Assembly (NCBI GenBank): GCA_963706025.1
Contig: CAVPLM010000005.1
Location: 1,088,001-1,152,000 of the forward strand
Direction: 5' to 3'
DNA from: an uncultured Actinomycetes bacterium
GTDB taxonomy: Bacteria > Actinomycetota > Thermoleophilia > RBG-16-64-13
Length of the DNA: 64,000 nucleotides
Each line of letters begins with the position of its first letter. Positions within the stretch are counted from its first letter, which is position 1. Positions 1 to 64,000 of this stretch are shown here, one piece after another. A program made the position numbers and the translations under genes. Below the pieces are notes generated by a model. That model ran no database searches. It worked only from the letters and a program-made list of their open reading frames with translations, and had not been told where the DNA came from.

Positions 1-268
1 GGTCCAGGACGGCGGCGACGGTGGCCGCGGTCTGCTTTTCTTTGTAGGGTGCGGTGGTGGAGGCGAAATACACCCCTCCGATCAATGCGCGGTCCACACC
101 TTTCAGGCAGTCCCGGGCTGCAGCCACAGCCATGGTGAGACTGTCCTCGTCGTAGCTGGCGACGGCCCGCTCGCCCGGTGGGGCCGCGCAGCCCCATGCC
201 CGCGCTATCTCCGCCCGGCTGAGCCGGAACAAAGGTATGTACGCTCCGTAAGAGGCTATTCCGGCCAT
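1..268 (-). CDS. HMG-CoA synthase/PhlA-like thiolase-fold protein, 5' part (runs off window start)
   Basis: Hand translation from ATG 268: MAGIASYGAYIPLFRLSRAEIARAWG...ERAVASYDEDSLTMAVAAARDCL...YFASTTAPYKEKQ. The GAYIP and DEDSLTMA motifs are typical of the HMGS-like family. It starts 9 bp after the previous gene's stop. Confidence 0.8.
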   Translation of the reverse strand, partial: MAGIASYGAYIPLFRLSRAEIARAWGCAAPPGERAVASYDEDSLTMAVAAARDCLKGVDRALIGGVYFASTTAPYKEKQTAATVAAVLD

Positions 269-277
269 ATCAGTCTC

Positions 278-1108
278 TCACTTGCTCAGCACGATCTCGC
301 CGAGAGACTGGTCTTTCGATGTCTTCGTCTTCACACTCTCGGCCTTGTATCCCGGAGCCGCGACCTTGACCGTGTACTCGGTGTTCTCCGCCAGCCCTTC
401 GAACTCGAAATCGCCGAAACCGTTGGTCTTGGTGCTCCGGCTCCCGCCGTTGCCGCTCAAGACCACTTCCACGTCCTTGGCTACCTCATCTATATCGCCG
501 TAGACGACGGTGCCGGCCACGAACTTCTTGGGCAGATGCCGGTAGGTGACCTTCTCTCCCATGACGTATTCGGGGCCCAGGACCTCGGTGGCCCCGGCGG
601 CCACCAGTCTGGCCACGGCACTGGCGGGGTCGTCCAGATCACCGAAGACGAGCGCGCCTGAGGGGCACGATTCCACGCAGCGGGGCTCAGGCTCGCCCGC
701 GTCTAGGAGATGGGCGCAGAAGGTGCACTTCTGGGCCAGCTGGAGCTCCTCGTTCCACTCGATTAGGCGATAGGGGCAGGTCTTGACCAGGCCCTTGTTG
801 CCCTTGGCCTTCTCGGGATCGATGAGGACGATGCCGTCCGCCCGGCGGTAGATGGCCCCGGACTGGTCCAGCTTGACGCAGGCGGCCTCGGCGCAGTGAC
901 TGCAGGTCACGGGGACGTGGTCCACCTTGACGTGCGGATACTGACCACGCTCGATCTCAAGAACTTTCATCCAGTTCATGCCGCTCATGGGCTGGGCGGC
1001 GGAGTAGCCGGGATACTCATTACCGGCGTATTCGTCGCGGCAGGTGAGGAAGCAGTTGTAGCACCCCACGCACTTGTCGACCTCGATCACCATTCCATAT
1101 CTGGTCAC
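278..1108 (-). CDS. 4Fe-4S beta subunit of a DMSO-reductase-family enzyme, pyrogallol transhydroxylase small-subunit type with C-terminal beta-sandwich domain
   Basis: Cys motifs CVGCYNC..C, CSHC...C, CPY, CTFC...CVESCP; extra C-terminal domain (TKTNGFGDFEFEGL); directly follows the Mo subunit. Confidence 0.85.
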   Translation of the reverse strand: MTRYGMVIEVDKCVGCYNCFLTCRDEYAGNEYPGYSAAQPMSGMNWMKVLEIERGQYPHVKVDHVPVTCSHCAEAACVKLDQSGAIYRRADGIVLIDPEKAKGNKGLVKTCPYRLIEWNEELQLAQKCTFCAHLLDAGEPEPRCVESCPSGALVFGDLDDPASAVARLVAAGATEVLGPEYVMGEKVTYRHLPKKFVAGTVVYGDIDEVAKDVEVVLSGNGGSRSTKTNGFGDFEFEGLAENTEYTVKVAAPGYKAESVKTKTSKDQSLGEIVLSK

Positions 1109-1112
1109 TTCG

Positions 1113-3644
1113 CTACGCCTCCCACTTCGAGACTTCTACGAGAAAGGACATGTTGGCTTCGCCGTATGCGTTCTTGCTGGTCATGCGCGAATGCGACAGC
1201 AGGTTCACGCACCCGCCTCGGTCGATTGACTCGGCCACGCCCGGCTCCAACGGATCGTACTTGGCCGCGGCCTGGTAGGAATGGAGCAGTCCCGGACGGC
1301 AGCGTTCGGTCACCAGAGCCACACCGAGCACGCGGGCGCGGTCGTTGTAGACCATGACGATGTCGCCGTCCTTGATGCCCCGCGCTTCCGCGTCGGCAGG
1401 GTTCATGCGCATGGGCCAGTAGGCGTACCCGTTTTTGACGATGCGGTGCTGCCGTATGTCGTTCAGCCACTCGATCTTGTCGTCCTGGTGGGTGTGGTAG
1501 GAGAACCTGGCGTGCGGCGTCATGATGATGAGGGGGTACTTCTTGGCCAGTTCCGACTCGTGCCCCTCATAGAGAGGGATGTAGCGCGGCATGGGCGGCC
1601 GTTCCTCGTCGTCGGGGAAGTACTCCTGGAGTCTCGTCCGCACGAACTCGATCTTGCCGCTCGGGGTAGCCAACTCGGTGGCTTTGTCGGTCCCCTGCAG
1701 CGGGTTGAAGCGGTCGGGGGTGTCGACCGGCCGACCCTCGTAGTACCACTTGTTGGAGACGGTGGGCTTGTAGTCCTCAGGTAGCGACGGCACCACGAAG
1801 TAGCCCTTTTCTTTAAACTCCTCGTAGGTTACGTGCTTGGGCAGGTCGGTGTAGTCGAAGACCTTCCGTATCCAATCCTCTTCCGAGTTGCCCTCGGTGT
1901 ACTCCTCCAGGAAGCCCAGGCGCTCGGCCAGTTCGCAGTAGATCTGGTAGTCGGGCTTGGATTCCCACAGAGGCTCGATGCACTTCTGCTGGTACATGAG
2001 GATGCGGTGGTTGCAGTTGACGTTGCCGTTGCCGTAACCACCTGGCTGGGCCCACTCGGAGATGTCTTGGTGCTCGAAGTTGGTACTTGCCGGCAGGATG
2101 ACATCGCCGAAGGTGGTCTCACTCTGCCAGTGGCAGTCCTGCATGACCACGAACTCCAGCTTGGGCGACTGGTACATCCGCACCCATTTGCTGGTGTCGG
2201 TCATAGTGGAGATGAAGGAGCCGCCATGGCGGTGGATCATCCGGATCTCGGCGCCGTTCGGACCGGGCTCGGGGTACTGCATGGGCTTGAACTGCTGCTC
2301 GGCATACTGCACGCAGAAGCCTTCGCCCAGCCACTCTATGTGGCCGTCCAGGATCGCTTCGGGCAGGAGAACACGGTAGACCTTCTGAGTGACCTGGTTA
2401 CGGTCCGGGAAGGTGGGCTGCTTGGCGACCAAGCCGAAGACGTCCCACCCCACGTCGGAATAGCCGGCGCTCTTGAAGCTCATGTCGAGCGGTGCGCCGT
2501 GAGCGGTACCGCCCCAGAGGTTGACCCCGTCCTTACCGATACCCGTCATGGCAGCCAGGTGGATCATAAGGCTGCACCACTCGGTGGCATACGAGTTGCG
2601 GCAGGCGCCGGCGGTGCCGTACTGGGTGCCGGTAGCGATCATGGTCTTCTTGGACGCCCACTGCTGAGCCACCGCCTTGATGGTGTGAGCGGGGATGTCA
2701 CAGATGGGGGCAGCCCACTCCGGAGACTTGGGGATACCATCGGTCTCGCCCAGGATGTAGGCCTTCCACTCGTCGAAGTGGACGGTGCGGTTTTCGATGA
2801 ACCAGTGGTCGTAGGTGTCATCTACGATCCACTGGTAGGCGATGGCCTGCGCCAAAGCGGCGTCGGTGCCGGGCCGCGGAGCCAGCCACTTGTCGGCCAT
2901 ATGCGCTGCGGTGGCGTTGCAGTACGGGTCGATGAAGATGCCCGTGACACCCAGTTCCCTGAGCCACTCCCTCCAGATGACGGTCTCCTGGCCGCCGTAG
3001 CCACCGGCAGACGTGTTGGGATCCACGGACCAGTAGATGACCTGCTCGGTGTGCTTCAGGGCCTCGGCCAGCATGTCGAAGGCGTCGCTCTGGCCGAATC
3101 TCCAATACCAACCCCAGGTGTGCACGCTGCCCCAGTGCCAGCCTTCCCAGGAATCGGGGTTATCCAGGAGCTGGGTGTAGCCCAGGATGTTGTAGAAGCG
3201 GGGCATGGGGCCCATCTTGTAGTAGAGGAGACCGTAGTTGTGGTGGGAGGACACAAAGGCCGTGATGGCCGCCTTCCCGTAGGTACCCTGGATGCGCTTG
3301 ATCTCGCTCGTGACGATGTCCAGTGCCTCGTCCCAGCTGATGCGCACGTATTCGTCCTTGCCCCTGAGCTCGGGATGCCGCTCGCCGTTGGGGTCGAAGT
3401 TCTTGCGCTTCATGGGATACTTGATGCGGTTCTCCGCATAGACGCGCATGCGCTCGGCTATGTTGAAGGAGTTGATGGTGGTCTTCCGGGGATCGGAGAA
3501 CTTCTTGCCCTTGGCCTCGATGGTCCAGTGGCCGCCGTCCTCTTCGGTCAGACGCAGGGGGCGCATGCGGGTGATGACCCCGTCCTTGACGGTGACCTTC
3601 ACCATGCCCCCGATGCAACAGTTGATGAATTCTTGCTCTGCCAT
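1113..3644 (-). CDS. Molybdopterin oxidoreductase alpha subunit, pyrogallol hydroxytransferase (AthL)-like, copy 2
   Basis: 843 aa; RIKYPMKR, NPDSWEGWHWG (putative Ser Mo ligand), PRPGTDAALA, GDVILPAST, and a C-terminal molydopterin-binding domain; no Tat signal and no N-terminal FeS motif. Confidence 0.85.
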   Translation of the reverse strand: MAEQEFINCCIGGMVKVTVKDGVITRMRPLRLTEEDGGHWTIEAKGKKFSDPRKTTINSFNIAERMRVYAENRIKYPMKRKNFDPNGERHPELRGKDEYVRISWDEALDIVTSEIKRIQGTYGKAAITAFVSSHHNYGLLYYKMGPMPRFYNILGYTQLLDNPDSWEGWHWGSVHTWGWYWRFGQSDAFDMLAEALKHTEQVIYWSVDPNTSAGGYGGQETVIWREWLRELGVTGIFIDPYCNATAAHMADKWLAPRPGTDAALAQAIAYQWIVDDTYDHWFIENRTVHFDEWKAYILGETDGIPKSPEWAAPICDIPAHTIKAVAQQWASKKTMIATGTQYGTAGACRNSYATEWCSLMIHLAAMTGIGKDGVNLWGGTAHGAPLDMSFKSAGYSDVGWDVFGLVAKQPTFPDRNQVTQKVYRVLLPEAILDGHIEWLGEGFCVQYAEQQFKPMQYPEPGPNGAEIRMIHRHGGSFISTMTDTSKWVRMYQSPKLEFVVMQDCHWQSETTFGDVILPASTNFEHQDISEWAQPGGYGNGNVNCNHRILMYQQKCIEPLWESKPDYQIYCELAERLGFLEEYTEGNSEEDWIRKVFDYTDLPKHVTYEEFKEKGYFVVPSLPEDYKPTVSNKWYYEGRPVDTPDRFNPLQGTDKATELATPSGKIEFVRTRLQEYFPDDEERPPMPRYIPLYEGHESELAKKYPLIIMTPHARFSYHTHQDDKIEWLNDIRQHRIVKNGYAYWPMRMNPADAEARGIKDGDIVMVYNDRARVLGVALVTERCRPGLLHSYQAAAKYDPLEPGVAESIDRGGCVNLLSHSRMTSKNAYGEANMSFLVEVSKWEA

Positions 3645-3648
3645 ACCT

Positions 3649-6214
3649 TTACGCCTCCCACTTTGCGATCTCGACCAGGCAGGAATTCTGGGCTTCGCCC
3701 GGGACGTTCTTTGAGACCAACTTGCTGGGGGTCAACAGGTTGACGCAGCCGCCCCTGTCGGGGCTGCCGGCCTTGCCCGGCTCCAGCGGATCGTACTTAG
3801 CCGCCGCTTCGTATGAGTGGACGGTCCCCGGCCTCACCCGTTCGGTCACCAAGGCGGCACAGATGACCGTGCCGCGGTCGTTGAAGACCTTCACCAAGTC
3901 GCCATGCTTGATGCCGCGCGCCTTGGCATCCTCCGGGTTGATGCGCACCGGCCAATAAGCGTAGCCGTCCACCTTGACCCGGTGCTGCGGTATGTCGTCC
4001 AGCCAGAAGCTCTTGTTGTCGTGATGGGTGTGATACGAGAACCGCGGATGCGGTGAGATCATCTGTAGTGGCCACTTCTCGACAAGACCCTTGGTGTCGT
4101 AGCCTTCCCAGCTGGGGATGTACCGGGCCATGGGCGGCCGCTCTTGGTCGTTCGGGTCGAAGGCCATGAGGGTCTGGGACACGAACTCCACCTTACCGCT
4201 GGGAGTGGCCAGGTTGGGCCCATTGAACGGCGGGTTCGGAGGATTCCTCTTCTCCGAGGGCACGTCAGCGTCGCGGCCCTCATAGAACCAGCGGAAAGAG
4301 ACCTTGGGCTCTTCATCATCGGGTCTACACGGCACCACGAAGTAGCCCTTCCTCTTGAACTCCTCGTAGGTGATGTACTTGGGCAGGTCGGACTTCTTGA
4401 AGACGATGCGGTTCCAGCCCTCGATATCGTGGCCTTCGGTGTACTCGTCCTTGAAGCCCAATCTCTCAGCCAGAAGCGTGTAGATCTCGTAATCGGGCTT
4501 GGACTCCCACAGCGGCTCGATGCACTTGTGCTGGTAGATGCAGATGCGGTGGTTGGCGTTGAAGTCGTTGAACCCGTAGCCGCCCGCTGCACCCCACTCT
4601 GAGAGGTCGGAGTGCTCGAAGTTGGTGCTGGCGGGCAGGATGACGTCGCCGAACTTGGTCTCGCTCTGCCAGTGGCAGTCCTGCATGACTACGAACTCGA
4701 GGTTGGGGTGCTGATACATCTGCACCCACCTGTTGGTCTCGCTCATGGTGCTGATGAACGAACCGCCGTGGCGGTGGATCATCTTGATGGGAGCGCCGTC
4801 GGGCCCTTCCTCCGGACAGGTGAAGCGATGGAACTGCTGCTCGATGTTCTGGCCGCAGAAGCCTTCGCCGATCCAGCTCACCGGGGGGTTCATGACGATC
4901 TCCGGCAGCAGAAGACGGTACGTCTTCTGAGTCACCGGGTTGCCGACAGGGAAGTACGACTTTTCCGCCACAGTCCCGAAGGCGTCCCAACCGTTGTCGG
5001 AGTAGCCGAACATGTGGAAGCCCATATCGAGGGGCGAACCTTTGCCGGTGCCTCCCCAGAAGTTGACCCCCGGCTTGCCGAAGCCCTGCATGGCCATGAG
5101 GTAGATGCACAGGCGGCACCACTCGGTGGCGTACGCCTGACGGCAGGCGCCGGCGGCTCCAAAGATGCTGGCCACGGCCAACATGGTCTTCTTGGCCGCC
5201 CACTCGCGCGCCAAAGCCGTGATGGTGTGAGCCGGGACGTCACAGATAGGCGCCGCCCACTGCGGGGTCTTGGGCGTTTTGTCCTCGCCCTGGCCCAGGA
5301 TGTGCTTCTTCCATTCGTCGAAGCCGTAGGTCCGGTTCTCGATGAAGAAGTGATCGTAGGTGTCATCGGTGAGCCACACGTACGCGACGGCCTCCGCCAG
5401 CGCAGCGTCGGTGCCCGGGCGCGGAGCGATCCACTTGTCGCCCATGGTGCTCATGGTGCAGTTGTTGTGGGGGTCGATGACCACGAACTGGATGCCCAGC
5501 TCCTTCATCCAGTGCCGCCAGATGAGGTTCTCTTGGCCGCTGTACATGTAGGAGGTGCTGTTCGGATCCACCGACCAGAAGATGATCTGCTCGGTGTGCT
5601 TGAGCGCATCCTGCAGCAACTCGGACTGCTCGCAATGACCGAGGCGCCACCAGTAGCCCCAGGCGTGCGTCGCCCCCCAGTGCCACCCCTCCCAGCTATC
5701 GGGGTTGTCGAGGCACATGCTGTAGCCCAGGATATTGAAGAAGCGGCCGAGAGGGCCGAGTTTGTAGTGCAGGAAGCCCCAGTTGTGGTGCGAGGAGGTC
5801 ATGGCGGTGATGGCCGCCCGGCCGTACGTTTCCCGGATGCGGGTGATCTCCCCCGCCACGAGGTCGAGGGCCTCATCCCAGGAGATGCGCACGTACTCGT
5901 CCTTGCCGCGAAGCTCCGGATGGCGGTCGCCGGCGGGGTCGAAGTTCTTGCGTCGCATCGGATACTGGATGCGATTGTTGTAGACACGCTGCCGCTCGGG
6001 CACTTCCCAGCGACTGCAGCGTGGTCTTGCGCGGTGGGGTGTATTTCTTCCCCCGCGCCTCGATGGTCCACGACGGAGCGTCAGACTCGTCGAAGATGAT
6101 GGGGCGCATCCGGGTGATGACGCCGTCCTTCACATAGACCCTGACGGGTCCACCGACCGTGCACTGTATGAACACCTGTTCATCTGACATCCCACTACTC
6201 TGGTCGAAGGACAT
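3649..6214 (-). CDS. Molybdopterin oxidoreductase alpha subunit, AthL-like, copy 1 (one apparent +1 frameshift near 6010)
   Basis: ORF 5873..6277 gives the N-terminus (QCTVGGPVRVYVKDGVITRMRP...PPRKTT) and ORF 3649..6003 the rest; removing one base near 6010 joins them; AAGGAG RBS before ATG 6214; NPDSWEGWHWG motif. Confidence 0.8.
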
Positions 6215-6291
6215 TGCATTCTCCTTCAGCGGGGCGTGGCTGTCGTGCTTCTGGCTCCCCATGGGGGCCAGAAGCACAGTGGTCAGGCCGG

Positions 6292-7485
6292 CTAGAGTTC
6301 GACAAACTGGATGAAGACCGGGTTCTGAACCGGGACTTCCGTCAGGACCTTCAGGCTTCCATCATTTGCGTCTACCGCATATGACCGGATCACATCCGCC
6401 GGGCGATCCGGGACGAGCAGGAATGCGCCGTCGGGCGAGAGCGTCATGCAGCGTGTTGCGTCTTTGGGATCCTCAGATTTGCTTAGCTCAACCCGTCCAG
6501 CCTTCTTGAGATGGCCATCCTCAGAGATGCTGAACCAGACGACGTCATCTTGTCCCCGGTTGTTCATATACACGAAACGGCCGTTCGGATGCACCTGCAA
6601 GGTGGCCGTCTCGTTGCGTCCCGTGAACCCGGAGAGCGTCGATTGCTTGTCGATGAAACTCAGCACCCCGCTGGAACTATCGAAGTCGAAGGACCAGAGT
6701 TCAGAAGAGAACTCGCACGTCATGAACATGCGGCCTTTCCTATCAAAGGCAGCATGCCTGGGACCGGTTCCCGCCGGGCACTGGTAAACAGAGGCGAGCG
6801 TCAGTCTTCTTCCTCCGATCCGGTAGACGTAGATCCGCTCCCCTGCCTTTTCGCACACCACCAGGAACTTGCCTGAGGGGTCGATCACGACGATGTGCGC
6901 GTGAGGACTGGCCTGCGCGTGGCCTCCGCCCTGCGGGGAATCGTTCGGATCCGTGCCATATCCGGTCAGTACATGCACGTCTTGAACTTCACCGATGGAA
7001 CCGTCCTCTTCAAGCCCGTACTGGACGACCGTCGAATCGTCATATTCGAACTTCTCCACCCACTTGCCATCAGCAATCTCGACCGCTTTAACCACGTGAT
7101 CGAAGAAGCCATGGTTGGCAGTGAAGAGGAGCTTCTTGTCTTCGTCAACGGTTATAGAGGCCGGCATTGCCCCCAAAGACGGCTGCCTGTTCAGAAAGGT
7201 CAACTGTCCGGACTGCGGATCCACCTTGAACGCTAGTACGCCCGAGGCCGGCTTCTTGGGTCCTCGTCCGTCGGTCTTCCTTTCGTCGACCGCATAGAGG
7301 ACCTTCGCTTCTGGTGCATAGGCGAGATATCCCGCCCTCTTCGGCATATCCTCCACACCGCCTGGAAAGGGCGTGATGCTGCTTCCATCCGCGCTGATTT
7401 CAAAGACCGAGATGCCGCCGCCCTCAAATCTATCAACGTGATTGCGTCCCACGTAAGCAATCAGCCGCTTCTTGTCCGTGCTCAC
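6292..7485 (-). CDS. Lactonase family beta-propeller (6-phosphogluconolactonase/cycloisomerase 2-like)
   Basis: SPHAHIVVIDPSGKF, GTGPRHAAF and VHPNGRFVY motifs. Confidence 0.85.
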   Translation of the reverse strand: MSTDKKRLIAYVGRNHVDRFEGGGISVFEISADGSSITPFPGGVEDMPKRAGYLAYAPEAKVLYAVDERKTDGRGPKKPASGVLAFKVDPQSGQLTFLNRQPSLGAMPASITVDEDKKLLFTANHGFFDHVVKAVEIADGKWVEKFEYDDSTVVQYGLEEDGSIGEVQDVHVLTGYGTDPNDSPQGGGHAQASPHAHIVVIDPSGKFLVVCEKAGERIYVYRIGGRRLTLASVYQCPAGTGPRHAAFDRKGRMFMTCEFSSELWSFDFDSSSGVLSFIDKQSTLSGFTGRNETATLQVHPNGRFVYMNNRGQDDVVWFSISEDGHLKKAGRVELSKSEDPKDATRCMTLSPDGAFLLVPDRPADVIRSYAVDANDGSLKVLTEVPVQNPVFIQFVEL

Positions 7486-7515
7486 GTCTCTTCTCCTGTC
7501 TAGCGTTCTGTTCTC

Positions 7516-8670
7516 TTACAGTTTTGGAGGCACGCCGGGAAGATCGGGGTACTTGGCCGCGACCTCGAGCACTCTCGGATCCTGCAGGCACATGAGGTAG
7601 CCGTTGTCGTAGACAAGCTTGTCGTTGACCTTGAGGGTGACGTTGCGGATGTCCGCGGTGATATGCGGATAGTAGTTGTAGTTCTCATTGGCCGGGGCCG
7701 AGCCGACGTGCCAGTGCACGTTCGAGTGGTGCGAGTGGTCGATTATCCGCTTGTAGATCGCGTGCGGGCACTGGGCATCCGTGACCTTCGCGTTCGGGTG
7801 GATGCCGAAGTGGAAGGTGTCGAACTTCCACATGCCGTCGCCGACCTTGCCTTCCATGACCTTCAGGAAGCGATTGATCGCGTCGGCTTCTTTGCCGCCC
7901 GAGATCTTGACCATGCGGCTGTCCTTGACGTCCACACGGACCGGTTCCTTCCAGGCCGGGGGGAGGCCCATGTAGCGCGACCACCAGGGGAGCATGCAGT
8001 CGAAGAAGAAGACGCCGTTGACGTCCTTACTGTTGATCGGAGGGTGGACCCACTCGGGGTAAGGGATGTAGTGGCTCGCATCCCTGCGCCAGGAGTTGTA
8101 GGGCATGCCGGGGATGCCGGGGCGCTGCACCGGATCGAGCGAGTAGCCTTCGAGCTCCGTGCCGTTGGGATCGGTCATCACCCATTTGGCCTCATGGGTC
8201 ATGAAGGGATCGGAGCTTACGTGGCGGACCATGACCACGAGCTCATGCGGCGTCTGGGCCCACTCGCTCATCAGGAGCGAGGCGGTGACGGGGAACATGC
8301 GCACGTACCAGGTCTTGACCTCTTCGATGTACTTGCGGAACTCGGCGACCTCTTCGATGGCCAGGTCGAGGGAGGTATTGATGAACAGATCGGCGTTGGC
8401 GATGGCGCCCTTGACGACGGGCGGCAGGCGCCACTCGTGGGCCTTCATCACCTCGTCGATCCAGAGGATCGAGCAGTTGGCGCCGCGCGACTGGACCACA
8501 GCCTGGGTCCAGCTGATGGCCTGCTCATCGACCAGGTTGTCACTGCCATAGAGGCCGTCGCTGTGGGCCAGGATGACGACCTCCATGCCCGGCTTGACCT
8601 GGGCGTCGTGGTCCACCATCTGGATGAGCGAGTTCAGCGCTGCCTTGGGAATGCCCAATTGATGACTCAC
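7516..8670 (-). CDS. M29/aminopeptidase T-like fold metalloprotein (NicX-like), function unknown
   Basis: 384 aa; TDPNGTELEG, FHFGIHPNAK, HWHVGS and C-terminal KLVYDNGYL resemble the thermophilic metalloprotease/NicX fold. Confidence 0.5.
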   Translation of the reverse strand: MSHQLGIPKAALNSLIQMVDHDAQVKPGMEVVILAHSDGLYGSDNLVDEQAISWTQAVVQSRGANCSILWIDEVMKAHEWRLPPVVKGAIANADLFINTSLDLAIEEVAEFRKYIEEVKTWYVRMFPVTASLLMSEWAQTPHELVVMVRHVSSDPFMTHEAKWVMTDPNGTELEGYSLDPVQRPGIPGMPYNSWRRDASHYIPYPEWVHPPINSKDVNGVFFFDCMLPWWSRYMGLPPAWKEPVRVDVKDSRMVKISGGKEADAINRFLKVMEGKVGDGMWKFDTFHFGIHPNAKVTDAQCPHAIYKRIIDHSHHSNVHWHVGSAPANENYNYYPHITADIRNVTLKVNDKLVYDNGYLMCLQDPRVLEVAAKYPDLPGVPPKL

Positions 8671-8698
8671 GATCTCTCTCCTTTGTTCTCTTACGCCA

Positions 8699-9211
8699 CT
8701 AGGTGTCTAAGCCCGCGCGACCGTTGGGGTCGAGCGGGAAATGCAGGTGCCACTCAGGGATCCCTAGATCCTCGAGCACCTTTCCTCTGAGTTTGAACAG
8801 GGTCGTCGCCAAACGCTCACGCTCGCTCTTGGTGAGCACCGAGAAGAGCCGCCGGTCGGTCTCGTTGTGGAGCGACTGCCTGAACACATCCAGGCCTTTT
8901 TCCGTCAGGCTGACCTCGATCCGCGACCGGCCGGCCGACTTCTCTCGCTTGATCAGCCCGTCTTTTTCCATGCGCTTGAGCATCTCAGTGACGGAGTTGA
9001 GCTCGCGGAAGAGATCCCGCGCGATCTCGACGGGCGTCGCCCGGCCCCCGTTATTCTGGATGATGAACAGCACAGCCCGTCGTTCGTTGCTGATACCGAA
9101 GCGCGCGTAGTCCCTCTCCCGCGCCCTGAGGATCGCGTCTTTCGTCTGGGCGATCAGCACCCACAGCATGAAGTACTCATCCGGGAGCTGCGTGTCTTCG
9201 GTAACGGGCAT
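8699..9211 (-). CDS. MarR family transcriptional regulator
   Basis: 170 aa; winged helix (SVTEMLKRMEKDGLIKR...VSLTEKG). Confidence 0.9.
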   Translation of the reverse strand: MPVTEDTQLPDEYFMLWVLIAQTKDAILRARERDYARFGISNERRAVLFIIQNNGGRATPVEIARDLFRELNSVTEMLKRMEKDGLIKREKSAGRSRIEVSLTEKGLDVFRQSLHNETDRRLFSVLTKSERERLATTLFKLRGKVLEDLGIPEWHLHFPLDPNGRAGLDT

Positions 9212-9212
9212 C

Positions 9213-10253
9213 TCATTCCCCTATCTTGAAGAGCCTCTGCGCATTCCCACTCAGAATAAGGGATTTGCTCTCTTCGGGAATGTCCAGGTTCTTGACGAAG
9301 TCGATACCGGTCACGAACCAATCCCGCCTGACCGGATATGAGCTGCCATACAGGATGTGGTCGGCCCCCAAGACCTCCACCGCGCACTCGAGTTGGGCCT
9401 TGCCCCACTGCATGGCGCCGGAGGTATCGTAGAAGATGTTCTTCTCGAGACGGTCCCATGCCGTATCGGCGCTGTCGAAGCGTTCCAACTCTTCCTTGGA
9501 CCTGCGAGAGCGGGGCGCCAGCATGTTGGAGTACGCAAAGAAGCCGCCGCCCAGCATGGTGTGGATGAGCTTGAGGTTGGGACACTCCTCAAACAGGTCG
9601 CTAAAGATCTCGCGGCCCACCCCGGTAGCCTGATCGACACAACGGCCGTATTGGCGGCGCTGGTTGGTGTACTTGATCAGTGAGGCATAGTCCACCGGCA
9701 GCGGGGTGTGGTGGACGACTACGGGGACATCGAGCTTGTTGAGTTCCCTGAAGTAGGGGCGAAACTCCGGCTCGTCCAGGTATAGGCTGCCGTAGTGGAC
9801 GGCCATCTGCACTCCCGAGAAGCCGAGTTTGTTCAAGCAGCGCTCGACCTCGGCAAGGCACTCGGGGGTGCCCCACGGGGGCGCCACGGCCAGAGTGCAG
9901 AACCGACCGGGATACTTGTTGATGTGCGCGTACAGCTTGTCGTTGACCTGCCTGCACTGTTCGAGCGAGAGCCACTCCTGCCAGCAAGGGACCCGCAGGA
10001 CGCCGATGCCCACTCCGGCGGCGTCCATGTCCTTGAGCTGGGTCTCGATGTCGTACTGATTCTCGGCGTAGTTGAGGTTCTCGTAACCCTGCGGCTTCTC
10101 CAAGACGATCTGCTGGAGGTCGGTGCCCGGCATGGGCTTGACGCAGCCGTACCACTCATCGTCGTTCGGGACACAACTGACGAAAGAGTCCCTCAGCGCC
10201 ACGTCCGTGAAAAGGTCTTCGGGAAGCCAATGCATATTGGCGTCTATGATCAT
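9213..10253 (-). CDS. Amidohydrolase_2 family protein (ACMSD / aromatic-acid decarboxylase-like)
   Basis: IIDANMHW, PVVVHH, PNLKLIH.LGGG, FYDTS and LGADHILYGSSYP motifs. Confidence 0.85.
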   Translation of the reverse strand: MIIDANMHWLPEDLFTDVALRDSFVSCVPNDDEWYGCVKPMPGTDLQQIVLEKPQGYENLNYAENQYDIETQLKDMDAAGVGIGVLRVPCWQEWLSLEQCRQVNDKLYAHINKYPGRFCTLAVAPPWGTPECLAEVERCLNKLGFSGVQMAVHYGSLYLDEPEFRPYFRELNKLDVPVVVHHTPLPVDYASLIKYTNQRRQYGRCVDQATGVGREIFSDLFEECPNLKLIHTMLGGGFFAYSNMLAPRSRRSKEELERFDSADTAWDRLEKNIFYDTSGAMQWGKAQLECAVEVLGADHILYGSSYPVRRDWFVTGIDFVKNLDIPEESKSLILSGNAQRLFKIGE

Positions 10254-10270
10254 CCTCTACCTCCACCCAG

Positions 10271-10332
10271 ATACGTATCAGAGTTCGTATACGAAGTTAT
10301 ATCACGGTACTTTACGGCACCCTCGAAGTCAA
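10271..10332 (-). promoter_or_regulatory. Sigma70-type promoter plus operator copy 1
   Basis: Minus strand TTGACT (10332-10327)-N17-TACCGT (10309-10304), then 7 nt, then the 26-bp motif (plus strand ATACGTATCAGAGTTCGTATACGAAG, 10271-10296). Confidence 0.75.
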
Positions 10333-10432
10333 GGAGGGTTCCCCTCCGGAGTGATGGCGCCGGCTCGGTGCGGGGGGTGCATACACGAGCCGGCGCCATG
10401 ATCAAAGGGGGATCACACCGTTGGGTGCCACA

Positions 10433-11746
10433 TCATTGGTACATCAGGTTCGGCAGCCACGTGGACAGCCAGGGCAAGAACACGAGCAGCACCAGGAAGA
10501 TCAGCATCGTCCATACGAACGGCCAACATCCTCTGAAGATCGTGTACATGGGCACCTCTTTGTGCATCCCGGCCAGGGAGAACACCACGACCCCTACCGG
10601 AGGCGTGATGCAGCCCACCATGATGCAGAGGATGGCGACGACCCCCAGTTGGAGCGGGTCGAAGCCCATGTCCGTGAGGATGGGGAAGAAGATGGGCAGG
10701 GTGATAATCATCACCGACCAGATGTCCATCAGCATCCCCAGGATGAAGTACAGGAAGATCACGAGGAGCAGCACCAGATACCTGCTGAGTTCGGCCTCCA
10801 CCAGCGCGTTGGAGATGGCCGGAGCGATCTCGCTGGTGGTGAGGAAGTGGCTGAAGTACTGGGCGCCGAAGATGAGCAGCAGGATCATGGCCGAGATCTG
10901 GGCGGCCTCGAGCAGGGCGTGGCCGATCATCTTGAGCGAGAACCGCTTGTAGAAGATGCTCACGATGATGACCGCCAGCGTGCCGGCGGCGCCGGCTTCG
11001 GTTGGGGTGAACAGACCCGACAGAAGACCGCCCATGACGAAGATGAACACGATCAGGATGCCGATGATCCCTTTGAGCGACTTGAGCCGCTCCGTCCAAG
11101 TGGCCTTCGGCTGGACCGAGGACAGATTGGGATTGATCCTACATTGCAGTGCGATCTGGATCATGAACATGAGGGTCAGGACGATGCCCGGCAAGATACC
11201 GGCGATGAACAAGGCGGCGATGGATGTCTGGGTGATGAAGCCGAACACGACGAAAGCCGTGCTCGGGGGGATGAGGATCCCCAGGTTGCCGCCCGCTGCG
11301 ATGGAACCGAAGGAGAGCCGGTCGTCGTAGCCGTACTTACGCATCTCGGGCAGGGCCGCCTTGTCCATGGTGGCTGCCGTGGCGATGTTGTCACCGCAGA
11401 CCGCGCCAAAAGCCGCGCAGGTGCCGACGGTGGCCATGGCTAAGCCGCCGCGCAGGTGGCCCACCCAGCGGTTGAAGGTCTTGAAGGCGCTCTCGGTCAC
11501 CCCGCCCTTCCCGGCGACAATGCCCATGAGGACGAAGAGTGGGATCACCACCAGGTACTGGGAGTTGCCCACGCGCCACACCGTGGTGGCCAGGGTGTTG
11601 AGGGCCGGTTCCAGACCCCGGGAGAGCCAGATGCCGACGAACCCCGCGACCATGAGCGACAGCCCCACGTGCATTCGCAGGAACATGAGTATGAAGAAGA
11701 GGCCGGCGCCGATGAGCCCTAGGGCCCACAGGGGAAGCTCGCTCAT
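10433..11746 (-). CDS. dctM: TRAP transporter large permease
   Basis: 437 aa hydrophobic protein; IPLFVLMG, GGNLGILIPPS, FTPTEAGA, ITPPVG. Confidence 0.92.
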   Translation of the reverse strand: MSELPLWALGLIGAGLFFILMFLRMHVGLSLMVAGFVGIWLSRGLEPALNTLATTVWRVGNSQYLVVIPLFVLMGIVAGKGGVTESAFKTFNRWVGHLRGGLAMATVGTCAAFGAVCGDNIATAATMDKAALPEMRKYGYDDRLSFGSIAAGGNLGILIPPSTAFVVFGFITQTSIAALFIAGILPGIVLTLMFMIQIALQCRINPNLSSVQPKATWTERLKSLKGIIGILIVFIFVMGGLLSGLFTPTEAGAAGTLAVIIVSIFYKRFSLKMIGHALLEAAQISAMILLLIFGAQYFSHFLTTSEIAPAISNALVEAELSRYLVLLLVIFLYFILGMLMDIWSVMIITLPIFFPILTDMGFDPLQLGVVAILCIMVGCITPPVGVVVFSLAGMHKEVPMYTIFRGCWPFVWTMLIFLVLLVFLPWLSTWLPNLMYQ

Positions 11747-12297
11747 TTCTTCACCGCCTCAGCCAGGGACCGAAGGAAGCGCATCACAAAGATGGGGATC
11801 ATGGTGAAGATCCCGAAGGCGGCCAGATACGTGAACGGGTAGATCTCGATGGGGACGTTGCGTGTCCGCTGGTTGGCCTCCTGGTAGGTCATGGCCAGCT
11901 TCACCAGTTGCCAGCACAGGATGCAGAAGATGGCTATGCCCAGGAGATAGATGATCGGCTGGACGATCAGTTGCACCCGCTTCGGCAGGTGCTTGGCCAC
12001 GATGTCGACCGTCATCTTCTCGTGCCGCCCCATGTGCTCGTAACCGATAACCAAGAAGGTGATGACCACCAGCCCCAACTGGGTGATCTCGGTCGACCCC
12101 TTGAGAGGCGCATTGAAGAAGCGGCGCCCGATGATCGACCAGATCATCGCCAGGACCATCGCTCCCAGGGCCGCGGCTCCGATGTACGCAAGCCACTTGT
12201 AGATAGGCTTGATGAAGGCCTCGACGGAGTCCGCGGCCTTGGCAAGGCCGGTGGTCGGCACTGCGGCCGCGCCCTCGGGTTGCCCGTGTTCACTCAT
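11743..12297 (-). CDS. dctQ: TRAP transporter small permease
   Basis: 184 aa with 4 TM segments; located between dctP and dctM, 4-bp overlap with dctM. Confidence 0.9.
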   Translation of the reverse strand: MSEHGQPEGAAAVPTTGLAKAADSVEAFIKPIYKWLAYIGAAALGAMVLAMIWSIIGRRFFNAPLKGSTEITQLGLVVITFLVIGYEHMGRHEKMTVDIVAKHLPKRVQLIVQPIIYLLGIAIFCILCWQLVKLAMTYQEANQRTRNVPIEIYPFTYLAAFGIFTMIPIFVMRFLRSLAEAVKK

Positions 12298-12364
12298 GCG
12301 TGTCCTCCAACTGGGTCGATCGGCCCCGGCCGGGATGGCCGGGGCCGATCGTCATCGCGTTGGC

Positions 12365-13816
12365 TTACGGGATCATGTACTCGTAGGTAGCGCCACCGTG
12401 CGCAACATCGGTGGCGACGATCTTCGCGAGGCCGGCGACTCCGGAGTAGTCGAGCACGCCCTCCGCCGCCTCGGGGATATCAAGCGGGCCGAGGCTCTTG
12501 CCGCTTGCGTCGAAGCCCTCGACCTTGGCACCGAACGGACCTTCTGTGGAGACCGCGAACTGCTGCCCCGGCTCAGGCACGATTGTGAGCTTGACCTTGC
12601 TGTTGCCCAGGTCTTCGAAGAAGATCCCGGTGGTTCCGGCCGGTGCGGTGGTGGTGGTCACCTCGGTCGGGGCCATGGCGCCGTACTTTTCGACGAGTTG
12701 GACGGCCTGATCAAGCACCGCCTGAGCCTCGCCACCGGTCTCCTGCACCCACGTGCCCCACACCGGCTCGGCAGCGGCCTTCCACAACGCCAGCTCTTCC
12801 GCGGTGGGCACATAGATAGGAGGATTGCCCGCACCCTTGTCGGACCCTTCGATAGCGGCCTTGTCCTCCGCCGCCAACGCCTCGTTCGCCGCGTTGTAAG
12901 CCGAGAAGGCGTCGGGATTGCTGACGCTCACGATCTGGTCCTGAAGCACCTTGGGCATGGAATCCCAGACATCCTTGTTCAGGATCAGGGCGAAGGCGCG
13001 GTAGAACATGTCGGTCTCAGTACGGTACTGGGTGACGTCTTTGATCCCGGTGATCAGGGCGAAGGAGTAGCTGAGGAAGCAGGAGTCGGCCATGCCTCTT
13101 TCCATGGAGGTCGCCAGTTCACCTGTGCTGATCTCCACCGGAGTCGCGCCAAGAGCCTCGATGAGCCAGGCCTCGATCTGTCCGCCCGACCGCACCCTCT
13201 GGCCGGTCATGTCGGCGGGGACTTTGGCCTCTTTGCTACCGAAATACTGGGCCGGAGCGATGACTGGGCAGCCCACCAGCACTACATCCTTCCATTCCTC
13301 GGCAGCGGGAGAGTCGGTGAGGATATCCCAGTAGACCCGGCCCGTCACTTCGGCGCTGGGGAACATCTGCGGCAGGCCGTAGAATTCCGACAGCGGGAAG
13401 CGGCCCGGAGTGGCGTCGGCCGTCAGCGAGGCGATGTCGGCAAGACCGGAGGTGACGGCGTCGTACTGGTCGGCCTCTTTCACCAAGGTCTCTTCGGCAT
13501 ACAGTTCGATGGTCACGCGATTGTTGGTCGCCGCCGCGACCGCGTCAATCCACGGCTTGTAGTAGGCCCCGACGATGCTGGCCCTGTCCGGGACGTGGAT
13601 GGACATCTTCAGTTCGTAGGTCTGCCCGGTGTCGGGCACTCCGGCCACCGTGGTGGTGGTCTCGGGTGCCGCGGTGGTCTCGGTGCTCGGAGCCGCAGTG
13701 GTCACCGGCGCGGCGGTGGTGGTGGTCTCTTCTTCGCCGCAGGCCGCCATCAGCGTAGCGAGACCCAGCGCCAATACCAGGGCCAGCAGGCCGACGGCCC
13801 ATTTTCTTTTCTTCAT
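12365..13816 (-). CDS. dctP: TRAP substrate-binding lipoprotein with Thr-rich linkers and an extra C-terminal domain
   Basis: MKKRKW signal peptide with lipobox (MAAC); DctP motifs (DAVTSGLADIA, PGRFPL, DMTGQRVRS, LGATPV). Confidence 0.88.
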   Translation of the reverse strand: MKKRKWAVGLLALVLALGLATLMAACGEEETTTTAAPVTTAAPSTETTAAPETTTTVAGVPDTGQTYELKMSIHVPDRASIVGAYYKPWIDAVAAATNNRVTIELYAEETLVKEADQYDAVTSGLADIASLTADATPGRFPLSEFYGLPQMFPSAEVTGRVYWDILTDSPAAEEWKDVVLVGCPVIAPAQYFGSKEAKVPADMTGQRVRSGGQIEAWLIEALGATPVEISTGELATSMERGMADSCFLSYSFALITGIKDVTQYRTETDMFYRAFALILNKDVWDSMPKVLQDQIVSVSNPDAFSAYNAANEALAAEDKAAIEGSDKGAGNPPIYVPTAEELALWKAAAEPVWGTWVQETGGEAQAVLDQAVQLVEKYGAMAPTEVTTTTAPAGTTGIFFEDLGNSKVKLTIVPEPGQQFAVSTEGPFGAKVEGFDASGKSLGPLDIPEAAEGVLDYSGVAGLAKIVATDVAHGGATYEYMIP

Positions 13817-13960
13817 CTCACTCCCCCTCTGCAATATCCGATAGCTCGTCTTCATGCAACTGTCTTTTGGGACCCGACAAAGCCGTGTGCCTGTGTTTCC
13901 ACCCCCTCCATTCTCGACCCATCGCCCACCGAGTTCTGTTTCGAACCAAGTGAGCGGCTG

Positions 13961-14033
13961 CTTCGTATCGGAGTTCGTATACGAAGCGCTCTCACGACCA
14001 CCTGTGTTTACACCGGTACCGATCCGTTGTCCA
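13961..14033 (-). promoter_or_regulatory. Operator copy 2 and candidate promoter for the TRAP operon
   Basis: CTTCGTATCGGAGTTCGTATACGAAG at 13961-13986; minus-strand TGGACA-N17-TAAACA at 14033-14005. Confidence 0.7.
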
Positions 14034-14136
14034 TCACTTTAGTTGGTAAACTTTGGTCGAGGCTAAGGTTGAGTGGAGCAGGGGGTCCCTTTCTGAGGAT
14101 GGTAGACGTGTCTCTTGCCGAGGCATCGTGACGGCC

Positions 14137-15279
14137 ATGTTCGGTGCGGTGCCCGTCAGACTATGGTCTATGACCACTCGGGTCGCGAGGAACCCACACT
14201 TCTGGGTGGTGGTCGTTCTCTCCGCCATACTTCTATTCATATACCAGGCTTGGCCTTGGCCCGAGTCACGGTTCAACAGCGGAGTGTGGCGTTCTTTCTC
14301 CTGGTTGTCCGCGCTCGAATCCCTCGTCATAGAGGTGGAGCTCAAGTACCATCTGTTCGGCGCGTTGTTCTTGATACCGATCCTATATGGTTCGCTGACC
14401 CTGTCGTGGACCGGAGGCATCTTCGCCTGGTGTTTGGCGCTGATCTGGGTGTTGCCGACCGTTCTTTCGTGGTCGAGCGCCCCGCTGCTGCTCAACCTCA
14501 CCCTCCTCCTCTTGCCCGTGTTGCTCGTAGCCATCATCAGCGGGGAACGACGATGGCGCGAGAACAAAAGACGCTACTTCGCCGAGCGCGAACGAGAGCG
14601 ACAGGCGTACATCGCCAAGCTGGTCGAGACCGAAGAGATAGAACGTAGACGTATCGCCCAGGAACTCCACGACGAGACCCTCCAGACTCTTATGGTCATC
14701 GCGAACAAAGCGGATTCCCTCGCCCTGTCGGGAACCGATGAGAGGCAGGTCAGAGGCAATCTATGGATCAAGCAGGAAGTGCTTCAGACGATGGACGACC
14801 TGAGGCGACTGAGCATGAACCTGCGACCGAGCGTGTTGGACAACTTTGGCCTCGTCTCCGGGGTCAGATGGCTGATCAACAACAGCAACAGCCAGAACGG
14901 TTGCCATCTGGACGTCGCCGTGATCGGCGAGGAGCGGAAGATGTCGAGCCTCTCCGAAGTCACCGCGTTCCGGGTCGTCCAGGAGGCGATCAACAACATA
15001 CAGCGGCACGCGTACGCGAAGAGCGGTACCGTCAGTCTGGAGTTCGGAGACGACCGCCTGCTACTGCAGGTCAAGGACGACGGCGTGGGCTTTCGGCCAC
15101 CCGATAGACTTGCGGTTTACGTGGTCGAGAGCAAGCTGGGCATGATGGGGATGGAGCAGAGGGTACTTTCGGTCGGAGGTGAGATCAGCGTCGACTCCAG
15201 CCCCGGGGAAGGCACAAGAATCTGGGCCTCAGTCCCCTACACGGCCTCAGCCCAGGTCTTCCAGGGTGAGAATGCCTGA
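14137..15279 (+). CDS. Membrane sensor histidine kinase (HisKA_3, NarX/DesK-like)
   Basis: N-terminal TM helices; ERRRIAQELHDETLQ, QEAINN, DDGVGF, GEGTRI; start codon uncertain (14053/14137/14170). Confidence 0.9.
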   Translation: MFGAVPVRLWSMTTRVARNPHFWVVVVLSAILLFIYQAWPWPESRFNSGVWRSFSWLSALESLVIEVELKYHLFGALFLIPILYGSLTLSWTGGIFAWCLALIWVLPTVLSWSSAPLLLNLTLLLLPVLLVAIISGERRWRENKRRYFAERERERQAYIAKLVETEEIERRRIAQELHDETLQTLMVIANKADSLALSGTDERQVRGNLWIKQEVLQTMDDLRRLSMNLRPSVLDNFGLVSGVRWLINNSNSQNGCHLDVAVIGEERKMSSLSEVTAFRVVQEAINNIQRHAYAKSGTVSLEFGDDRLLLQVKDDGVGFRPPDRLAVYVVESKLGMMGMEQRVLSVGGEISVDSSPGEGTRIWASVPYTASAQVFQGENA

Positions 15280-15927
15280 CTTGAGACTGACGAAGATGGC
15301 CTCCGTCCGCGAGCGCACGTTCAGCTTCTGAAACACATCTACGAAGTAGCTTTTGACCGTGGCTTCACTGATCCCCAGATTGGCCCCTATCTCCTTGTTG
15401 GAGAGGCCCCTGGCCGCCAGAGTGAGAACCTCCATGCCCTTCGCCGAGAGCTTCTCCTGATCGACCTGCTTGATCGGCCTGACGACGTGCTGCAGCGCGT
15501 ACTTGAGGACCTCTTGGGACACCTCTGGGGACAGCACCATGTCGCCGTCCATGACGGCCCGAATGGTGTGGATCACCTCGGGACCGAAGATCGACTTGAC
15601 GAGGTACCCGCTGGCCCCGGCCTGCAGGATGCTGAAGATCGTCTCGACGTCGGTATGGACGGTGAGGATCAGCACCGCGGTGAGAGGGTCGGCTGCTTTG
15701 ATCCGCTTGGTGGCCTCGACTCCGTTCATGGTGGGCATGCTGATGTCCATGATGACGATGTCCGGGCGATGCTCCCCGGTCATGGTCACGGCCTCCTGGC
15801 CGTCACCGGCCTCACCGATGACGCGAAGATCCGGCTCCTTTTCCAGGATGTCGCGCAGAGCGCGGCGGACGAGGGGATGATCGTCCACCAGGAGGATCCG
15901 GGTCTCTTGCTGTTCAGCCGATTCCAC
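15247..15927 (-). CDS. NarL/LuxR-family response regulator
   Basis: LLVDDHPLVR, IMDISMP, GASGYLVK, GLSNKEIG...KLNVRSRTEA. Confidence 0.92.
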   Translation of the reverse strand: MESAEQQETRILLVDDHPLVRRALRDILEKEPDLRVIGEAGDGQEAVTMTGEHRPDIVIMDISMPTMNGVEATKRIKAADPLTAVLILTVHTDVETIFSILQAGASGYLVKSIFGPEVIHTIRAVMDGDMVLSPEVSQEVLKYALQHVVRPIKQVDQEKLSAKGMEVLTLAARGLSNKEIGANLGISEATVKSYFVDVFQKLNVRSRTEAIFVSLKSGILTLEDLG

Positions 15928-16118
15928 TTCGGGGTCTCTCCCTGCCGCGCTTCCACCAGCTCGGGTCAGTGACCTGTCGCAGCCTCACCTGTCGCAGCCT
16001 CTGGTCTCTAATCATATAGTAGGAAGTGGATGCAGGTGAAAAACGGGGAGCGGCTCCGCGCGGGGCGCCTGTTCTCGGCGAGCGCATGAGGCAGACCCCA
16101 CGCGGGATACGACGTGAT

Positions 16119-16140
16119 AAGATATATCTTGATATATCTA
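16119..16140. promoter_or_regulatory. AT-rich palindromic operator-like site upstream of the His-rich ORF
   Basis: AGATATATC-TT-GATATATCT (16120-16139) is both a direct and an inverted repeat within GC-rich DNA. Confidence 0.55.
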
Positions 16141-16172
16141 GACACAGCGTATCCGACTGCTGGAGGACCGAC

Positions 16173-16475
16173 TTGCAGCACCACAAGCACCACCATAAAC
16201 ACCACCGCGACCATGACCACGGACGTGACCACGGACATGGCAACCACCCCCACGGCTCTCCGCACGAGCACGGTCACCACGATCGGGCATCGCATTCCTC
16301 TGGTGGGGCGGACTACTCACCCGGAGCCCAATGGCCCTCTGTTGCCTGCGAATCAAGCCCCGCCGGGCACGTGACGCCCTCTCCCGCAGACGCAGCCCTC
16401 GAGGGTTGCCCGAAGCGAGGCGGCTCGAGCGAGTGCCTGGGAGATTGCCGAACCTGTCCCTACCGGGGGCTCTAG
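16173..16475 (+). CDS. Small His-rich, Cys-tailed putative metal-binding protein (100 aa)
   Basis: GGAGG RBS then TTG at 16173; 18 His in the first 41 residues; C-terminal C-x8-C-x3-C-x2-CP. Confidence 0.5.
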   Translation: MQHHKHHHKHHRDHDHGRDHGHGNHPHGSPHEHGHHDRASHSSGGADYSPGAQWPSVACESSPAGHVTPSPADAALEGCPKRGGSSECLGDCRTCPYRGL

Positions 16476-16524
16476 ATCAGGACGACACCGGTCGAGCCCA
16501 CAAGCCGGGCGTGACTCGCCCCCG

Positions 16525-17340
16525 TCACCCCACCAGTTCGGGCGACAGTTTCAGCCGCTCCACCACCTCGTCGACGGTCGCCGGCTCGAGGTTCATCGAC
16601 CTCGCCACGCCCACGAGTTGCTCGACGAGCTGAGCGTTGGAGGTGGCCAGCTCCTTCGGCCTGACGTAGAGCGTGTCCTCGAGACCGGTGCGCGCGTTGC
16701 CGCCCATGGCCAGACCGATGGTGGTCAGCGGCAGGTTGGCCTTCGAGATGGCGATCACCTGCCAGCTGGTGTTCGGGGGCAACTCGCGGACGAGATAGGA
16801 GAGCAGCATGGGATCGGCCGGCATGCCGCCCTTGACACCCATGACGAACGAGACCTGCAGCGGTTCGGTGAGGAGGTCCCTCTTGAGGAGGTCCAGCATC
16901 AGGCCAAGGTGCCCGGTGTCGTAGATCTCGACCTCCGCCTTCACGCCCAGCTCGCGCATGCGCGCAGCCAGCTGAAGCATCTGCTTCGGCGGGTTCCGGA
17001 ACTCGATCTCGCCGATGGTCATGGTGGCGGGATTCAAGCTGGCCATGGCCGGCTTTGCCTCCACGATCTTCATGCGGTCCTCGTAGGGGAACCCGCCGCC
17101 AGTGGAGAGCTGCACGATACCTGGACACTTCTCGCGCACCAAATCCACCGTGCGCCGCGCCACGTCCAGGTCGGTGGTGAAATCGTCGTTGTCCCGCAGA
17201 TGGATGTGGATAACGGCGGCGCCGGCCTCGTAGGCTCCCTTGGCGCTTTCGGCGATCTCCTCCGGGGAGCCCGGCATCGCGGGGCTGTCCTTCTTGGTGG
17301 CGGCGGGGCCGGTGAGCGAGGCGGTGATGATCGGGTTCAT
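16525..17340 (-). CDS. Beta-keto acid cleavage enzyme (BKACE/DUF849, Kce-like)
   Basis: IITASLTG, EAGAAVIHIHLR, STGG, ASLN, ARTGLED motifs. Confidence 0.92.
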   Translation of the reverse strand: MNPIITASLTGPAATKKDSPAMPGSPEEIAESAKGAYEAGAAVIHIHLRDNDDFTTDLDVARRTVDLVREKCPGIVQLSTGGGFPYEDRMKIVEAKPAMASLNPATMTIGEIEFRNPPKQMLQLAARMRELGVKAEVEIYDTGHLGLMLDLLKRDLLTEPLQVSFVMGVKGGMPADPMLLSYLVRELPPNTSWQVIAISKANLPLTTIGLAMGGNARTGLEDTLYVRPKELATSNAQLVEQLVGVARSMNLEPATVDEVVERLKLSPELVG

Positions 17341-17510
17341 GGTGTGAGGCCTCCTAGCAGAGCGTTGTGCATGAGAACGTTGTAGACAGAGTGTTGCGCG
17401 TCGTGTCGATCAGTGGGTCGCGCAGCAGTATGCCGCCTCCGAGCCCACGCGTTCCGCGAAAGCGGTCTTTTCATAGGCGCGCGACCTTCTTCCCGGCCTG
17501 AGCGGGCCGC

Positions 17511-18268
17511 TCAGACCGCGGACAGTCCACCGTCGACGTAGATGATCTGCCCGGTCATGAAGTCCGATTCGTCCGACGCCAGCAGGATGATGGGACCGAA
17601 TAGGTCCTCCGGCGCGCCCAGGCGGGACAGCGGGATCTCCGCCGTCATCTTGGAGTAGATCTCCGGCTTGGAGAGGAATTCACGGGTCATGTCGGTGATG
17701 ACGAGCGCCGGCGCGATGGCGTTCACGTTGATGTTGTACTTGGCCCACTCCGCCGCCAAGGTCCGGGTCAGCTGGTCCACGCCGCCCTTGCTCGTGGCGT
17801 AGGCTGAACCACCGATCGAGGGGGCGACCCGTCCTCTCACCGAGGACATGTTGATGATCTTGCCGCGCTTCTGCTCGATCATGACTCTGCCCACAGCCTG
17901 GCACGCCAGGAACATACCGACGATATTGAACTTGACGACCCTCTCGAACTCCTCCGGAGGCATCTCCTCCGCCGAGAAGCGTGCGTTGGTACCGGCGATG
18001 TTGACGAAGGATGTCGATCTTGCCGAACTCCTTCATCGACCTGGTCGACCATGTCCTTCATCGCAGAGGCGCTGGTGACGTCGGCCGAGACGGCCAAGGC
18101 CTTGCGTCCCGTCCCTTCGATGTCCTTGACCACCGCCTCCAGGTGCCCCGGGTCGAAGTCGGCGGCGACCATGTCCGCGCCGCACTGTGCCAGACGGACG
18201 GAGATCGGTCGCCCCAATCCGCCGCCAGCCCCCGTTACGACCGCAACCTTGCCTGTCAGATCGAACAT
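17511..18268 (-). CDS. Short-chain dehydrogenase/reductase (two apparent +1 indels near 18005-18040)
   Basis: MFDLTGKVAVVTGAGGGLG; YATSK catalytic motif; NVNAIAP; TGQIIYVDGG; split over three frames. Confidence 0.85.
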
Positions 18269-18333
18269 CGGACCTCCTTGAGTTTCTGGAAAAACGACGG
18301 GCATCTTGTCGCCCTGCCTCAGTCGCGGCTCAC

Positions 18334-19285
18334 TCAGTCGCGGCTCATGAACAGCTTGAGTTGCGGCAGCAGCCGGCGATTCTTCTCTTCGAGGACTTCC
18401 GCGCGCGTCTTGCCGCTGTAGTCGTACCAGCCCTTGCCCGACTTGATCCCCAACTCGCCTTTGTTGACCTTCTCCACCAGGATCGGCGACGGTTCGGTCG
18501 CGTTGCTCAGGCCCTTGAACACCCGGCCCGATACCACCATGGCGATGTCGAGACCGATCATGTCCTCCACCTCCATGGGGCCCAGGCAGGCGAACCTGAA
18601 ACCGGTGCTGCTCTTGATGGCGATGTCCAGGTCCTCGGGGGTCACGATCCCTTCGTCGAGCAGGTAGTCGATCTCCCGCTCGATCGCGCCCATGATGCGG
18701 TTCACGATGAAGCCCGGCACCTCTTTGCGCACGAGCACGGTCTTCTTGCCCGAGGCCTCCATGAGGCGCTTGGTCTCCTCGAAAGCGGCATCAGAGGTCT
18801 CGCTGCCCCGGTGGATCTCGACCAAGGGGATGATGTGCCCGGGATTGAAGTAGTGGATGCCGATGATGTTATCGGGATTCGGCATCCCCTCGGCCAGCGA
18901 ATCGACCGTCAGGCTGCCGGTGTTGCTCCCGATGATCACATCCGGGTTGGCCGCCTGGATGAGCGCCCAAGAGAGCCCTCTTGTCGTCGAGGATCTCGCG
19001 GATCGTCTCCACCACGTAGCTGCATCCCTCGACCGCTTGGACCATGTCGGTGGTGACCATGCCCTCGATGCGGTCCATCACTTGGTCGACCGTCTCCTCG
19101 ATCAGGTCGAATTCGATGAACTGCTGGATGTTGTGGCGAAGCTGCTCGAGAGCCCGGGTCAGCGGCTCTTCACGGCGCGCCACGAGCCGTACGTCGAACC
19201 CGTTCTGTGCGAAGGTCTGAGCGATGCCTTCGCCCATCGTCCCCGTGCCCACGATCAGTATCTTCTGCGCGTTTCCTGTACTCAT
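18334..19285 (-). CDS. 3-hydroxyacyl-CoA dehydrogenase family protein (frameshift near 18965)
   Basis: ILIVGTGTMGEGIA, SNTGSL, HYFNPGH, VPGFIVNRI, GELGIKSGKGWYDY. Confidence 0.88.
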
Positions 19286-19304
19286 GCTTGACCTCCGGTC
19301 GCGC

Positions 19305-20160
19305 CTACTTCTTGTGCTGGGGCCGATCCCCCAGGAAGTCGGCAGCGATCTTGTCGAAATTGTGCCGAGTGGCCTGCAGCGCAACGGCGTACATCTCGGC
19401 CAGAACGTGGACGCGTTCATCGTCCTGCAGGGCGCGTTTCCACGGGCGCATCACGAGCTCATGGGTTAGGCGGCGGACGGCCCGGCCCTGACTTCATGAT
19501 GTGGTTGGCGATCTCGTAGGCGCGCGGGATGAGCTGGTCGTGCTCGACGATCTCGTTGATGAGACCCCAGTCCAGGGCGGTCTTGGCGTCGATCTTGGGC
19601 TCCATGTAGGCCATGTAGGCCGCCCGCTTCTGCCCGACACACACGCGGTAGGAGAAGTTCATGCCATCGCCGGGAACGATGTTGTGCGAGAAATGGGCAT
19701 CCGAGAAGTAGAAGTCGGGGACGCAGATGGCGATGTCCGCCATCAGGGCGAATTCGTAGTGCTGTCCGATCCCGTTGATGGCGGCGATGACGGGGACTTC
19801 GATGTCGTTGATGAAGTTCTCGACGAAGTTCATCGTGTCTGGAACGTTGCAGTTGTACTTGAGAGCAAGGTCGGTGGAGTCCTCGACTTCATCGAACGAG
19901 GCGGGGTCGCTCCTCTGGGTAATCCAGTAGGGGTCCGCGCAGGTCAGGATGATGATCTCGTTCTGCTTGTCGTGTCCGATGGCGGTCCACAGTTCGCCGT
20001 AAGCATTCTGGGTCTGGTAGCTCCAAACACAGGCCTCGCCTCTCCAGTGAAGACGACAGAGAAGAATGCCGTCCTCCGTGCGCTCCAGGTGGGCGAAATC
20101 CTTGAACCGTTCGCTGTATTCCTCTAACGTTTCCACGTGTACATAAGGCTGCATTGCCAC
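19305..20160 (-). CDS. Crotonase-fold protein of the 6-oxocamphor hydrolase (beta-diketone hydrolase) type (frameshift near 19485)
   Basis: IEVPVIAAING; DAHFSHNIVPGDG matches the His...IVPGDG pattern of 6-oxocamphor hydrolase; after a one-base correction the C-terminus reads RRLTHELVMRPWKR...QHKK* (stop 19305-19307). Confidence 0.8.
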
Positions 20161-20185
20161 GGTTGCTTCCTCCTCCTCTGGGTCT

Positions 20186-20425
20186 CTACATCTCGGCTAT
20201 CTTGTCGTCTTTGTATTCGATGTAATCGAAGTCATGCGCTGATTTGCTCAGGTTGAACGAGTACATCTCCGAGATCACCTGGGTGCGAAGGTACTTCTCG
20301 ACGTACTCACGCCAGGGTTTCACGCAAAGATGATGGGTCATGCGCCGGCAGGAGCGGGTCTTCTGCATGATGTTGCGAGCCAGTTCCCAGGACCTGTCCA
20401 TGATCTTGTCTCTCTCCACGATAAC
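20186..20425 (-). pseudogene. C-terminal remnant of a second crotonase paralog
   Basis: IVERDKIMDRSWELARNIMQKTRSCRRMTHHLCVKPWRE aligns with IVEHDQLIPRAYEIANHIMKSGRAVRRLTHELVMRPWKR of the next gene; the 5' ~200 codons are missing. Confidence 0.75.
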
Positions 20426-20448
20426 GGGTACGATGGATGATCCATTAA

Positions 20449-20510
20449 CTTCGTATCGGAGTTCGTGTACGAAGCCCAGCCAAGCTACCGCCTGGCGAGA
20501 CGAAAGTCAA
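20449..20510 (-). promoter_or_regulatory. Sigma70-type promoter plus operator copy 3
   Basis: Minus strand TTGACT (20510-20505)-N17-TAGCTT (20487-20482), then 7 nt, then CTTCGTATCGGAGTTCGTGTACGAAG (20449-20474); same geometry as copy 1. Confidence 0.75.
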
Positions 20511-20825
20511 CAGCCCTTGTCAGCTTTCTCCCGGGGAGAGCGGGCCGAACCCTTTCTTGTCCTCGCGAACCCATTGGAGATCAGCCATTGTTCCTCCCTC
20601 GGTTGATTCTACTCTGCTACCTGAAGTAGCCATCGTCTCGGCCCCATTGATCCCATCTCGAGGGACCATGGGTAGAGCCACCGGAGAGCCCGACGGCAGG
20701 CACTGTGTTCTCCGGCATTGAGTGCGCAGCCCTCACCGGCTTCGGGAAGAGTCGCACAGGCTTCTGTGCGGAACGGAGACACCGACGGTCAGGTCGCCGG
20801 GGTCTGTGTGGGTCCGGCCGCGGGG

Positions 20826-20883
20826 CTCGGCGGACCTCCGCTGAAGAGTCGCACCCGCGCAGCTGAAGCGGGGGTTCGCCGGG
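20826..20883. repeat. Stem-loop element copy A (conserved loop TCGCACCCGCGC)
   Basis: CTCGGCGGACCTCCGCT...AGCGGGGGTTCGCCGGG forms a 17-bp stem with three G-T pairs around GAAGAGTCGCACCCGCGCAGCTGA. Confidence 0.6.
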
Positions 20884-20893
20884 TATCGCGGCC

Positions 20894-21697
20894 CTACCCG
20901 AAGAGATCGCGGCGCCGGTGCCGCTGTACGGGCATGCGCTCCCGCACCGAGCGAAGGTAGTCCAGGTCCAGCTCCACGCTGATGGTGTCCACCCCTTCGC
21001 GACACTGAGCTACGACGATCCCCCAGGGGTCGACCACCAGGCTGTGCCCATAGTTCTGCCTACCGTGGGCATACCGGCCCCACTGCCCGCAGGCGGCCAC
21101 ATAGCAGCCGTTCTCGATGGCGCGAGCGCGGAGGAGAGGCTCCCAGTGACCGATCCCGGTGGGCACGGTGAAGGCGGCCGGCAGGAGCAGCAACTGGGTC
21201 CCACGGTCGGCCAGGGCGTGGAACAGCTCGGGAAAACGCAGGTCGTAACAGATGGCGAGCCCGATCGTCACCTCCTCGCAAGCAACAACGACCACCTCGT
21301 CCCCGGCAGTGATGTCAGCGGATTCCGAATAGACCAGGCCGTCAGGCGTTTGCACGTCGAAAAGGTGGATCTTGCTGTAGCGGGCTATCTCGGCCCCGGC
21401 ACGATCGAACACCACACTGGTGTTGTAGAGACTGTCGCCACGACGCTCGATGAGACTACCGCAGTGTAAGAAGATCCCGTGTTCCCGGGCTTGGCCTGAG
21501 GCCCACTCGGCGCTGGGTCCCGGGATCGTCTCAGCCGCAGCAGCGTTGGCGTCGTCCAAGCCGTGATAGTTGAACATCTCAGGCAGAAGGACCAGATCGA
21601 CTGCTTGCGCCGCGAGATGGTCGATGGCCTGCCCCGCCGCGGCCAGATTGGCGGACTTGTTCTGACGAGAGTTGAGTTGGGCCAGTCCGACCTTCAA
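20894..21697 (-). CDS. Carbon-nitrogen hydrolase (Nit/deaminated glutathione amidase-like)
   Basis: LLPEMF, YSKIHLFD, ICYDLRFPE, LLRARAIENGCY, YGHSLVVDPWG (E-K-C triad). Confidence 0.92.
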   Translation of the reverse strand: MKVGLAQLNSRQNKSANLAAAGQAIDHLAAQAVDLVLLPEMFNYHGLDDANAAAAETIPGPSAEWASGQAREHGIFLHCGSLIERRGDSLYNTSVVFDRAGAEIARYSKIHLFDVQTPDGLVYSESADITAGDEVVVVACEEVTIGLAICYDLRFPELFHALADRGTQLLLLPAAFTVPTGIGHWEPLLRARAIENGCYVAACGQWGRYAHGRQNYGHSLVVDPWGIVVAQCREGVDTISVELDLDYLRSVRERMPVQRHRRRDLFG

Positions 21698-21723
21698 CCG
21701 CCCCTCTTTTCCTATGGAGAGAG

Positions 21724-21785
21724 CCCCTTACCCGGTCTCCGCGAAGACTCGCACCCGCGCTGCTTCGCGGAGACCGGGTAAGGGG
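21724..21785. repeat. Stem-loop element copy B (perfect 23-bp inverted repeat; possibly terminator or REP-like)
   Basis: CCCCTTACCCGGTCTCCGCGAAG-ACTCGCACCCGCGCTG-CTTCGCGGAGACCGGGTAAGGGG. Confidence 0.75.
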
Positions 21786-21793
21786 TCACCCCA

Positions 21794-22513
21794 CTATTCG
21801 GTCTCGATGTACTCCAGAGCCATATGCCGGAGTAGCTCCGCGTTCTGGCTGCAGCGGTCGGCGATCGACTCCAGGCGCTCGATGATGGACTTGAGTTGGT
21901 GGAAGGTCTTGAAATCGGTGTCCATGTCGAACATGGAGCGGTAGATACCGGCGAAGATATCGTCAGCCTGGCTCTCTTTCTCGTCCACTATCCCGGCCAG
22001 TCTGATCGCCTCCCGCATGTCGCCGCCCATGGCGACGACCGCGTCCCTCAGGCCTTGCACCGCCTCGACATCCATCTGGGCCATGGTGACCAGTTGCTCG
22101 TTCATCAGGGGAGGGAGCGAGAATCTGCGCATGACGATGCGATCGGCTGCACCGGCGGCCAGGTTGGCGATGCTATCCATGGAGCCCACTAGGCGGGCGA
22201 GGTCGGCCCTGTGCAGGGGGAATACCGTTCCCAGCGACAACTGGTCGAGGATCGCTTCCTTGCTATCGTCCGCCTGACTCTCGAGTTCGTCGAGCTCGCG
22301 GGCCGACTCTTCGAGCTCGTCGTAGCGGTCGGCTGCGAACCGCTCGACAACATCGCGCAACTTGACCACGATGACGACGACCTGGTCGGCGAAATCGGCA
22401 AGATGCACGATCACCTGCTCTTCACGTTCTTTGCCCATCGCGTCGATCGCACCTTCGAGGGTCGTCTCGCCCCCGAGCGTGCGCCGTATCTTCTTGAGTC
22501 GCGAATGAGCCAT
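21794..22513 (-). CDS. DUF47 / PhoU-like PiT accessory protein
   Basis: Two helical repeats (ELESQADD...; EKESQADD...LESIADRC); adjacent to a PiT gene. Confidence 0.85.
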   Translation of the reverse strand: MAHSRLKKIRRTLGGETTLEGAIDAMGKEREEQVIVHLADFADQVVVIVVKLRDVVERFAADRYDELEESARELDELESQADDSKEAILDQLSLGTVFPLHRADLARLVGSMDSIANLAAGAADRIVMRRFSLPPLMNEQLVTMAQMDVEAVQGLRDAVVAMGGDMREAIRLAGIVDEKESQADDIFAGIYRSMFDMDTDFKTFHQLKSIIERLESIADRCSQNAELLRHMALEYIETE

Positions 22514-22555
22514 GGATGCCTTTCCTCTTGCCCTATCTCCTGGGCGCTGAGCCCA

Positions 22556-23599
22556 TCACATCACCAAGTTGAGAAGGTAGTAGATCGCCGCGGCAGTAGC
22601 CGCGCAGAACGGCAACGTGACCACCCAGGCCAGCATGATAGCACGGAAGACTTTCCAGCTTACGGCTCCCAAGTGGCTGGCAAGACCGGTTCCGGTCACG
22701 GCCGACGTCACCACGTGCGTCGTCGACACGGGCAGACCGAACACGGACGCGAGCTGGATGATCAAGGCTCCCCCGGCCTCGGCGCTGAACCCGTTGATGG
22801 GATGCAGCTTGGTTATCTTCTCGCCCAGGGTCCGGATGAGCCGGAACGACTTCACCGAAAGAAACGTGCCGATCGCCATGGCCGCCGCGCACGCGATAAT
22901 CACCCAGATCGGGAAGCCGTTCTGATCGACGTAGTCGGTGACGCCGAGCCCTTCCTGGGCGGCCAAGAAGATGACGATGATCCCCATGACCTTGGTGGCG
23001 TCGTTCGCGCCGTGACTGAACGACACCCAGCTCGAAGACAGTATCTGCATGTGCTTGTAGAAGCGGTCGGCTCTCGCCATGTCCATGCGCATCTTCGCGA
23101 AGAACAACCGGCTGAGACGCATGAGCACAAAGCCGGTCACGATCCCCAAGAACGGTGAGATCAGCAGGGAGGCGAACACCAGTCCGAGCTTCTGCCAGTT
23201 GATGCCTCCAGTACCCAGAGCGGCCAGACCGGCGCCCAGCAAACCCCCCACCAAGGCATGGGAAGAACTCACCGGCAGTGCCCAGAGCCACGTGAGGACC
23301 TCCCACACACAGGCCCCCAGCAAGGCGGCTATGACCAGATGAGCCGTGGCATCCTCGGCGTTGATGATGCCGCCGATGGTCTTGGCCACGGCCACCCCCA
23401 CGATCAGGGGGCCGATGAAGTTGAACAGAGCCGAGAGGCCGATGGCGAAGCGGGGCTTGAGGGCCTTTGTGTAGATGACGGTGGAGACGGCATTGCAGCC
23501 GTCGTGAAAACCATTCAGAAGATCGAAGATGAGTGCCACAGCCACCACCGCGATGAGCTGTATGGTGCCGGCGCTCAAAGCCCCGGGGCCTCCCTCCAT
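22556..23599 (-). CDS. pit: Inorganic phosphate transporter (PiT family)
   Basis: NGFHDGCNAV, LPVSSSHALVGG, SHGANDA, GLPVSTTH signatures. Confidence 0.92.
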   Translation of the reverse strand: MEGGPGALSAGTIQLIAVVAVALIFDLLNGFHDGCNAVSTVIYTKALKPRFAIGLSALFNFIGPLIVGVAVAKTIGGIINAEDATAHLVIAALLGACVWEVLTWLWALPVSSSHALVGGLLGAGLAALGTGGINWQKLGLVFASLLISPFLGIVTGFVLMRLSRLFFAKMRMDMARADRFYKHMQILSSSWVSFSHGANDATKVMGIIVIFLAAQEGLGVTDYVDQNGFPIWVIIACAAAMAIGTFLSVKSFRLIRTLGEKITKLHPINGFSAEAGGALIIQLASVFGLPVSTTHVVTSAVTGTGLASHLGAVSWKVFRAIMLAWVVTLPFCAATAAAIYYLLNLVM

Positions 23600-23770
23600 G
23601 GAAAGAGCCGACGAGCACCATGCTCTGCCGGCTCTGTCATGACTACTGGACTCAGGTTCATCGCGTCCAATAGTAAACGAACTTCGGTAGGGTCACAATA
23701 AGCCTAGGACCATAGGCGACCCCTGCCGGCCCGCGGCCCGGCGCTAAGCGGGGTTACTTGCCTCCCCTAT

Positions 23771-24190
23771 CTATTCCTTCGGCACCAGCGCGCGAAGTTC
23801 TGCAGCCTGAGTCAGGAAGGCCTGGACGGGGGGCAAAATGATCGTCGCAGCCTCTAATATCGTCGCATCCTTGGGAATCGAATCGACGGCCGCGTCCACG
23901 TCGGCCCATGCTTGCTCGGCCGCGGAGGTGGTCTCCTCGTCGACCTTCTTACCGGCCTCGACCACCGCTGCCCAGTCCTCCTTCACCGCATCACGCGCGG
24001 CTACGATGTCGTCCACCGTCGAGTCGGCTCCCATCGTTTGGAACCCGGCGATGGAAGTCTCCAACTGGTCCAATGCCGCGCTCAGTTCTGCCTTCGCGTC
24101 CTCTTCGGAGCCGCCGCAACCCACGATCACGATCATGCTCACCGCCAGGATGACGGCCAACCCCAGGAGCAGTCCACTTCTCAGTCTCAC
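23771..24190 (-). CDS. Hypothetical helical lipoprotein
   Basis: Signal peptide ending IVGC; AGGAGG RBS upstream. Confidence 0.7.
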   Translation of the reverse strand: MRLRSGLLLGLAVILAVSMIVIVGCGGSEEDAKAELSAALDQLETSIAGFQTMGADSTVDDIVAARDAVKEDWAAVVEAGKKVDEETTSAAEQAWADVDAAVDSIPKDATILEAATIILPPVQAFLTQAAELRALVPKE

Positions 24191-24499
24191 TCTTCCTCCT
24201 TCGATCGTTTCCGTTCAGGCCGGCAAACACGGCCACTTGCAGTCTCTAGGCAAACTGTAGGGCACCGCCCGGCTGATATCAACTCGCATAGGTTGTACCT
24301 GGCGGCCAGCCACCTGAAACGATGTCACCGTCTTGCTATGCGAAAAGTACCGATCTTCCTCGACCTCGCCCGCAGTAGATCCGCTCTCCTCCCGATCACG
24401 GACCCGGCCTCGGCTCCGCCGGGGGGAAGCGGAGCACGAGACTGGAGCCCGCCGTCTGCCCTTACGCCGGGAGCCGGGACTCCGGGCGCCGTGGTTCTC

Positions 24500-26017
24500 T
24501 TACCGGTTAACCGTACCCTCCCAGGTACCGACCTTCTTTTCCTTCTTCTCGGCCTCGGTGAACCAGCGCGACGTGACGCACTTGGTCTCGGTGAAAAAGC
24601 GGATGCCGTCCAGGCCGAACACGTGGCTCTCGCCGAAGAACGAGTCCTTGTGACCCGCGAAGGGGAAGAAGCTGACCGGAACCGGAATGCCGACATTGAT
24701 GCCGACCATGCCGGCGTGCGTGCGGCGGGCGAACTCGCGGGCGTAGTAGCCGCTTTCGGTGAAGACACAGGAACCGTTGGCGAAGCGGCTCTCGTTCATG
24801 AGGGTGATGCCCTCTTCGAAGTCCCGGACGCGCTTGACGGCGAGGACGGGGCCGAAGATCTCGTCGCGGCCGACAGTCATGTCCTCGGTCACGTTGTCGA
24901 AAATCGTAGGGCCGACGAAGAAGCCCTTCTCGAAGCCCGGCACGACCAGATCGCGCCCGTCGAGGACGAGATCGGCGCCTTCTTCGACGCCCTTGTCGAT
25001 CCAGCTCTTGACGAAGGCCTGGTGCTCGGCGCTGACGACCGGCCCAAGCTCGGTCTTCGGGTCGTAGGAGCAACCGACGACGCGCTGCTGGGCGAACTTG
25101 TTCATGTAGCCGATGAACTCGTCGGCGACACTCTCCTCGACGACGCAGACCGGCAGGGCCATACAGCGCATGCCGGCGCAACCGAAAGTCGAGTTGATGA
25201 TGCCGGCGGCGGCACGCTCGAGCGACGCGTCGGCGAGCACGAGGCCGTGGTTCTTGGCTTCGGTCTGGGCCTGGACGCGCTTGCCGTGGGCGGCAGCGAC
25301 CGAATAGACGTGCTTGCCCACACTGGTCGAGCCCACGAAGCTCACGCCGCGCACCAGCGGGTGGGTCATCAGGATCTCGGCCTCGTTGCGCGAGCAGGTA
25401 ACGACGTTGACGACACCCTTGGGCAGCCCGGCTTCCTGGAGCAGCTCGAGCAGGCGGACGCTGGAAGTCGGCACCAGGCTGGCGGCCTTGAGCACGAACG
25501 TGTTGCCGGTCACGATGCATAGAGGAATCATCCAGCCCCAGGGAATCATGGCGGGGAAGTTGAAGGGGGCGATGCCCGCGAACACGCCCAACGGCTCGCG
25601 ATAGCTCACCGTGTCGTGGCCGGCGGACACGTTCATGAGCGACTCGCCCTTGGCGATCATGGGGGCGGCCACCCCGACCTCGCACCCTTCGATGATCTTG
25701 ATGATCTCGCCGCGGGCTTCCTCAAGGTTCTTGCCCACCTCACGCGAACAGATATAGGCGAGCTCCTCCATGTTGTCCTCAAGGAGGGCCTTCCACTTGA
25801 ACAGGACCTGGGTGCGCTTCTGGAGCGGCAGTCCAGACCAACTCTCGTAGGCCGTGTGAGCGGCCAGGATCGCGGCCTCGACCTCGCCGGCGGTGCAGCA
25901 CGGAGCCTGCGCGAAGACCTCGCCGGTGCTCGAGTCGGTCACGTCCATGTACTTGTCGGTGATCGACTCGCACCACTCACCGTCGACACAGTAGTTCAGG
26001 GTCTTTGTCTCTGTCAC
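24500..26017 (-). CDS. mmsA: CoA-acylating (methyl)malonate-semialdehyde dehydrogenase
   Basis: PFNFPAMIP, SFVGST, EAKNH, GCAGMRCMAL, EIFGPV, GMVGINVGIPVP. Confidence 0.92.
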   Translation of the reverse strand: MTETKTLNYCVDGEWCESITDKYMDVTDSSTGEVFAQAPCCTAGEVEAAILAAHTAYESWSGLPLQKRTQVLFKWKALLEDNMEELAYICSREVGKNLEEARGEIIKIIEGCEVGVAAPMIAKGESLMNVSAGHDTVSYREPLGVFAGIAPFNFPAMIPWGWMIPLCIVTGNTFVLKAASLVPTSSVRLLELLQEAGLPKGVVNVVTCSRNEAEILMTHPLVRGVSFVGSTSVGKHVYSVAAAHGKRVQAQTEAKNHGLVLADASLERAAAGIINSTFGCAGMRCMALPVCVVEESVADEFIGYMNKFAQQRVVGCSYDPKTELGPVVSAEHQAFVKSWIDKGVEEGADLVLDGRDLVVPGFEKGFFVGPTIFDNVTEDMTVGRDEIFGPVLAVKRVRDFEEGITLMNESRFANGSCVFTESGYYAREFARRTHAGMVGINVGIPVPVSFFPFAGHKDSFFGESHVFGLDGIRFFTETKCVTSRWFTEAEKKEKKVGTWEGTVNR

Positions 26018-26085
26018 GTCTATCTACCTTGCCCTTTCTATCGGTTGCTCGAAACGATAGTCACCTGGTTTGTGCCCTCTCCCGC

Positions 26086-27405
26086 CTAGGCCAGCATCTG
26101 GTCCACTTGAGCCAGAGCTTCCTCGATGATGTCCAGACCAAACTTGAGTTCCTCGCGATTGATGATCAAAGGCGGCACCACGAAGAACACGTTGAAACGA
26201 CCGTACGTATAGAGATGCTTCGACTTGAGATACCCGTTCAGTTTGGCCATCTCCGGAGAGGTGCCGTTGTAGGGCGCCAGCGGCTCCTTGGTAGCCTTGT
26301 CTCTCACCAGCTCCACCATGCTGAAAAGTCCCTTGTAGCGCACGTCGCCCACGCAGGCATACCGGGCCTTCATCGCTTCCAGCCGTTCGGCCAGATAGGC
26401 GCCCTGCCGCTCCACGTTCTCAAAGACCTTCTCCTCCTCGTAGGCGGCGAGGTTCGCCACGGCCGCGGCGCACGAGACTGGGTGCCCGGAATAGGTTAGG
26501 CCGCACGCGAGCATCCTGTCCTCGAAGAACGCCCCGATCTCCTCGGAGACGATCACCGCCCCCAGAGGCATATAGCCGCTGGTGAGTCCCTTTGCCGCGG
26601 TCACGATGTCGGGAACGATGCCGTAGTGCTGAGTGGCCAGCCACTTGCCGGTGCGCCCGAACCCGGACATGACCTCATCGTCGATGAGCAAGATCCCGTA
26701 TTTGTCGAGGAGAGCGCGCAGCTTGGGATAGTAGTCGTCGGGCGGCACCAGGAGACCGTTGGTGCCGGTGATGCCCTCCACTAGCATGGCCGCGATGGTA
26801 TGCGGCCCCTCCATCTCGATGACCTCTTCGACGTGGCTCACGCACTCGCGTTTGCAGGAGTCGACCGTGTGGCCGAACGGGCAGCGGTAGCAGTAGGGAT
26901 CGAAGACCCGGACGATGCCGGGTACGCCCGGTTCCACGGGCCACCGGCGCAGGTCACCCGAGGCCGTCATGGCCCCCATGGTGGCACCGTGATACGAACG
27001 GTACCGGGTTATGATCTTGTTCTTGCCCGTATACATGCGTGCCATCTTCATGGCGTTCTCGTTGGCCTCTGCCCCACCCAAGCAATAGAACGACTTGGCC
27101 AGACCGGTGACCTCGGCCAGCTTCTTGCCGAGCTGGGCCCGGGGCTCGGTGGCGAAACTGGGACCGGCGAAACAGAGCTCGTCCACCTGCTTCTTGATAG
27201 CCGCGAGCATCTTGGGGTGTTGGTGCCCGATGTTGAGATTGACCAGTTGGGAGTTGAAGTCCAGCCATTTGTTGCCGTCGCCGTCCCAGAACCAGACCCC
27301 CTCGGCCTTGGTCATATGGATGGGATCGGTGGCGCTCTGGACCGACCACGAAAACAAGGTGTAGTCACGGTTGTCTTGGATCACTTGTGCGGAAGTGCGG
27401 CCCAT
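26086..27405 (-). CDS. Class III aminotransferase (beta-alanine/omega-amino acid type)
   Basis: GGAEANENA, SYHGAT, DEVMSGFGRTG, AKGLTSGY, GLTYSGHP. Confidence 0.9.
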   Translation of the reverse strand: MGRTSAQVIQDNRDYTLFSWSVQSATDPIHMTKAEGVWFWDGDGNKWLDFNSQLVNLNIGHQHPKMLAAIKKQVDELCFAGPSFATEPRAQLGKKLAEVTGLAKSFYCLGGAEANENAMKMARMYTGKNKIITRYRSYHGATMGAMTASGDLRRWPVEPGVPGIVRVFDPYCYRCPFGHTVDSCKRECVSHVEEVIEMEGPHTIAAMLVEGITGTNGLLVPPDDYYPKLRALLDKYGILLIDDEVMSGFGRTGKWLATQHYGIVPDIVTAAKGLTSGYMPLGAVIVSEEIGAFFEDRMLACGLTYSGHPVSCAAAVANLAAYEEEKVFENVERQGAYLAERLEAMKARYACVGDVRYKGLFSMVELVRDKATKEPLAPYNGTSPEMAKLNGYLKSKHLYTYGRFNVFFVVPPLIINREELKFGLDIIEEALAQVDQMLA

Positions 27406-27537
27406 ATGTCCTCCCTGATACTCGATGCTACATGGTACCCATGTCTGCAGGCGCGATTCAACGGACAGAGTGTCAAAATCCTTTGGAAATAGGCAATGAT
27501 CCTCGTGCGGGCAGCCCTTGGTCGGCGCAGGCCTGGG

Positions 27538-28263
27538 TCAGTACTGGGAACCGGTGCGCTTCAGAAGCTCGAGCGCCACTACCAAGCCCGTCCGCCGGTG
27601 GGGGGCATCCAGGTCGCCCAGCATCCCGTTCAGTTGCTCGAGCCGGTAGTAGATCGTCTGCCGGCGGACGCCGAGTCTCCGCGCTGCTTCGGCGATGTTG
27701 GACCGTGAGGCGAACAAAGCCTCCAGCGTGGCAAGCAGCGTTGCCCGGGGGCGTGCGGGCAAGGCCAGGATCGGCCCCAACTGTCCTTCGATGAAGTGGG
27801 CGCTCCGCTCGGTCTCGATGAGCGAATCTAACAGCGCGTCCAGCATGGGTTCTTCTTGAGAGGGGGCCTGTCGCCCCAAGATACGTTGATGCGCGGCCTT
27901 GGTGAGATCCGCGAACCGCACCTCCTCGTGAAACACGACTAACGGGAACTCCATCAGCCGCGCCGACTGGAGCATGTCGTCGGGCACTTCGCTGAGCCAC
28001 TGGACCAACTCAAGCACCAGCCCCTGCGCCCCCGCCTCCACAAGCGAGCGAAGATAGGATTCCCTCTCCTCAGGCATCACCCGGGCCAACTCGAGCCCGG
28101 TGCTCACCAGAAGCTCGCCGCCGGAAAGAAAGCGCCACGCATCCAGGAGCTCGGACACATGCACCCACGTCACCGGGTCGTCCAGACGCGACCGGCCGGT
28201 CAGCAGCTCCGCCCCAGCAAAGGCCGGGAGTGCCAAGATCTCGCGAAGCGAGGGTAGGCTCAC
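27538..28263 (-). CDS. PucR-family regulator (compact)
   Basis: N-terminal VTWVHVSE...LSGGELLVSTG ligand domain; C-terminal HTH NIAEAARRLGVRRQTIYYRL. Confidence 0.85.
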   Translation of the reverse strand: MSLPSLREILALPAFAGAELLTGRSRLDDPVTWVHVSELLDAWRFLSGGELLVSTGLELARVMPEERESYLRSLVEAGAQGLVLELVQWLSEVPDDMLQSARLMEFPLVVFHEEVRFADLTKAAHQRILGRQAPSQEEPMLDALLDSLIETERSAHFIEGQLGPILALPARPRATLLATLEALFASRSNIAEAARRLGVRRQTIYYRLEQLNGMLGDLDAPHRRTGLVVALELLKRTGSQY

Positions 28264-28467
28264 AGCGATTTCCGGGCCATTAGGGACACACCCGAAGCAT
28301 CTGTGTCACATCGCCCTTTAGACATGGCCTCACTATAGACCATGGAAGACGCCGATTGAGAGATGGGCATCGGTGGACTATGCTCTATCTGCCTGGCGAG
28401 ACGCCCGGCACCAACGTGACCCAGCCGACCGCTTCTGGCCTCCGGGTCCGAAGCTGAAGGAGTCCAC

Positions 28468-28896
28468 ATGACCCTGATCACGACGCTCACCCTCACCGAC
28501 GAGACCGACAGCGAAGCACACTACGCCGAGAAGCTGGGAGAGGATGGATCCCCCCTGCTGGGAACGGTGAGCGTGCAGAAATGGGCCTTGCCCAAGCCAA
28601 CCCCCTCCACCGTGAGAGTCGTTCTTGACTTCTACGAGACCGTCCGGCCTTCATCCTCGCGCCCTGCGGCCGACGTCGCCCACCGGCCCTACGCGGCCGA
28701 GGGCGTTCTTCGACTGGGCGCCAAGGTGATCATCGTCAAGAACCGGCTCTCCGGCATCCACCAGCCCCCTGAATGGCTGGAGCAGTACCTGGGCCGGACG
28801 GGCACGGTCTTGTGGACCACGGCCGGTGGAGCCATGGTGAAACTCGACAACGAAGCGACCTGGTTTCCTTACGCCGAGCTAGAGGTCAGTGGCTGA
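28468..28896 (+). CDS. Hypothetical protein with SH3/KOW-like C-terminus
   Basis: AAGGAG RBS; 142 aa; GRTGTVLW...AMVKLD...WFPYAELEV. Confidence 0.55.
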   Translation: MTLITTLTLTDETDSEAHYAEKLGEDGSPLLGTVSVQKWALPKPTPSTVRVVLDFYETVRPSSSRPAADVAHRPYAAEGVLRLGAKVIIVKNRLSGIHQPPEWLEQYLGRTGTVLWTTAGGAMVKLDNEATWFPYAELEVSG

Positions 28897-28939
28897 CGCG
28901 TCCCCGGCAGCGTTGGCGGGGGACGCCCGAAAAGACCGG

Positions 28940-30100
28940 CTAACTCTCCGGTTCAGGAGGTTCGGCCGTCGGAGGTGACGGGACGTCCGGGGCGGCTGCC
29001 GGCGACGCAGGTGCCGCTGCTGACGTGGGCGACACCGCTGCCGGCGTGGCGCCGGATAGAACCGGGGGTGGCGGGGCGGGCGGAGCTTCTTGGGTGAAGC
29101 AGACCGTCTCCAGGCAGAGACGTCTGCGCACAGGGAAGAGATCAGCGGGCCAGCGCCGGTAGATCGCGCCCCACAGGCCTCGCTGTGCGAAGACGACCAC
29201 CAGGGCCGCGATCAGGCCAATCAGGATCAGATACCAGGTGCCGTAATCCGCGAGGAGCTGCTGGAGGGCGAAGAACACGATGGCCCCTATGATCGGCCCC
29301 TCGATGGTGCCCAATCCGCCGATGACAACGGCGAAGATCATCAGGGCGCTCCATTGCAGACTGAAGGCAGCTTCGGGCTGCGCCCGAAGCAGGTTGAGAT
29401 AGATGACCGCGCCGGTGGCTCCGGTGCCGAACGCGGCCAAGACGTACACCCAGAGCTTGGAACGGGTGATGTTCACCCCCAGGCTGCGAGCCCCAACCTC
29501 GTCGTCCCGGATGGCCGTGAGGGCGACGCCTCGTCGAGAACGCAGGACCAAGTAGACCAGGGCGATAGACCCGACGGCCACAGCTAGAGCCCACCAGAAG
29601 ACGACGGCCTCCCGGGTGGAACGTTCGATCGCGCCCGCACTGTTGATACTGACCCCTGAGCCTCCACCCAACCAGGAGATCTGTGTGACCAGCAGCCGGT
29701 ATACCTCGGCGATCACCCAGGTACCGACGGCAAAGTAGCCGCCCCGGAGCCGGAAAGCGAGTCCGGCCGTGGGGAAGGCGAAAAGCGCCGCCACTATTCC
29801 GGCGATCGGGACGCATAAGAACGGGTTGATGCCGAATTTCTCGGCGAAGACCCACAGCGTGTAGGCGCCGATACCGATGAAGGCCTGCTGGCCGACGGAC
29901 ACCAGGCCGCCATAGCCCGCAAGCAGGTTCCACATCTGAGCCAGGGCTACGAGGGTCAAGAACGTGACCCCCTGCTTCATGATGTTCGAGGAGCCCCAGG
30001 CGGGGACGGTGGCGGCGGCGATGATCACAACCGCGACGAGGGGCAGGGCGATACGGCTCGCTCGGGTGTAGCGTTCGACCTTGAGGGGTGCCGCCATCAC
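28940..30100 (-). CDS. livM: Branched-chain-amino-acid-type ABC permease (LivM-like)
   Basis: WNLLAGYGGLVSVGQ, RLRGGYFA, AIRDDE, IGGLGTIEGP; Pro/Ala-rich tail. Confidence 0.88.
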   Translation of the reverse strand: MMAAPLKVERYTRASRIALPLVAVVIIAAATVPAWGSSNIMKQGVTFLTLVALAQMWNLLAGYGGLVSVGQQAFIGIGAYTLWVFAEKFGINPFLCVPIAGIVAALFAFPTAGLAFRLRGGYFAVGTWVIAEVYRLLVTQISWLGGGSGVSINSAGAIERSTREAVVFWWALAVAVGSIALVYLVLRSRRGVALTAIRDDEVGARSLGVNITRSKLWVYVLAAFGTGATGAVIYLNLLRAQPEAAFSLQWSALMIFAVVIGGLGTIEGPIIGAIVFFALQQLLADYGTWYLILIGLIAALVVVFAQRGLWGAIYRRWPADLFPVRRRLCLETVCFTQEAPPAPPPPVLSGATPAAVSPTSAAAPASPAAAPDVPSPPTAEPPEPES

Positions 30101-30963
30101 TGCACCTGCTTCGCGAAGAGGCCCTGCGGCCGGAAGGCGAGGATGGCCAGAAACACAAGGTGTCCGACCAGCATCCCCCAGCCCTGCTGGATGTGATCAC
30201 CCATAACCTGAGCGATACCGAGGATGATTCCACCCACCAAAGTGCCCCAGAGTGAACCCAGGCCCCCGATGATGACGGCCTCGTACGCGAAGATCAGCCG
30301 GAACGGCCCGGCGCTCGGGCTGAACGTCGTCCTGATGCCTATGAACACGCCGCCGATGGCCACTATGGCCAGGGCGACGGCCATGGCCATGCCGTAGAGA
30401 TGACGGTTATCGATGCCCATCAGTTGCGCGGCCCGCTGGTTGTCGGCGGTGGCCCGAAAGGCCCGACCCATGCGGGTGCGGCCCAAGAACAGCTGCAGAC
30501 CGAAAAGGACGATGACCGAGGTTATGATCGTCAGCAACGGGAACCAGCCTATGACCACCTGGTCGCTGATCCGTATGAAGGCGTTCTCGATGACTCCGGC
30601 ATCGAGACCCTTGCTGTTGGCGGTGAATCCCTCGAGCAGCAGGTTCTGGATGATGATGGCGATGCCGAAAGTGGCTAGGATGGCCTGCAGGGGCCCGGCG
30701 TCCATGGCGTAGTTCAGCAGTCCCCGCTGCAGCAGGTAGCCGAAGACGGCCATGACGATCATCACCAGGATGAGGGTGTAGAACGGGTTGATGTTGAGGG
30801 AGCCGACTATGACCAGGGAGATGTAGGCGGCCATGACGCCGAAGTCCCCGTGGGCCAGGTTGACCAGGCGCATGACGCCGAACACGAGCGAGAGACCGGC
30901 GGCGAACAGGGCATAGAGTCCGCCGAGAAGGATCCCTTGGATGATGTCGTTTACCCAGACCAC
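30097..30963 (-). CDS. livH: ABC permease (LivH-like)
   Basis: GLSLVFGVMRLVNLAHGD, TRMGRAFRA, IIGGLGSLWG. Confidence 0.9.
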   Translation of the reverse strand: MVWVNDIIQGILLGGLYALFAAGLSLVFGVMRLVNLAHGDFGVMAAYISLVIVGSLNINPFYTLILVMIVMAVFGYLLQRGLLNYAMDAGPLQAILATFGIAIIIQNLLLEGFTANSKGLDAGVIENAFIRISDQVVIGWFPLLTIITSVIVLFGLQLFLGRTRMGRAFRATADNQRAAQLMGIDNRHLYGMAMAVALAIVAIGGVFIGIRTTFSPSAGPFRLIFAYEAVIIGGLGSLWGTLVGGIILGIAQVMGDHIQQGWGMLVGHLVFLAILAFRPQGLFAKQVQ

Positions 30964-30966
30964 CCG

Positions 30967-31666
30967 TCACACCCCGAAATAGGCGGCGAAGATCTCTTCG
31001 CTCGATATCTCCGCCGGACTGCCCTCGAGAACCTGGCGTCCCTCGAGCATGCAGGTGATGCGGTCGGCGAACTTCATGGCCTGGCCCACGTCCTGTTCCA
31101 CCAGGAGCACGGTGGTGCCCGATTCGACGATGGCCGGCATGGCCTCGTAGATCTTCTCCACCACCACCGGCGCGAGCCCCAGCGACACCTCGTCCAGAAG
31201 CAGAAGCCGAGGGTTCGACATAAGACCCCGAGCGATGGCCAGCGCCTGCTGCTCTCCGCCGGAGAGGCTGAAGGCCTGCCGCTGGCGGAGCCTGGAGAGG
31301 AGCGGGAAAGAGCTCGTAGACCTTGTCCATGGTCCAGAGCCCCGTGCGCCGGGAGTGGGCCCCTACCATGAGGTTCTCGGCGACGGTCAGGCTGGGGAAC
31401 ACCCAGCGCCCCTCCGGGACGTAGCTGATGCCCAGCCCCACCCTCTTGTGCGGGGGCAGCTGCCCGATGGACTGCCCGTCGAACCGCACCTTGTCGCTGT
31501 CGGTGGGGATGAGACCGCAGATAGTACGGAGAAGCGTGGACTTGCCCGCCCCGTTCGCGCCGATGACGGCGTGCGTCTCCCCTTCCTCGATGCGCAAGTT
31601 GATACCGAAGAGAGCCTGAAAATGGCCGTAGCCGCTGCAGATATCGGTCAGTTCGAGGAGGCTCAT
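30967..31666 (-). CDS. livF: ABC ATPase (LivF-like), +1 frameshift near 31305
   Basis: GANGAGKST; after removing one C from a CCC run: LSGGEQQ...LLLLDEVSLGLAP, LVEQ. Confidence 0.85.
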
Positions 31667-32388
31667 GGGGCCATGCTTCCCATGTAGACGTCGCGGACTT
31701 GGGGACTGTTTATGACCTCGTTAGGATCGCCCTCGGCGATCAGCCGCCCGAAGTCGATGGCCATCAGTCGGTCGACCACGGCCAGCAGGGCGTGGACGAT
31801 GTGCTCGATCCAGATGATGCTGATCCCTTCGTCCCGAAGCTGCTTGATGGTGTCGATGAGATCGTGGACCTCATGCTCCGTCAGACCGCCGGCGATCTCA
31901 TCGAGAAGCAAGACCTTGGGCTCGGTGGCCAATGCCCGCGCCAACTCTAGGCGCTTACGCTCGAGGAGGCCGAGCGATTCCGCGAGCACATTCGCCCGCG
32001 GAAGGAGCCCCGTGCGGTAAAGCGCCCGGGCGCAGAGCTCGTAAGAGGCTTTCTCCGACTGACCCCGGCCGTAGGTGGCACCGACGAGCACGTTCTCGAA
32101 CACGGTCATACCCTCGAACGGACGGGGGATCTGGAAGGTCCTACCGATGCCGGCGTGGCAGCGCTCTTCTGGAGGCTGCTTGGAGATGTCTACGCCGGCG
32201 AACGTGACGCGGCCTTCGTCCGTATGAACAGTCCCAGTGAGCAAGTTGAGCATCGTGGTCTTACCGGCCCCGTTCGGGCCCACGACCCCGAGCGCCTCCC
32301 CCTGATCGAGGGAGACGCTCAGGTCGTCGACCACTCTCACGCCCCCGAAGGACTTCGTGAGGTGCTCGCCGTGCAGTATGACCGTCAC
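31663..32388 (-). CDS. livG: ABC ATPase (LivG-like)
   Basis: GPNGAGKTT, RTFQIPRPF, LLLDEIAGGL, IEH. Confidence 0.9.
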   Translation of the reverse strand: MTVILHGEHLTKSFGGVRVVDDLSVSLDQGEALGVVGPNGAGKTTMLNLLTGTVHTDEGRVTFAGVDISKQPPEERCHAGIGRTFQIPRPFEGMTVFENVLVGATYGRGQSEKASYELCARALYRTGLLPRANVLAESLGLLERKRLELARALATEPKVLLLDEIAGGLTEHEVHDLIDTIKQLRDEGISIIWIEHIVHALLAVVDRLMAIDFGRLIAEGDPNEVINSPQVRDVYMGSMAP

Positions 32389-32437
32389 CTGTGCACCCGC
32401 TCCAATGGCTGCGCGGTAAGAGTCAGGTCCCTGCCTG

Positions 32438-33883
32438 CTAGAAGGTCGTCAGATCCTTGATCTCGCCCGTCTGCGGGATGTCCGGGTAGTGAGAGTTGTC
32501 CACCACCAGCCGCTCCCAGGCGCCTGTTTTGCCGATCCACTGCCCACCGACGAGCGGGGTGATGGCGCAGTTGGGAAGGGCGTTGGCGAACTTGACCGGG
32601 CCGACAAGTGTCTGCAGATCGGTGGCCTTGACCGCTTCCACGTAAGAGGCCGGATCGTCGAGATTGGCCGTTCGCTTGACCACGTCGGTGATCACGTCGA
32701 AGCCGGCGCCGCCGGTCAAACCGAGCGCAGGGCTGAAGGGAGTCCCTACCTCGGCATCCCACGCGTCGACGATCCCTTGGCAGGTGAGACCGGTAAGCGA
32801 GGATGTGAACGGGTGGGTGTTCTCCCACCAGACCTCGTTGCAGAGACCCTGGCCGATATCGCCGACAGCATCCATATCCGGACGGGTGAGGATAGCCCGG
32901 CCGATAGAAGTCACCTTCGGCACGAAACCGTTCTGCTTGGCCTGCTTCCAGAAGTTGGCGAAATCCGGCGGGTTGAGCAGCGCGGTCAGGCATTCGCAGC
33001 CCTCGGACTTGAACTGGTTGATGAGACTGGAGAAGTCCTCGGTGCCGTTGGTGACCAGGCCCGGGTTGACCCACGCGTACCCGGCCTCTTTCATCGCGGC
33101 CGGGAAGCCGGTCGTCTCGTCGGCGGTGGCGATGCCGTCGGGGTCGTTGGCCCACACGCAGGCCACTTTCTTGTTGGTCGGGAGCTTCTCGAACAGGCCG
33201 ATGTAGACCGCATTCAGATCGGAGATGGCCCAGAACACGTTGTTGGCCCATTTGAAGCCGACGGCCGGATCCCCGCCCATACCGAAGAACCACGGCTCCA
33301 TGGGACACCCGTAAGTCACGCAAGGCACGCCGTTCGCCTCACACTGCTGCCCGACAGGTATGTTGACCACAGGGGTCATGCCAGCGAATATGATGTCGGG
33401 CTTGTCCTGGGTGATGAGCTCGCCCGCCACCTCGGCAGCCCGGTTGGAATCGGACGAACTGTCTTTGACGATCCAGGCGATCGGGTGCTGCAGACCGTCG
33501 GCACAGACCAAGCCGTCGCCGATCGCTTCTTTGGCCTGGTTGAGGAGAAAGTCATCGGGTTCGCTCAGGCCTGCGAACACACCGGTGGTCATGGTGACCC
33601 AGCCGATCTTGATCTCGCGGCCCATCTCCGCGCCTGCCGCGGTCGTAGTTGTCGCACCCGCCGTGGTGGTGGTCGCCCCTGCGGTGGTGGTGGTCGCTGC
33701 GGCAGTAGTGGTGGTGGTCTCTTCCTCGCCGCCGCAGGCCGCCAGTACGCCGCCCAGTCCGGCGCCTACACCGATGGCTGCGCCGGCAATACCGGCCATC
33801 TTCAGGAATTGGCGGCGAGAGACCGCTCCCGAGGCGGGTGCGCCGCACTCTTGCGTCGGGTGCTCTTCGTTCTTGTCGATCAT
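32438..33883 (-). CDS. ABC substrate-binding lipoprotein (Liv/PBP1 type) with Tat signal and Thr-rich linker
   Basis: SRRQFLK twin-Arg motif, LAAC lipobox, TTTTAGA repeats, PBP1-type body. Confidence 0.88.
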   Translation of the reverse strand: MIDKNEEHPTQECGAPASGAVSRRQFLKMAGIAGAAIGVGAGLGGVLAACGGEEETTTTTAAATTTTAGATTTTAGATTTTAAGAEMGREIKIGWVTMTTGVFAGLSEPDDFLLNQAKEAIGDGLVCADGLQHPIAWIVKDSSSDSNRAAEVAGELITQDKPDIIFAGMTPVVNIPVGQQCEANGVPCVTYGCPMEPWFFGMGGDPAVGFKWANNVFWAISDLNAVYIGLFEKLPTNKKVACVWANDPDGIATADETTGFPAAMKEAGYAWVNPGLVTNGTEDFSSLINQFKSEGCECLTALLNPPDFANFWKQAKQNGFVPKVTSIGRAILTRPDMDAVGDIGQGLCNEVWWENTHPFTSSLTGLTCQGIVDAWDAEVGTPFSPALGLTGGAGFDVITDVVKRTANLDDPASYVEAVKATDLQTLVGPVKFANALPNCAITPLVGGQWIGKTGAWERLVVDNSHYPDIPQTGEIKDLTTF

Positions 33884-34176
33884 TGCTCTCCCCCTTGCTC
33901 TGTCCGTGATACGTCTGATGGTCTCTGTTTCTTGCTCTATTTCACCTTCACAAGCGACAGTGTCCGGTCGTCGCTTGCCTTGACGAGCATGACGGCGCCC
34001 GCCGCCGCGCCCTCATACCCTTATGAACCCGATTTCCCCCTTTCCCCCTTCAGCGACACATTATCACCCGCGTAGCGTCATCAAACCTACCGACGGGACC
34101 CAGCGTCGACGACGGGTGCCACCCTTTGCATGAGTGGACGCATCCATGACAGTCGTGCATGGAACCTCTCCCCCAC

Positions 34177-34322
34177 CTATTGCCCCTCGGCGGCCTTCTG
34201 CGCTTCCCGGTAGGCGGAGATGAAGCGCATCGCGTAGTTGTCGCGCCCCAACACCAGGTCGGCCGAAAGGACGGCAAGGCGCACTTGGGCGGCATCCACG
34301 GTGGGGCAGGTGAGACCGGCCC
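34177..34322 (-). pseudogene. 3'-end remnant of a pterin-binding methyltransferase paralog (inverted copy of 45417-45560)
   Basis: Translates to AGLTCPTVDAAQVRLAVLSADLVLGRDNYAMRFISAYREAQKAAEGQ*, compared with AGLTCPTVDVALVRLAVLSADLVLGRDNYAMSFIAAFREAQKAAEAQ* in the intact gene. Confidence 0.85.
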
Positions 34323-34577
34323 CTTGCGAACTTGGCTACGTGACAACAGGATGCTTCGAGGGTTTGTGGAGGGCATGAGACCCGGTGCGCCAATATCTCG
34401 GCCCTCCATAAACTCCCGCGCTCCCCAGTTGACCACTCGAAAAGGTACAATGCCGGCAATGTGGGGGAAGTGCGAGGGAGATCGTGGGGCTCTTCTAGAG
34501 TCCACGGCGATCCCGATTCGCGTCCGTGCCGATTTCGCCCGAGTCAAGCCACCCGCCAATCGACAAGGAGACTCGCG

Positions 34578-35212
34578 TGACTGAACCGTCATATGTGGAT
34601 GGGACCATCAAGGCGTATCTGGACAGGCTCGCCAGCGCCGAGCCCGAGCCCGGCGGAGGAAGTGTGGCGGCGCTGGTCGCCGCGCTGGGCGCCGCTCTGG
34701 TGACCATGGTCACCGACCTCACTCTAGGCAAGGAGAAGTACGCCGATGTCCAGGAGGCGGTCGCCGAGATCAGGGCCGGCGCGGAGAAGCTGCGCGGCGA
34801 ACTGGAGGAACTGGTCACACTCGACGCAACCGCCTACAGGGCGGTGGCTGTGGCTATGAAGCTCCCCAAAGACACCGATTCCCAGAAAGCGGAGCGCGAC
34901 CGCGCTCTTCAGGCCGCCTTGGCAGGGGCCGCGGAGGTGCCGCTCAGAGTGGCCGAAGCGGCGGCTGAAGTGGCGCGCCTCTCGCTGCCGGCCGCCGAGA
35001 AGGGCAACGTCAACGCCGTTTCAGACGCCGGGGTGGCCGTGCTGCTGGCGGACGCAGCCGCCCAGTCGGCCGCTCTCAACGTGAAGATCAATCTGGCCTG
35101 GATAACAGACGAGGACTTCAAGCGCGAGGCTTGGGCCCGGGTGGGGGCGGCACTCGCGGAGACGGCCCGCCTGCGCGACGTCGTCCTGCCCATGACCTAC
35201 GGCAAGATCTAG
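34578..35212 (+). CDS. fchA: Cyclodeaminase/cyclohydrolase family (methenyl-THF cyclohydrolase FchA-like)
   Basis: LASAEPEPGGGSVAAL, GNVNAVSDAGVA, LNVKINL; AAGGAG RBS before GTG 34578. Confidence 0.85.
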
Positions 35213-35266
35213 TCGGGATGCAGTCGGTCTGCGGTCGGTCGAAAAAGGTACCGGGGGGAGGCATCT

Positions 35267-36235
35267 ATGGCAGCAAAGATCATCGACGGGAAAGCTATCG
35301 CGGCCGAGTTGCGGGAGGAACTCGCCCTTGAATTGGAGGAGCTGAAGGCAGCCGGCCTGCAGCCGGGAATCGCCACCTTGATGGTCGGCGATGATTTCGG
35401 TGCGGGCATGTACCGGGGGGCAGTGGAGAAGTTCTGCGGCGAGATGGGCCTCGGCTATCGCAATGAGGCCCTCCCGACCGACGCCGGCGAAGACGCGGTC
35501 GTTGCGACCGTCCAGGACCTCAACAACGACCCCGCGGTTTCGGGCATCTTGCCGCTGCGGCCCTTCCCGGGCCATATCTCCGACTCCGCGGTAATCAACT
35601 CCATCAGCCCGGGCAAGGACGTGGATTGCTTCCATCCCTTCAACATGGGCCGCCTTACCTTGGGCGAGCCCACCTTCCCGCCTGCGACTCCGGCCGCCTG
35701 CATGGAGTTGCTCGAGCGCTACCTGAGCGGACAGGGACGTGAGGTGGTCGATGCCCTGGAAGGGGCTGAGGTCTGCGTCGTCGGTCACTCGAACACCGTC
35801 GGCAAACCACTGGCCCTACTGCTTCTCAACCGCAACGCCACGACCACGGTGACGCATGTGTTCACCTCGAACAGGGGCAACCTGGCGAAGCACACCCGGC
35901 CGGCCGACTACCTGGTCGTCGCGGCCGGGGTCCCGCACCTGATCGGGCCCGATCTGGTCGGCGAAGGCGCCGTGGTGCTCGATGTGGGGATCAACCGGGT
36001 AGTCGTCTGCCCGGCCTGCAAAACGATCAACCGGGGCAAGAAGAACCCTTGTCGCGCATGCGGAGGCGATCTGGCCGAAGCGGAGACCAAGACCGTGGGA
36101 GACGTAGATTATGACGCCGTCTCCGCCAAGGCCGCCGCCATCACGCCGGTACCTGGCGGCGTAGGAGCAGTAACCAACATGATGCTGGCCCGAAACACGC
36201 TCCGGGCGGCGCGGCTGCAGCGCGATAAGAAGTAG
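35267..36235 (+). CDS. folD: Methylene-THF dehydrogenase (FolD family) with zinc-ribbon insertion
   Basis: KIIDGK, KDVDCFHP, VVGHSNTVGKP, DVGINR, VGDVD, TPVPGGVG. Confidence 0.92.
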   Translation: MAAKIIDGKAIAAELREELALELEELKAAGLQPGIATLMVGDDFGAGMYRGAVEKFCGEMGLGYRNEALPTDAGEDAVVATVQDLNNDPAVSGILPLRPFPGHISDSAVINSISPGKDVDCFHPFNMGRLTLGEPTFPPATPAACMELLERYLSGQGREVVDALEGAEVCVVGHSNTVGKPLALLLLNRNATTTVTHVFTSNRGNLAKHTRPADYLVVAAGVPHLIGPDLVGEGAVVLDVGINRVVVCPACKTINRGKKNPCRACGGDLAEAETKTVGDVDYDAVSAKAAAITPVPGGVGAVTNMMLARNTLRAARLQRDKK

Positions 36236-36341
36236 CGGCGCCTCCTCCAAACCGCAGAAGGTGGGCTTGCCAATTGAACGATAATCTGACATTGTGACCC
36301 GCAACTATCCGGGCAACGGACCCTTCGGTGAGGTAGATCCA

Positions 36342-37226
36342 ATGGTCAAGGAGATTCCGTTAGTCTGGCTGCCGGGGGCAGCCTGTACCGGGTGCAGCGT
36401 CTCACTGCTGAACACCGCGAGTCCAACCATAAAGAACCTGTTGGTCGACCCGGTGATCCCCGGAGTGCACATCAACCTACGCTTTCATCCCACGATCATG
36501 GCCGGGTCGGGGGAGATGGCCATCAAAGCGCTTGAAGACACCATGGCACAGGAGAAGGGCGGCTACGTGCTGGCGGTGGACGGCGCCATCCCGACGGGCG
36601 CGACGGCCGATTACTGTGTAATGGGAGAACGCGACGGCAAGCCGGTGACTATCGAGACCCGTTTCCTTGAACTGGCACAAGATGCCCTCGCCATCCTGGC
36701 GGTTGGCACCTGTGCCTCTTTCGGGGGCATACCCGCCGGCGATCCCAATCCCAGCAACTGCGTGCCGGTAAGGCAGGCGCTGGAACTACATGGCATCCAG
36801 AAGCCGTTGATTAACATCCCCGGCTGTCCGCCCCATCCGGACTGGTTTGTCGGCACGGTGGCCAGCATTCTGCTTGTCGGTTTGCCCAACGCGGAAGACC
36901 TCGATGACAATCTCCGGCCGAAGGCCTTCTACGGCAAGCTCATCCACGAGAATTGTCCGCGCCGGGCTTACTTCGACGAGGGCAAGTTCGCGAAGAAGTT
37001 CGGCGACGAGGGCTGTCTCTACGAGTTGGGGTGCAAGGGCCCGATCACCTACGCGGATTGTCCGACGCGACACTGGAACAGCGGTACGAACTGGGTCATC
37101 GGCGCCGGGTCGCCGTGTCTGGGCTGCACTCAGCCCGAGTTCATGAGCCTGCCCTACTACGAGAAGGTGACCGATGTGCAGCTGCCGGTCATCGGGGCCT
37201 ATTGGCAGAGCGAGGAGGCAGAATAA
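36342..37226 (+). CDS. [NiFe] hydrogenase small subunit, group-1 (Hys-like), no Tat signal
   Basis: CTGCSVS, GTCASFGGIP, PGCPPHP, HENCPRR, GCLYELGCKGP, ADC...PCLGC. Confidence 0.92.
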   Translation: MVKEIPLVWLPGAACTGCSVSLLNTASPTIKNLLVDPVIPGVHINLRFHPTIMAGSGEMAIKALEDTMAQEKGGYVLAVDGAIPTGATADYCVMGERDGKPVTIETRFLELAQDALAILAVGTCASFGGIPAGDPNPSNCVPVRQALELHGIQKPLINIPGCPPHPDWFVGTVASILLVGLPNAEDLDDNLRPKAFYGKLIHENCPRRAYFDEGKFAKKFGDEGCLYELGCKGPITYADCPTRHWNSGTNWVIGAGSPCLGCTQPEFMSLPYYEKVTDVQLPVIGAYWQSEEAE

Positions 37227-38740
37227 TGGCCAAGGTGACCATTGACCCGATCACCAGGATAGAAGGCCATCTCAAGATCGAGACCGAAGTCGAGGGCGGC
37301 GTCGTCAAGGACGCGCGGAGCACCGGCAACCTCTTCCGCGGTATCGAGATCATCCTTCGCGGGCGGGATCCAAGGGATGCGCAGGTCATCGCCCAGAGGA
37401 TCTGCGGGGTCTGCCCGCAATCGCACGGTATGGCGGCCGCGCTCTGTCTGGACAGCGCCTTTGGATTGGGCGACAAGATACCCGACAACGCCCGCCTCAT
37501 GCGCAACCTCATCCAGGGAACGCACGTCGTTCAGGATCACATCCTTCACTTTTACCACCTGGGCGCGCTCGACTACGTCGATGTGACCGATGTGGCCAAG
37601 TACCAGGGCAAGGACTCCGAGCTAAACTCGGTCAAGGATTTCATTGGCCGTGGCGAATTGGGTCCGTTCGTACCCCGATACGAGGGCGACTACAGGCTGC
37701 CGGTCGAAGTCAATCAAATGGCGACCGCTCACTACCTACAGGCCCTGGATATCAGGCGCATGGGGCATGAGGCGGTGGCTATCTTCGGCGGCAAGATACC
37801 TCATTCGGTAGGCATCGTCCCCGGGGGTGTCACCGCCGTTCCGACCGTGGACAAGATCACCGCACTGCTGTGGAAGGTCAAGAAGCTGCAGGACTTCGTC
37901 GACAACGTCTATCTCCCGGACGTACTGGCCATCGCCGGCGTCTATCGCGACTATCTCGAGATCGGCGCAGGCTGCGGGAATCTGCTCTCCTACGGGGGTT
38001 ACGACCTACAGGGGGACAACGCCGATCTCACCCGGAGAAAGAGGCTATTCAAACAGGGGACGGTATCTGCCGATCTCAAACCGCAGGAGCTCGACATAGC
38101 CCGTGTCACCGAAGGCGTCAAGTACTCCTGGTATGAGGACTCTGCCTCTGCCAAGCACCCGTCTCAGGGGGAGACCAAGCCCGCATACGGCAAAGAGGGT
38201 GCCTACTCCTGGCTCAAGGCGCCGCGTTATGGCGGCGAGGTCTACGAGGTCGGCCCGTTGGCCAGGGTGGCCGTTAGCTATGCGTCTGGTGATCCGGTGA
38301 TCACCCAGTTGGTGGATTCGGCTCTGGGAGAGCTCAACGCACCTCCTTCGGCCCTGTTCTCAGTCATGGGACGCCACCTCGCCCGAGCCATCTCGGCCAA
38401 GGTCATCGCCGACAACCTCGTGAAATGGCTCCTGGAGCTGAAACCTGGAGAGCCTACCTATGTCGAGTACGAGATACCCGACGAAAGCATGGGCATGGGT
38501 CTGATCGAAGGCTCGCGCGGCGCTCTCGGGCACTGGATCGAGATCAAGGACAAGAAGATCGCCAACTACCAGGCCGTGGTCCCCACCACCTGGAACGCTT
38601 CGCCGAGGGACGACGACGGCAACCCCGGCCCGATGGAACAGGCGCTGATCGGTACCCCGGTGAAGGACAAGGAGAATCCGTTCGAACTGGTGCGCATCGT
38701 CCGGTCTTTCGACCCCTGCCTCGCTTGTTCGATACATTGA
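37226..38740 (+). CDS. [NiFe] hydrogenase large subunit, group-1a-like, Cys (not Sec) form
   Basis: IDPITRIEGHL; L1 QRICGVCPQSH; L2 RSFDPCLACSIH*; TAATG overlap with the small subunit. Confidence 0.93.
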   Translation: MAKVTIDPITRIEGHLKIETEVEGGVVKDARSTGNLFRGIEIILRGRDPRDAQVIAQRICGVCPQSHGMAAALCLDSAFGLGDKIPDNARLMRNLIQGTHVVQDHILHFYHLGALDYVDVTDVAKYQGKDSELNSVKDFIGRGELGPFVPRYEGDYRLPVEVNQMATAHYLQALDIRRMGHEAVAIFGGKIPHSVGIVPGGVTAVPTVDKITALLWKVKKLQDFVDNVYLPDVLAIAGVYRDYLEIGAGCGNLLSYGGYDLQGDNADLTRRKRLFKQGTVSADLKPQELDIARVTEGVKYSWYEDSASAKHPSQGETKPAYGKEGAYSWLKAPRYGGEVYEVGPLARVAVSYASGDPVITQLVDSALGELNAPPSALFSVMGRHLARAISAKVIADNLVKWLLELKPGEPTYVEYEIPDESMGMGLIEGSRGALGHWIEIKDKKIANYQAVVPTTWNASPRDDDGNPGPMEQALIGTPVKDKENPFELVRIVRSFDPCLACSIH

Positions 38741-38760
38741 TCCTGGCCAAATGAGGAGAG

Positions 38761-39453
38761 ATGTTACTATCTAAGCAGAAACCATTTGAAGAAATCCTGG
38801 GCTTTCTGGAGGGAGAGAGCAGGGTCTTCCTTCTCGGCTGCGATGGTTGCGCCCAGGCGTCCGGCACCGGCGGTCCTGTCCAGGTGGCCGAGATGAAATC
38901 CAAGTTGGAGGATGCCGGCAAGACCATAACCGGCACCGATGTGGTCGGTTTCCTCTGCGAAAAGGCGCTGGTGAAGTCGCGCCTGGCACCCAAGACCAAC
39001 GCGATCATGGGATCGGATTCGATCCTGGTGATGACCTGCGGCGTCGGCATCCAAGCGGTCGCGGCCTCTGTGAACAAGCTGTGCCATCCCGGCTGCGACA
39101 CGCAGAACCTCGGCGGAAGCCGGGGCGAATGGCAGGGCAGCGAGCGTTGTAGGGAATGCGCCGAGTGCGTCCTCGAGTCCACCGGTGGTATATGCCCTCT
39201 GACATCGTGCAGCAAAGGCCTACTAAGCGGGCAGTGCGGGGGGGCGTCGGCCGGGAAATGCGAGCTCAGTCCGGAAAAGGACTGTGGTTGGGAGCTCATC
39301 TACCATCGGCTGAAGGCTCTGGACCAACTGGACAAACTCAAGAAGCTCGCTCCGCCGAAGAGCTGGAGCAAGATGTCGCCCGACGTCCACATCCTGGCGA
39401 CATCTCACTATGCCCTGGAAAACCCAGCTCAAGAGGAGGCAACGACGGAATGA
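38761..39453 (+). CDS. metV: MetV (methylene-THF reductase FeS/Zn subunit)
   Basis: GCDGCA, LCE, CGVGIQ, CRECAEC, GICPLTSCSKGLLSGQCGG...C...CGW. Confidence 0.88.
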   Translation: MLLSKQKPFEEILGFLEGESRVFLLGCDGCAQASGTGGPVQVAEMKSKLEDAGKTITGTDVVGFLCEKALVKSRLAPKTNAIMGSDSILVMTCGVGIQAVAASVNKLCHPGCDTQNLGGSRGEWQGSERCRECAECVLESTGGICPLTSCSKGLLSGQCGGASAGKCELSPEKDCGWELIYHRLKALDQLDKLKKLAPPKSWSKMSPDVHILATSHYALENPAQEEATTE

Positions 39454-40326
39454 GCCTCAAGTCGGAACTGGAATCAGGGAGATTCGCTATTACGGCTGAG
39501 ATCGGTCCCCTGAAGGGAACCGACATCACGGAGAACATCGAGGTGGCCGAGATGCTACGCGGGCGTGTGACCGCCGCCAACGTCACCGACCAGCAGAGCT
39601 CGGTGATGAGATTGGGGTCAATGGTCACCTGCCACCTGCTGTCTGATCACGGTCTCGAACCGGTCCTGCAGATGACCTGCCGCGATACCAACCGGATCGC
39701 CTTACAATCGGACCTTCTGGGTGCCTGGGTCATGGGCACCGAGAACGTCCTTGCTTTGACCGGCGACTTCCCTGCTCTCGGCGATCATCCCGACGCCGTG
39801 CCGGTCTACGATCTCGACTCGGTGCAGTTGCTGTCGGTGATCAGCCGGCTCAACGAGGGATTCGATATGGTCGGTAACCCACTGACCGGCAAGACCGATT
39901 TCTTTGCCGGCGCTGTGGTCGATCCGGGCGCCGACACCGAAGCCAGCCTTGACCTCCAACTGTTCAAGATGGAGAAGAAGATCGAGGCTGGAGCGAAGTT
40001 CTTCCAGACTCAGGCGGTGTTCGAGCCTGACAAGTTCGCCAAGTTCATGAAGCGGGTGAAGGGGTTCGGGGTTCCGGTCATGGCCGGCGTTATCCCCTTG
40101 AAATCGGTAGGTATGGCCCGATTCATGAACAAGAACGTGGCCGGCGTGTGCGTGCCCAAAGAGACGATCCAGAGGTGTGCCGCGGCCGAAGACAAGACTC
40201 AGGCGGGCTGTGGATCTCGTCGCTGAACTAATGAGAGACCTCAAGGATCTCTGTCAGGGTCTGCATGTGATGCCCATCGGCTGGGAGAAGAAGGTTCCCC
40301 AGATGCTGGATGCGGCCGGACTGTAG
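39450..40326 (+). CDS. metF: Methylene-THF reductase MetF (frameshift near 40200-40225)
   Basis: TAEIGP.KG, NVTD, QMTCRDTNRIALQSDLLGA, LTGD, KKIEAGAKFFQTQ, GLHVMPIGWE; ATGA overlap with metV. Confidence 0.9.
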
Positions 40327-40444
40327 GGCTGTCGGCATCACCCCTGGGACGGCCGGTCGGGGACGTGTCGCGCCGTCCAGACCATGGAGGCCTTGAGCCG
40401 TCGTATCCGCTTCCTGCGAGACAGCTGCGTCCGCGACGGCGTAA

Positions 40445-41889
<1,445 letters not shown>

Positions 41890-41917
41890 ACATCACGACA
41901 CGAGGAAAGGAGCCGCG

Positions 41918-42549
41918 ATGCACAACTAGTCGAAGCCATGGCCAACATGAAGGAGAAGGAAGCCCTTCAGATCGTCGACGAGCTGCTGGCCAAGGGCGAG
42001 GACCCCAACAAGATCCTGGATCTCTCCTCCGAGGCCATGCAGGTGGTGGGCACCCGCTACCAGGAAGGCACCTACTTCCTGCCCGAGCTCATCATGAGCG
42101 GCGAGATGCTGCGTAAGATCGGCGAGATCCTCAAACCCCTGCTGGCCGCCAAGACCGACCAGACCAAGAAGCTGGGCATCGTGGTCCTCGGCACCGTGCG
42201 GGGCGACATCCACGACATCGGCAAAGACATCGTGGGCTTCATGCTGGAAGTGAACGGCTTTGAGGTGCACGACCTCGGCATCGACCAGCCCGAAGAGGCC
42301 TTCGTGAAAGCCGTGAAGGAGCACAAGCCCCAGGTGCTGGCCCTCTCCGGCTTCCTCTCGGTGGCCTTCGACTCCATGAAGTCCACCATCGAGCAGGTGG
42401 AAGCCGCCGGGCTGCGCAAGGACCTCAAGATCATCATCGGCGGCGGGCAGATGGACGACACCGTGCGCAAGTACACCGGGGCCGACGCCTACGGCGACGA
42501 CGCCATGGCTGCCGTGGCCTTCGCCAAGGAGACGGTGGGGGTGGCGTGA
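41918..42549 (+). CDS. Cobalamin-binding corrinoid protein (MtaC/MttC/MtvC-like)
   Basis: GTVRGDIHDIGKDIV B12 motif, SGFL, IIGGG; true start probably ATG 41918 after AAGGAG, with an indel before 41938. Confidence 0.9.
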
Positions 42550-43885
42550 TGGCCGAGAAAGCTGGGAGGACATGACCCCCGCCGAGAGGCGAGCCTGGCG
42601 CATCGAGCAAGTGGCGCAATCCGGCGTCGCCGTTCGCGAGCCCGCAGGCCGAGGCCGACTACAAGGCGCGGGTGGACCGGCTCATAGCGGCCATCAACCT
42701 GGAGAAGCCCGACCGGGTGCCGGTGAGTCTCAACACCGGCTGGTGGCCGGCCAGAGCGCCGGCATGACTCCCTACGAAGCCATGAGCGACCCGGCAAGGC
42801 CGCGCAGGCCTGGCTGGACTTCAACGTCGAAGTTCCAGCTGGACGTCATGGTCGACCCCGCTGCACAACACAGTCCCGGCCTCGATGTTCGAGACGATCG
42901 ACTACAGGCTGTACTCCTGGCCGGGCCACGGCGTCGCCAAGGACGCGGGCTACCAGTACAACGAGAAGGAGTGGATGCTCCCCGAGGAGTACGACCACCT
43001 GATCTCGGACCCGACCGACTACATGCTCCGCACGTATCTTCCCCGCACGGTGGGCGCGTTCGCCGGCTTCGGCGGACTGTCCTCGCTCTTCGACTTCATC
43101 GAGCTGCCCTTCGTGGCCGGCCAGGTCGGCGGCTGGGGCATCGCCGGAGATGGTCGGCGGGTCTGGAGAGGCTGACCGCGGCGGCACGAGATGGTCGAAG
43201 CGTGGGCCAGGGCCGACCTTCCCGGAGATCGGCGAGATCATGGCGCTGGGCTTCCCGGCCTACTGGGGTGCGGCGACCAAGGCGCCGTTCGACATCCTGG
43301 GCGACACACTGCGCGGCACTCGGGGGTCATCGTCGACCTCTACCGCCGGCCCGAGAAGGTGCTCGCCGCCTGCGAGCGCCTGGTGCAGGTGGCCATCGAC
43401 TTCGTAACTCAAGCGCCCGGGATCCCGCCGCACGCCCGTCATCTTCATGCCGCTGCACAAGGGCGCGGACGGCTTCATGAGCGACGAGCAGTTCCACACG
43501 TTCTACTGGCCGAGCCTGAAGGCCCTGCTCTGGGCCTCATCGAGGAGGGCTTCATACCCTTCCTGTTCGCCGAGGGGCGCTACGACTCGCGGCTCGAGAC
43601 CATCATGGACCTGCCCAAGGGCGAGACCGTCTGGCTGTTCGACCAGACCGACATGGCCCGGGCCAAGGAGACCATCGGCCAGGTGGCCTGCATCCAGGGG
43701 AACGTGCCCCTGTCGCTCATGCATGCGGCACCGCCGAGGAGGCGGCCGAGCTACGCCGCAAGCTCATCGACGTCGCCGGCAAGGGGGGCGGCTTCATCCT
43801 CGACGTCGGCGCAGTGGCCGACGGGGGCAAGGAGGAGAACCTGCGCGCCATGATCAAGACGGCCAAGGAGTACGGCGTCTACTAG
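42549..43885 (+). CDS. Uroporphyrinogen-decarboxylase-fold methyltransferase (corrinoid MT-like), multiple frameshifts
   Basis: EKPDRVPV, KAPFDILGDTLRG, FMPLHKGADGFMSDEQF..FYWP, CIQGNVP, GGFIL...ENLRAMI..KEYGVY*. Confidence 0.75.
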
Positions 43886-43914
43886 GCAGTCAGAGGACGG
43901 GAAGAGGCGACAGT

Positions 43915-44667
43915 TTGGCCGAGAGCGGTGATCCTGGCCTGCGAGATGATCGAGGACGAGGTGCGGCTGGCGCTGGAGGCGGTGCCGCCGAGCGAGCGGC
44001 CGCCGGTGGTCTGGGTGGAGAGCGGGCTGCACGAGCGGCCGGAGCGGCTGCAGGCGGCGCTGCAGGGGCTGATCGAATGTCGACGGGGGCCGCGGCGGCA
44101 CGGCCGTAGCGTGCTCGGTGCGGCCCGGCAGGGGACCGGCCGCGGAGCGCCGGGAGCAGGTACTGGTAGGCCCGGTGGAGGAGGTGCTGCTGGCCCTGGG
44201 GTTCTGCGGCAGCGCGCTCAAGGGTCTGGTCGCGCGGCATCTGCGCATGGTGTTCCCCCGGGTGGACGACTGCGTCTCGCTGCTGCTGAACCGGGGTTGC
44301 GCACGGGAGGAGATCCCGGGACCCGCGCCACTACTACCTGACCCGCGGATGGTTCAACCACGAGAGCACCCTGCAAGGGAGGCTTCGAGGAGTGGGACGA
44401 GCGGTTCGGCCCGGAGCGAGCGGCGCGCTGCGAAAGACCATGTTCGCGGGCTACGAGCGGGTAACCTGATCGATACCGGCCTACGACGTGGACGAGTGTC
44501 TCGAGCAGAGCCGGGGCGGACGCCGACGATCTGGAGCTGGACCACGGCGTCGTGCAGGGTTCGGTGCAATTGCTGGAGGACTTTCAGGGGGGAGAGGGAC
44601 GGCGAGATAGTGGTGGTGCCGCCGGGGAGCCGATAGGATTCACGCACTTGTTCCTGTCGAAGAGTGA
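43915..44667 (+). CDS. DUF1638-domain protein (corrinoid-system accessory), multiple frameshifts, ends approximate
   Basis: ILACEMIEDE, ESGLHERPERLQ, GFCG..L.GL, PRVDDCVSLLL, YYLTRGW, LIDTG. Confidence 0.7.
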
Positions 44668-44704
44668 GACCGGAAAAACCGTACGGCGAAGATGGAGGAA
44701 TGCA

Positions 44705-45560
44705 GTGGAGACCCGAGTAGCCAGCGCGACGAGCGAAGTCATCATCGGTGGGGGCCGGCCCACGGTGCTCATAGGCGAGCGCATCAACCCCACCGGCAAG
44801 AAGCGCCTGGCCGAGGCTCTGCGGGCCGGCGACCTGAGCGTCGTCCGCGAGGAAGCCCTGGCCCAGGTGGCGGCCGGCGCCGACATCCTGGACGTCAACG
44901 TGGGCGCCACCGGCGTCGACGAGGTGGACGATGCTGCCCCTGGCGGTACAAGGCCGTGGGAGGTGGTGGACGTGCCTCTCTGCATCGACAGCCGCAAGAT
45001 CGAGGCCCTTGCGGCGGCGCTGGACGTCTGTCCGGGACGGCCGATAGTCAACTCGGTCACCGGCGAGGAGGCCTCCCTGGAGACCGTGCTGCCCCTGGTC
45101 AAAGAGCAGGGGCTGCCGGTCATAGGCCTGACCCTGGACGAGAAGGGCATCCCCGCGGACGCCGAAGCGCGCGTGGCCATCGCCCACCGCATCGTGGAGC
45201 GGGCCGAGGCGATGGGCATCCCGCGTGAGGACGTGATCATCGACTGCCTGACCCTGTCGCTGGGCGCGAACGTCAAGGCCGGCCTGGCCACGCTGGAGGC
45301 GACCCGGCGCGTGCGGGACGAGCTGGGCGTCAACCAGACCCAGGGGGCAGCAACATCTCCCACGGCCTGCCCAACCGGCCGGTGCTAACGGGGCCTATCT
45401 GGCCCTGGCCATCGAGGCAGGTCTGACCTGCCCCACGGTGGACGTGGCCCTGGTGCGCCTGGCCGTCCTTTCGGCCGACCTGGTGCTGGGCCGCGACAAC
45501 TACGCCATGAGCTTCATCGCGGCCTTCCGCGAAGCGCAGAAGGCGGCCGAAGCCCAGTGA
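44705..45560 (+). CDS. Pterin-binding (DHPS-fold) methyl-THF:corrinoid methyltransferase (AcsE/MtvA/MetH-pterin-domain-like), frameshifted near 3' end
   Basis: IGERINPTGKK, GADILDVNVG, PLCIDS, IVNSVTGE, IIDCL. Confidence 0.85.
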
Positions 45561-45585
45561 ACGCGGAGGCGAGAAAGGGGTAGAC

Positions 45586-48500
45586 ATGGCCGACCTGCTT
45601 CGTCGCGAGATAATCGGGGAGAACGGTCCGCCGGTAGGCATCTTCATCGATGGGCGTCATCTGCAGGTCGACCGACATGTGTCGATCCTGGACGCCGCCC
45701 AAGCGCATGGGATCTACATACCTACGCTCTGCCACGATCCCCGCTTGGAGCCCGTCGGTCGCTGCAAGCTGTGCCTGGTGGAGGTCGCCGGGGACGGGCT
45801 GGTCTATGCGTGCCAGACCCCGGTGGCCGAGGCCATGGAAGTGATCACCCTGAGTCCACAGATCTCCGATGCGCGTCGGTCCCGGCTCAACGAGTTGCTC
45901 TCCAACCATAACGCCTATTGCGAACCGCCCTGCCACTACGCCTGTCCGGCGGGCATCGACATACCCGCCTACCTGGGAGCGATCGCCGAGGGAGACGACG
46001 CTGAAGCCGTCAGGATCGTCAAGCAGCGACTGCCGCTGCCCCGCATCATCGGCCGGGTCTGTCCCCGGCCGTGCGAGAGCGCCTGTCGCCGCACCCAGGT
46101 CGACGGCGAACCGGTAGCCATCTGTCAGCTGAAGCGCTTCGCCGCCGACCGCGACTGCGCCGGCGGCGCCGGCGAGCGACGAGGCCGCGCCTGAAGAAGA
46201 CGTCGCCCCGGCCAGCGGCAAGAAGGTCGCCGTCATCGGCAGTGGCCCCTCGGGTCTGACCGCCGCCTACTTCCTAGCTCGGGCCGGTCACCAGGTGACG
46301 ATCTTCGAAGCCCATTCGCAGCCCGGCGGCATGATGCTCACCGGGATCCCGCCTTATCGTCTGCCCCGATACGTCATCGCCGAGGAGGTCGACGATATCC
46401 TCAGACTTGGCGTGGAACTGAGGCTTGGTTGCCGGCTCGGCGAGCACGTCACCATCGACAGCCTCGAGGCCGACGGCTACGACGCCATCTATCTTGCCAT
46501 CGGCGCCCAGTGCGGCTCCACCGGTGGCATCCCCGGCGCCGAGGGCGGACAGGGCATCTACCCGGCCGTCGACTTCCTCCGAGAGAGCAATGCCCGGGCG
46601 TGGAAGGAGCCCCTCGGCCGGACGCTGATCGTCGGCGGCGGTTTCACGGCCGTCGACGCGGCCCGATCGGCAGTGCGTCTTGGGGCCGGCGAAGTGACTT
46701 TGGTCTACCGGCGGACCCGCGAAGAGATGCCCGCGACCACGGACGAGGTGGACGAGGCGGAGGAGGAAGGCGTTAACCTGCTGTTGCTCACAGCCCCGGT
46801 CTCCGTGATCCGGGAAGACGGGAGGGTCACCGGTGCGGTCTGTCAGAAGATGGAACTGGGCGAGCCGGACGAAAGCGGCAGGCGACGGCCGGAGCCGGTG
46901 GCGGACTCCGAATTCACCGTCGCAGCGGATACGGTGATCCTGGCGATCGGCCAGGAAGTCGACGACCGCGACCTGGGTGGCTCCTGCACCTTCACCTCCT
47001 GGGGCACCATCGAGGCGGACAAGAGCACTCTGGCGACCAGCAAGGAAGGAGTCTTCGCCGGGGGAGACTGCGAGACCGGGCCCGCGACGGTGGTGGAAGC
47101 CATAGCTGCGGGGCGCCGGGCCGCCATCGCCATCGATGCCTACGTCTCGGGCAGAGACCCGAAGGCGGCCTGCGCCGCGCCCGGCACGCGCCTCGAGCGA
47201 CACCAGCCGAAGTTCTTCGATATCGGTGCCAAGCCTCTTTCTGACGACAAACGCAACCACATCCCCGTGCTCCCTGTCCGGCCCGCCAGAACTTCCACGA
47301 GGTGGAGTTGGACTTCGACGAGGCTGCGGCCAGGAGGGAAGCCGCCCGCTGCATGCAATGCACCTGCCACGCCGCCTCTGCCTGCGAGCTGCAGCGCCTG
47401 GCTATCCGCTACGGCGCCGGTACCACGGAATTCAAGGGTGACCAGGGCAGTTCGAGCTGTTCGACGGGTCGCCCATCCTTCAGCTCGACCGCAAGCGCTG
47501 CATCAAGTGCCACAGCTGCGTCCGCATCTGCGCCGAGGCCGAGCAGTACGGCGTCTACCAGGTGGATGAAGCCGAGTACCCAGAGCTCAAGGGCCTTACC
47601 TACCGGGATTCCGGCTGCGTCTCCTGCGGCCAGTGCCTCGATGTCTGCCCCACGGGCGCACTGGTCAACGCCCAGCTCAAGGGCGCGCACGAATGGGAGA
47701 TAAGCCGGGTGCGCACCACGTGTCCGCTCTGCGGCACGGGCTGCAATTTCGACCTGAACGTCAAAGACGGCAGGGTCGTCGGGGTCACGGCCGCTGCGGA
47801 CGCGCCGGTCAACGGCAGCGCCTTGTGCGTCAAGGGCCGGTTCCACACAGACATGATCCACAGCCCAGAGCGACTCACCACCCCGCTCGTAAGAAGGAAT
47901 GGCGTACTCGAGAGGGCCACCTGGGACGAGGCTCTCGACCTCGTCGCCGCCCGCTTCCAGGAGATACGGGATCGTGATGGAGCGGACGCTTTCGCCGCCC
48001 TCAGCTCGGCCCGTTGCACCAATGAAGACAACTGGCTGATGCAGAAGTTCGTCCGGGTGGTGATGCGCACCAACAACCTGGACCACTGCGCGCGAACCTG
48101 ACACGCTCCCACTGTGGCCGGTCTGGCCGCATCGTTTGGAAGCGCCGCGATGACGAACTCCATCAGTGAGGTCGAGTTCTACGACGCCCTATTCATCATC
48201 GGGTCCAACACCACCGAAGCGCATCCCATAATCGGAAGCAAGATGAAGCGCGCCGCCCGGCGCGGGGCTACGTTGATAGTGGCCGATCCGCGGCACATCG
48301 AATTGGTCGACTACGCCCAGCTGTGGCTGCAGCTCATCCCGGGTACCGACGCGGCTCTCATCAACGGCATGATGAACATCATCATCAACGAGCGCTGGGC
48401 CGACTGGGAGTTCATCGCCAAGCGCTGCGAGAACTACGACGACCTGTGGGAGGTCGTGCAGAAGTACACCCCGGACGTGGTCAGCGAGATCACCGGCGTC

Positions 48501-49723
48501 CCCGAGGACAAGCTCTACGCAGCCGCCGAGCTCTATGCCCATACCCGCCGGGCGGGCATCTTCTACACCCTCGGCATCACCGAGCACACCACCGGTACCG
48601 CCAACGTCATGAACCTGGCCAATCTCGCCATGGTCACCGGCCATGTGGGAGTGGAGCATGCTGGAGTCAATCCACTGCGCGGCCAGAACAACGTGCAGGG
48701 AGCCTGCGACATGGGCGCTCTGCCCAACGTGTTCTCGGACTACCGGCCCGTCACCAGGCCGAGGATGTCGCCGTCTTCGAGAAGGAATGGGGGGCGAGAC
48801 TCAGCACCACGACGGGGCTGCGCACCCCGGAGATGTTCGACGCCATCATCGCCGGCGATCTCAAGGCGATGTACATCATGGGCGAGGACCCGATCCTCAC
48901 CGACGCCGACGCCAATCATGTCCGCAAGGCCATCTCCAGCCTTGAATTCCTGGTGGTCCAGGACATCTTCCTGACGGAGACGGCCAAGTACGCCGACGTG
49001 GTGCTACCGGCCGCCTGTTACGCCGAGAAGGACGGCACCTTCACCAACACCGAGCGCCGGGTGCAGAGGGTGCGGAAGGCCGTCGAGCCTCCGGGTGAGG
49101 CCCGGGCCGACTGGCAGATCATCTGCGACCTCTCCCACCGTATGGGCTACCAGATGGGGTGTGTCTCCCCGGCGGATATCTTCGAAGAGATCCGGACCTT
49201 GACCCCCACCTACGCCGGCATGACCTACGACCGGGTCGATGCCTGCGGTCTGCAGTGGCCATGCCCCGACATCGATCATCCGGGCACTCCCTACCTGCAT
49301 GAGGACACGTTCCCCCGGGGGCGTGGGCGCCTTTTGGGCATCGAATACGAAGCTCCCGCCGAGCTCACCAACGAGGACTACCCTTACCTGCTGACCACCG
49401 GGCGCATGCTCTACCAGTACAACATCTCCACCAGGCAGTCCGCGACCCTCGACTCGCTGGCGCCTTACGAGCTGGCCGAGATCAACCCGGTGGACGCCGC
49501 CTCGATCGGAGTGTCCGAGGGAGAAGAGATGCGGGTCACTTCGCGCCGCGGCTCGGTAGTCACCCGGGTGACGGTCACCGACCGCGTGCCCCCCGGGATC
49601 CTGTTCATGACCTTCCACTTCCGGGAGACGGCGGTCAACGAGCTGACCAATTCCGCATACGACCCCATCTCCAACACAGCGGAGTACAAAGTCTGCGCGG
49701 TCAGGATCGAACCGGCACGATGA
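45586..49723 (+). CDS. fdhF: Selenocysteine formate dehydrogenase alpha subunit fused to N-terminal 2Fe-2S and GltD/NfnB-like flavoprotein domains (several frameshifts; Sec TGA at 48099)
   Basis: IPTLCH..GRCKLC; [48 protein letters not shown]; CIKCHSC, CVSCGQC; [10 protein letters not shown]; [17 protein letters not shown]; [10 protein letters not shown]; EYKVCAV. Confidence 0.8.
48099..48135 (+). promoter_or_regulatory. In-frame UGA (Sec) and bacterial SECIS hairpin
   Basis: TGA at 48099-48101 at the FdhF Mo/W-ligand position (CARxUH); hairpin TGTGGCC-GGTCT-GGCCGCA at 48113-48131. Confidence 0.85.
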
Positions 49724-49728
49724 GATTG

Positions 49729-49770
49729 GTGCCCTGACCGATGCCCGGATCGGTGCCCGGACCGGTCCCG
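49729..49770. repeat. Three degenerate 12-bp tandem repeats
   Basis: GTGCCCTGACCG / ATGCCCGGATCG / GTGCCCGGACCG between convergent genes. Confidence 0.6.
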
Positions 49771-49786
49771 CTGCTACGTCTTGAGG

Positions 49787-50014
49787 CTACTGCTTCTTCA
49801 GGCTCGTGACGAGTGCAGTTATCTCCTCGGAAAGGACGGGGAACTGTTTGTAGCAGGCCAGAGCGTATGCCTCGAGCGCGGGGATGGCGTACGGGTCGTG
49901 TACGTAGTCGAGAACGAAGTACTTCGAATCCAACCGGTCCCCACCCATGAGGTCTCTCCCGTCGATCCGCTCGACGTAGTACTTCTGTTGTAGCTTGTTC
50001 CTCTTGTCCTCCAT
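49787..50014 (-). CDS. Small hypothetical protein (75 aa)
   Basis: GGAGG RBS before ATG 50014; KYYVERIDG...YFVLDYVHDPYAIPALEAYA. Confidence 0.7.
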   Translation of the reverse strand: MEDKRNKLQQKYYVERIDGRDLMGGDRLDSKYFVLDYVHDPYAIPALEAYALACYKQFPVLSEEITALVTSLKKQ

Positions 50015-50153
50015 GTTGTTCCTCCGGCTGTTTGACACAACGCTATCACGGGAAGACCGGGCCGCGCGGCGGAAGAGGACAATCGGACGGGACATGCCAA
50101 GAACGCTCTTGAGGGCAACCCCGCCGGGGTGGAAGCTCAAGCCGGTCCAGGAG

Positions 50154-51086
50154 CTAACGCCCTGGGGAGAGGCGAGGAAGCTCCTCGTCGTCCGGCGACG
50201 AGCCGTCCTGCCGCCGGCCCTCCTGCGGCGGGCCGGCCGGCGACGGGCTTTGCGAAGGGCCGGCGCTCCGCAGCCGCCGGCTCCGTTGCACGGCAGCCTC
50301 TATCGCCTGCTGAAAAGCCAAGCGGACTCCTCGCTCCTCGAGAACATCCATGCCCGCCTTGTCCATCGGGGTCGCGGCCAGATGCTCCCTGAGCTCGCCG
50401 GGCGAATCCGAGTGGAGAGGTAGGAGCCGGGCGGTTGCGAGCGCTGTCTGTCGCACCAGTCTGCGGGCCGTGACCCGGGGCAGGCCCGCGGCTACGGCAC
50501 CGTCTTCCAGACTCTCCACTGCAAGGGCAAGGAAGGCCGGGCCCGATCCCGACACCGCCGTAACGGCGTCGAGCATGTCCTCGGGGACGGATTCTGTCAC
50601 CCCTAAACCGGCGAACAAACCGATCACGGCCTCGACCTCCGCGGCAGCCGCCCCAGGTTCCGAGGCGACCGCTATCGCACCGACCCCTAGCTCCACGCCT
50701 AGATTCGGCATGACCCGAAAGAGGTTGGGGCCCGGCCCTAGGATGGTCCGCATCCGCCCCATCGTGATCCCCGCCATCGACGAGATCACGGTCTGACCCT
50801 CGCGCAGCAGTGGTGCGATCGCGCCAAGGAGCACCGGGGCGTCTTTGGGCTTGACCACCACAAGGACAAGGTCCGCCTGAGTGACCAAGTCTTCCAGCGA
50901 CCGAGCCGCCGAGATCGGACCTGGCGTAAGCAACCGCTGCGCCGCGGCCTCGATCTTGTCCCAGACGATCAACCGGACTCCCCGCTGCTCAGAACGGAGC
51001 CAGCCCTTGACGAGGGCGGAGCCCATGCTGCCGGTGCCAATACACCGACGGTGGTGACCGAGTCGGCGGTCATGATTCGAGCCCAT
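50154..51086 (-). CDS. proC: Pyrroline-5-carboxylate reductase
   Basis: IGTGSMG, VKPKD, RVMPN, DAVTAVSGSGPAF; possible indels at both termini. Confidence 0.88.
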   Translation of the reverse strand: MGSNHDRRLGHHRRCIGTGSMGSALVKGWLRSEQRGVRLIVWDKIEAAAQRLLTPGPISAARSLEDLVTQADLVLVVVKPKDAPVLLGAIAPLLREGQTVISSMAGITMGRMRTILGPGPNLFRVMPNLGVELGVGAIAVASEPGAAAAEVEAVIGLFAGLGVTESVPEDMLDAVTAVSGSGPAFLALAVESLEDGAVAAGLPRVTARRLVRQTALATARLLPLHSDSPGELREHLAATPMDKAGMDVLEERGVRLAFQQAIEAAVQRSRRLRSAGPSQSPSPAGPPQEGRRQDGSSPDDEELPRLSPGR

Positions 51087-51116
51087 CGCCAGGCCCGGGC
51101 ATCCCAGACCTCGCGC

Positions 51117-52565
51117 TCAGTGAACTACGGGGGCCAGTGATTCTTCGACCCGCTCGGACGCGGGCTCGGCGTCGGCTATCGCCGGCTCGGTGTCGGCTGC
51201 CGCCGGCTGGCCGTCAGAGGGCCTCGTCTCGTTGAGGCAACTCCACACCGGGTTCAGGACACGGCCCGCTTCGGCCGAGTAGGCGTCCATCTCGTCCTGT
51301 AGGTCCGTCAGTATGGAGTCGGCGCCATCGTGCGTGGGATGAGCGCCGGTACAGGCCATGATCTCGCGCGAACAATTCGGGTTGTCGATCCACATGCAGG
51401 GCATGAGCAGATTGTGATTGAAAGGTTGCCGGCTGCGGATCTCGCGGAAGAAGGGCGAGTTGAACGCCTCGAGCAGGCTCATGTACCGGATGTTGTCGGT
51501 CGCGAAGTGGGTGAAGATGCACGGTTCGACCCAGCCTTCGCTGGTGATGTGCATGTAGTGCTTGCCGGCGATGCAGCCACCGACCCAGGGGGCGTCGCCC
51601 CAGAAATCGACGGGGAAGAACGGTTTGGTGGCCCGGAGCCGGTGGATGCCCAGGCGGAACTGTTCGCGATCGGACGGTGTGGGCATCATGTCCACATCCG
51701 GTTCGCGGCCGATGGGCATGTAGAGAAAGTGCCAGGCGATCATCGCCCCTTTGGCGACAAGAGGATCCACGAACTCGTCGCTGACGAGGACCTGCCAATT
51801 GTTCCTCGTGACCGTGGCCGAATAGCCGAACATCACGCCCGCTTCTCCCAGGCGGTCCATGACGCTCATGACCTTCTGGTGAACACCGAGGCCCCTTCTT
51901 TGATCGGTGAGCTCGGGAGTCCCGTCGACACTCAACATGAGGGCGACGTTGCCTATCTTCGCCAACTCGCCGATGATCTCGTCGGTGAGCAGAGTGCCGT
52001 TGCTGAAGATCTGGAACATCGAGTCCCTATTGGCCCGTGCGAAGCCGAGCAGGTCGGGGTAGAGGAACGGTTCACCTCCCAGGAAGGTGAACAGGTACAC
52101 ACCCATGTCATTGCCCTCGTCGACGATACGCTGCAGGAGCTCGCGATCCAGATCTTGATCGGGCGAGTACTCCCCCGCGTAGCAGCCCGCGCAGGTGAGA
52201 TTGCAGCGCATCGTGGGGCTCATCAGTAGGGTCGTCGGGGCCATCATGCCCGTGGTCTCGGTGAGTTCTTTCCTCTTGGCCGCACCCCTAAGGAGGGTGT
52301 TGACTACCAGGCACTCGATGAAGCGATCGCGGCACTCGGGGCTGAGCTTGGTGGTCACGTGACGCGACATCAGAAGAACCGGATGGTCAGCCTCGACTTT
52401 GTCGCATAGGAACCGGACGGACCCTTTGTGGGCGTCGGGGGTGATCATTTCGGCAAGCTTGAAGGCTTTGATGATCTTGGCTTTGTCCCCGCCGGCGGCA
52501 AGCGTGAGCATCCGACCGATCATGCGTCGCTGCATCCCGTTGTATAGCCCGTCTACGTGACCCAC
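51117..52565 (-). CDS. Radical SAM protein with SPASM/twitch-like C-terminal domain
   Basis: CNLTCAGCY (CxxxCxxC), GGEPF, SNGTL, GGCIAG...VEPCIF, PCMWID; AAGGAGG RBS before GTG 52565. Confidence 0.88.
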   Translation of the reverse strand: MGHVDGLYNGMQRRMIGRMLTLAAGGDKAKIIKAFKLAEMITPDAHKGSVRFLCDKVEADHPVLLMSRHVTTKLSPECRDRFIECLVVNTLLRGAAKRKELTETTGMMAPTTLLMSPTMRCNLTCAGCYAGEYSPDQDLDRELLQRIVDEGNDMGVYLFTFLGGEPFLYPDLLGFARANRDSMFQIFSNGTLLTDEIIGELAKIGNVALMLSVDGTPELTDQRRGLGVHQKVMSVMDRLGEAGVMFGYSATVTRNNWQVLVSDEFVDPLVAKGAMIAWHFLYMPIGREPDVDMMPTPSDREQFRLGIHRLRATKPFFPVDFWGDAPWVGGCIAGKHYMHITSEGWVEPCIFTHFATDNIRYMSLLEAFNSPFFREIRSRQPFNHNLLMPCMWIDNPNCSREIMACTGAHPTHDGADSILTDLQDEMDAYSAEAGRVLNPVWSCLNETRPSDGQPAAADTEPAIADAEPASERVEESLAPVVH

Positions 52566-52806
52566 CCACTCCTCCTTGTCCGTTTCGCTGGGTCGTGCAG
52601 CCGACCGTGCTGAGACTTGGGGCCTCCATTCTACCCCCGCAAGCGTCACAACGGAATCACATTCGCACCAAACACCCGCCAAATATGGGGATCGGCGTCA
52701 CGGATTCCATGGCGGCCCCAGAACTGCTAGGGTTGATAGCAGTAGCATAGAGGGAACAACGAACCGACATCTGCCGGCGGCGACGGCCCGTCCAAGGAGA
52801 ACGATC

Positions 52807-55620
<2,814 letters not shown>

Positions 55621-55674
55621 GCCGAGGCCCGACAGCGACCCCGCCGGCCGGCGAAGGTGACGAGCCCGGAAGGG

Positions 55675-57312
55675 CTAGTCCTCCACTTTCCAGCAGTCCG
55701 ACGGGTTCTCTTGCCCCGCCTGACTGTTGGCCGGATGCGTTGCCAACCACTGCTCCGGGTCCTCGATGATCTGCCGGACCGTGGACTGGACCAGTTCCAG
55801 ATTCAGGATGTTGTAGCCCATCTCGTTTCTACCGGTGACGTAGTCGGGAGGCGTGAAACCCACGGCTATCATCTCGTCGGTCTTGACCTTGGCCCGCACC
55901 TTGATCAGGTCCGCCAGTCGGTCGATGGGGATATCCGTCTTCAAGTTGTCCTTGATGGCCCCCACGATGTCCGGGAACTTGAACGCTAGATCCCTCACGC
56001 CGTTCTGATAGAGCAAGGCCAGCAGGACGCAGCGCTGCCTCTGCATGCGGTGATAGTCGTCGCTCCCGGTCCGGGAGCGCGCGAAAGCCAGGGCTTCATG
56101 ACCGTCCAGGTGCCGGATGCCCGGCTGGATGTCGTAGATCCGGGCCTCCTCCCCTTTGGTGAACGACGCCATCCGTACCCAGATCCGCTCCTTCACATTG
56201 AGCGTGACTCCGCCGAAGGCATCGACCAGGTCGATGAACCCGTTCAGATCGACCACGGCGTAGTAGTCGATCGGGATGCCCAGCAGTCTGCTGACGGTCT
56301 CGCGCATCACCTGAGCCCCGGCGTCTCCTTCTCCCCCGGCCAGTTCGGGGTGGTTCTGCGCATCGAAGTAGAGACTGCTGATGAGGTCCAGATAGACGTC
56401 CGTGCCGAGAGCCTCGGCCGTCCGGTCGCTCAAAGCCAGCGAGCCGGTGTTGCGCGGGACACCGAAGAGCGCCACCGCCCCGGTCTTCAGATCGACCGTG
56501 GCGACAATGACGGTGTCCGCCCGGGCGCCGGTCCGGCGGTAGCCGGCGTCGGTGCCCAGAAGCAGGAACGTCAACCGCTCGTCATCGCCCGAGTCCAGCG
56601 GCGGCAGCGTGGTCGTGGTGGTCGAGCTGGTGGTAGTCGAACTGGTCGTGGTGGAGACCACCCCGGTCGAGGTCGTGCTCGCGATCGACGTGGTCGTCGT
56701 CGTGGAAGGCAGGCCCGACGTAGTGGTGGTCACTTCGTCGTCAGCCACGAACACGGTGGTCAGCAGATCGTGCGAGAGGAAGGCGTAGTAGCCGAACAGC
56801 GCGTGCGGCGCCACGGTCAGGAAGAGCAGCACCGCCAGCCCGACCCCGGCCAGTACTACCCGCAGTCTCGGGGGGGGATCGGCCGCCGCCGCGTACTGCG
56901 CCCCTCCCGCCCGGTACGCGTCCACGGCCGCATACAGCCGGAAGCCGAGCAAGAGGACGTTGAACCCGAGCAGCCCGAGTAGCACCTCGGGCTGGATCAC
57001 GAAGGCGAGAACCTCGTCGATCCCCTGCAGCGCGACGACGATACCGACTATGAGGAACAGCACGACCACCGCGAGCATGATGTAGCCGCGCCTGCGGGCT
57101 CCGGCGGCGATCTGCCCGGTCCCGGGGACCAACATGGAGAAAAAGGCGTACAGCAGGCGACGCACGTAGCGGTCACGGCCGCGCGGGTGCCGGTATTCGT
57201 TCCGGCTCAACGGCTCATCAGTACTTGCCACAACCGGTCGGAGCCTCGAGTCCCTTTCTTCCTGACACGACGAGAAGCGGGCCTGGTTCTGTCCAAGATT
57301 ATAGGATTGCAC
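55675..57312 (-). CDS. LCP (LytR-CpsA-Psr) family protein with N-terminal TM region and Thr/Ser linker
   Basis: LLLGTD...RADT, PRN, GIPIDYYAVV, LDGHEALAFARSR, DDYHRMQRQ; start codon uncertain. Confidence 0.9.
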   Translation of the reverse strand: MQSYNLGQNQARFSSCQEERDSRLRPVVASTDEPLSRNEYRHPRGRDRYVRRLLYAFFSMLVPGTGQIAAGARRRGYIMLAVVVLFLIVGIVVALQGIDEVLAFVIQPEVLLGLLGFNVLLLGFRLYAAVDAYRAGGAQYAAAADPPPRLRVVLAGVGLAVLLFLTVAPHALFGYYAFLSHDLLTTVFVADDEVTTTTSGLPSTTTTTSIASTTSTGVVSTTTSSTTTSSTTTTTLPPLDSGDDERLTFLLLGTDAGYRRTGARADTVIVATVDLKTGAVALFGVPRNTGSLALSDRTAEALGTDVYLDLISSLYFDAQNHPELAGGEGDAGAQVMRETVSRLLGIPIDYYAVVDLNGFIDLVDAFGGVTLNVKERIWVRMASFTKGEEARIYDIQPGIRHLDGHEALAFARSRTGSDDYHRMQRQRCVLLALLYQNGVRDLAFKFPDIVGAIKDNLKTDIPIDRLADLIKVRAKVKTDEMIAVGFTPPDYVTGRNEMGYNILNLELVQSTVRQIIEDPEQWLATHPANSQAGQENPSDCWKVED

Positions 57313-57527
57313 GCGCGCCTCTGACTACCTGCACCCCATGAGCTGTCTGAGTAGCGTGTGAAGACTCCGCAATCCGGCGCAATTCGGACCGCATTCGCGC
57401 TCTGAGACGGAGTCTGGTCTCGCCTTGTTCCGCGTGACAGGACCGTGGGTCGTTTGCCGGTTCGGCGCAAAAGCAGTACCTTCTTCGTTCGGGGGGGACA
57501 GAGGGAAACAAGGGATTCGGTGCGCTC

Positions 57528-57745
57528 GTGGCACTTGGGCACCTTGTGCTTGCCAAGACCCATGACACTGCGACCACCGACGGCGATTCCAATCTGCATG
57601 CCGAATTCAAGGCCATCCGTGAGGCCACTACAGCTCTGGGTTCAACCAATCTGTGCGGTACGGTGCTCTACTCCACCTGCGAACCATGCCCGATGTGCAC
57701 CGGTCTCGCGGTGTGGGCCAACCTGACGAGCATCGTGTACAGGTT
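57528..57745 (+). pseudogene. Nucleoside/guanine deaminase fragment
   Basis: HAEFKAIREA and LYSTCEPCPMC Zn motifs retained; N- and C-terminal parts missing. Confidence 0.65.
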
Positions 57746-57803
57746 CTCAAAGAGAGGTGCGAGGCTCTCTATTCGCCGGGGCCTGGGGAGCCGGGAGAAA
57801 CTG

Positions 57804-58205
57804 CTACAAGTTGATCACCTTGGCCGCGCGGAGCATGGTCTCGGAGATCGCGTACATGTTGGAGATCTCGCCGACCGCCACTTTCTCCTTGAGATCGAAG
57901 TGACCGAGACAGGTGCCGCACAGGAGTACCCGCGCCCCTCGGTCCACAAGGGCTCTGAGATCGTCGAGCGCTGGGGAGCCCTCGATCGCCAGCATCACCC
58001 CACTGTTGTAGAAGATGAGCAGGTCCGGTCTCGGCGTGACCTCGCCAAGGGTGTGCAAGAAGTTCCGGAGAAGCACCTGTCCGAGCTCATCGTCGCCCCG
58101 CCCCATCGTGTTGCTTGAGATAGCGACCACGGTCGATCCCCACTCTAGGTCCGCCCGGTCCCCAGGGCCCGCCCCGAGTTCACTTTTCAGCTTCTGATCG
58201 TTCAC
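57804..58205 (-). CDS. yedF: YedF-like selenium-metabolism sulfurtransferase (DsrE domain only)
   Basis: MGRGDDELGQVLL, FYNSGV, CGTCL, VGEISNMY. Confidence 0.8.
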   Translation of the reverse strand: MNDQKLKSELGAGPGDRADLEWGSTVVAISSNTMGRGDDELGQVLLRNFLHTLGEVTPRPDLLIFYNSGVMLAIEGSPALDDLRALVDRGARVLLCGTCLGHFDLKEKVAVGEISNMYAISETMLRAAKVINL

Positions 58206-58467
58206 CCGCCTTCTCCTCTCCTGGAAGTAGCATCTTGAGGTCGTGTATTGCCGATACCTGGACCCCGGTTGCCGCGAGCACCTTCTCGGCTCGTTCGCGA
58301 TCACCGAGGCTCACCCGCAGGCAGACGCCGCACTGGGAACTGATGGCCCGGGGCACGGGGATAAGCGAGCATGAGACCCCTGCTCGGATGAGCGCGGCCT
58401 CGCCCTTGATCGCGTGAGAGGCCGAGGGCACGAGAAACAGACTATGGGTGGGAGCGGAGGGCCTCAT
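58180..58467 (-). CDS. DUF3343 putative Se/S carrier-like protein
   Basis: SHAIKGE..L...LIPVPRAISSQCGVCLR. Confidence 0.8.
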   Translation of the reverse strand: MRPSAPTHSLFLVPSASHAIKGEAALIRAGVSCSLIPVPRAISSQCGVCLRVSLGDRERAEKVLAATGVQVSAIHDLKMLLPGEEKAGERSEAEK

Positions 58468-59649
58468 TCAGTTTCGCCCCTTGCCTCTGCTCCGTGCCAG
58501 ATGGCGGACGGCCCGTAGGGCGAGATCTACGTCATTCGCGGTGGTGAAGGCACTGAGAGACAACCTCACCGTCCCGGCGGGGAACGTCCCCAGGGTCTTG
58601 TGAGCGGCGGGGCTGCAGTGAAGTCCCACCCGGGCGGCGATATCGAACTCCTCGTCCAAGCGCAGGCCGATCTCCCCCGGATCCGGGCCATCAAGGGTGA
58701 AGGACACCACCGGAAGCTGCCGGGAAGCATCGAGAGTCCCTTTGACCTCCACTCCGGGAATCTCGCAGAGACCCTCGATCAAGCGGGCGGTAAGGTCACA
58801 CTCCCGGTCGCGCAACTCCTCCACTCCCTGCTCCACCAGCCAGCGGACTCCCGCTTCGAGCCCGGCCAGCCCCACAACGTTCATGGTCCCGCTCTCGAAC
58901 TTGTCCGGTAGGAAACGGGGCTGGATCTCCGATTCGGAGTCGCTGCCTGTACCGCCGCGTATGAGCGGCTGCAAGCCGGCGATGTCCACTCTTTCGCCGA
59001 TGACAAGGCCTCCCGTCCCGGTCGGTCCGTACAAGGCCTTGTGCCCGGTGAAGGCCAGAAGGTCGGCGCCCAGATCGTCCAGATCGATGGGTAGAGCACC
59101 GACGGACTGAGCCCCGTCTACGAGCAGAAGGAGATTCCGAGCGCGGGTGATGGCCGCTACCTCTTTCACGGGAAGAAGCGTGCCCACGACGTTGGAGGCA
59201 TGAGTCATAACAACCATCGTGGTCTCCGGGCGCAGGGCCTGCTCCACCGCGGCGACGTCGAGCCCTCCTTCTGGAGAGCAGGGGACCACCGTGACTGCGG
59301 TTCCTTCCATCTCAAGAGCGCGTAAGGGCCTCATGACCGAGTTGTGCTCCATGCTGGTGGTCACCACGTGCTGACCCGGTCCGAGGAGGCCGCACATGGC
59401 CAGGTTGAGGGCATGAGTGGCGTTGGCGCAGAAGACGACCCGCAGGGGATCCGGCACTCCCAGCAGACCGGCCACCGCCTCCCGAGCCCGGAAGACCACT
59501 CGGGCGGCTTCGATCGAAAGACGGTGACCGGAGCGGCCGGGATTGGCGCCGACTTCGCCGAGGAAGTGCTCCATGGCCGCGATCACCGGGGGCGGTTTCG
59601 GCCAGCTGGTGGCCGCGTTGTCGAGATAGACGACGCGAGACGGTATCAC
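58468..59649 (-). CDS. Cysteine desulfurase/selenocysteine lyase family (class V PLP)
   Basis: YLDNAATSWPKP, ANPGRSGH, HASNV, DGAQS, TGHKAL.GP, RVGLHCSP. Confidence 0.92.
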   Translation of the reverse strand: MIPSRVVYLDNAATSWPKPPPVIAAMEHFLGEVGANPGRSGHRLSIEAARVVFRAREAVAGLLGVPDPLRVVFCANATHALNLAMCGLLGPGQHVVTTSMEHNSVMRPLRALEMEGTAVTVVPCSPEGGLDVAAVEQALRPETTMVVMTHASNVVGTLLPVKEVAAITRARNLLLLVDGAQSVGALPIDLDDLGADLLAFTGHKALYGPTGTGGLVIGERVDIAGLQPLIRGGTGSDSESEIQPRFLPDKFESGTMNVVGLAGLEAGVRWLVEQGVEELRDRECDLTARLIEGLCEIPGVEVKGTLDASRQLPVVSFTLDGPDPGEIGLRLDEEFDIAARVGLHCSPAAHKTLGTFPAGTVRLSLSAFTTANDVDLALRAVRHLARSRGKGRN

Positions 59650-60470
59650 CGCTCCTGCTTCCGGCGCGGCATCATTGGGGCCGGGGATCCCGACAAACGA
59701 TCTGACAAGGCCTGCACCCTACTCGGGGTCTCGGGGCCGGTCATAGGGATCCCGTGCCCGCCGGCGACCACGAGGGGCCCCAGCTCGGCCAGAGCGGCGA
59801 CCGATTTCCTTCGCCACCCGCCAACTCCAGGTGGCGTACCAGGGCGGGCCGGAGACCTCCTGCCTGCTTGTGAGAAGTCCCCACACCGAGTTGAGGGTCT
59901 ACAGTCACCAGGGCGTCGCCCGTGATCAAGACCCGGTCGCTCCGCCGGAAGAACGCGACGTGCCCGGGCGTATGGCCCGGCGTGGGAACGGCCTCCCAGT
60001 CGGGAAGACCAGGGAGCTCGGCCACGCGGATCGAAGGGCCGGACCACGTCCTCGAGGCTCGCCCGCGCGACCATCGACTCGGTCCGCTTCGGCCCCAGGA
60101 GGCGCAGCCAGGGCAGGACGATCCAGCGGTCGAGCGGGTTGGCATACGTATGGAAGACCGAGACGCCTCCAAGGACCAGCGGTAGCTCGTCGGGATGCAC
60201 CCAGACGGGGCGATTCCAGACCTGCGCCAGTTCGCGGGCCGAGCCGGCGTGATCGGGGTGGTCGTGTGTGAGCAGGATCGAAGCCGGAGGCGAGTCCTCC
60301 CCGAACAAGGACTCCGCGGCCTTCTGGATCGAGCGGCCGCAGTTCGCCGACGCGGCGTCGATGAGGGTCCACGATGGACCCGACCGCACGAAGTAGACGT
60401 TCGACCGGAGAAGCCCCTTTCCCACCTCCAGGTAGTACACGCCCGGGGCGATCTCCCGGGGCAGCCGGTG
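59646..60470 (-). CDS. MBL-fold metallo-hydrolase (frameshifted, start approximate)
   Basis: LTHDHPDHAG, TPGHTPGH, ITGDAL and GGHG found across alternating frames. Confidence 0.7.
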   Translation of the reverse strand, partial: HRLPREIAPGVYYLEVGKGLLRSNVYFVRSGPSWTLIDAASANCGRSIQKAAESLFGEDSPPASILLTHDHPDHAGSARELAQVWNRPVWVHPDELPLVLGGVSVFHTYANPLDRWIVLPWLRLLGPKRTESMVARASLEDVVRPFDPRGRAPWSSRLGGRSHAGPYARARRVLPAERPGLDHGRRPGDCRPSTRCGDFSQAGRRSPARPGTPPGVGGWRRKSVAALAELGPLVVAGGHGIPMTGPETPSRVQALSDRLSGSPAPMMPRRKQER

Positions 60471-60826
60471 TCGGTCTCTCTCAGTCGCCAGGCCACAGCG
60501 TTCTCTCCTTCGACATGGTTCGCCTCTACTAGGGCCTCGAGCCGGCTATGCCAATGGCCCCCACCGTCGCTCCCATATCTCCCCGCTTTTCCCTGGTTCA
60601 GTCAAGGCTCGCCCGGCCCTCCGACTCCGTTCCCGCGAACGGTCTATACCTCGTTATGGCGCGAGAGGGGACGCAGAGTGCGAGGTCCGCTGGACAGGCG
60701 GACACGTGCCAGATACAGTCTGCATATCCCTCGAGCCGTGGGTGCCGCGAGGGACGAGGGACTTCAGAGTCACACGGCTGCACAGCCGTTGTAAGGCCGA
60801 GCAATCACAGCAGAGGAGAGGGTTGC

Positions 60827-61789
60827 ATGATCAGGGAGATCACTGCGCACGAGCTTGACCCCGAGAGCTTCATCAGGGAGAAGGTAGAGGACATCAGGCG
60901 CACCGTAGGAGGCGGGTGGGCCATCAACGCCCTTTCCGGTGGCGTCGATTCGTCCACGGTCACGATGCTGGGGCACCGCGCCCTGGGCGAGCGTCTGAGG
61001 ACGGTCTTCGTCGAGAACGGCCTTATGCGCGCCGGCGAAGCCGAGCAGGTCACCGGCTTTTTCCGGGCCCTCGGCGTCACGGTCGAAGTCGTCGACGCGC
61101 GCGCGGAGTTCTTTGCCGCGCTCAAGGGCATCACGGACCCCGAGGCGAAGCGCGAGGCCATCACGCAGACCTTCTATCGCGAGGTCTTCGGCCGTCTCGT
61201 CCGGGAAAGCGGGGCGAATCACCTGCTCCAGGGGACCATCCTGACCGACGTGGATGAGACCGTCGCCGGGATCAAGCGACAGCACAACGTCTTCGAGCAG
61301 TTGGGGATCGATCCGCAGGCGGCGTTCGGCTACCGGATCCTGGAGCCGCTCATCCAGTTGCGCAAGGACGGTGTGAGAAAGCTGGGTCAGGCGCTCGGAC
61401 TGCCGGGCGAACTGTTCCAGCGCATCCCCTTCCCGGGGCCGGCGCTTGCCGCCCGCGTGATCGGCGAGGCGACACCGGAGCGCATCGAGACGGTCCGGCA
61501 GGCCACCCGGGTGGTCGAGCGGTTGCTCTCGGGCTACGGCACCTTCCAGTACCTGGCCATCCTGCACGAAGACCGGGTGACGGGGATGCGCGACGGCCGG
61601 CGCGACTTCGGCCAGCAGATCGAGGTGCGGTGTTGGGACAGCGTCGACGCCCGTACGGCGACGCCTGCCCGCGTCCCGTTCGAGATCCTCGAGCAGCTCG
61701 CGCAGGAGATCGTCGGCGCGGTGCCGGGAATCGTCAGTGTCACCTACAACATAGCGACCAAACCGCCGTCGACCATCGAAGCTGTCTGA
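60827..61789 (+). CDS. GMP synthase ATP-pyrophosphatase (B) subunit, stand-alone
   Basis: ALSGGVDSS, TDPEAKR, LLQGTI, IKRQHNV, EPL..LRKDGVR, PFPGPALA, KPPSTIE; no GATase domain; GAGGAG RBS. Confidence 0.88.
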   Translation: MIREITAHELDPESFIREKVEDIRRTVGGGWAINALSGGVDSSTVTMLGHRALGERLRTVFVENGLMRAGEAEQVTGFFRALGVTVEVVDARAEFFAALKGITDPEAKREAITQTFYREVFGRLVRESGANHLLQGTILTDVDETVAGIKRQHNVFEQLGIDPQAAFGYRILEPLIQLRKDGVRKLGQALGLPGELFQRIPFPGPALAARVIGEATPERIETVRQATRVVERLLSGYGTFQYLAILHEDRVTGMRDGRRDFGQQIEVRCWDSVDARTATPARVPFEILEQLAQEIVGAVPGIVSVTYNIATKPPSTIEAV

Positions 61790-61966
61790 CTACCGATTGG
61801 CTTGCGCGGCCTTCGTGACTCGTGTGCTGGAGGGGCTGCGAGTTCCGCGCCATCCAGGAGTCCCCGGGTCGCAAGGACGTGCGTACGACCATGGTCCGCA
61901 CTGGATGATGCTTGCTAGAAGGCCCGTCCCAGGGTTCGCGTTAGGGTGGAACGCCTTATTCGCGAC

Positions 61967-61984
61967 TGTACCAATTGTGGTACA
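61967..61984. promoter_or_regulatory. Palindromic operator upstream of the TA pair
   Basis: TGTACCA-ATTG-TGGTACA, 9 bp before the toxin start. Confidence 0.6.
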
Positions 61985-61992
61985 CTCCTGAC

Positions 61993-62352
61993 GTGAGTCA
62001 GCCGGGCGAAAGCCAGCCGATCCTCTCCGTTGCGTTCTACGTGAGCGCAGCCGGGAACGAGCCCGTTCGGGAGTGGCTGCTAGCCCTGCCTCGCGACGAC
62101 CGCAAAGCAGTCGGGCGCGACATCAAGACGGCTCAGTACGGATGGCCGCTGGGCATGCCGCTCATCCGGAGGCTCGAGCCCGGGCTGTGGGAGGTGCGAT
62201 CTCGTCTCGGCGCCGGAATCGCGCGAGTGCTGTTCACGGTCGAGGCGCAGACCATGGTCCTGCTGCACGCGTTCGTGAAGAAGTCGCAGAAGACGCCGGC
62301 GACGGACCTCAAGATCGCCAGGCAGCGCCTGGCCGACCTGCGAAGGGAGTGA
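61993..62352 (+). CDS. Type II toxin, RelE/ParE (Gp49-like/HigB)
   Basis: GNEPVREWL, GWPLGMPLIRRL..GLWEVR, LLHAFVKKSQKTP. Confidence 0.9.
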   Translation: MSQPGESQPILSVAFYVSAAGNEPVREWLLALPRDDRKAVGRDIKTAQYGWPLGMPLIRRLEPGLWEVRSRLGAGIARVLFTVEAQTMVLLHAFVKKSQKTPATDLKIARQRLADLRRE

Positions 62353-62357
62353 GTGAG

Positions 62358-62642
62358 ATGACCAACAAGCACATCGGCAGTGACTTCGACGAGTTCCTGC
62401 GCGACGAGGGCTTGCTCGATGACGCCGAGTCGGTGGCCGCTAAGCGCGTGATCGCCTTCCAGATCGCCCGCGAGATGGAGCGTGCTCACATCACGCAGGC
62501 TGAGCTGGCCCGTCGCATGAAGACCAGTCGTTCGGCTGTCGAGCGCCTGCTCGATCCCGCCAACCCGTCCGTGACGCTTTCCACGTTGGAGCGCGCCGCC
62601 AGCGCGGTGGGCAAGCGCCTGACGGTGCAGTTGAGTGCATAG
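62358..62642 (+). CDS. XRE-HTH antitoxin (HigA-like)
   Basis: MTNKHIGSDFDEFL, ITQAELARRMKTSRS, SVTLSTLERAA. Confidence 0.9.
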   Translation: MTNKHIGSDFDEFLRDEGLLDDAESVAAKRVIAFQIAREMERAHITQAELARRMKTSRSAVERLLDPANPSVTLSTLERAASAVGKRLTVQLSA

Positions 62643-62840
62643 CCGCGGCATTTCTAACAAGCGAATCGAGCAGACGCCCAGAAGGCTCGCGACAGCCTCT
62701 ACCTGCGCTTGCTTGCGAAATACTCAATACAGTGTAATCCTCAAGACCCAGAGCGCTCTTCAGCAAGTGAACTGGCGGCCAGGGTACCTCCGATGGAGTT
62801 CTCGCTGTAGATAGCTACCAGGAGGCTCGCTCTCTGAGTT

Positions 62841-63221
62841 ATGACATCGATCGGTTACAAGCGGCTTAGCACAGGGCCTGATGGCAGGTCGCGCATCGAA
62901 GAGGGTCTGGAGATCGACATGGAGATCCTCGACTTCAGCCCGCCGGCCCCGCCATTCCACGTGTCGTCACATGCACCCGCTTTGGCATACGTGTTCCTCC
63001 GTATCCCGGTTGGGTTCTGGGGAGACTGGCACGTCAGTCCAAAGCGCCAATGGATCTTCTGTCTCCAAGGAGAGATGGAGTATGAAGCCGGGGACGGCAC
63101 AAGATGCGTTCTTTCTCCAGGAGGCTACATGCTGACTGAGGACACGAGCGGCCAGGGACACCGGAGCCGCGTCACAAGCGAGATCGACGCTCTTCTGCTG
63201 GCCGTCCAGTTGGAGCCGTAG
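62841..63221 (+). CDS. Cupin domain protein
   Basis: GPDGRS, DWHVSPKRQW, GEMEYEAGDG, EDTSGQGHRSR. Confidence 0.8.
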   Translation: MTSIGYKRLSTGPDGRSRIEEGLEIDMEILDFSPPAPPFHVSSHAPALAYVFLRIPVGFWGDWHVSPKRQWIFCLQGEMEYEAGDGTRCVLSPGGYMLTEDTSGQGHRSRVTSEIDALLLAVQLEP

Positions 63222-63223
63222 CA

Positions 63224-63604
63224 GTGCTGCTCGAGCGGCTGCCCAACAGGCAGTTCATATCCGAGGCCATCATCCCGGTTGATGCGTCGTTCATCACCTC
63301 GTCCATGTCCAGCGGTGAACCGGGCTTGCCGGCGCGGTTTCGTTGGCGCGATACCGAGTTCGAAGTGGCGGCGGTGCTGGAGAAATGGAAGACGACGGGA
63401 GACTGCCGCCACGGGAGCGGCGAACAGTACGTGCGCAAGCACTGGTTCAGGGTCGAGGTCACCGACGGAACACAGATGGACATCTATTTCGACCGGCAAC
63501 CGCGATCGGGGCGGAACAAGCAGAGATGGTGGCTTGCCACCATTCTAGAGAGGGAGACGGACCAACCTACTATCGGAGAAGGGTTTCATGGAGGTCAGAC
63601 TTAA
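63224..63604 (+). CDS. Hypothetical protein (DUF6504-like)
   Basis: FISEAIIP, GEPGLPARFRWR, E.YVRKHWF, IYFDRQ, WWL. Confidence 0.6.
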   Translation: MLLERLPNRQFISEAIIPVDASFITSSMSSGEPGLPARFRWRDTEFEVAAVLEKWKTTGDCRHGSGEQYVRKHWFRVEVTDGTQMDIYFDRQPRSGRNKQRWWLATILERETDQPTIGEGFHGGQT

Positions 63605-64000
63605 CGCCGGCGGGACGAACTCACTTGCGACCAAGGTCTTCTTCTGCGACGAGGAGGGATTCGAAGTCGCCTCCGTCATCGTCATGGGAAAGACCGATGC
63701 GGTGCTGATCGACGCGCAATGGACGCTGTCCAATGCCCATCGGGTCGTCGCCGAGATACTGGAAACGGGCAAGGATTTGAAAACGATCTACCTCACGCAT
63801 GCGCATCCCGATCACTACTTCGGAGTGGGCACGATCGCGCAGGCGTTCCCCAAAGCCCGGGTGGTGGCGGTACCCTCGGAGGCCGACATCATCAACAAGC
63901 AGTTCTTCGGCAAGATCGAGATCTGGGAAGGCGTGATAGGGGCTCACAACGTCTGTAGAGAGACGGTGACGGTGGAGTCTCTGCACGAAGACCACTTGGA
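63588..64000 (+). CDS. MBL-fold metallo-hydrolase, 5' part (runs off window end)
   Basis: Hand translation from ATG 63588: AVLIDAQWTLSNAHR...IYLTHAHPDHYFG. Confidence 0.85.
   Translation, partial: MEVRLNAGGTNSLATKVFFCDEEGFEVASVIVMGKTDAVLIDAQWTLSNAHRVVAEILETGKDLKTIYLTHAHPDHYFGVGTIAQAFPKARVVAVPSEADIINKQFFGKIEIWEGVIGAHNVCRETVTVESLHEDHL

What the first reader, a model, noticed from the sequence alone, without database searches (positions are those of the whole stretch)
1..20510. Three-operon regulon that looks like a new variant of anaerobic trihydroxybenzene (gallate/pyrogallol/phloroglucinol) catabolism
Seen: three minus-strand units, each preceded by the same 26-bp operator. (A) amidohydrolase_2, marR, NicX-like, lactonase, two AthL-like Mo subunits, FeS subunit, HMGS-like; (B) TRAP dctPQM; (C) crotonase, 3-hydroxyacid dehydrogenase, SDR, BKACE. 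Established: anaerobes convert gallate to pyrogallol (decarboxylase), then to phloroglucinol (Mo transhydroxylase), dihydrophloroglucinol (SDR), 3-hydroxy-5-oxohexanoate (ring hydrolase) and triacetate (dehydrogenase), followed by C-C cleavage. Inference: each step has a mechanistically fitting candidate here, and the shared operator ties otherwise separated operons into one pathway. The actual substrate could be another hydroxyaromatic or heteroaromatic compound.
Basis: partly seen in the sequence, partly recalled or inferred. Interest (0 to 1): 0.85.

Follow-up and report, generated by a model that had tools for sequence, protein, structure and literature searches.

The report
MarR-controlled variant phloroglucinol-type degradation island
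About twenty genes in an apparently oxygen-avoiding sediment bacterium share one repressor site and probably break down a plant-type hydroxy-aromatic acid by a variant of the known phloroglucinol route, with a different ring-opening enzyme and two conserved enzymes of unknown role.

Summary
The same 23-26 nt operator sits just downstream of promoters of three minus-strand units. It occurs nowhere else in the 3.66 Mb genome and recurs in related genomes.

The genome's closest match to Pelobacter pyrogallol transhydroxylase (1297 bits) lies on another contig, next to a canonical BKACE-SDR-HADH-cyclase phloroglucinol cluster. The window's two Mo subunits (802 and 854 bits) are sister paralogs in a different clade. 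This island is therefore a second, paralogous pathway, probably for a different hydroxybenzoate.

New points:
- The "crotonase" is a CoA-independent beta-diketone hydrolase (6-oxocamphor hydrolase type). It stands where canonical clusters have the cyclase-family ring hydrolase.
- The "HMGS-like" protein lacks the catalytic Cys. It is fused to DUF35 and followed by a thiolase outside the window.
- The NicX-fold protein and the lactonase lie together in 40 of 76 loci, which span several phyla.
- The same enzyme set recurs in Clostridia, Dehalococcoidia and Acidobacteriota.
- Five +1 frameshifts break four genes. Four of the five sites lack the extra base in contigs of other public runs, so they are probably assembly errors.

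The substrate is unknown.

The parts
2..268 (-). First 89 codons of an HMGS-like/DUF35 fusion (475 aa; the rest lies left of the window, L004 16841-18268). An SCP-x/archaeal-type thiolase follows (L004 15653-16837).
   Evidence: ORFs; best PDB hits are archaeal HMGCS 6esq_I (1.7e-31) and PhlA 5m3k_A (5.8e-25); DUF35 6esq_E (1.3e-13). The catalytic Cys of HMGCS aligns to Leu; the thiolase's best hit is 6esq_A (8.9e-61).
278..1108 (-). Fe-S beta subunit with a C-terminal CarboxypepD_reg-like domain. By recall, BthL of Pelobacter has the same build.
   Evidence: Fer4_11 1.9e-25, CarboxypepD_reg 3.2e-09.
1113..3644 (-). Mo2, an AthL-family molybdopterin alpha subunit (843 aa), intact.
   Evidence: AhtL-like_1st, Molybdopterin, Molydop_binding; 801.9 bits to 4v4c_A over the full length; sister clade to Mo1.
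3649..6214 (-). Mo1, a second AthL-family alpha subunit. It is 64% identical to Mo2 and is broken by one extra base near 6005-6010. The likely start is at 6190 or 6214.
   Evidence: the base at 6010 is left out in 2 contigs of run X8. A run X4 contig covering the place does not show this in the rows printed.
6292..7485 (-). 7-bladed beta-propeller 'lactonase' family protein.
   Evidence: PF10282 3.6e-65; lies beside the NicX-like gene in 40 of 76 loci.
7516..8670 (-). NicX/M29-fold metalloprotein of unknown reaction, with many invariant His/Glu/Asp residues.
8699..9211 (-). MarR-family regulator, the presumed repressor of the three operators. Contigs of 3 of the 4 runs laid (X2, X4, X8; not X1) leave out one base at 8709, near its 3' end.
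9213..10253 (-). Amidohydro_2 protein of the non-oxidative decarboxylase/hydratase branch.
   Evidence: LigW2 1.7e-19, gamma-resorcylate decarboxylase 2.2e-19, ACMSD 2e-18.
10274..10332 (-). Promoter A (TTGACT 10332-10327, TACCGT 10309-10304) and operator A (10296-10274).
10433..13816 (-). TRAP transporter: dctM 10433-11746, dctQ 11743-12297, dctP 12365-13816. DctP is a lipoprotein with Thr-rich linkers and a C-terminal extension of about 110 aa.
13964..13986 (-). Operator B, in the divergent region between dctP and the histidine kinase gene. No TTGACT box; a TGTAAACA-like element lies upstream.
14053..15279 (+). HisKA_3 histidine kinase with membrane segments.
   Evidence: Conserved in synteny.
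15247..15927 (-). LuxR-type response regulator, convergent with the kinase gene and on the same strand as unit C.
16525..17340 (-). BKACE-family beta-keto acid cleavage enzyme.
   Evidence: 9.7e-85; below every NCBIfam equivalog cut-off (Kce 249.8 against 382; 3,5-dioxohexanoate enzyme 170.4 against 430).
17511..18268 (-). SDR, broken by two single-base insertions (~18036, ~18005).
   Evidence: the base is left out at 18005 and at 18039 in contigs of 4 of 4 runs.
18334..19285 (-). Dehydrogenase of the 3-hydroxyacyl-CoA dehydrogenase family, broken by one insertion (~18958-18965).
   Evidence: base left out at 18958 (X1) or 18960 (X2, X4, X8).
19308..20160 (-). Crotonase-superfamily beta-diketone hydrolase (BDH), broken by one insertion near 19487.
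   Evidence: 6-oxocamphor hydrolase 3e-29, Anabaena beta-diketone hydrolase 1.5e-26; most enoyl-CoA hydratases score ~1e-10 or worse, the best (7mcm) 7.7e-20 on the C-terminal half only..
20184..20440 (-). Remnant (C-terminal ~80 codons) of a second BDH paralogue, directly downstream of operator C.
   Evidence: 88% identical to the C-terminus of an intact paralogue in G003.
20452..20510 (-). Promoter C (TTGACT 20510-20505, TAGCTT 20487-20482) and operator C (20474-20452).

Best explanation
This is a MarR-repressed catabolic island of an anaerobic Actinomycetota MAG. I propose that it takes up a hydroxy-aromatic carboxylate and degrades it to acetyl-CoA by a paralogous variant of the phloroglucinol route.

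Shown here: the gene families, the shared operator placed at the predicted transcription start, conserved synteny, and recurrence of the enzyme set in other phyla.

Inferred mechanism:
1. A TRAP transporter imports the acid.
2. Where present, the Amidohydro_2 enzyme removes or handles the carboxyl group of an ortho-hydroxybenzoate.
3. A cytoplasmic AthL/BthL-type Mo enzyme with two paralogous alpha subunits moves or adds ring hydroxyls, giving a 1,3,5-oxygenated ring that can tautomerise to a ketone.
4. The SDR reduces that ring to a cyclic beta-diketone.
5. A crotonase-fold beta-diketone hydrolase opens it by retro-Claisen hydrolysis. It stands in place of the cyclase-family dihydrophloroglucinol cyclohydrolase.
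6. The HADH-family enzyme oxidises the 3-hydroxy-5-oxo acid.
7. BKACE cleaves the product with acetyl-CoA.
8. The thiolase splits acetoacetyl-CoA, with a catalytically dead HMGS-like/DUF35 partner acting as scaffold.

The NicX-fold metalloenzyme and the beta-propeller lactonase are a conserved pair whose step is unknown. My guess is an O2-independent hydrolytic or isomerising step on the imported compound or on a lactone form of an intermediate.

The same genome holds the canonical pathway with a much closer match to pyrogallol transhydroxylase. The substrate of this island is therefore probably a different (substituted) hydroxybenzoate, not gallate or pyrogallol.
For: - Operator: unique to these three promoters in the genome and conserved with its promoter in relatives.
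- Synteny: [lower module]-RR/HK-DctPQM-(Amidohydro_2)-MarR-NicX-like-lactonase-Mo1-Mo2-FeS-HMGS/DUF35-thiolase in G001, G003, G004, G009, G016 and G020. In G004 the lower module sits directly beside the thiolase and has its own operator.
- Independent recurrence: Clostridiales L055 has Mo, NicX-like, lactonase, SDR, BDH, a classical thiolase, BKACE and HADH in one co-directional cluster. Dehalococcoidia L071 has Mo, FeS, HMGS/DUF35, thiolase, BKACE, CoA-transferase A/B and NicX-like; L103 has these plus BDH (L071 gives only a weak 43% BDH match and no BDH gene call). Acidobacteriota L045 has Amidohydro_2, NicX-like, lactonase, BDH, Mo and FeS.
- The known pathway uses SDR, cyclase, HADH-family and BKACE enzymes (PMC10470551, passages read).
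- BDH identity. H134, H156 and D165 are invariant in 10 BDH sequences from several phyla.
- Mo1/Mo2 keep the AthL positions H144, D174, S175, Y404 and Y560 (alignments; the roles of these residues are recalled).
- No signal peptide is evident in the Mo subunits.
- No haem-copper or bd oxidase was found in the 92%-complete genome.
- Acetyl-CoA synthetase (ADP-forming) genes lie in or near the cluster.
Against: - No enzyme was assayed and no expression data exist.
- None of the SDR, HADH or BKACE proteins reaches an NCBIfam equivalog cut-off. The SDR's best PDB hits are gluconate 5-dehydrogenase-like, and no entry named phloroglucinol reductase is among the 60 shown.
- Mo1/Mo2 differ from AthL at R153 (Lys) and W354 (Thr/Ala). 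They are not AthL's closest relatives in the genome, so even 'makes a phloroglucinol-type ring' is an inference.
- Operator C was not found (4 or fewer mismatches) upstream of the lower module in the two same-genus genomes examined, G001 and G003. The regulatory link to unit C is therefore lineage-specific.
- Two conserved proteins have no assigned step.
- In the window itself four genes are out of frame.
Confidence: 0.6

Rival explanations
1. One reading: the island degrades gallate via pyrogallol (Amidohydro_2 decarboxylase), phloroglucinol (Mo1/Mo2/FeS as transhydroxylase) and the SDR/hydrolase/HADH/BKACE steps. It would be a redundant or differently regulated second copy of the canonical route.
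For: Every step has a candidate. Mo1/Mo2 are full-length AthL homologues that keep the Ser/Asp/His/Tyr positions. A TRAP transporter fits a carboxylate such as gallate.
Against: - A paralogue on contig C17 scores 1297 bits to AthL, against 802 and 854 bits, and sits beside the canonical cluster.
- Mo1/Mo2 lie in another clade and differ at R153 and W354.
- The lower-module proteins are only 32-41% identical to their C17 and C3 counterparts.
- The nearest Amidohydro_2 relatives act on ortho-hydroxybenzoates, and the gene is absent from the G009 and G016 clusters.
Confidence: 0.15
2. The HMGS-like/DUF35 protein plus the thiolase form a PhlA/PhlB/PhlC-type C-acyl transferase. It would remove (thiolytically or by transfer) an acyl side chain from an acylphloroglucinol-type substrate, releasing the phloroglucinol ring for the lower module.
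For: The composition matches PhlACB: an HMGS-like protein without the catalytic Cys (Gly in PhlA, Leu here), DUF35, and an SCP-x-type thiolase that keeps its Cys. PhlA, PhlB and PhlC are all among the PDB hits. The pair is tightly linked to the Mo genes in Actinomycetota and Dehalococcoidia.
Against: - Both proteins match the archaeal acetoacetyl-CoA thiolase/HMGCS/DUF35 complex better (thiolase 8.9e-61 against 1.6e-31 for PhlC).
- In the Clostridiales cluster L055 a classical thiolase stands in their place. That fits plain acetoacetyl-CoA thiolysis after BKACE.
- A TRAP transporter suggests a carboxylate, not a neutral acylphloroglucinol.
Confidence: 0.1
3. The island is decaying in this strain: the five frameshifts are real, so Mo1, the SDR, the HADH and the BDH are pseudogenes and the pathway no longer works here.
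For: The window as given has the five breaks. A remnant of another BDH gene shows past rearrangement at this spot. For the Mo1 site only 1 of 2 covering runs shows the base left out in the rows printed, and the BDH site is not among the printed rows.
Against: - All five breaks are +1 insertions, and the reading frames are otherwise free of stops and substitutional decay.
- Contigs from 4 of 4 other public runs lack the extra base at three sites.
- Sister MAGs with long contigs show the same kind of breaks in other genes (G001 BKACE in 4 pieces and HMGS in 2; G003 Mo1 in 2). This pattern points to consensus errors.
Confidence: 0.1
4. The substrate is not a benzenoid acid but a heteroaromatic or lactone/pyrone compound, for example a hydroxypyridine or pyridone carboxylate, or a pyrone such as triacetic acid lactone. 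The NicX-fold enzyme and the lactonase would do the key ring chemistry, and the Mo enzyme would act as a hydroxylase.
For: - The NicX fold's one characterised relative acts on a dihydroxypyridine, and the M29 relatives hydrolyse amide bonds.
- A lactonase is conserved beside it.
- The pair also occurs without any Mo gene, with only an ABC transporter, in the Oscillospiraceae and Lachnospiraceae loci.
Against: The SDR/BDH/HADH/BKACE set is explained best by a dihydrophloroglucinol-like carbocycle. All characterised members of the AthL family (recalled) act on phenols.
Confidence: 0.1

Closest known systems
Anaerobic phloroglucinol degradation cluster of Clostridium scatologenes (PGR, DPGC, TfD, TAL; PMC10470551, passages read)
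   Same: An SDR, a 3-hydroxyacyl-CoA-dehydrogenase-family enzyme and a BKACE enzyme are clustered, with a thiolase nearby. The logic is reduction, retro-Claisen ring opening, oxidation, then cleavage with acetyl-CoA.
   Different: No cyclase-family DPGC is in the island; a crotonase-fold beta-diketone hydrolase stands in its place. The island adds Mo/FeS, NicX-fold, lactonase, Amidohydro_2, TRAP and MarR genes. A canonical copy with a cyclase lies elsewhere in the same genome (contig C17).
Pyrogallol-phloroglucinol transhydroxylase AthL/BthL of Pelobacter acidigallici (PDB 4v4c)
   Same: Full-length homology including the AhtL-like first domain. The Mo-ligand Ser and neighbouring Asp, and the His144, Tyr404 and Tyr560 positions, are kept. 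The beta subunit has an extra C-terminal domain. No export signal is evident.
   Different: 802 and 854 bits, against 1297 bits for the genome's C17 paralogue. Lys at R153 and Thr/Ala at W354. Several AthL insertions are missing. There are two tandem alpha genes for one beta gene.
6-oxocamphor hydrolase (1o8u), Anabaena beta-diketone hydrolase (2j5g) and the ring-A-cleaving beta-diketone hydrolase of anaerobic steroid degraders (PMC11780191, listing and abstract only)
   Same: These are the best PDB matches of the 'crotonase' (3e-29, 1.5e-26). Invariant His/His/Asp residues lie at positions that fit the recalled catalytic residues. The chemistry, CoA-free retro-Claisen cleavage of a cyclic 1,3-diketone, fits a dihydrophloroglucinol-like ring.
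   Different: No member is reported to act on dihydrophloroglucinol. Searches found no paper linking the two. The substrate here is untested.
NicX, 2,5-dihydroxypyridine 5,6-dioxygenase (7cn3) and the M29 aminopeptidases
   Same: Same fold (Foldseek E 2.3e-19; TM 0.58-0.66). Pfam PF26233 (NicX) is recorded for some close relatives.
   Different: 12-14% identity and no sequence-level PDB hit. The family is found mainly in MAGs and isolates of anaerobic groups, and no terminal oxidase was found in this genome. An O2-dependent dioxygenase reaction is therefore unlikely.
Archaeal thiolase/HMG-CoA synthase/DUF35 complex (6esq) and the PhlACB acyltransferase (5m3k)
   Same: The same three modules are present. 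The thiolase and the HMGS-like part match 6esq best, and PhlA/PhlC are also matched.
   Different: The HMGS-like catalytic Cys is Leu, so it cannot be an HMG-CoA synthase. DUF35 is fused to it. The context is catabolic.

Membership tests
Pyrogallol-phloroglucinol transhydroxylase (AthL/BthL) | Full-length similarity to AthL, including the N-terminal AhtL-like domain | tested here: met
   PF21423 in Mo2 and in the Mo1 N-terminal piece. 802 and 854 bits to 4v4c_A, against 271 bits for the next family.
Pyrogallol-phloroglucinol transhydroxylase (AthL/BthL) | Mo-ligand Ser175 with Asp174, His144 and Tyr404 (roles recalled from Messerschmidt et al. 2004, which is not held) | tested here: met
   The positions are conserved in the alignments.
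Pyrogallol-phloroglucinol transhydroxylase (AthL/BthL) | Pocket residues Arg153 and Trp354 (roles recalled) | tested here: not met
   Lys at 153, and Thr (Mo2) or Ala (Mo1 orthologue) at 354. Both residues are kept in the C17 paralogue.
Pyrogallol-phloroglucinol transhydroxylase (AthL/BthL) | Being the genome's closest relative (orthologue) of the characterised enzyme | tested here: not met
   The C17 paralogue scores 1297 bits. Mo1/Mo2 lie in a separate clade with SH-aLRT 95-100. AthL itself could not be put in the tree.
Canonical phloroglucinol cluster (PGR-DPGC-TfD-TAL) | A cyclase-family dihydrophloroglucinol cyclohydrolase in the cluster | tested here: not met
   No PF04199 gene lies in the island. 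The genome's six copies are elsewhere, one of them in the C17 cluster.
Canonical phloroglucinol cluster (PGR-DPGC-TfD-TAL) | SDR, HADH-family and BKACE genes together | tested here: met
   This holds at family level only: no NCBIfam equivalog cut-off is reached.
Crotonase-superfamily beta-diketone hydrolases | Closer to OCH/ABDH than to enoyl-CoA hydratases | tested here: met
   3e-29 and 1.5e-26 over nearly the full length. The best hydratase scores 7.7e-20 on the C-terminal half only, and the others ~1e-10 or worse.
Crotonase-superfamily beta-diketone hydrolases | Catalytic His/His/Asp (OCH His122, His145, Asp154; recalled) | tested here: inconclusive
   H134, H156 and D165 are invariant in 10 sequences, and their offsets fit the ranges. 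No residue-level alignment to OCH was displayed.
HMG-CoA synthase | Catalytic Cys nucleophile | tested here: not met
   The Cys of 6esq_I aligns to Leu; PhlA has Gly at that position.
NicX dioxygenase | NicX fold | tested here: met
NicX dioxygenase | Fe(II) ligands and O2-dependent ring cleavage | not tested
   The ligand positions were not mapped. No terminal oxidases were found in the genome, which argues against an aerobic role.
MarR-type repressor regulon | A MarR protein plus a palindromic site overlapping the promoters, including that of its own operon | tested here: met
   Binding itself is not testable here.
TRAP transporter | DctP, DctQ and DctM genes together | tested here: met

The most novel reading that the evidence does not exclude
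The island represents an undescribed anaerobic pathway for a hydroxy-aromatic acid, spread among sediment, digester and gut anaerobes of at least five phyla. In this reading:
- A crotonase-fold beta-diketone hydrolase is a second, unrelated solution to the ring-opening step of phloroglucinol-type catabolism.
- An oxygen-independent NicX-fold metalloenzyme with a beta-propeller lactonase carries out a new ring-processing step.
- A two-alpha AthL-family Mo enzyme has a new phenol hydroxyl-transfer specificity.
Probability: 0.35. Interest if true: 0.8.

Novelty: new variant of a known kind. Interest (0 to 1): 0.62.

Why it matters
Anaerobic breakdown of polyphenols bears on carbon storage in peat and sediments and on gut metabolism of dietary phenols. 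Only one gene set for the phloroglucinol steps was found in the papers searched here.

This island offers several testable leads:
- a candidate for a second, unrelated ring-opening enzyme;
- a family of 'hypothetical' NicX-fold proteins, found in MAGs of several phyla and in gut Clostridia, with a fixed lactonase partner;
- a defined repressor site that could serve to find the inducer, and hence the substrate.

The work also shows that anaerobic Actinomycetota MAGs carry about 25 AthL-family genes each. The family label 'pyrogallol hydroxytransferase' must therefore not be read as a substrate call.

Tried and rejected
- Structure. The single-sequence AlphaFold model of the NicX-like protein was useless (pLDDT 35) and was discarded. 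The model built on alignment A1 was used instead.
- Sequence libraries. Pfam, NCBIfam and PDB sequence searches gave nothing for the NicX-like protein. No NCBIfam equivalog cut-off was reached by any protein tested.
- Tree with named enzymes. I could not place Pelobacter AthL, resorcinol hydroxylase or the catechol dehydroxylases in a tree. The search for homologous proteins returned only unnamed environmental relatives of 58-88% identity (best 120 of 3011), and PDB chains are not stored sequences. I used PDB bit scores for three paralogues and the C17 paralogue as a stand-in for AthL in a tree of 33 rows. Six of the 25 G000 tblastn matches were dropped from that tree: one was replaced by the window's Mo1 C-part and five were partial or weak.
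- Readings rejected. 'Enoyl-CoA hydratase' for the crotonase was rejected. 'HMG-CoA synthase' was rejected.
- Expression. No RNA holder was listed for the stretch, so nothing can be said about expression.
- Read evidence. The BDH frameshift site (~19487) is not among the printed rows (30 rows were not shown). Its reading as an error rests on intact orthologues in G001 and G016.
- Literature. PMC511022 (Messerschmidt 2004) is not held, so the roles of the AthL residues are recalled. 'Not in print' rests only.

Full report
**What is in the sequence.**
Pfam confirms each family. The window is G000:C5:1088001-1152000 in a 3.66 Mb MAG (92% complete, 7% contaminated).

Unit A continues beyond the window's left end. 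The 89 codons at 2-268 begin a 475-aa HMGS-like/DUF35 fusion. An SCP-x/archaeal-type thiolase and a Liv-type ABC transporter follow.

Between units B and C lie a histidine kinase (+ strand) and a LuxR-type response regulator (- strand, the same strand as unit C).

**The operator.**
CTTCGTAYACGAACTCYGATACG stands at 10296-10274, 13986-13964 and 20474-20452. With up to three mismatches it occurs three times in the genome, all here; the reversed control gives none.

The site contains the perfect palindrome TTCGTATACGAA and a third TACGAA/TACGTA half-site. In units A and C it starts 7 nt downstream of a TTGACT-N17-TAnnnT promoter, that is, at the predicted transcription start.

In 92 loci from relatives (1.57 Mb) I found 42 matches at 4 or fewer mismatches, in 23 loci, against 0 for the reversed motif. 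Several of those loci are the same genomic place fetched twice. There are 36 distinct site contexts including the window's three, most with the same promoter. All the loci with matches are from Actinomycetota records or family-f1 relatives.

The dctP-type sites lack the TTGACT box and share a TGTACATA-like element instead.

Operator C has no counterpart (4 or fewer mismatches) upstream of the lower module in the two same-genus genomes examined, G001 and G003. G004 does have a site in front of its HADH-SDR genes.

**Frameshifts.**
Mo1, the SDR (twice), the HADH and the crotonase are each interrupted by a single extra base. Removing one base at each place restores a reading that matches orthologues residue for residue.

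Logan contigs of four runs from four different studies were laid on 600-20550:
- At 18005 and 18039 the base is left out in 4 of 4 runs.
- At 18958 (X1) or 18960 (X2, X4, X8) it is left out in 4 of 4 runs.
- At 6010 it is left out in X8 only. X4 covers the place without this change in the rows printed, and X1 and X2 have no depth there.
- The crotonase site is not among the printed rows.

Sister MAGs with long contigs show similar breaks in other genes (G001 BKACE in four pieces and HMGS in two; G003 Mo1 in two). I read the breaks as consensus errors (about 0.8), not decay.

**What the proteins are.**
- *Crotonase.* It matches 6-oxocamphor hydrolase (3e-29) and the Anabaena beta-diketone hydrolase (1.5e-26) over nearly its whole length. 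Enoyl-CoA hydratases mostly score about 1e-10 or worse; the best, 7mcm, scores 7.7e-20 on the C-terminal half only. H134, H156 and D165 are invariant in ten such proteins from several phyla. It is therefore a CoA-independent retro-Claisen hydrolase of cyclic 1,3-diketones. This is the chemistry needed to open dihydrophloroglucinol.
- *Known pathway.* In it, that step is done by a cyclase-family enzyme, with an SDR, a 3-hydroxyacyl-CoA-dehydrogenase-family enzyme and a BKACE enzyme (PMC10470551, passages).
- *HMGS-like protein.* It has Leu where the archaeal HMG-CoA synthase has its catalytic Cys; PhlA has Gly there.
- *Thiolase.* It matches the archaeal acetoacetyl-CoA thiolase best (8.9e-61; PhlC 1.6e-31).
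- *Amidohydro_2 protein.* Its nearest solved relatives are LigW2, gamma-resorcylate decarboxylase and ACMSD, at about 1e-19.
- *NicX-like protein.* It has 303 relatives at E <= 0.001; the named ones among the 120 listed are all called hypothetical. It has many invariant His/Glu/Asp residues. A confident model matches NicX best and then the M29 aminopeptidases. The Atlas and precomputed Pfam hits point to PF26233 NicX.
- *Oxygen.* No haem-copper or bd oxidase was found in the genome. A dioxygenase role is therefore unlikely.

**The Mo subunits are not the genome's pyrogallol transhydroxylase.**
G000 has 25 tblastn matches to Mo2 covering at least half of it. Of the 41 genomes searched (G000 and 40 relatives), 37 have matches, many with 20-30.

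Contig C17 carries BKACE, SDR, HADH, cyclase, Mo and FeS in one row. That Mo protein scores 1297 bits to Pelobacter AthL over 864 residues and keeps R153 and W354. Mo2 scores 802 bits and a 91%-identical orthologue of Mo1 scores 854 bits. Both have Lys at 153 and Thr or Ala at 354, while keeping H144, D174, S175, Y404 and Y560. The roles of these residues are recalled.

In a 33-row tree:
- Mo1 and Mo2 are sister clades (100), each with orthologues from five or six genomes.
- They sit inside a clade (95) that excludes the nine-row clade (100) holding the C17 protein.
- The root is at the midpoint, and AthL itself is not in the tree.

A third HADH-BKACE-SDR-IclR set lies on contig C3.

The window's island is thus a paralogous pathway. 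Its lower-module proteins are only 32-41% identical to the C17 and C3 copies.

**Conservation.**
The order [lower module]-RR/HK-DctPQM-(Amidohydro_2)-MarR-NicX-like-lactonase-Mo1-Mo2-FeS-HMGS/DUF35-thiolase holds, with variations, in G001, G003, G004, G009, G016 and G020. Amidohydro_2 is missing in G009 and G016.

BDH was found in 8 of the 41 genomes and the NicX-like protein in 11 of 41. The island is therefore accessory.

A scan of one genome per species with the NicX-like alignment gave 76 loci. Within 10 kb of the NicX-like gene (tblastn E <= 1e-15, at least half of the query covered), the counts are:

| Gene | Loci of 76 |
|---|---|
| Lactonase | 40 |
| AthL-like Mo | 31 |
| FeS | 27 |
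| MarR | 20 |
| Amidohydro_2 | 19 |
| BKACE | 15 |
| HMGS/DUF35 | 15 |
| Thiolase | 14 |
| BDH | 12 |
| SDR | 12 |
| HADH | 8 |

Key cases outside the phylum:
- Clostridiales L055: Mo, NicX-like, lactonase, SDR, BDH, a classical thiolase, BKACE and HADH in one direction.
- Dehalococcoidia L071 and L103: Mo, FeS, HMGS/DUF35, thiolase, BKACE, CoA-transferase A/B and NicX-like. L103 also has a BDH gene upstream of Mo.
- Acidobacteriota L045: Amidohydro_2, NicX-like, lactonase, BDH, Mo and FeS.

The classical thiolase in L055 favours the plain reading of the thiolase pair (acetoacetyl-CoA cleavage) over a PhlACB-like role.

**Verdict.**
The regulon and the gene families are real. The island is best read as a MarR-controlled, TRAP-fed variant of phloroglucinol-type catabolism with a new kind of ring hydrolase and two conserved unknowns.

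It is not the genome's gallate/pyrogallol route, which is better placed on contig C17. The substrate remains open: a substituted or differently hydroxylated benzoate is my best guess.

I found no paper that links dihydrophloroglucinol to a crotonase-type hydrolase or that describes this NicX-fold/lactonase pair.

Noticed in passing
G000 contig C17, L113 6979-14874 (outside the window): A canonical phloroglucinol-type cluster: BKACE-SDR-HADH-cyclase, then an AthL-like Mo gene (1297 bits to Pelobacter AthL) and FeS. Four more AthL-like genes and further FeS genes follow in a row (C17 29176-42293).
   Followed up: partly
G000 whole genome; relatives G001-G024: Large expansion of the AthL family. 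G000 has 25 matches covering at least half of Mo2. Many family-f1 genomes have 20-30 matches, while same-class genomes outside f1 have 0-5, all weak (best E 1e-4 to 5e-15).
   Followed up: partly
window 20184-20440: Remnant of a second beta-diketone hydrolase gene directly downstream of operator C. It is 88% identical to the C-terminus of an intact paralogue in G003. The promoter and operator seem to have replaced that gene's 5' part.
   Followed up: yes
window 12365-13816: DctP is a lipoprotein with Thr/Ala/Pro-rich linkers. It has an extra C-terminal domain of about 110 residues beyond the PF03480 match (which ends near residue 368 of the 496-aa ORF).
   Followed up: no
window ~14000-14030 and dctP-type sites in L016, L018, L032, L035, L043, L057, L098: Upstream of the dctP-type operator copies there is no TTGACT box. 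A conserved TGTACATA/TGTAAACA-like element stands there instead, possibly a site for an activator such as the neighbouring LuxR-type regulator.
   Followed up: no
L097 (Enterocloster hominis), L051, L052, L061, L063, L064, L095: NicX-like paralogues (58-65% identical) in gut or rumen Clostridia sit in a different conserved cluster. It holds up to three RraA-like aldolase genes, PIG-L, DUF6282, a TPP/ferredoxin-type oxidoreductase, LysR, and a CitMHS or Opp-type transporter. It has no lactonase and no Mo gene.
   Followed up: partly
L090-L093, L100, L067: Another set of NicX-like paralogues (about 48-57% identical) lies beside hydantoinase A/B-type genes and Liv-type ABC transporters.
   Followed up: no
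L071, L103 against L004 15653-16837: The thiolase is 85-94% identical between Actinomycetota and Dehalococcoidia loci. Neighbouring genes are 65-76% identical. This suggests recent transfer or very strong constraint.
   Followed up: no
window 15910-16520: The spacer between the response regulator and BKACE differs among strains: several 'skips' appear in contigs of other runs. It holds a His-rich spurious-looking ORF (16026-16475, +). Relatives carry ADP-forming acetyl-CoA synthetase genes at this place.
   Followed up: no
P0052: A 515-aa protein covers 78% of the NicX-like query at 81% identity and also carries the lactonase Pfam domain. It may be a fused form or a read-through artefact.
   Followed up: no
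window 21724-21785: A perfect 23-nt inverted repeat with a 16-nt loop lies between a nitrilase-like ORF (20894-21697) and a PhoU/DUF47-like ORF plus phosphate permease-like ORF (21794-23599). The ORF labels are by eye only.
   Followed up: no

Follow-up and report, generated by a model that had tools for sequence, protein, structure and literature searches.

The closest described counterpart to the locus analysed here is the anaerobic phloroglucinol pathway of Clostridium scatologenes, which, as published (PMC10470551), comprises PGR (an SDR), DPGC (cyclase family, Mn2+), TfD (3HCDH family) and TAL (a BKACE). Two further reference points are 6-oxocamphor hydrolase (OCH) of Rhodococcus sp. NCIMB 9784 (1O8U, 1SZO) and the Anabaena beta-diketone hydrolase (ABDH; 2J5G, 2J5S), both of crotonase fold and both acting on cyclic diones, according to their structure entry titles. 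A steroid ring-A beta-diketone hydrolase (SRAH) that was found recently is an Amidohydro_2 enzyme, as described in PMC11780191. No description of a crotonase-based pathway parallel to that of C. scatologenes was found in the literature searched.

The window, a 64,000-nucleotide stretch of DNA from an uncultured Actinomycetes bacterium (GCA_963706025.1, CAVPLM010000005.1:1088001-1152000), carries at 16525-20160, all on the minus strand, genes for an OCH-like crotonase (crotA), a 3-hydroxyacyl-CoA-dehydrogenase-family enzyme, an SDR and a BKACE (Table 1), and all four gene families were found where the initial annotation had placed them. We put at roughly one in two the probability that these genes represent a conserved catabolic module for a phloroglucinol-like pathway, in which the OCH-type crotA stands in place of DPGC and the frameshifts are more likely assembly errors. 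The BKACE gene is followed by a two-component system, as it is in loci L010, L011, L013 and L064, while the gene order of the TRAP transporter is shared with L010 and L064. ADP-forming acyl-CoA synthetase genes and a small cupin gene, which is present in 30/80 crotonase loci, are missing from the window. Table 1 also includes the remnant of a paralogous crotonase, crotB, which was absent from the initial annotation.

Table 1. Positions of the genes and gene groups in the window
Feature	Position	Strand	Details
crotA, OCH-like crotonase-fold predicted C-C hydrolase	19305..20160	-	PF00378; ~284 aa read through
crotB remnant, C-terminal end of paralogous crotonase	20186..20419	-	77-aa ORF
3HCDH-family dehydrogenase, TfD-like	18334..19285	-	PF02737 + PF00725; ~316 aa
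Classical SDR, Asp after beta-2	17511..18268	-	PF00106/PF13561; ~251 aa
BKACE, intact, 271 aa	16525..17340	-	PF05853, E 9.7e-85
Two-component system	14053..15927		Histidine kinase 14053-15279 (+); LuxR-type response regulator 15247-15927 (-)
TRAP transporter	10433..13855	-	DctM 10433-11746, DctQ 11743-12297, DctP 12365-13855
Amidohydro_2 protein	9213-10253		
Pyrogallol-phloroglucinol-transhydroxylase-like genes	278..6193	-	Small subunit 278-1108; large subunits 1113-3644, 3649-6193

The nearest solved relatives of crotA are OCH (1O8U, E 2.7e-29, and 4.4e-31 by phmmer) and ABDH (2J5G, E 1.2e-26, and 6.1e-28 by phmmer), and the next crotonase in the phmmer search followed at only 2.5e-21. Both structures carry H-x(4)-IVPGDG at the position aligned to the crotA motif DAHFSHNIVPGDG (encoded at 19663-19701), which on this alignment is no chance match. 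A Foldseek search with the crotA model (mean pLDDT 75.7) returned OCH or ABDH at all of ranks 1-11, with TM-scores by target length of 0.82-0.88, and ordinary crotonases lay five orders of magnitude behind in E-value. Trp40, His122, His145, Asp154 and Glu244 of OCH are aligned and identical in crotA; following the OCH structure papers, we take His122, His145/Asp154 and Glu244 to be the catalytic residues, with an additional role for Trp40, and the title of entry 1SZO confirms that His122 was functionally targeted. Among the 111 full-length sequences of the 120 homologues listed, Trp40, His122 and His145 are invariant (111/111 each), while Asp154 is kept in 110/111 and Glu244 in 106/111. In addition, crotA and crotB have a His aligned to the second catalytic Glu (PE motif) of two ordinary enoyl-CoA hydratases encoded by this genome, and retain the first hydratase Glu position. 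Sequence, predicted fold and catalytic residues therefore agree with the initial assignment of crotA to the 6-oxocamphor-hydrolase type, a non-hydratase member of the superfamily, and the protein is probably a CoA-independent retro-Claisen hydrolase of a cyclic 1,3-dione.

Genome context was compared across 80 crotonase loci from Actinomycetota, Firmicutes and Proteobacteria; because these were collected via the crotonase itself and include many related genomes, their counts overstate independence. A complete module of a dehydrogenase, an SDR and either a BKACE or an FAH-family hydrolase is encoded within 8 kb in 46/80 loci, and 37 of these 46 are free of a cyclase over the same distance. When only the 54 loci flanked by 5 kb or more on each side are considered, 36 are complete modules, 27 of them without a cyclase, and nine, from Acidobacteriota, Oscillospiraceae and Ruminococcus, have no partner gene at all. 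Lachnospiraceae crotA is 70% identical to that of the window, while identity is 24-38% for the BKACE and dehydrogenase encoded next to it; at the level of sequence, the partner genes with which the module recurs are not orthologous. AthL-type transhydroxylase genes are found within 8 kb in 17/80 loci, and in actinobacterial loci the module adjoins pyrogallol-transhydroxylase-like genes, of which this genome has more than 25 paralogues. The earlier proposal that the four families constitute a single module is thus borne out by their co-occurrence across phyla beside trihydroxybenzene transhydroxylase-like genes.

The CoA-independent ring cleavage that had been proposed for these genes is well supported by this context, since the crotonase residues are conserved and the module is recurrent, with a family composition that copies PGR-DPGC-TfD-TAL with the crotonase in the place of DPGC. 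We infer a four-step route in which the SDR would reduce a benzenetriol-type ring to a hydroxy-cyclohexane-1,3-dione, using NADH in this strain, and crotA would open this dione by retro-Claisen hydrolysis to yield a 3-hydroxy-5-oxo acid. The dehydrogenase would then oxidise the free acid to a 3,5-dioxo acid, which the BKACE could convert with acetyl-CoA into acetoacetate and an acyl-CoA. Together with the transhydroxylase-like Mo enzymes, the TRAP transporter and the two-component system, the module would belong to an island for polyphenol fermentation in an anaerobic actinobacterium. The substrate may be phloroglucinol or a close analogue, and an analogue is more likely in this organism because its genome also has a canonical DPGC cluster; dihydrophloroglucinol, the ring-cleavage substrate originally proposed, is therefore not settled. 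Candidate analogues are other hydroxylated or substituted benzenetriols or benzenetetrols. TRAP transporters usually take carboxylates, which phloroglucinol is not, and this counts against a phloroglucinol reading.

Four single-base insertions, identified by comparison with orthologues, introduce +1 frameshifts into the window sequence, as the initial annotation had implied. The insertion in crotA (~19485) splits residues 1-225 from a C-terminal piece of 60 residues that holds the equivalent of OCH Glu244, one insertion interrupts the dehydrogenase (~18961) and two interrupt the SDR (~18037 and ~18005). It is possible, although we regard it as somewhat unlikely, that the same module is dead in this strain and that its decaying genes have been made dispensable by the DPGC cluster on contig C17. 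The insertions are confined to 1.5 kb across three adjacent genes, and only one further clear frameshift was seen elsewhere in the ORF map of the window, near 6003-6008 in the transhydroxylase-like large subunit at 3649-6193. The truncation of crotB is real, since an independent contig from run X2 (19306-20500) spans the same arrangement: the last ~63-78 residues are kept (residues 208-285 match crotB at 70% identity), while the N-terminal ~207 residues are absent, with no further match upstream of the remnant. The absence of the cupin and acyl-CoA synthetase genes, as well as the complete paralogous cluster on C17, would also be compatible with decay. However, the reading frames are otherwise clean, with no in-frame stops or deletions, the BKACE gene is intact, and crotA is 97% identical to P0001 by tblastn (residues 1-225 at 20160-19486 and 224-284 at 19490-19308). 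In related contigs from four public runs and three studies, indels occur only in pieces covering the four sites: two gaps in two of three SDR-only pieces and four in the third, one gap over the dehydrogenase site and one over the crotA site, compared with none in nine listed pieces away from these sites. The extra base at 18005 is left out in 4/4 runs. The same breakage is seen elsewhere in the assembly, where transhydroxylase copies on C5, C14 and C19 are in two to four pieces, and in sister long-contig MAGs (the BKACE of L006 is in four pieces), which fits consensus errors. We therefore consider the four frameshifts more likely to be assembly errors than signs of decay, and retain the reading of a phloroglucinol-like module with crotA in place of DPGC.

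The cluster on C17 has a canonical-looking organisation (BKACE-cupin-SDR-dehydrogenase-cyclase), and its cyclase features the Trp20 and Tyr22 reported for CsDPGC (PMC10470551). Its genes are paralogues rather than orthologues of those in the window, with 47% (SDR), 33% (dehydrogenase) and 37% (BKACE) identity. In the same order, the crotonase was found in 22 of 61 genomes, and because all 22 also hold the cyclase, the crotonase is an addition and not a replacement in this order, which points to another, related substrate or to redundancy between the two routes. Cyclase-family genes are also found in the same cluster as crotB in 13/80 loci, which are from marine Proteobacteria except for L010. 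This coexistence could mean that the crotonase, although a C-C hydrolase, does not open the ring, and that it acts on an acyl-phloroglucinol (in the manner of phloretin hydrolase) or a linear beta-diketo acid, with the ring opened by the cyclase in trans or by the Amidohydro_2 protein encoded in the window, whose family includes SRAH (PMC11780191). FAH-family hydrolases show that linear beta-diketo acids are hydrolysed within such clusters. This explanation is nevertheless improbable, as the large majority of complete modules have no cyclase nearby and a DPGC orthologue is absent from 10 of the 11 non-actinobacterial module-bearing genomes tested (5/6 Firmicutes and 5/5 alphaproteobacterial genomes). 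Furthermore, clusters of the type LysR-crotB-SDR-dehydrogenase-FAH already have a hydrolase for linear diketones and offer no other candidate for the ring opening, and both solved relatives of crotA act on cyclic diones.

The cofactor site of the SDR reads ...ADMVAADFDPGH after beta-2 (VAADFD in the window sequence), so the earlier caveat that this Asp suggests NADH is correct for the window; close orthologues vary at this site and carry either Asp-Asp (VDDL in L010, L008 and L013) or Thr-Ser-Arg (TSRD in L064 and L083). The window SDR does not feature the TR(S/N) NADPH-binding motif that is described for PGRs in PMC10470551, and no entry named PGR was found among the best 60 solved SDRs matching it. 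SDRs of clostridial DPGC clusters share 48% identity with the window type versus 61% with the C17 type. An NAD-type SDR could instead oxidise a ring hydroxyl of a non-aromatic alicyclic compound (a cyclitol, hydroxycyclohexanone or terpenoid) to provide a 1,3-dione for cleavage by the crotonase. An Asp typical of NAD(H) enzymes would fit such a role, as would the nearest solved or named relatives of the SDR (gluconate-5-dehydrogenase and polyol dehydrogenases) and the function of OCH itself in the catabolism of a terpenoid, camphor. We consider an alicyclic substrate decidedly improbable, given the transhydroxylase-like genes beside the module in 17/80 loci and their many paralogues in this genome, the NADP-type TSR motif of close orthologues, and an in-genome closest paralogue that is the DPGC-cluster SDR. 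Moreover, Firmicutes versions of the module are accompanied by thiolase, acyl kinase and phosphotransacylase genes, as is the published phloroglucinol cluster (PMC10470551).

The dehydrogenase retains the catalytic His and Asn, aligned with His138 and Asn188 of C. butyricum HBD, whereas the HBD CoA contacts Lys56 and Asn221 are replaced by Leu and Gly plus a 3-residue insert (alignment to 4KUG/4KUE), as in the window translation. The same two losses are reported for TfD (PMC10470551), in line with the free-acid type suggested by the initial annotation, and the enzyme probably acts on a free 3-hydroxy acid. In place of the substrate-binding Ser (HBD Ser117, TfD Ser122), which the proteobacterial and all other cluster dehydrogenases retain, the window type has Gly (NTGS) and then a Ser one residue later. 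The BKACE matches PF05853 with 284.6 bits over profile positions 3-274 of 274, and its His-x-His, Arg and Glu-Asp positions, which we take to be metal and catalytic positions, including those of the Zn ligands, are identical in the alignment to 2Y7D. Glu14 of Kce, which binds the 5-amino group, is replaced by Ala, and the L010 orthologue (90% identical to the window BKACE) scored 251.4 against the NCBIfam Kce cut-off of 382; the model for 3,5-dioxohexanoate:acetyl-CoA acetone transferase gave 160.7 bits against a cut-off of 430, and the BKACE falls below every NCBIfam equivalog cut-off. The enzyme is accordingly no lysine-pathway equivalog. CsTAL is reported to have Trp16 in place of Kce Glu14 (PMC10470551). 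None of 22 aligned cluster BKACEs has Trp at this position, which is Ala in the window and actinobacterial orthologues, Val, Ile or Gly in Firmicutes, and Met and Gly in the BKACEs of C17 and L103, respectively. That these are ordinary CoA-dependent genes, such as a Crt/Hbd pair of butyrate formation or beta-oxidation or part of a carnitine or lysine pathway, would suit the public name of every homologue ('enoyl-CoA hydratase/isomerase'), the companion genes in Firmicutes and the match to Kce, but is highly improbable in view of the His that replaces the second hydratase Glu, the fully conserved OCH catalytic set, the lost CoA contacts and Glu14, the low Kce and carnitine dehydrogenase scores, and recurrent neighbours that yielded neither an acyl-CoA dehydrogenase nor a lysine-pathway gene.

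More tentatively, crotA and crotB may be widespread, unrecognised CoA-independent crotonase-fold ring hydrolases that provide the missing phloroglucinol-type ring-opening step in bacteria that lack DPGC, and that act on a different benzenepolyol where both systems coexist. If so, the bacteria without DPGC would include Lachnospiraceae of the gut and rumen, alpha- and gammaproteobacteria from marine habitats and possibly SAR116. In genomes that have both systems, as this one does, the crotonase module would act on the other benzenepolyol itself, with no need to isomerise it to phloroglucinol first; a candidate for cleavage would be reduced 1,2,3,5-tetrahydroxybenzene or another substituted dihydrophloroglucinol.

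Comparison with known systems shows partial overlap in each case. OCH and ABDH share the crotonase fold and ~28-30% identity with crotA, whose expected chemistry would be that of these enzymes. However, OCH His45 is Gln in crotA and 87/111 homologues (His is found in the 24 crotB-like sequences), the C-terminus of crotA is ~25 residues longer, and the gene context is entirely different, with camphor for OCH and polyphenols for crotA. Kce is the best solved match of the BKACE (E 1.3e-50) as well as its best NCBIfam match, and has the same full-length domain and active-site positions, but differs in Glu14 and the unmatched cut-off, and there are no lysine-fermentation genes near the window BKACE. 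The carnitine dehydrogenase pathway also pairs a free-3-hydroxy-acid 3HCDH enzyme with a BKACE; here, the scores against carnitine dehydrogenase models fall well short of the cut-offs (122 vs 592 and 95 vs 414), no betaine or thioesterase genes are present, and the crotonase and SDR would have no role in that pathway. SRAH resembles the proposed system in the hydrolytic opening of a cyclic 1,3-dione, an anaerobic host and adjoining Mo-enzyme genes (PMC11780191), but its fold and substrate differ from those of crotA, and it is relevant only via the Amidohydro_2 gene of the window. The C. scatologenes pathway (PMC10470551) has three of four families in common with the module (SDR, 3HCDH-family free-acid dehydrogenase and BKACE), as well as the loss of both CoA contacts from the dehydrogenase, the absence of the amino-binding Glu of Kce, the companion genes of the Firmicutes modules and a link to pyrogallol/phloroglucinol metabolism. 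Compared with its published residues, the window SDR has Asp rather than TR(S/N) and the BKACE has Ala rather than Trp16, and the candidate ring hydrolase is a crotonase-fold relative of OCH instead of a cyclase-family metalloenzyme.

The gene module described at 16525-20160 by the initial annotation was confirmed: a crotonase (crotA), a 3-hydroxyacyl-CoA-dehydrogenase-family (3HCDH) gene, a classical SDR and a BKACE share a common orientation on the minus strand within this interval, and the remnant of a paralogous crotonase (crotB) precedes them. The source assembly comprises 3.66 Mb in 30 contigs (92% complete, 7% contaminated), with the window on a 1.2-Mb contig, and the closest public relatives of the window are uncultured Actinomycetota MAGs. 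No RNA family was found within the window by Rfam.

Features of the module and of the surrounding island (window coordinates)
Feature	Position	Strand	Remark
Transhydroxylase-like small subunit	278-1108		
Transhydroxylase-like large subunit	1113-3644		
Transhydroxylase-like large subunit	3649-6193		
Beta-propeller lactonase	6292-7485		
384-aa protein	7516-8670		No Pfam match
MarR	8699-9211		
Amidohydro_2 protein	9213-10253		
BKACE	16525-17340	minus	Intact
Classical SDR	17511-18268	minus	
SDR frameshift	~18005	minus	1 extra base
SDR frameshift	~18037	minus	1 extra base
3HCDH-family gene	18334-19285	minus	
Dehydrogenase frameshift	~18961	minus	1 extra base
crotA, crotonase	19305-20160	minus	
crotA frameshift	~19485	minus	1 extra base
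crotB remnant	20186-20419		Upstream of crotA; last ~70 residues of a paralogous crotonase, first ~207 absent

The nearest solved relatives of crotA, both by sequence and by predicted fold, are 6-oxocamphor hydrolase (OCH) and the Anabaena beta-diketone hydrolase (ABDH), and the Foldseek matches ranked 1-11 for the crotA model (pLDDT 75.7) had TM scores, by target, of 0.82-0.88. The motif DAHFSHNIVPGDG is encoded at positions 19663-19701, and crotA is identical to OCH at Trp40, His122, His145, Asp154 and Glu244, which are kept in 111, 111, 111, 110 and 106, respectively, of the full-length homologues (111 among the 120 listed). Both crotA and crotB carry His at the position of the second catalytic Glu of two ordinary hydratases from the same genome. 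In every feature of the OCH/ABDH subgroup that sequence and predicted fold can address, crotA passes as a putative member. The family numbers 506 proteins at E <= 1e-10 among 863 candidates scored, and its members bear generic names throughout, as they do in the ESM Atlas. Two types can be distinguished, A (the window crotA) and B, with ~48-50% identity between them. A heteromer of crotA and crotB was considered as a candidate arrangement; each type is found without the other in many loci.

When the window DNA was read against orthologues, all four reading-frame breaks proved to be single extra bases. Logan contigs from four public runs in three studies, 90-99% alike, were aligned to positions 16400-20500, and base 18005 was left out in all four runs. 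Two of three pieces covering only the SDR sites had two gaps and the third had four, pieces over the dehydrogenase site and pieces over the crotA site had one gap each, and a long piece across the SDR and dehydrogenase sites had three; the nine listed pieces lying off these sites, and off the divergent non-coding stretch below 16525, had none. These indels therefore indicate that the frames are open in relatives. Similar gene splits occur elsewhere in the same assembly and in sister assemblies, and the four frameshifts, which fall inside 1.5 kb, are denser than in the remainder of the window. Real lesions are an appreciable but lesser possibility, and assembly error is the favoured explanation. 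The truncation of crotB is genuine, as one Logan contig runs across the remnant. Three of the four runs have an unrelated-looking 71-base segment where the window has the crotA-dehydrogenase spacer (19266-19306).

When genomes were scanned at one per species, 80 loci with crotA or crotB were recovered, whose neighbours were counted within 8 kb; since the loci were picked via the crotonase and many are kin, the counts are descriptive. A 3HCDH-family gene was present at 56 loci and an SDR at 58, while a BKACE was found at 25 and a fumarylacetoacetate-hydrolase-family (FAH) gene at 24. The full set (dehydrogenase, SDR and either BKACE or FAH hydrolase) occurred at 46/80 loci, 37 of them free of any cyclase-family gene within 8 kb, and of the 54 loci flanked on each side by 5 kb or more, 36 had the full set and nine had no partner. 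The Actinomycetota locus encodes transhydroxylase-like large and small subunits, IclR, (crotB), crotA, dehydrogenase, SDR, a small cupin, BKACE, an ADP-forming acyl-CoA synthetase, a two-component system and a TRAP transporter, and that of Lachnospiraceae an SDR, thiolase, BKACE, dehydrogenase, acyl kinase and crotA. LysR, crotB, SDR, dehydrogenase and FAH hydrolase make up the Rhodospirillales locus. In marine alpha- and gammaproteobacteria, two cyclases, (cupin), SDR, a second dehydrogenase and crotB are accompanied by a cupin, dehydrogenase, FAH hydrolase, SDR, sulfatases and a TonB receptor. Firmicutes and window crotA are 66-73% identical, whereas the adjoining BKACE and dehydrogenase share only 24-38% identity; the crotonase was therefore joined repeatedly with the same enzyme families. 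We regard this repeated pairing as the strongest evidence for a functional link.

A cupin of approximately 113 aa (PF07883) goes with the SDR in 30/80 crotonase loci (L010 12673-13023, L064 9607-9951, L079 18222-18563 and others), and canonical cyclase clusters have it too. The window lacks this cupin, and the published pathway gives it no function. The marine crotB loci (L060-L076; for example L068 3771-18902 and L066 2-10822) feature sulfatases, a TonB-dependent receptor, a methyltransferase, tandem cyclases and an FAH-family hydrolase, a hint that sulfated phenols from algae may be degraded, and their carriers include the cultured Marinovum algicola, Alteromonas portus and Paraglaciecola chathamensis. 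Loci from Oscillospiraceae, Ruminococcus and Acidobacteriota (L024, L027, L028, L030-L032, L018, L019 and L036) encode a crotA (66-78% identical) without any partner gene and with neighbours that are not conserved; those in Oscillospiraceae and Ruminococcus offered no functional lead.

The partner enzymes were compared with the Clostridium scatologenes (Cs) phloroglucinol pathway, which consists of an SDR (PGR), a cyclase-family ring hydrolase (DPGC), a dehydrogenase (TfD) and a BKACE (TAL). Relative to the C. butyricum 3-hydroxybutyryl-CoA dehydrogenase HBD (4KUG/4KUE), the window dehydrogenase keeps His138 and Asn188; Leu stands in place of Lys56, and Gly together with an insert of three residues in place of Asn221. 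In PMC10470551, these two losses are the hallmark of the free-acid enzyme TfD, but Ser117 of HBD is Gly in the window dehydrogenase, which counts against TfD membership. The CsTfD numbering (Ser122, His143, Asn194) is exact in the dehydrogenase of locus L014; several other types share this spacing, so no orthology was assigned. The BKACE resembles the lysine-pathway enzyme Kce (2Y7D, its best solved relative, E 1.3e-50), with the metal and catalytic positions retained and Ala at Kce Glu14. It scored under all NCBIfam equivalog cut-offs and, in an alignment of the cluster BKACEs, has no Trp at the reported CsTAL Trp site. The Asp after beta-2 of the SDR, raised earlier as a caveat, was borne out in the window sequence, and orthologues with 78-84% identity have Asp-Asp or Thr-Ser-Arg at this site. 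NCBIfam holds no equivalog for PGR, DPGC, TfD or TAL, which precluded placement in a named family, and the cyclases had zero NCBIfam matches. Solved-structure searches with three cluster SDRs returned no entry named phloroglucinol reductase; 5G4K/5G4L was suspected to be one and was dropped for want of confirmation in PMC10470551.

A further cluster in the source genome (G000:C17:20979-25129; L090 3979-8129) has the order BKACE-cupin-SDR-dehydrogenase-cyclase, followed by five transhydroxylase-like genes. Its cyclase features Trp20 and Tyr22, the two residues singled out in CsDPGC in PMC10470551. Orthologues of this cyclase (66-83% identity) were found in 4/300 Clostridia genomes searched, and all three sites examined lie in cupin/SDR/dehydrogenase/thiolase/BKACE/cyclase clusters. 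We infer that the C17 cluster is of the canonical type. On contig C3, an ABC transporter and IclR adjoin a third dehydrogenase-BKACE-SDR set (G000:C3:639870-642587; L091 5870-8587). The same contig carries a tandem cyclase-family pair (G000:C3:342704-344308; L105), and similar tandem cyclases head a Lachnospiraceae cyclase-cyclase-SDR-BKACE-dehydrogenase-thiolase cluster (L103, L104).

Across the 61 genomes of the window's order, crotonase genes were found in 22 and the canonical cyclase (at least 67% identity) in 39, including all 22 crotonase carriers, one of which has it as a contig-end fragment only. The crotonase module is therefore additional in this lineage, which favours a second substrate or redundancy. 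Outside the lineage the pattern is reversed: an orthologue of the canonical cyclase was found in only one of six module-bearing Firmicutes genomes and in none of five alphaproteobacterial genomes, where more distant cyclase-family genes are present; a 3.1-Mb Lachnospiraceae MAG, which may be incomplete, had zero cyclase-family matches. The earlier proposal that the crotonase opens dihydrophloroglucinol without CoA is partly supported: the mechanism class is likely, but dihydrophloroglucinol is not established as the exact substrate and the C17 cyclase cluster argues against it.

The large subunit of pyrogallol-phloroglucinol transhydroxylase has over 25 paralogues in the source genome, often with a small-subunit gene adjoining, and this expansion suggests many hydroxyl-shuffling specificities. 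They are distributed over contigs C1, C3, C5, C8, C14, C17, C19, C26 and C29, and the window contains three such genes at 278-6193. The Amidohydro_2 protein could be a further C-C hydrolase, given the recent demonstration that a cyclic 1,3-dione in steroids is opened by an enzyme of the Amidohydro_2 family, or a decarboxylase. The window also encodes a TRAP transporter and a two-component system, whose histidine kinase (plus strand) and response regulator (minus strand) at 14053-15927 are convergent with 3' ends overlapping by ~30 bases, as in L010. FolD, a NiFe hydrogenase large subunit and methylenetetrahydrofolate reductase are encoded together at 35267-40226, as would suit an anaerobic lifestyle that may be linked to H2 or C1 compounds. 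Overall, these features fit an anaerobe specialised on polyhydroxybenzenes.

Phloroglucinol is a funnel for the anoxic mineralisation of flavonoids, tannins and brown-algal phlorotannins. To our knowledge, DPGC is the sole ring-opening enzyme known at present, and it is the enzyme for which annotation schemes search. CoA-independent crotonases are of interest in biocatalysis for desymmetrising diketones. Should members of the crotonase family prove to cleave these rings, polyphenol-degrading capacity would be undercounted in sediments, peat, rumen, gut and ocean, these rare crotonases would gain a second physiological role, and the presence of three parallel SDR/dehydrogenase/BKACE modules in one genome would point to substrate-specific routes for different benzenepolyols. 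A SAR116 preprint reports a phloroglucinol reductase with DPGC absent, and its conclusion is that the cells may be limited to detoxification (10.64898/2026.07.17.739263).

In the literature searched, no crotonase- or OCH-type enzyme was tied to phloroglucinol-type degradation; as that literature took in few subscription journals and PMC10470551 without its supplementary cluster tables, clusters with a crotonase may have been noticed before. The window module departs from the exact PGR, DPGC, TfD and TAL enzymes in several of the features that mark their membership, but it resembles their pathway in overall working, and we give an about even chance (roughly 0.5) that it represents a parallel version of the phloroglucinol-type pathway in which crotA takes the place of DPGC.

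What the first reader, a model, noticed from the sequence alone, without database searches (positions are those of the whole stretch)
36342..40326. Cytoplasmic [NiFe] hydrogenase inserted directly before metV-metF: candidate H2-linked methylene-THF reductase
Seen: fchA-folD-hydS-hydL-metV-metF-lpdA. hydS/hydL overlap (TAATG), metV starts 20 bp after hydL, and metV/metF overlap (ATGA). There is no Tat signal, cytochrome b, diaphorase, MvhD/Hdr or RnfC2 gene in the window. Established: fchA-folD-metV-metF-lpdA is the clostridial Wood-Ljungdahl gene order, and known MetVF enzymes are wired to RnfC2 (NADH), to HdrABC-MvhD, or stand alone. Inference: a different MTHFR type in which a two-subunit group-1 hydrogenase exchanges electrons with MetVF, either H2-driven methylene-THF reduction or methyl oxidation to H2 under low (syntrophic) H2.
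Basis: partly seen in the sequence, partly recalled or inferred. Interest (0 to 1): 0.82.

Follow-up and report, generated by a model that had tools for sequence, protein, structure and literature searches.

The report
Signal-less hydrogenase wired to folate reductase
A hydrogenase that has lost its export signal sits in one tight operon with the folate-reducing enzyme MetVF, and the same four-gene unit recurs in several bacterial phyla, so it is probably an uncharacterised enzyme that links hydrogen gas directly to one-carbon metabolism.

Summary
The order fchA-folD-hydS-hydL-metV-metF-lpdA lies at the stated coordinates with the stated overlaps, and HydS has no Tat signal.

The adjacency is not unique. 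Six of 41 genomes in the relatives search (the window's own included) carry the same hydrogenase. In 79 of 80 loci holding the closest HydL relatives (66-89% identity), metV follows hydL; the 80th contig ends first. By record titles these loci come from Actinomycetota, Dehalococcoidia/Chloroflexota, Syntrophaceae and other deltaproteobacterial labels, and one Acidobacteriota.

Only these four genes are conserved. The next-closest hydrogenases (58-60% identity, 8 of 8 loci inspected) carry a Tat signal and a membrane anchor and have no metVF nearby. HydL and MetV+MetF trees recover the same clades.

Best reading: a cytoplasmic H2-linked methylene-THF reductase, a fifth wiring of MetVF. No complex could be modelled, and no biochemistry exists.

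One 2024 MAG paper already notes the adjacency in a sentence.

Caveats for this genome:
- No HypD, HypF, ACS or Fhs was found (92% complete).
- A 29-kb island that carries hyp and acs genes in a sister genome is cleanly missing.
- metF has a one-base frameshift, which is probably an assembly error.

The parts
34526..35212 (+). fchA (methenyl-THF cyclohydrolase). The true start may lie about 25 codons downstream.
   Evidence: PF04961 at 3e-60 and NF045657. It lies upstream of the module in Actinomycetota relatives only.
35267..36235 (+). folD (methylene-THF dehydrogenase/cyclohydrolase)
   Evidence: PF00763 + PF02882. dN/dS is 0.09 against L026.
36342..37226 (+). hydS: [NiFe] hydrogenase small subunit, 294 aa, with no Tat signal and no C-terminal membrane anchor
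   Evidence: PF01058 + PF14720. The best PDB match is 1cc1_S at 1e-74, aligned from residue 3. Eleven cluster ligands are invariant in 54 sequences. The alignment with Tat-bearing sisters shows that both ends are trimmed.
37226..38740 (+). hydL: [NiFe] hydrogenase large subunit, 504 aa. It has Cys60/Cys63 and Cys498/Cys501 and ends at the processing His, so there is no C-terminal extension.
   Evidence: PF00374 at 549 bits and NF033181 at 709 bits. PDB group-1 periplasmic enzymes match at 1e-135, while Mvh matches only residues 1-119. Translation.
38761..39453 (+). metV: Fe-S/zinc subunit of MetVF, 230 aa
   Evidence: PF12225 at 2e-30. Twelve Cys are invariant in 53 sequences. It is the only PF12225 hit in the genome.
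39450..40326 (+). metF: methylene-THF reductase, read in two frames because of one extra base near 40208
   Evidence: PF02219. Frames. DNA alignment with 7 relatives. Contigs of runs X1 and X2 lack the extra base. It is the only PF02219 hit in the genome.
40445..41929 (+). LpdA-like flavoprotein disulfide reductase, broken by two frame changes in this assembly
   Evidence: Pyr_redox_2 pieces and TIGR01350. Frames 2, 3, 2 against intact orthologs. End of the gene. It follows metF in Actinomycetota loci only.
41938..42549 (+). Corrinoid (B12-binding) protein, the first gene of a methyltransferase set that runs to about 45388
   Evidence: PF02310 + PF02607. Weak URO-D match, DUF1638 and Pterin_bind ORFs follow. 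Orthologs follow lpdA in L021, L024, L027 and L030.
45586..49723 (+). NAD(P)H-type Fe-S flavoprotein fused or adjacent to a selenocysteine formate dehydrogenase (in-frame TGA at 48099-48101), with 4 frame changes
   Evidence: Fer2_4, Fer4_20, Pyr_redox_2, Molybdop_Fe4S4, Molybdopterin and Molydop_binding. Frames. The TGA is conserved in L028.

Best explanation
hydS-hydL-metV-metF encodes one cytoplasmic enzyme system, an H2:methylene-tetrahydrofolate oxidoreductase.

Proposed electron path: H2 is split at the [NiFe] site of HydL. Electrons pass along the three Fe-S clusters of HydS, which has lost both its Tat signal and its membrane anchor and so stays in the cytoplasm. They then reach the Fe-S clusters of MetV and the flavin of MetF, which reduces methylene-THF to methyl-THF.

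It would be a fifth wiring of the MetVF core, beside MetF alone, MetVF, RnfC2-MetVF and HdrCBA-MvhD-MetVF. It would be a folate-branch counterpart of the hydrogen-dependent CO2 reductase.

The step is reversible in principle. I take H2 uptake as the main direction in hosts that hold the module inside acs clusters.

Shown: the gene anatomy, the metal-ligand conservation, the cross-phylum conservation and specificity of the linkage, and purifying selection.

Inferred: physical contact, the electron path and the direction.
For: 1. Anatomy. Overlapping or closely spaced genes leave no room for a separate promoter or terminator.

2. Conservation. In 79 of 80 loci with HydL at 66-89% identity, metV lies directly downstream on the same strand. 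The exception, L104, ends 127 nt after hydL. By record titles the loci are 64 Dehalococcoidia/Chloroflexota, 9 Syntrophaceae or other deltaproteobacterial labels, 6 Actinomycetota and 1 Acidobacteriota.

3. Only the four genes are conserved: hydL in 77 loci, metV in 75, hydS in 73 and metF in 67 of 80. The next most common neighbour family occurs in 18 loci.

4. Spacing is tight across phyla. hydS and hydL overlap by 1 nt in most loci, and hydL to metV is 8-61 nt in most. In 11 loci a HycI-family maturation protease gene sits between hydL and metV, so metVF lies inside a hydrogenase operon.

5. Natural control. The next hydrogenase clade (HydL 58-60% identical; 8 of 8 loci L114-L121) has an RR Tat signal, a C-terminal hydrophobic anchor and no metV or metF in 15-16 kb. 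L122 (62%) has no signal and has metV.

6. The HydL tree and the MetV+MetF tree recover the same major clades, including odd pairings such as L078+L082 and L102 with six Chloroflexota rows.

7. All [NiFe] and Fe-S ligands are kept. dN/dS is 0.06-0.12 for hydS, hydL, metV and metF against L026.

8. Context. In Dehalococcoidia loci the common neighbour families include acsB (10 loci), acsC/D (12), a pterin-binding protein (14) and DUF3786 (14).

9. Thermodynamics (my calculation from E0' of -414 and -200 mV, as quoted in PMC9586279). The standard free energy is -41 kJ/mol. At 1 Pa H2 it is only about -13 kJ/mol, so direct coupling wastes little energy where H2 is scarce.

10. H2-dependent methylene-THF reduction has a biochemical precedent, though through a membrane chain, in Sporomusa ovata (PMC9430772, passages).
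Against: - There is no purification or assay anywhere in the seven literature searches.
- No RNA contig bridges hydL and metV. The one RNA run holds only short pieces.
- In this genome HypD, zf-HYPF and HycI were not found at 92.3% completeness. The 29-kb island that carries hyp genes in sister genome G001 is cleanly absent at the syntenic site. Without Hyp proteins a [NiFe] site cannot be built (established knowledge).
- G002 and G041 also gave no HypD hit.
- metF is frameshifted in this assembly.
- Five of the six module-bearing genomes of the family (the window's own counted) hold further metV copies. The module is therefore an alternative MTHFR and not the only one.
- A direct H2-to-folate step conserves no energy, which is odd for energy-limited anaerobes unless H2 is very low.
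Confidence: 0.58

Rival explanations
1. The complex is the same but works in the opposite physiological direction. Methyl-THF, derived from methyl groups taken off substrates by the corrinoid methyltransferases encoded downstream, is oxidised by MetVF. The electrons leave as H2 through HydSL, and the reaction is pulled by H2-consuming partners.
For: - No ACS or Fhs was found in this genome, so no reductive acetyl-CoA pathway is visible.
- The genes after lpdA encode a corrinoid protein, a weak URO-D-like match, DUF1638 and pterin-binding methyltransferase parts, and a Sec-FDH.
- Pyrogallol-hydroxytransferase-like enzymes lie at 1113-6003, which fits a life on methoxylated aromatics.
- At 1 Pa H2 the proton couple (about -266 mV, my calculation) is a no worse acceptor than NAD+.
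- Hosts include Syntrophaceae.
Against: - H2 formation from a -200 mV couple needs H2 near or below 1 Pa, or a very high methyl/methylene ratio.
- No hyp genes were found in this genome.
- In Dehalococcoidia loci acs genes are among the common neighbours of the module, which says nothing about direction.
Confidence: 0.2
2. There is co-regulation without contact. HydSL reduces a soluble ferredoxin or flavodoxin, and MetVF draws on that pool. The genes travel together only because the two activities are needed together.
For: MetVF-type enzymes accept reduced ferredoxin in vitro (PMC9430772, introduction passage; PMC8515935, title and abstract start only). No docking element could be shown here.
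Against: - Linkage over about 35% sequence divergence and several phyla, with overlapping start and stop codons and congruent trees, is stronger than is usual for enzymes that merely share a carrier.
- Reduction of ferredoxin by H2 is uphill at low H2.
- No ferredoxin gene is conserved in the module.
Confidence: 0.12
3. The complex is electron-bifurcating. It uses 2 H2 to reduce methylene-THF (downhill) and ferredoxin (uphill) together, as Mvh-Hdr does with heterodisulfide.
For: The 214 mV drop under standard conditions would pay for ferredoxin reduction. A [NiFe] hydrogenase docked to a reductase is the Mvh-Hdr layout. How methylene-THF reduction is coupled to energy conservation is called an enigma in PMC9430772 (abstract and passages).
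Against: - The conserved four-gene unit contains no HdrA-, NfnB- or EtfAB-like bifurcating flavoprotein.
- EtfAB lies upstream in only 13 of 80 loci.
- LpdA follows metF only in Actinomycetota.
- That MetVF alone does not bifurcate is recalled knowledge, not tested here.
Confidence: 0.07
4. In this particular genome the module is an inactive relic, or an apo-hydrogenase. The strain lost the island with hyp, acs and a second hydrogenase, and the module is starting to decay.
For: - No HypD, HypF, HycI, ACS or Fhs was found.
- A 29-kb segment is cleanly deleted relative to G001.
- There are frame breaks in metF, lpdA and genes downstream.
Against: - Frame breaks also hit unrelated genes, namely a split 3HCDH and a truncated SDR. 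Sister assembly G001 is also full of them. This points to assembly error.
- Contigs from two other runs lack the extra metF base.
- dN/dS is 0.06-0.12 and the terminal branch is short (0.053, against 0.096 for L026).
- The genome is 92% complete with 7% contamination, so hyp genes may be unbinned.
- This metF is the only MTHFR found in the genome.
Confidence: 0.25

Closest known systems
HdrCBA-MvhD-MetVF methylene-THF reductase (Moorella thermoacetica / Sporomusa ovata type)
   Same: It has a MetV + MetF core with an Fe-S electron-input module encoded in the same operon (PMC9430772 passages; PMC5736913 passages).
   Different: Here the input module is a complete two-subunit [NiFe] hydrogenase. 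There is no HdrA/B/C or MvhD in the window; the genome's two MvhD hits lie on another contig. The donor would be H2 itself and not NADH or an unknown carrier.
RnfC2-MetVF (Acetobacterium woodii type) and plain MetVF (Clostridium ljungdahlii type)
   Same: They share the MetVF core, and one extra subunit decides the electron donor (PMC9430772 introduction passage).
   Different: No RnfC-like gene was found in the ORFs scanned. The module adds two proteins of about 800 residues in total.
Hydrogen-dependent CO2 reductase (HDCR)
   Same: The concept is the same: a hydrogenase joined through Fe-S subunits to a Wood-Ljungdahl enzyme, so that H2 is used without a soluble carrier (PMC7005907, abstract start only).
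   Different: HDCR uses an [FeFe] hydrogenase and a formate dehydrogenase. This module uses a [NiFe] group-1-like enzyme and MetVF. There is no homology in the catalytic partners, so this is an analogy and not membership.
Tat-exported, membrane-anchored group-1 uptake hydrogenases of Dehalococcoidia (loci L114-L121) and periplasmic [NiFe]/[NiFeSe] enzymes of Desulfovibrio (PDB 1cc1, 1yrq and others)
   Same: They are the closest sequence relatives: 58-60% HydL identity for L114-L121, and E-values of 1e-135 and 1e-74 to the PDB chains. They have the same metal ligands.
   Different: The module's HydS lacks the RR signal and the C-terminal anchor. In the window's subclade HydL also lacks the C-terminal extension, and the fourth Cys of the medial cluster is Val. 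That the corresponding Cys in [NiFeSe] enzymes makes the cluster 4Fe-4S is recalled knowledge.
'HysAB next to MetVF' in Ca. Bipolaricaulia MAGs (PMC11287216)
   Same: It is the same adjacency and the same suggestion, that the hydrogenase may provide electrons for MTHF reduction (passages read).
   Different: That report is one sentence on two OTUs. In the passages read it gives no mention of a missing signal peptide, no survey and no test. I could not check whether those genes belong to this clade, because the supplementary tables are closed.
Membrane H2-to-methylene-THF chain of Sporomusa ovata
   Same: It has the same overall reaction, H2-dependent methyl-THF formation (PMC9430772 passages).
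   Different: In S. ovata a periplasmic cytochrome-b-type hydrogenase and the membrane are involved and a proton gradient forms. Here everything is predicted to be cytoplasmic and soluble.

Membership tests
[NiFe] hydrogenase, group 1 (periplasmic uptake type) | Large subunit of family PF00374 with N-terminal RxCGxC and C-terminal DPCxxC nickel-iron ligands | tested here: met
   PF00374 at 549 bits and NF033181 at 709 bits, above the 600-bit cut-off. RICGVC at residues 58-63 and DPCLAC at 496-501.
[NiFe] hydrogenase, group 1 (periplasmic uptake type) | Small subunit with ligands for proximal, medial and distal Fe-S clusters, including a His ligand on the distal cluster | tested here: met
   C15, C18, C124, C162, H202, C205, C225, C231, C240, C259 and C262 are invariant in 54 sequences and aligned to 1cc1_S. 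The assignment of ligands to individual clusters is recalled.
[NiFe] hydrogenase, group 1 (periplasmic uptake type) | Twin-arginine signal peptide on the small subunit | tested here: not met
   There is no RR motif and no room for one upstream, either in the window or in any of the loci with a complete 5' end. The NF045520 match starts at profile position 39.
[NiFe] hydrogenase, group 1 (periplasmic uptake type) | Membrane anchor, cytochrome b or cytochrome c partner | tested here: not met
   HydS ends about 20 residues after the last conserved block, without a hydrophobic tail, unlike L114-L121. No cytochrome family was found in the window ORFs scanned.
[NiFe] hydrogenase, group 1 (periplasmic uptake type) | C-terminal extension of the large subunit removed by a HycI/HybD-type protease | tested here: not met
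   The window HydL ends at His504, and there is no PF01750 hit in the genome. The extension is present in 61 of 80 related loci and absent in 19.
[NiFe] hydrogenase (any group) | Hyp maturation genes in the genome | tested here: not met
   There are no HypD or zf-HYPF hits in G000 at 92.3% completeness. Most island ORFs of G001, including the HypD ORF, have no homolog in G000. HypD is present in 4 of 5 family relatives with the module and in 4 of 5 other hosts.
[NiFe] hydrogenase group 3c (Mvh type) | Full-length similarity to MvhA/MvhG and an adjacent mvhD | tested here: not met
   Mvh chains match only HydL residues 1-119, at 7.5e-31. VhuG gives 23 bits against a cut-off of 450. There is no FlpD hit in the window.
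MetVF-type methylene-THF reductase | MetF (PF02219) plus MetV (PF12225) encoded side by side | tested here: met
   with the ATGA overlap. metF needs one frame change in this assembly.
MetVF-type methylene-THF reductase | Fe-S/zinc cysteines of MetV | tested here: met
   Twelve Cys are invariant in 53 sequences. Two [4Fe4S] clusters and zinc are what PMC9430772 predicts for MetV.
Type III / type IV MTHFR (RnfC2- or HdrCBA-MvhD-linked) | rnfC2 or hdrCBA-mvhD next to metVF | tested here: not met
   None was found in the window or among the conserved neighbours.
H2:methylene-THF oxidoreductase complex (proposed) | Physical association and H2-dependent methyl-THF formation | not testable with these tools
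This needs biochemistry.

The most novel reading that the evidence does not exclude
HydSL-MetVF is a self-contained electron-bifurcating (and, in reverse, confurcating) hydrogenase-reductase. It would use the large drop from H2 to methylene-THF to make reduced ferredoxin. That would give Dehalococcoidia, Syntrophaceae and these Actinomycetota an energy-saving step at the point of the Wood-Ljungdahl pathway whose coupling has been debated for decades.
Probability: 0.07. Interest if true: 0.92.

Novelty: new variant of a known kind. Interest (0 to 1): 0.7.

Why it matters
The electron donor of methylene-THF reductase is the least settled step of the Wood-Ljungdahl pathway. PMC9430772 lists four enzyme classes. 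None of them uses H2 directly.

A cytoplasmic hydrogenase hard-wired to MetVF would be a fifth class. The hydrogenase gave hits at E ≤ 1e-60 in 48 of 301 sampled genomes of one Dehalococcoidia-containing class. Some of those hits are the Tat-bearing sister clade.

If it is real, it changes energy budgets drawn for uncultured subsurface acetogens and syntrophs. It gives a clear recombinant target of four genes. It also shows how a periplasmic respiratory hydrogenase was turned into a soluble partner, by losing its signal peptide and membrane anchor and, in one subclade, its C-terminal processing.

Tried and rejected
**Group 3c (Mvh) reading.** I expected an Mvh-type enzyme, because such enzymes accompany Hdr-MetVF. 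The PDB and NCBIfam matches rejected this.

**Complex model.** Complex prediction on HydS + MetV was not available, so there is no result of any kind.

**Promoter and terminator scan, 34000-42000.** It found 0 promoter-like sites and 4 terminator-like sites, against 4.5 expected. None lies between the genes in the sense direction, so the scan is uninformative.

**Reads and contigs.**
- All runs are kept as contigs.
- RNA run X20 holds a 202-nt contig identical to hydS and one contig across the hydS/hydL junction, but none across hydL/metV. One 48-nt piece reaches only 17 nt over the metV/metF junction.
- This is not evidence for or against co-transcription.
- Habitat labels of runs with small shares are not used.

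**Apparent fusions.** HydS-HydL in L105 and MetV-MetF in L042 came from my ORF-extension script. Both junctions contain a TAG stop, so I rejected them.

**Literature.** Seven searches were run. Apart from PMC11287216 they turned up no description of a hydrogenase-MetVF enzyme. PMC5736913, PMC9586279, PMC6305446 and PMC10689502 were read as passages only and do not mention it. Subscription-only papers and supplementary tables could not be seen, and Table S4 of PMC11287216 may list the genes.

**Not tested.**
- HydDB class.
- [FeFe] and group-4 hydrogenases in G000.
- Whether the Bipolaricaulia genes fall in this clade.

Full report
**What is in the window**

Translations and profile scans place seven genes on the + strand:
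- fchA 34526-35212
- folD 35267-36235
- hydS 36342-37226
- hydL 37226-38740
- metV 38761-39453
- metF from 39450
- an LpdA-like gene from 40445

hydS and hydL overlap as TAATG. Twenty nucleotides with a Shine-Dalgarno-like AGGAGA separate hydL from metV. metV and metF overlap as ATGA.

HydL (504 aa) matches PF00374 over its full length and NCBIfam NF033181 at 709 bits. Its best solved relatives are periplasmic [NiFe] and [NiFeSe] enzymes (E about 1e-135). Mvh-type chains match only the first 119 residues. It is therefore group-1-like and not the Mvh type that usually accompanies Hdr-MetVF.

HydS (294 aa) aligns with mature small subunits from its third residue. The only upstream in-frame start adds 16 residues without twin arginines. 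HydL ends at the histidine where other enzymes are cleaved.

The interval 39450-40326 is not a multiple of three. The last 31 codons of metF lie in another frame, because the window has one extra base near 40208 compared with seven relatives.

Contigs from two other public runs lack that base: one contig in X1 and two in X2.

There are further frame breaks compared with orthologs from other assemblies (L027-L030):
- two in lpdA
- at least five in the methyltransferase and formate-dehydrogenase genes up to 49.7 kb

Unrelated genes at 17.5-19.4 kb are also split or truncated. The sister assembly G001 reads hydS in three frames. I therefore take the breaks as assembly errors, though this is not proven.

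**Is the adjacency more than chance?**

- Among 40 relatives, five carry HydL at 85-92% identity, drawn from the window's genus and three other genera of the family. All five show folD-hydS-hydL-metV-metF-lpdA.
- A scan of one genome per species returned 190 relatives and kept the best 80, at 66-89% identity.
- In 79 of those 80 loci metV follows hydL on the same strand. L104 ends 127 nt after hydL.
- By record title, 64 loci are Dehalococcoidia/Chloroflexota, 9 are Syntrophaceae or other deltaproteobacterial labels, 6 are Actinomycetota and 1 is Acidobacteriota.
- Clustering all flanking ORFs shows that only four families are shared: hydL in 77 loci, metV in 75, hydS in 73 and metF in 67. The shortfalls lie at contig ends. 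The next family occurs in 18 loci.
- Flanks differ by lineage. Actinomycetota have fchA-folD upstream and lpdA downstream. In Dehalococcoidia loci the common neighbour families are either etfB, etfA and a CCG/Fe-S membrane protein, or acsB, acsC/D and a pterin-binding protein, with DUF3786 after metF.
- In 11 loci a HycI-family protease gene lies between hydL and metV.

**A natural control**

In a sample of 301 genomes from the class that holds G045, 48 have a HydL match at E ≤ 1e-60. I fetched 11 of those places, with these results:
- Eight places (HydL 58-60% identical) have a clear RR signal (for example LTRRHFVEL), a hydrophobic C-terminal anchor on HydS, and no metV or metF within 15-16 kb.
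- One place (L122, 62% identical) has no signal, and metV follows.
- One fragment was too short to judge.
- One was a more distant Tat-bearing enzyme.

So loss of the export signal and anchor goes together with gain of metVF.

**Co-inheritance**

A HydL tree (53 rows) and a MetV+MetF tree (52 rows) recover the same major clades:
- the Actinomycetota clade
- the sub-groups of Dehalococcoidia that lack the HydL extension
- a 14-row group joining deltaproteobacterial and Chloroflexota rows
- the pair L078+L082

In the HydL tree the window's clade sits with Dehalococcoidia rows that lack the C-terminal extension (88% support). This suggests one loss of the extension and a transfer between phyla. 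The root is unknown.

**Is the protein set intact?**

- The four [NiFe] cysteines are present.
- Eleven Fe-S ligands of HydS are invariant in 54 sequences.
- Twelve cysteines of MetV are invariant in 53 sequences.
- In the window's subclade the residue that is Cys in [NiFeSe] enzymes and in the Tat-bearing sisters (NWC) is Val (NWV). This suggests a 3Fe-4S medial cluster (the cluster assignment is recalled).
- dN/dS against the same-genus copy L026 is 0.06-0.12 for folD, hydS, hydL, metV and metF, at dS of about 0.63-0.74.

**This genome in particular**

- G000 (3.66 Mb, 30 contigs, 92.3% complete, 7.3% contamination) has one PF00374 hit, one metV and one metF, all in this operon.
- It has two MvhD domains on another contig.
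- It gave no hit for HypD, zf-HYPF, HycI, CdhC (ACS) or FTHFS.
- In sister genome G001 the genes for HypD, a second hydrogenase and ACS lie in a 29-kb stretch (C9:531012-560386). The flanks of that stretch are contiguous in G000 contig C10.
- The reductive acetyl-CoA pathway is therefore not visible here, and the hydrogenase may not be matured, unless those genes are unbinned.
- Of the five family relatives with the module, all five have ACS and four have HypD.
- Of five other hosts, four have HypD.
- Those five relatives also hold other metV copies, so the module is normally one of several MTHFRs.

**Mechanism**

The simplest reading is a soluble complex in which H2-derived electrons run from HydL through HydS and MetV to the MetF flavin.

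With E0' of -414 mV for H2 and -200 mV for methylene-THF (values quoted in PMC9586279), the standard free energy is -41 kJ/mol. At 1 Pa H2 it is about -13 kJ/mol (my calculation). In low-H2 sediments a direct link therefore loses little energy, and it is the one Wood-Ljungdahl step that such H2 can still drive.

The same numbers allow the reverse reaction at H2 below 1 Pa. That would suit this genome's downstream corrinoid, methyltransferase and FDH genes. I cannot decide the direction.

**Compared with what is known**

- PMC9430772 (passages) lists four MTHFR classes and shows H2-dependent methylene-THF reduction in Sporomusa membranes through a periplasmic hydrogenase.
- PMC11287216 (passages) notes in one sentence that a group 1a hydrogenase lies beside MetVF in Ca. 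Bipolaricaulia MAGs and may supply electrons.
- Seven searches found nothing further.

The finding is thus a new variant of a known kind. The MetVF core and the group-1 hydrogenase are both known. Their conserved union, the cytoplasmic conversion of the hydrogenase and the spread across phyla are, as far as I could see, undescribed.

**Verdict**

- Interest 0.7.

Noticed in passing
window 40205-40210 (metF); 40445-41929 (lpdA); 42572-49723; 17511-19420: There are many frame breaks compared with orthologs: metF 1, lpdA 2, a 444-aa methyltransferase-like gene 1, an 830-aa Fe-S flavoprotein 3 and FdhA 1. A 3-hydroxyacyl-CoA dehydrogenase is split and an SDR is truncated. Sister assembly G001 shows the same kind of breaks, so this is probably an error-prone assembly and not gene decay.
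   Followed up: partly
G000:C10 about 78160-78243, compared with G001:C9:531012-560386: A 29-kb segment present in the same-genus genome G001 is cleanly absent from the window's genome. In G001 it carries HypD, a large HypF-sized ORF, a second [NiFe] hydrogenase and acetyl-CoA synthase.
   Followed up: yes
window 48099-48101: There is an in-frame TGA in the formate dehydrogenase, within the sequence [16 protein letters not shown]. The same TGA occurs at the same place in L028, so the enzyme is very likely a selenocysteine FdhA. Selenocysteine-insertion genes were not searched for.
   Followed up: partly
window 278-6003 (- strand): Two molybdopterin enzymes lie here, one with a pyrogallol-hydroxytransferase-like first domain, together with a Fer4_11 subunit. 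Nearby are a lactonase, a TRAP transporter, BKACE, 3HCDH and an enoyl-CoA hydratase. This hints at anaerobic breakdown of trihydroxybenzenes or methoxylated aromatics, which would supply methyl groups to the corrinoid system downstream of metF.
   Followed up: no
L026-L105 (HydL C-termini): The 15-residue C-terminal extension of HydL is present in 61 loci and absent in 19 of the 80. All 6 Actinomycetota loci lack it, as does the window. Where it is absent, hydL to metV is 21-153 nt.
   Followed up: yes
L085, L086, L088, L090, L093, L095, L096; also L036, L040, L043, L089: A second, divergent metV-metF pair (metV 37-45% identical) lies a few kb from the module in deltaproteobacterial loci and some Dehalococcoidia loci. 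Two MetVF types are therefore kept side by side.
   Followed up: no
L061 / G041: This Dehalococcoidia genome gave no HypD hit. Its module looks loosened: there are 299 nt between hydL and metV, and the metF C-terminal part was not matched. It may be a decaying copy.
   Followed up: no
L047 836-5075 and 12-17 further loci: In many Dehalococcoidia loci, etfB, a ferredoxin-fused etfA and a membrane CCG/4Fe-4S protein (13, 13 and 18 loci) are recurring neighbours of the module; in L047 they lie just upstream of hydS. They could be a link to the membrane or a second electron route. They are not conserved outside that group.
   Followed up: no
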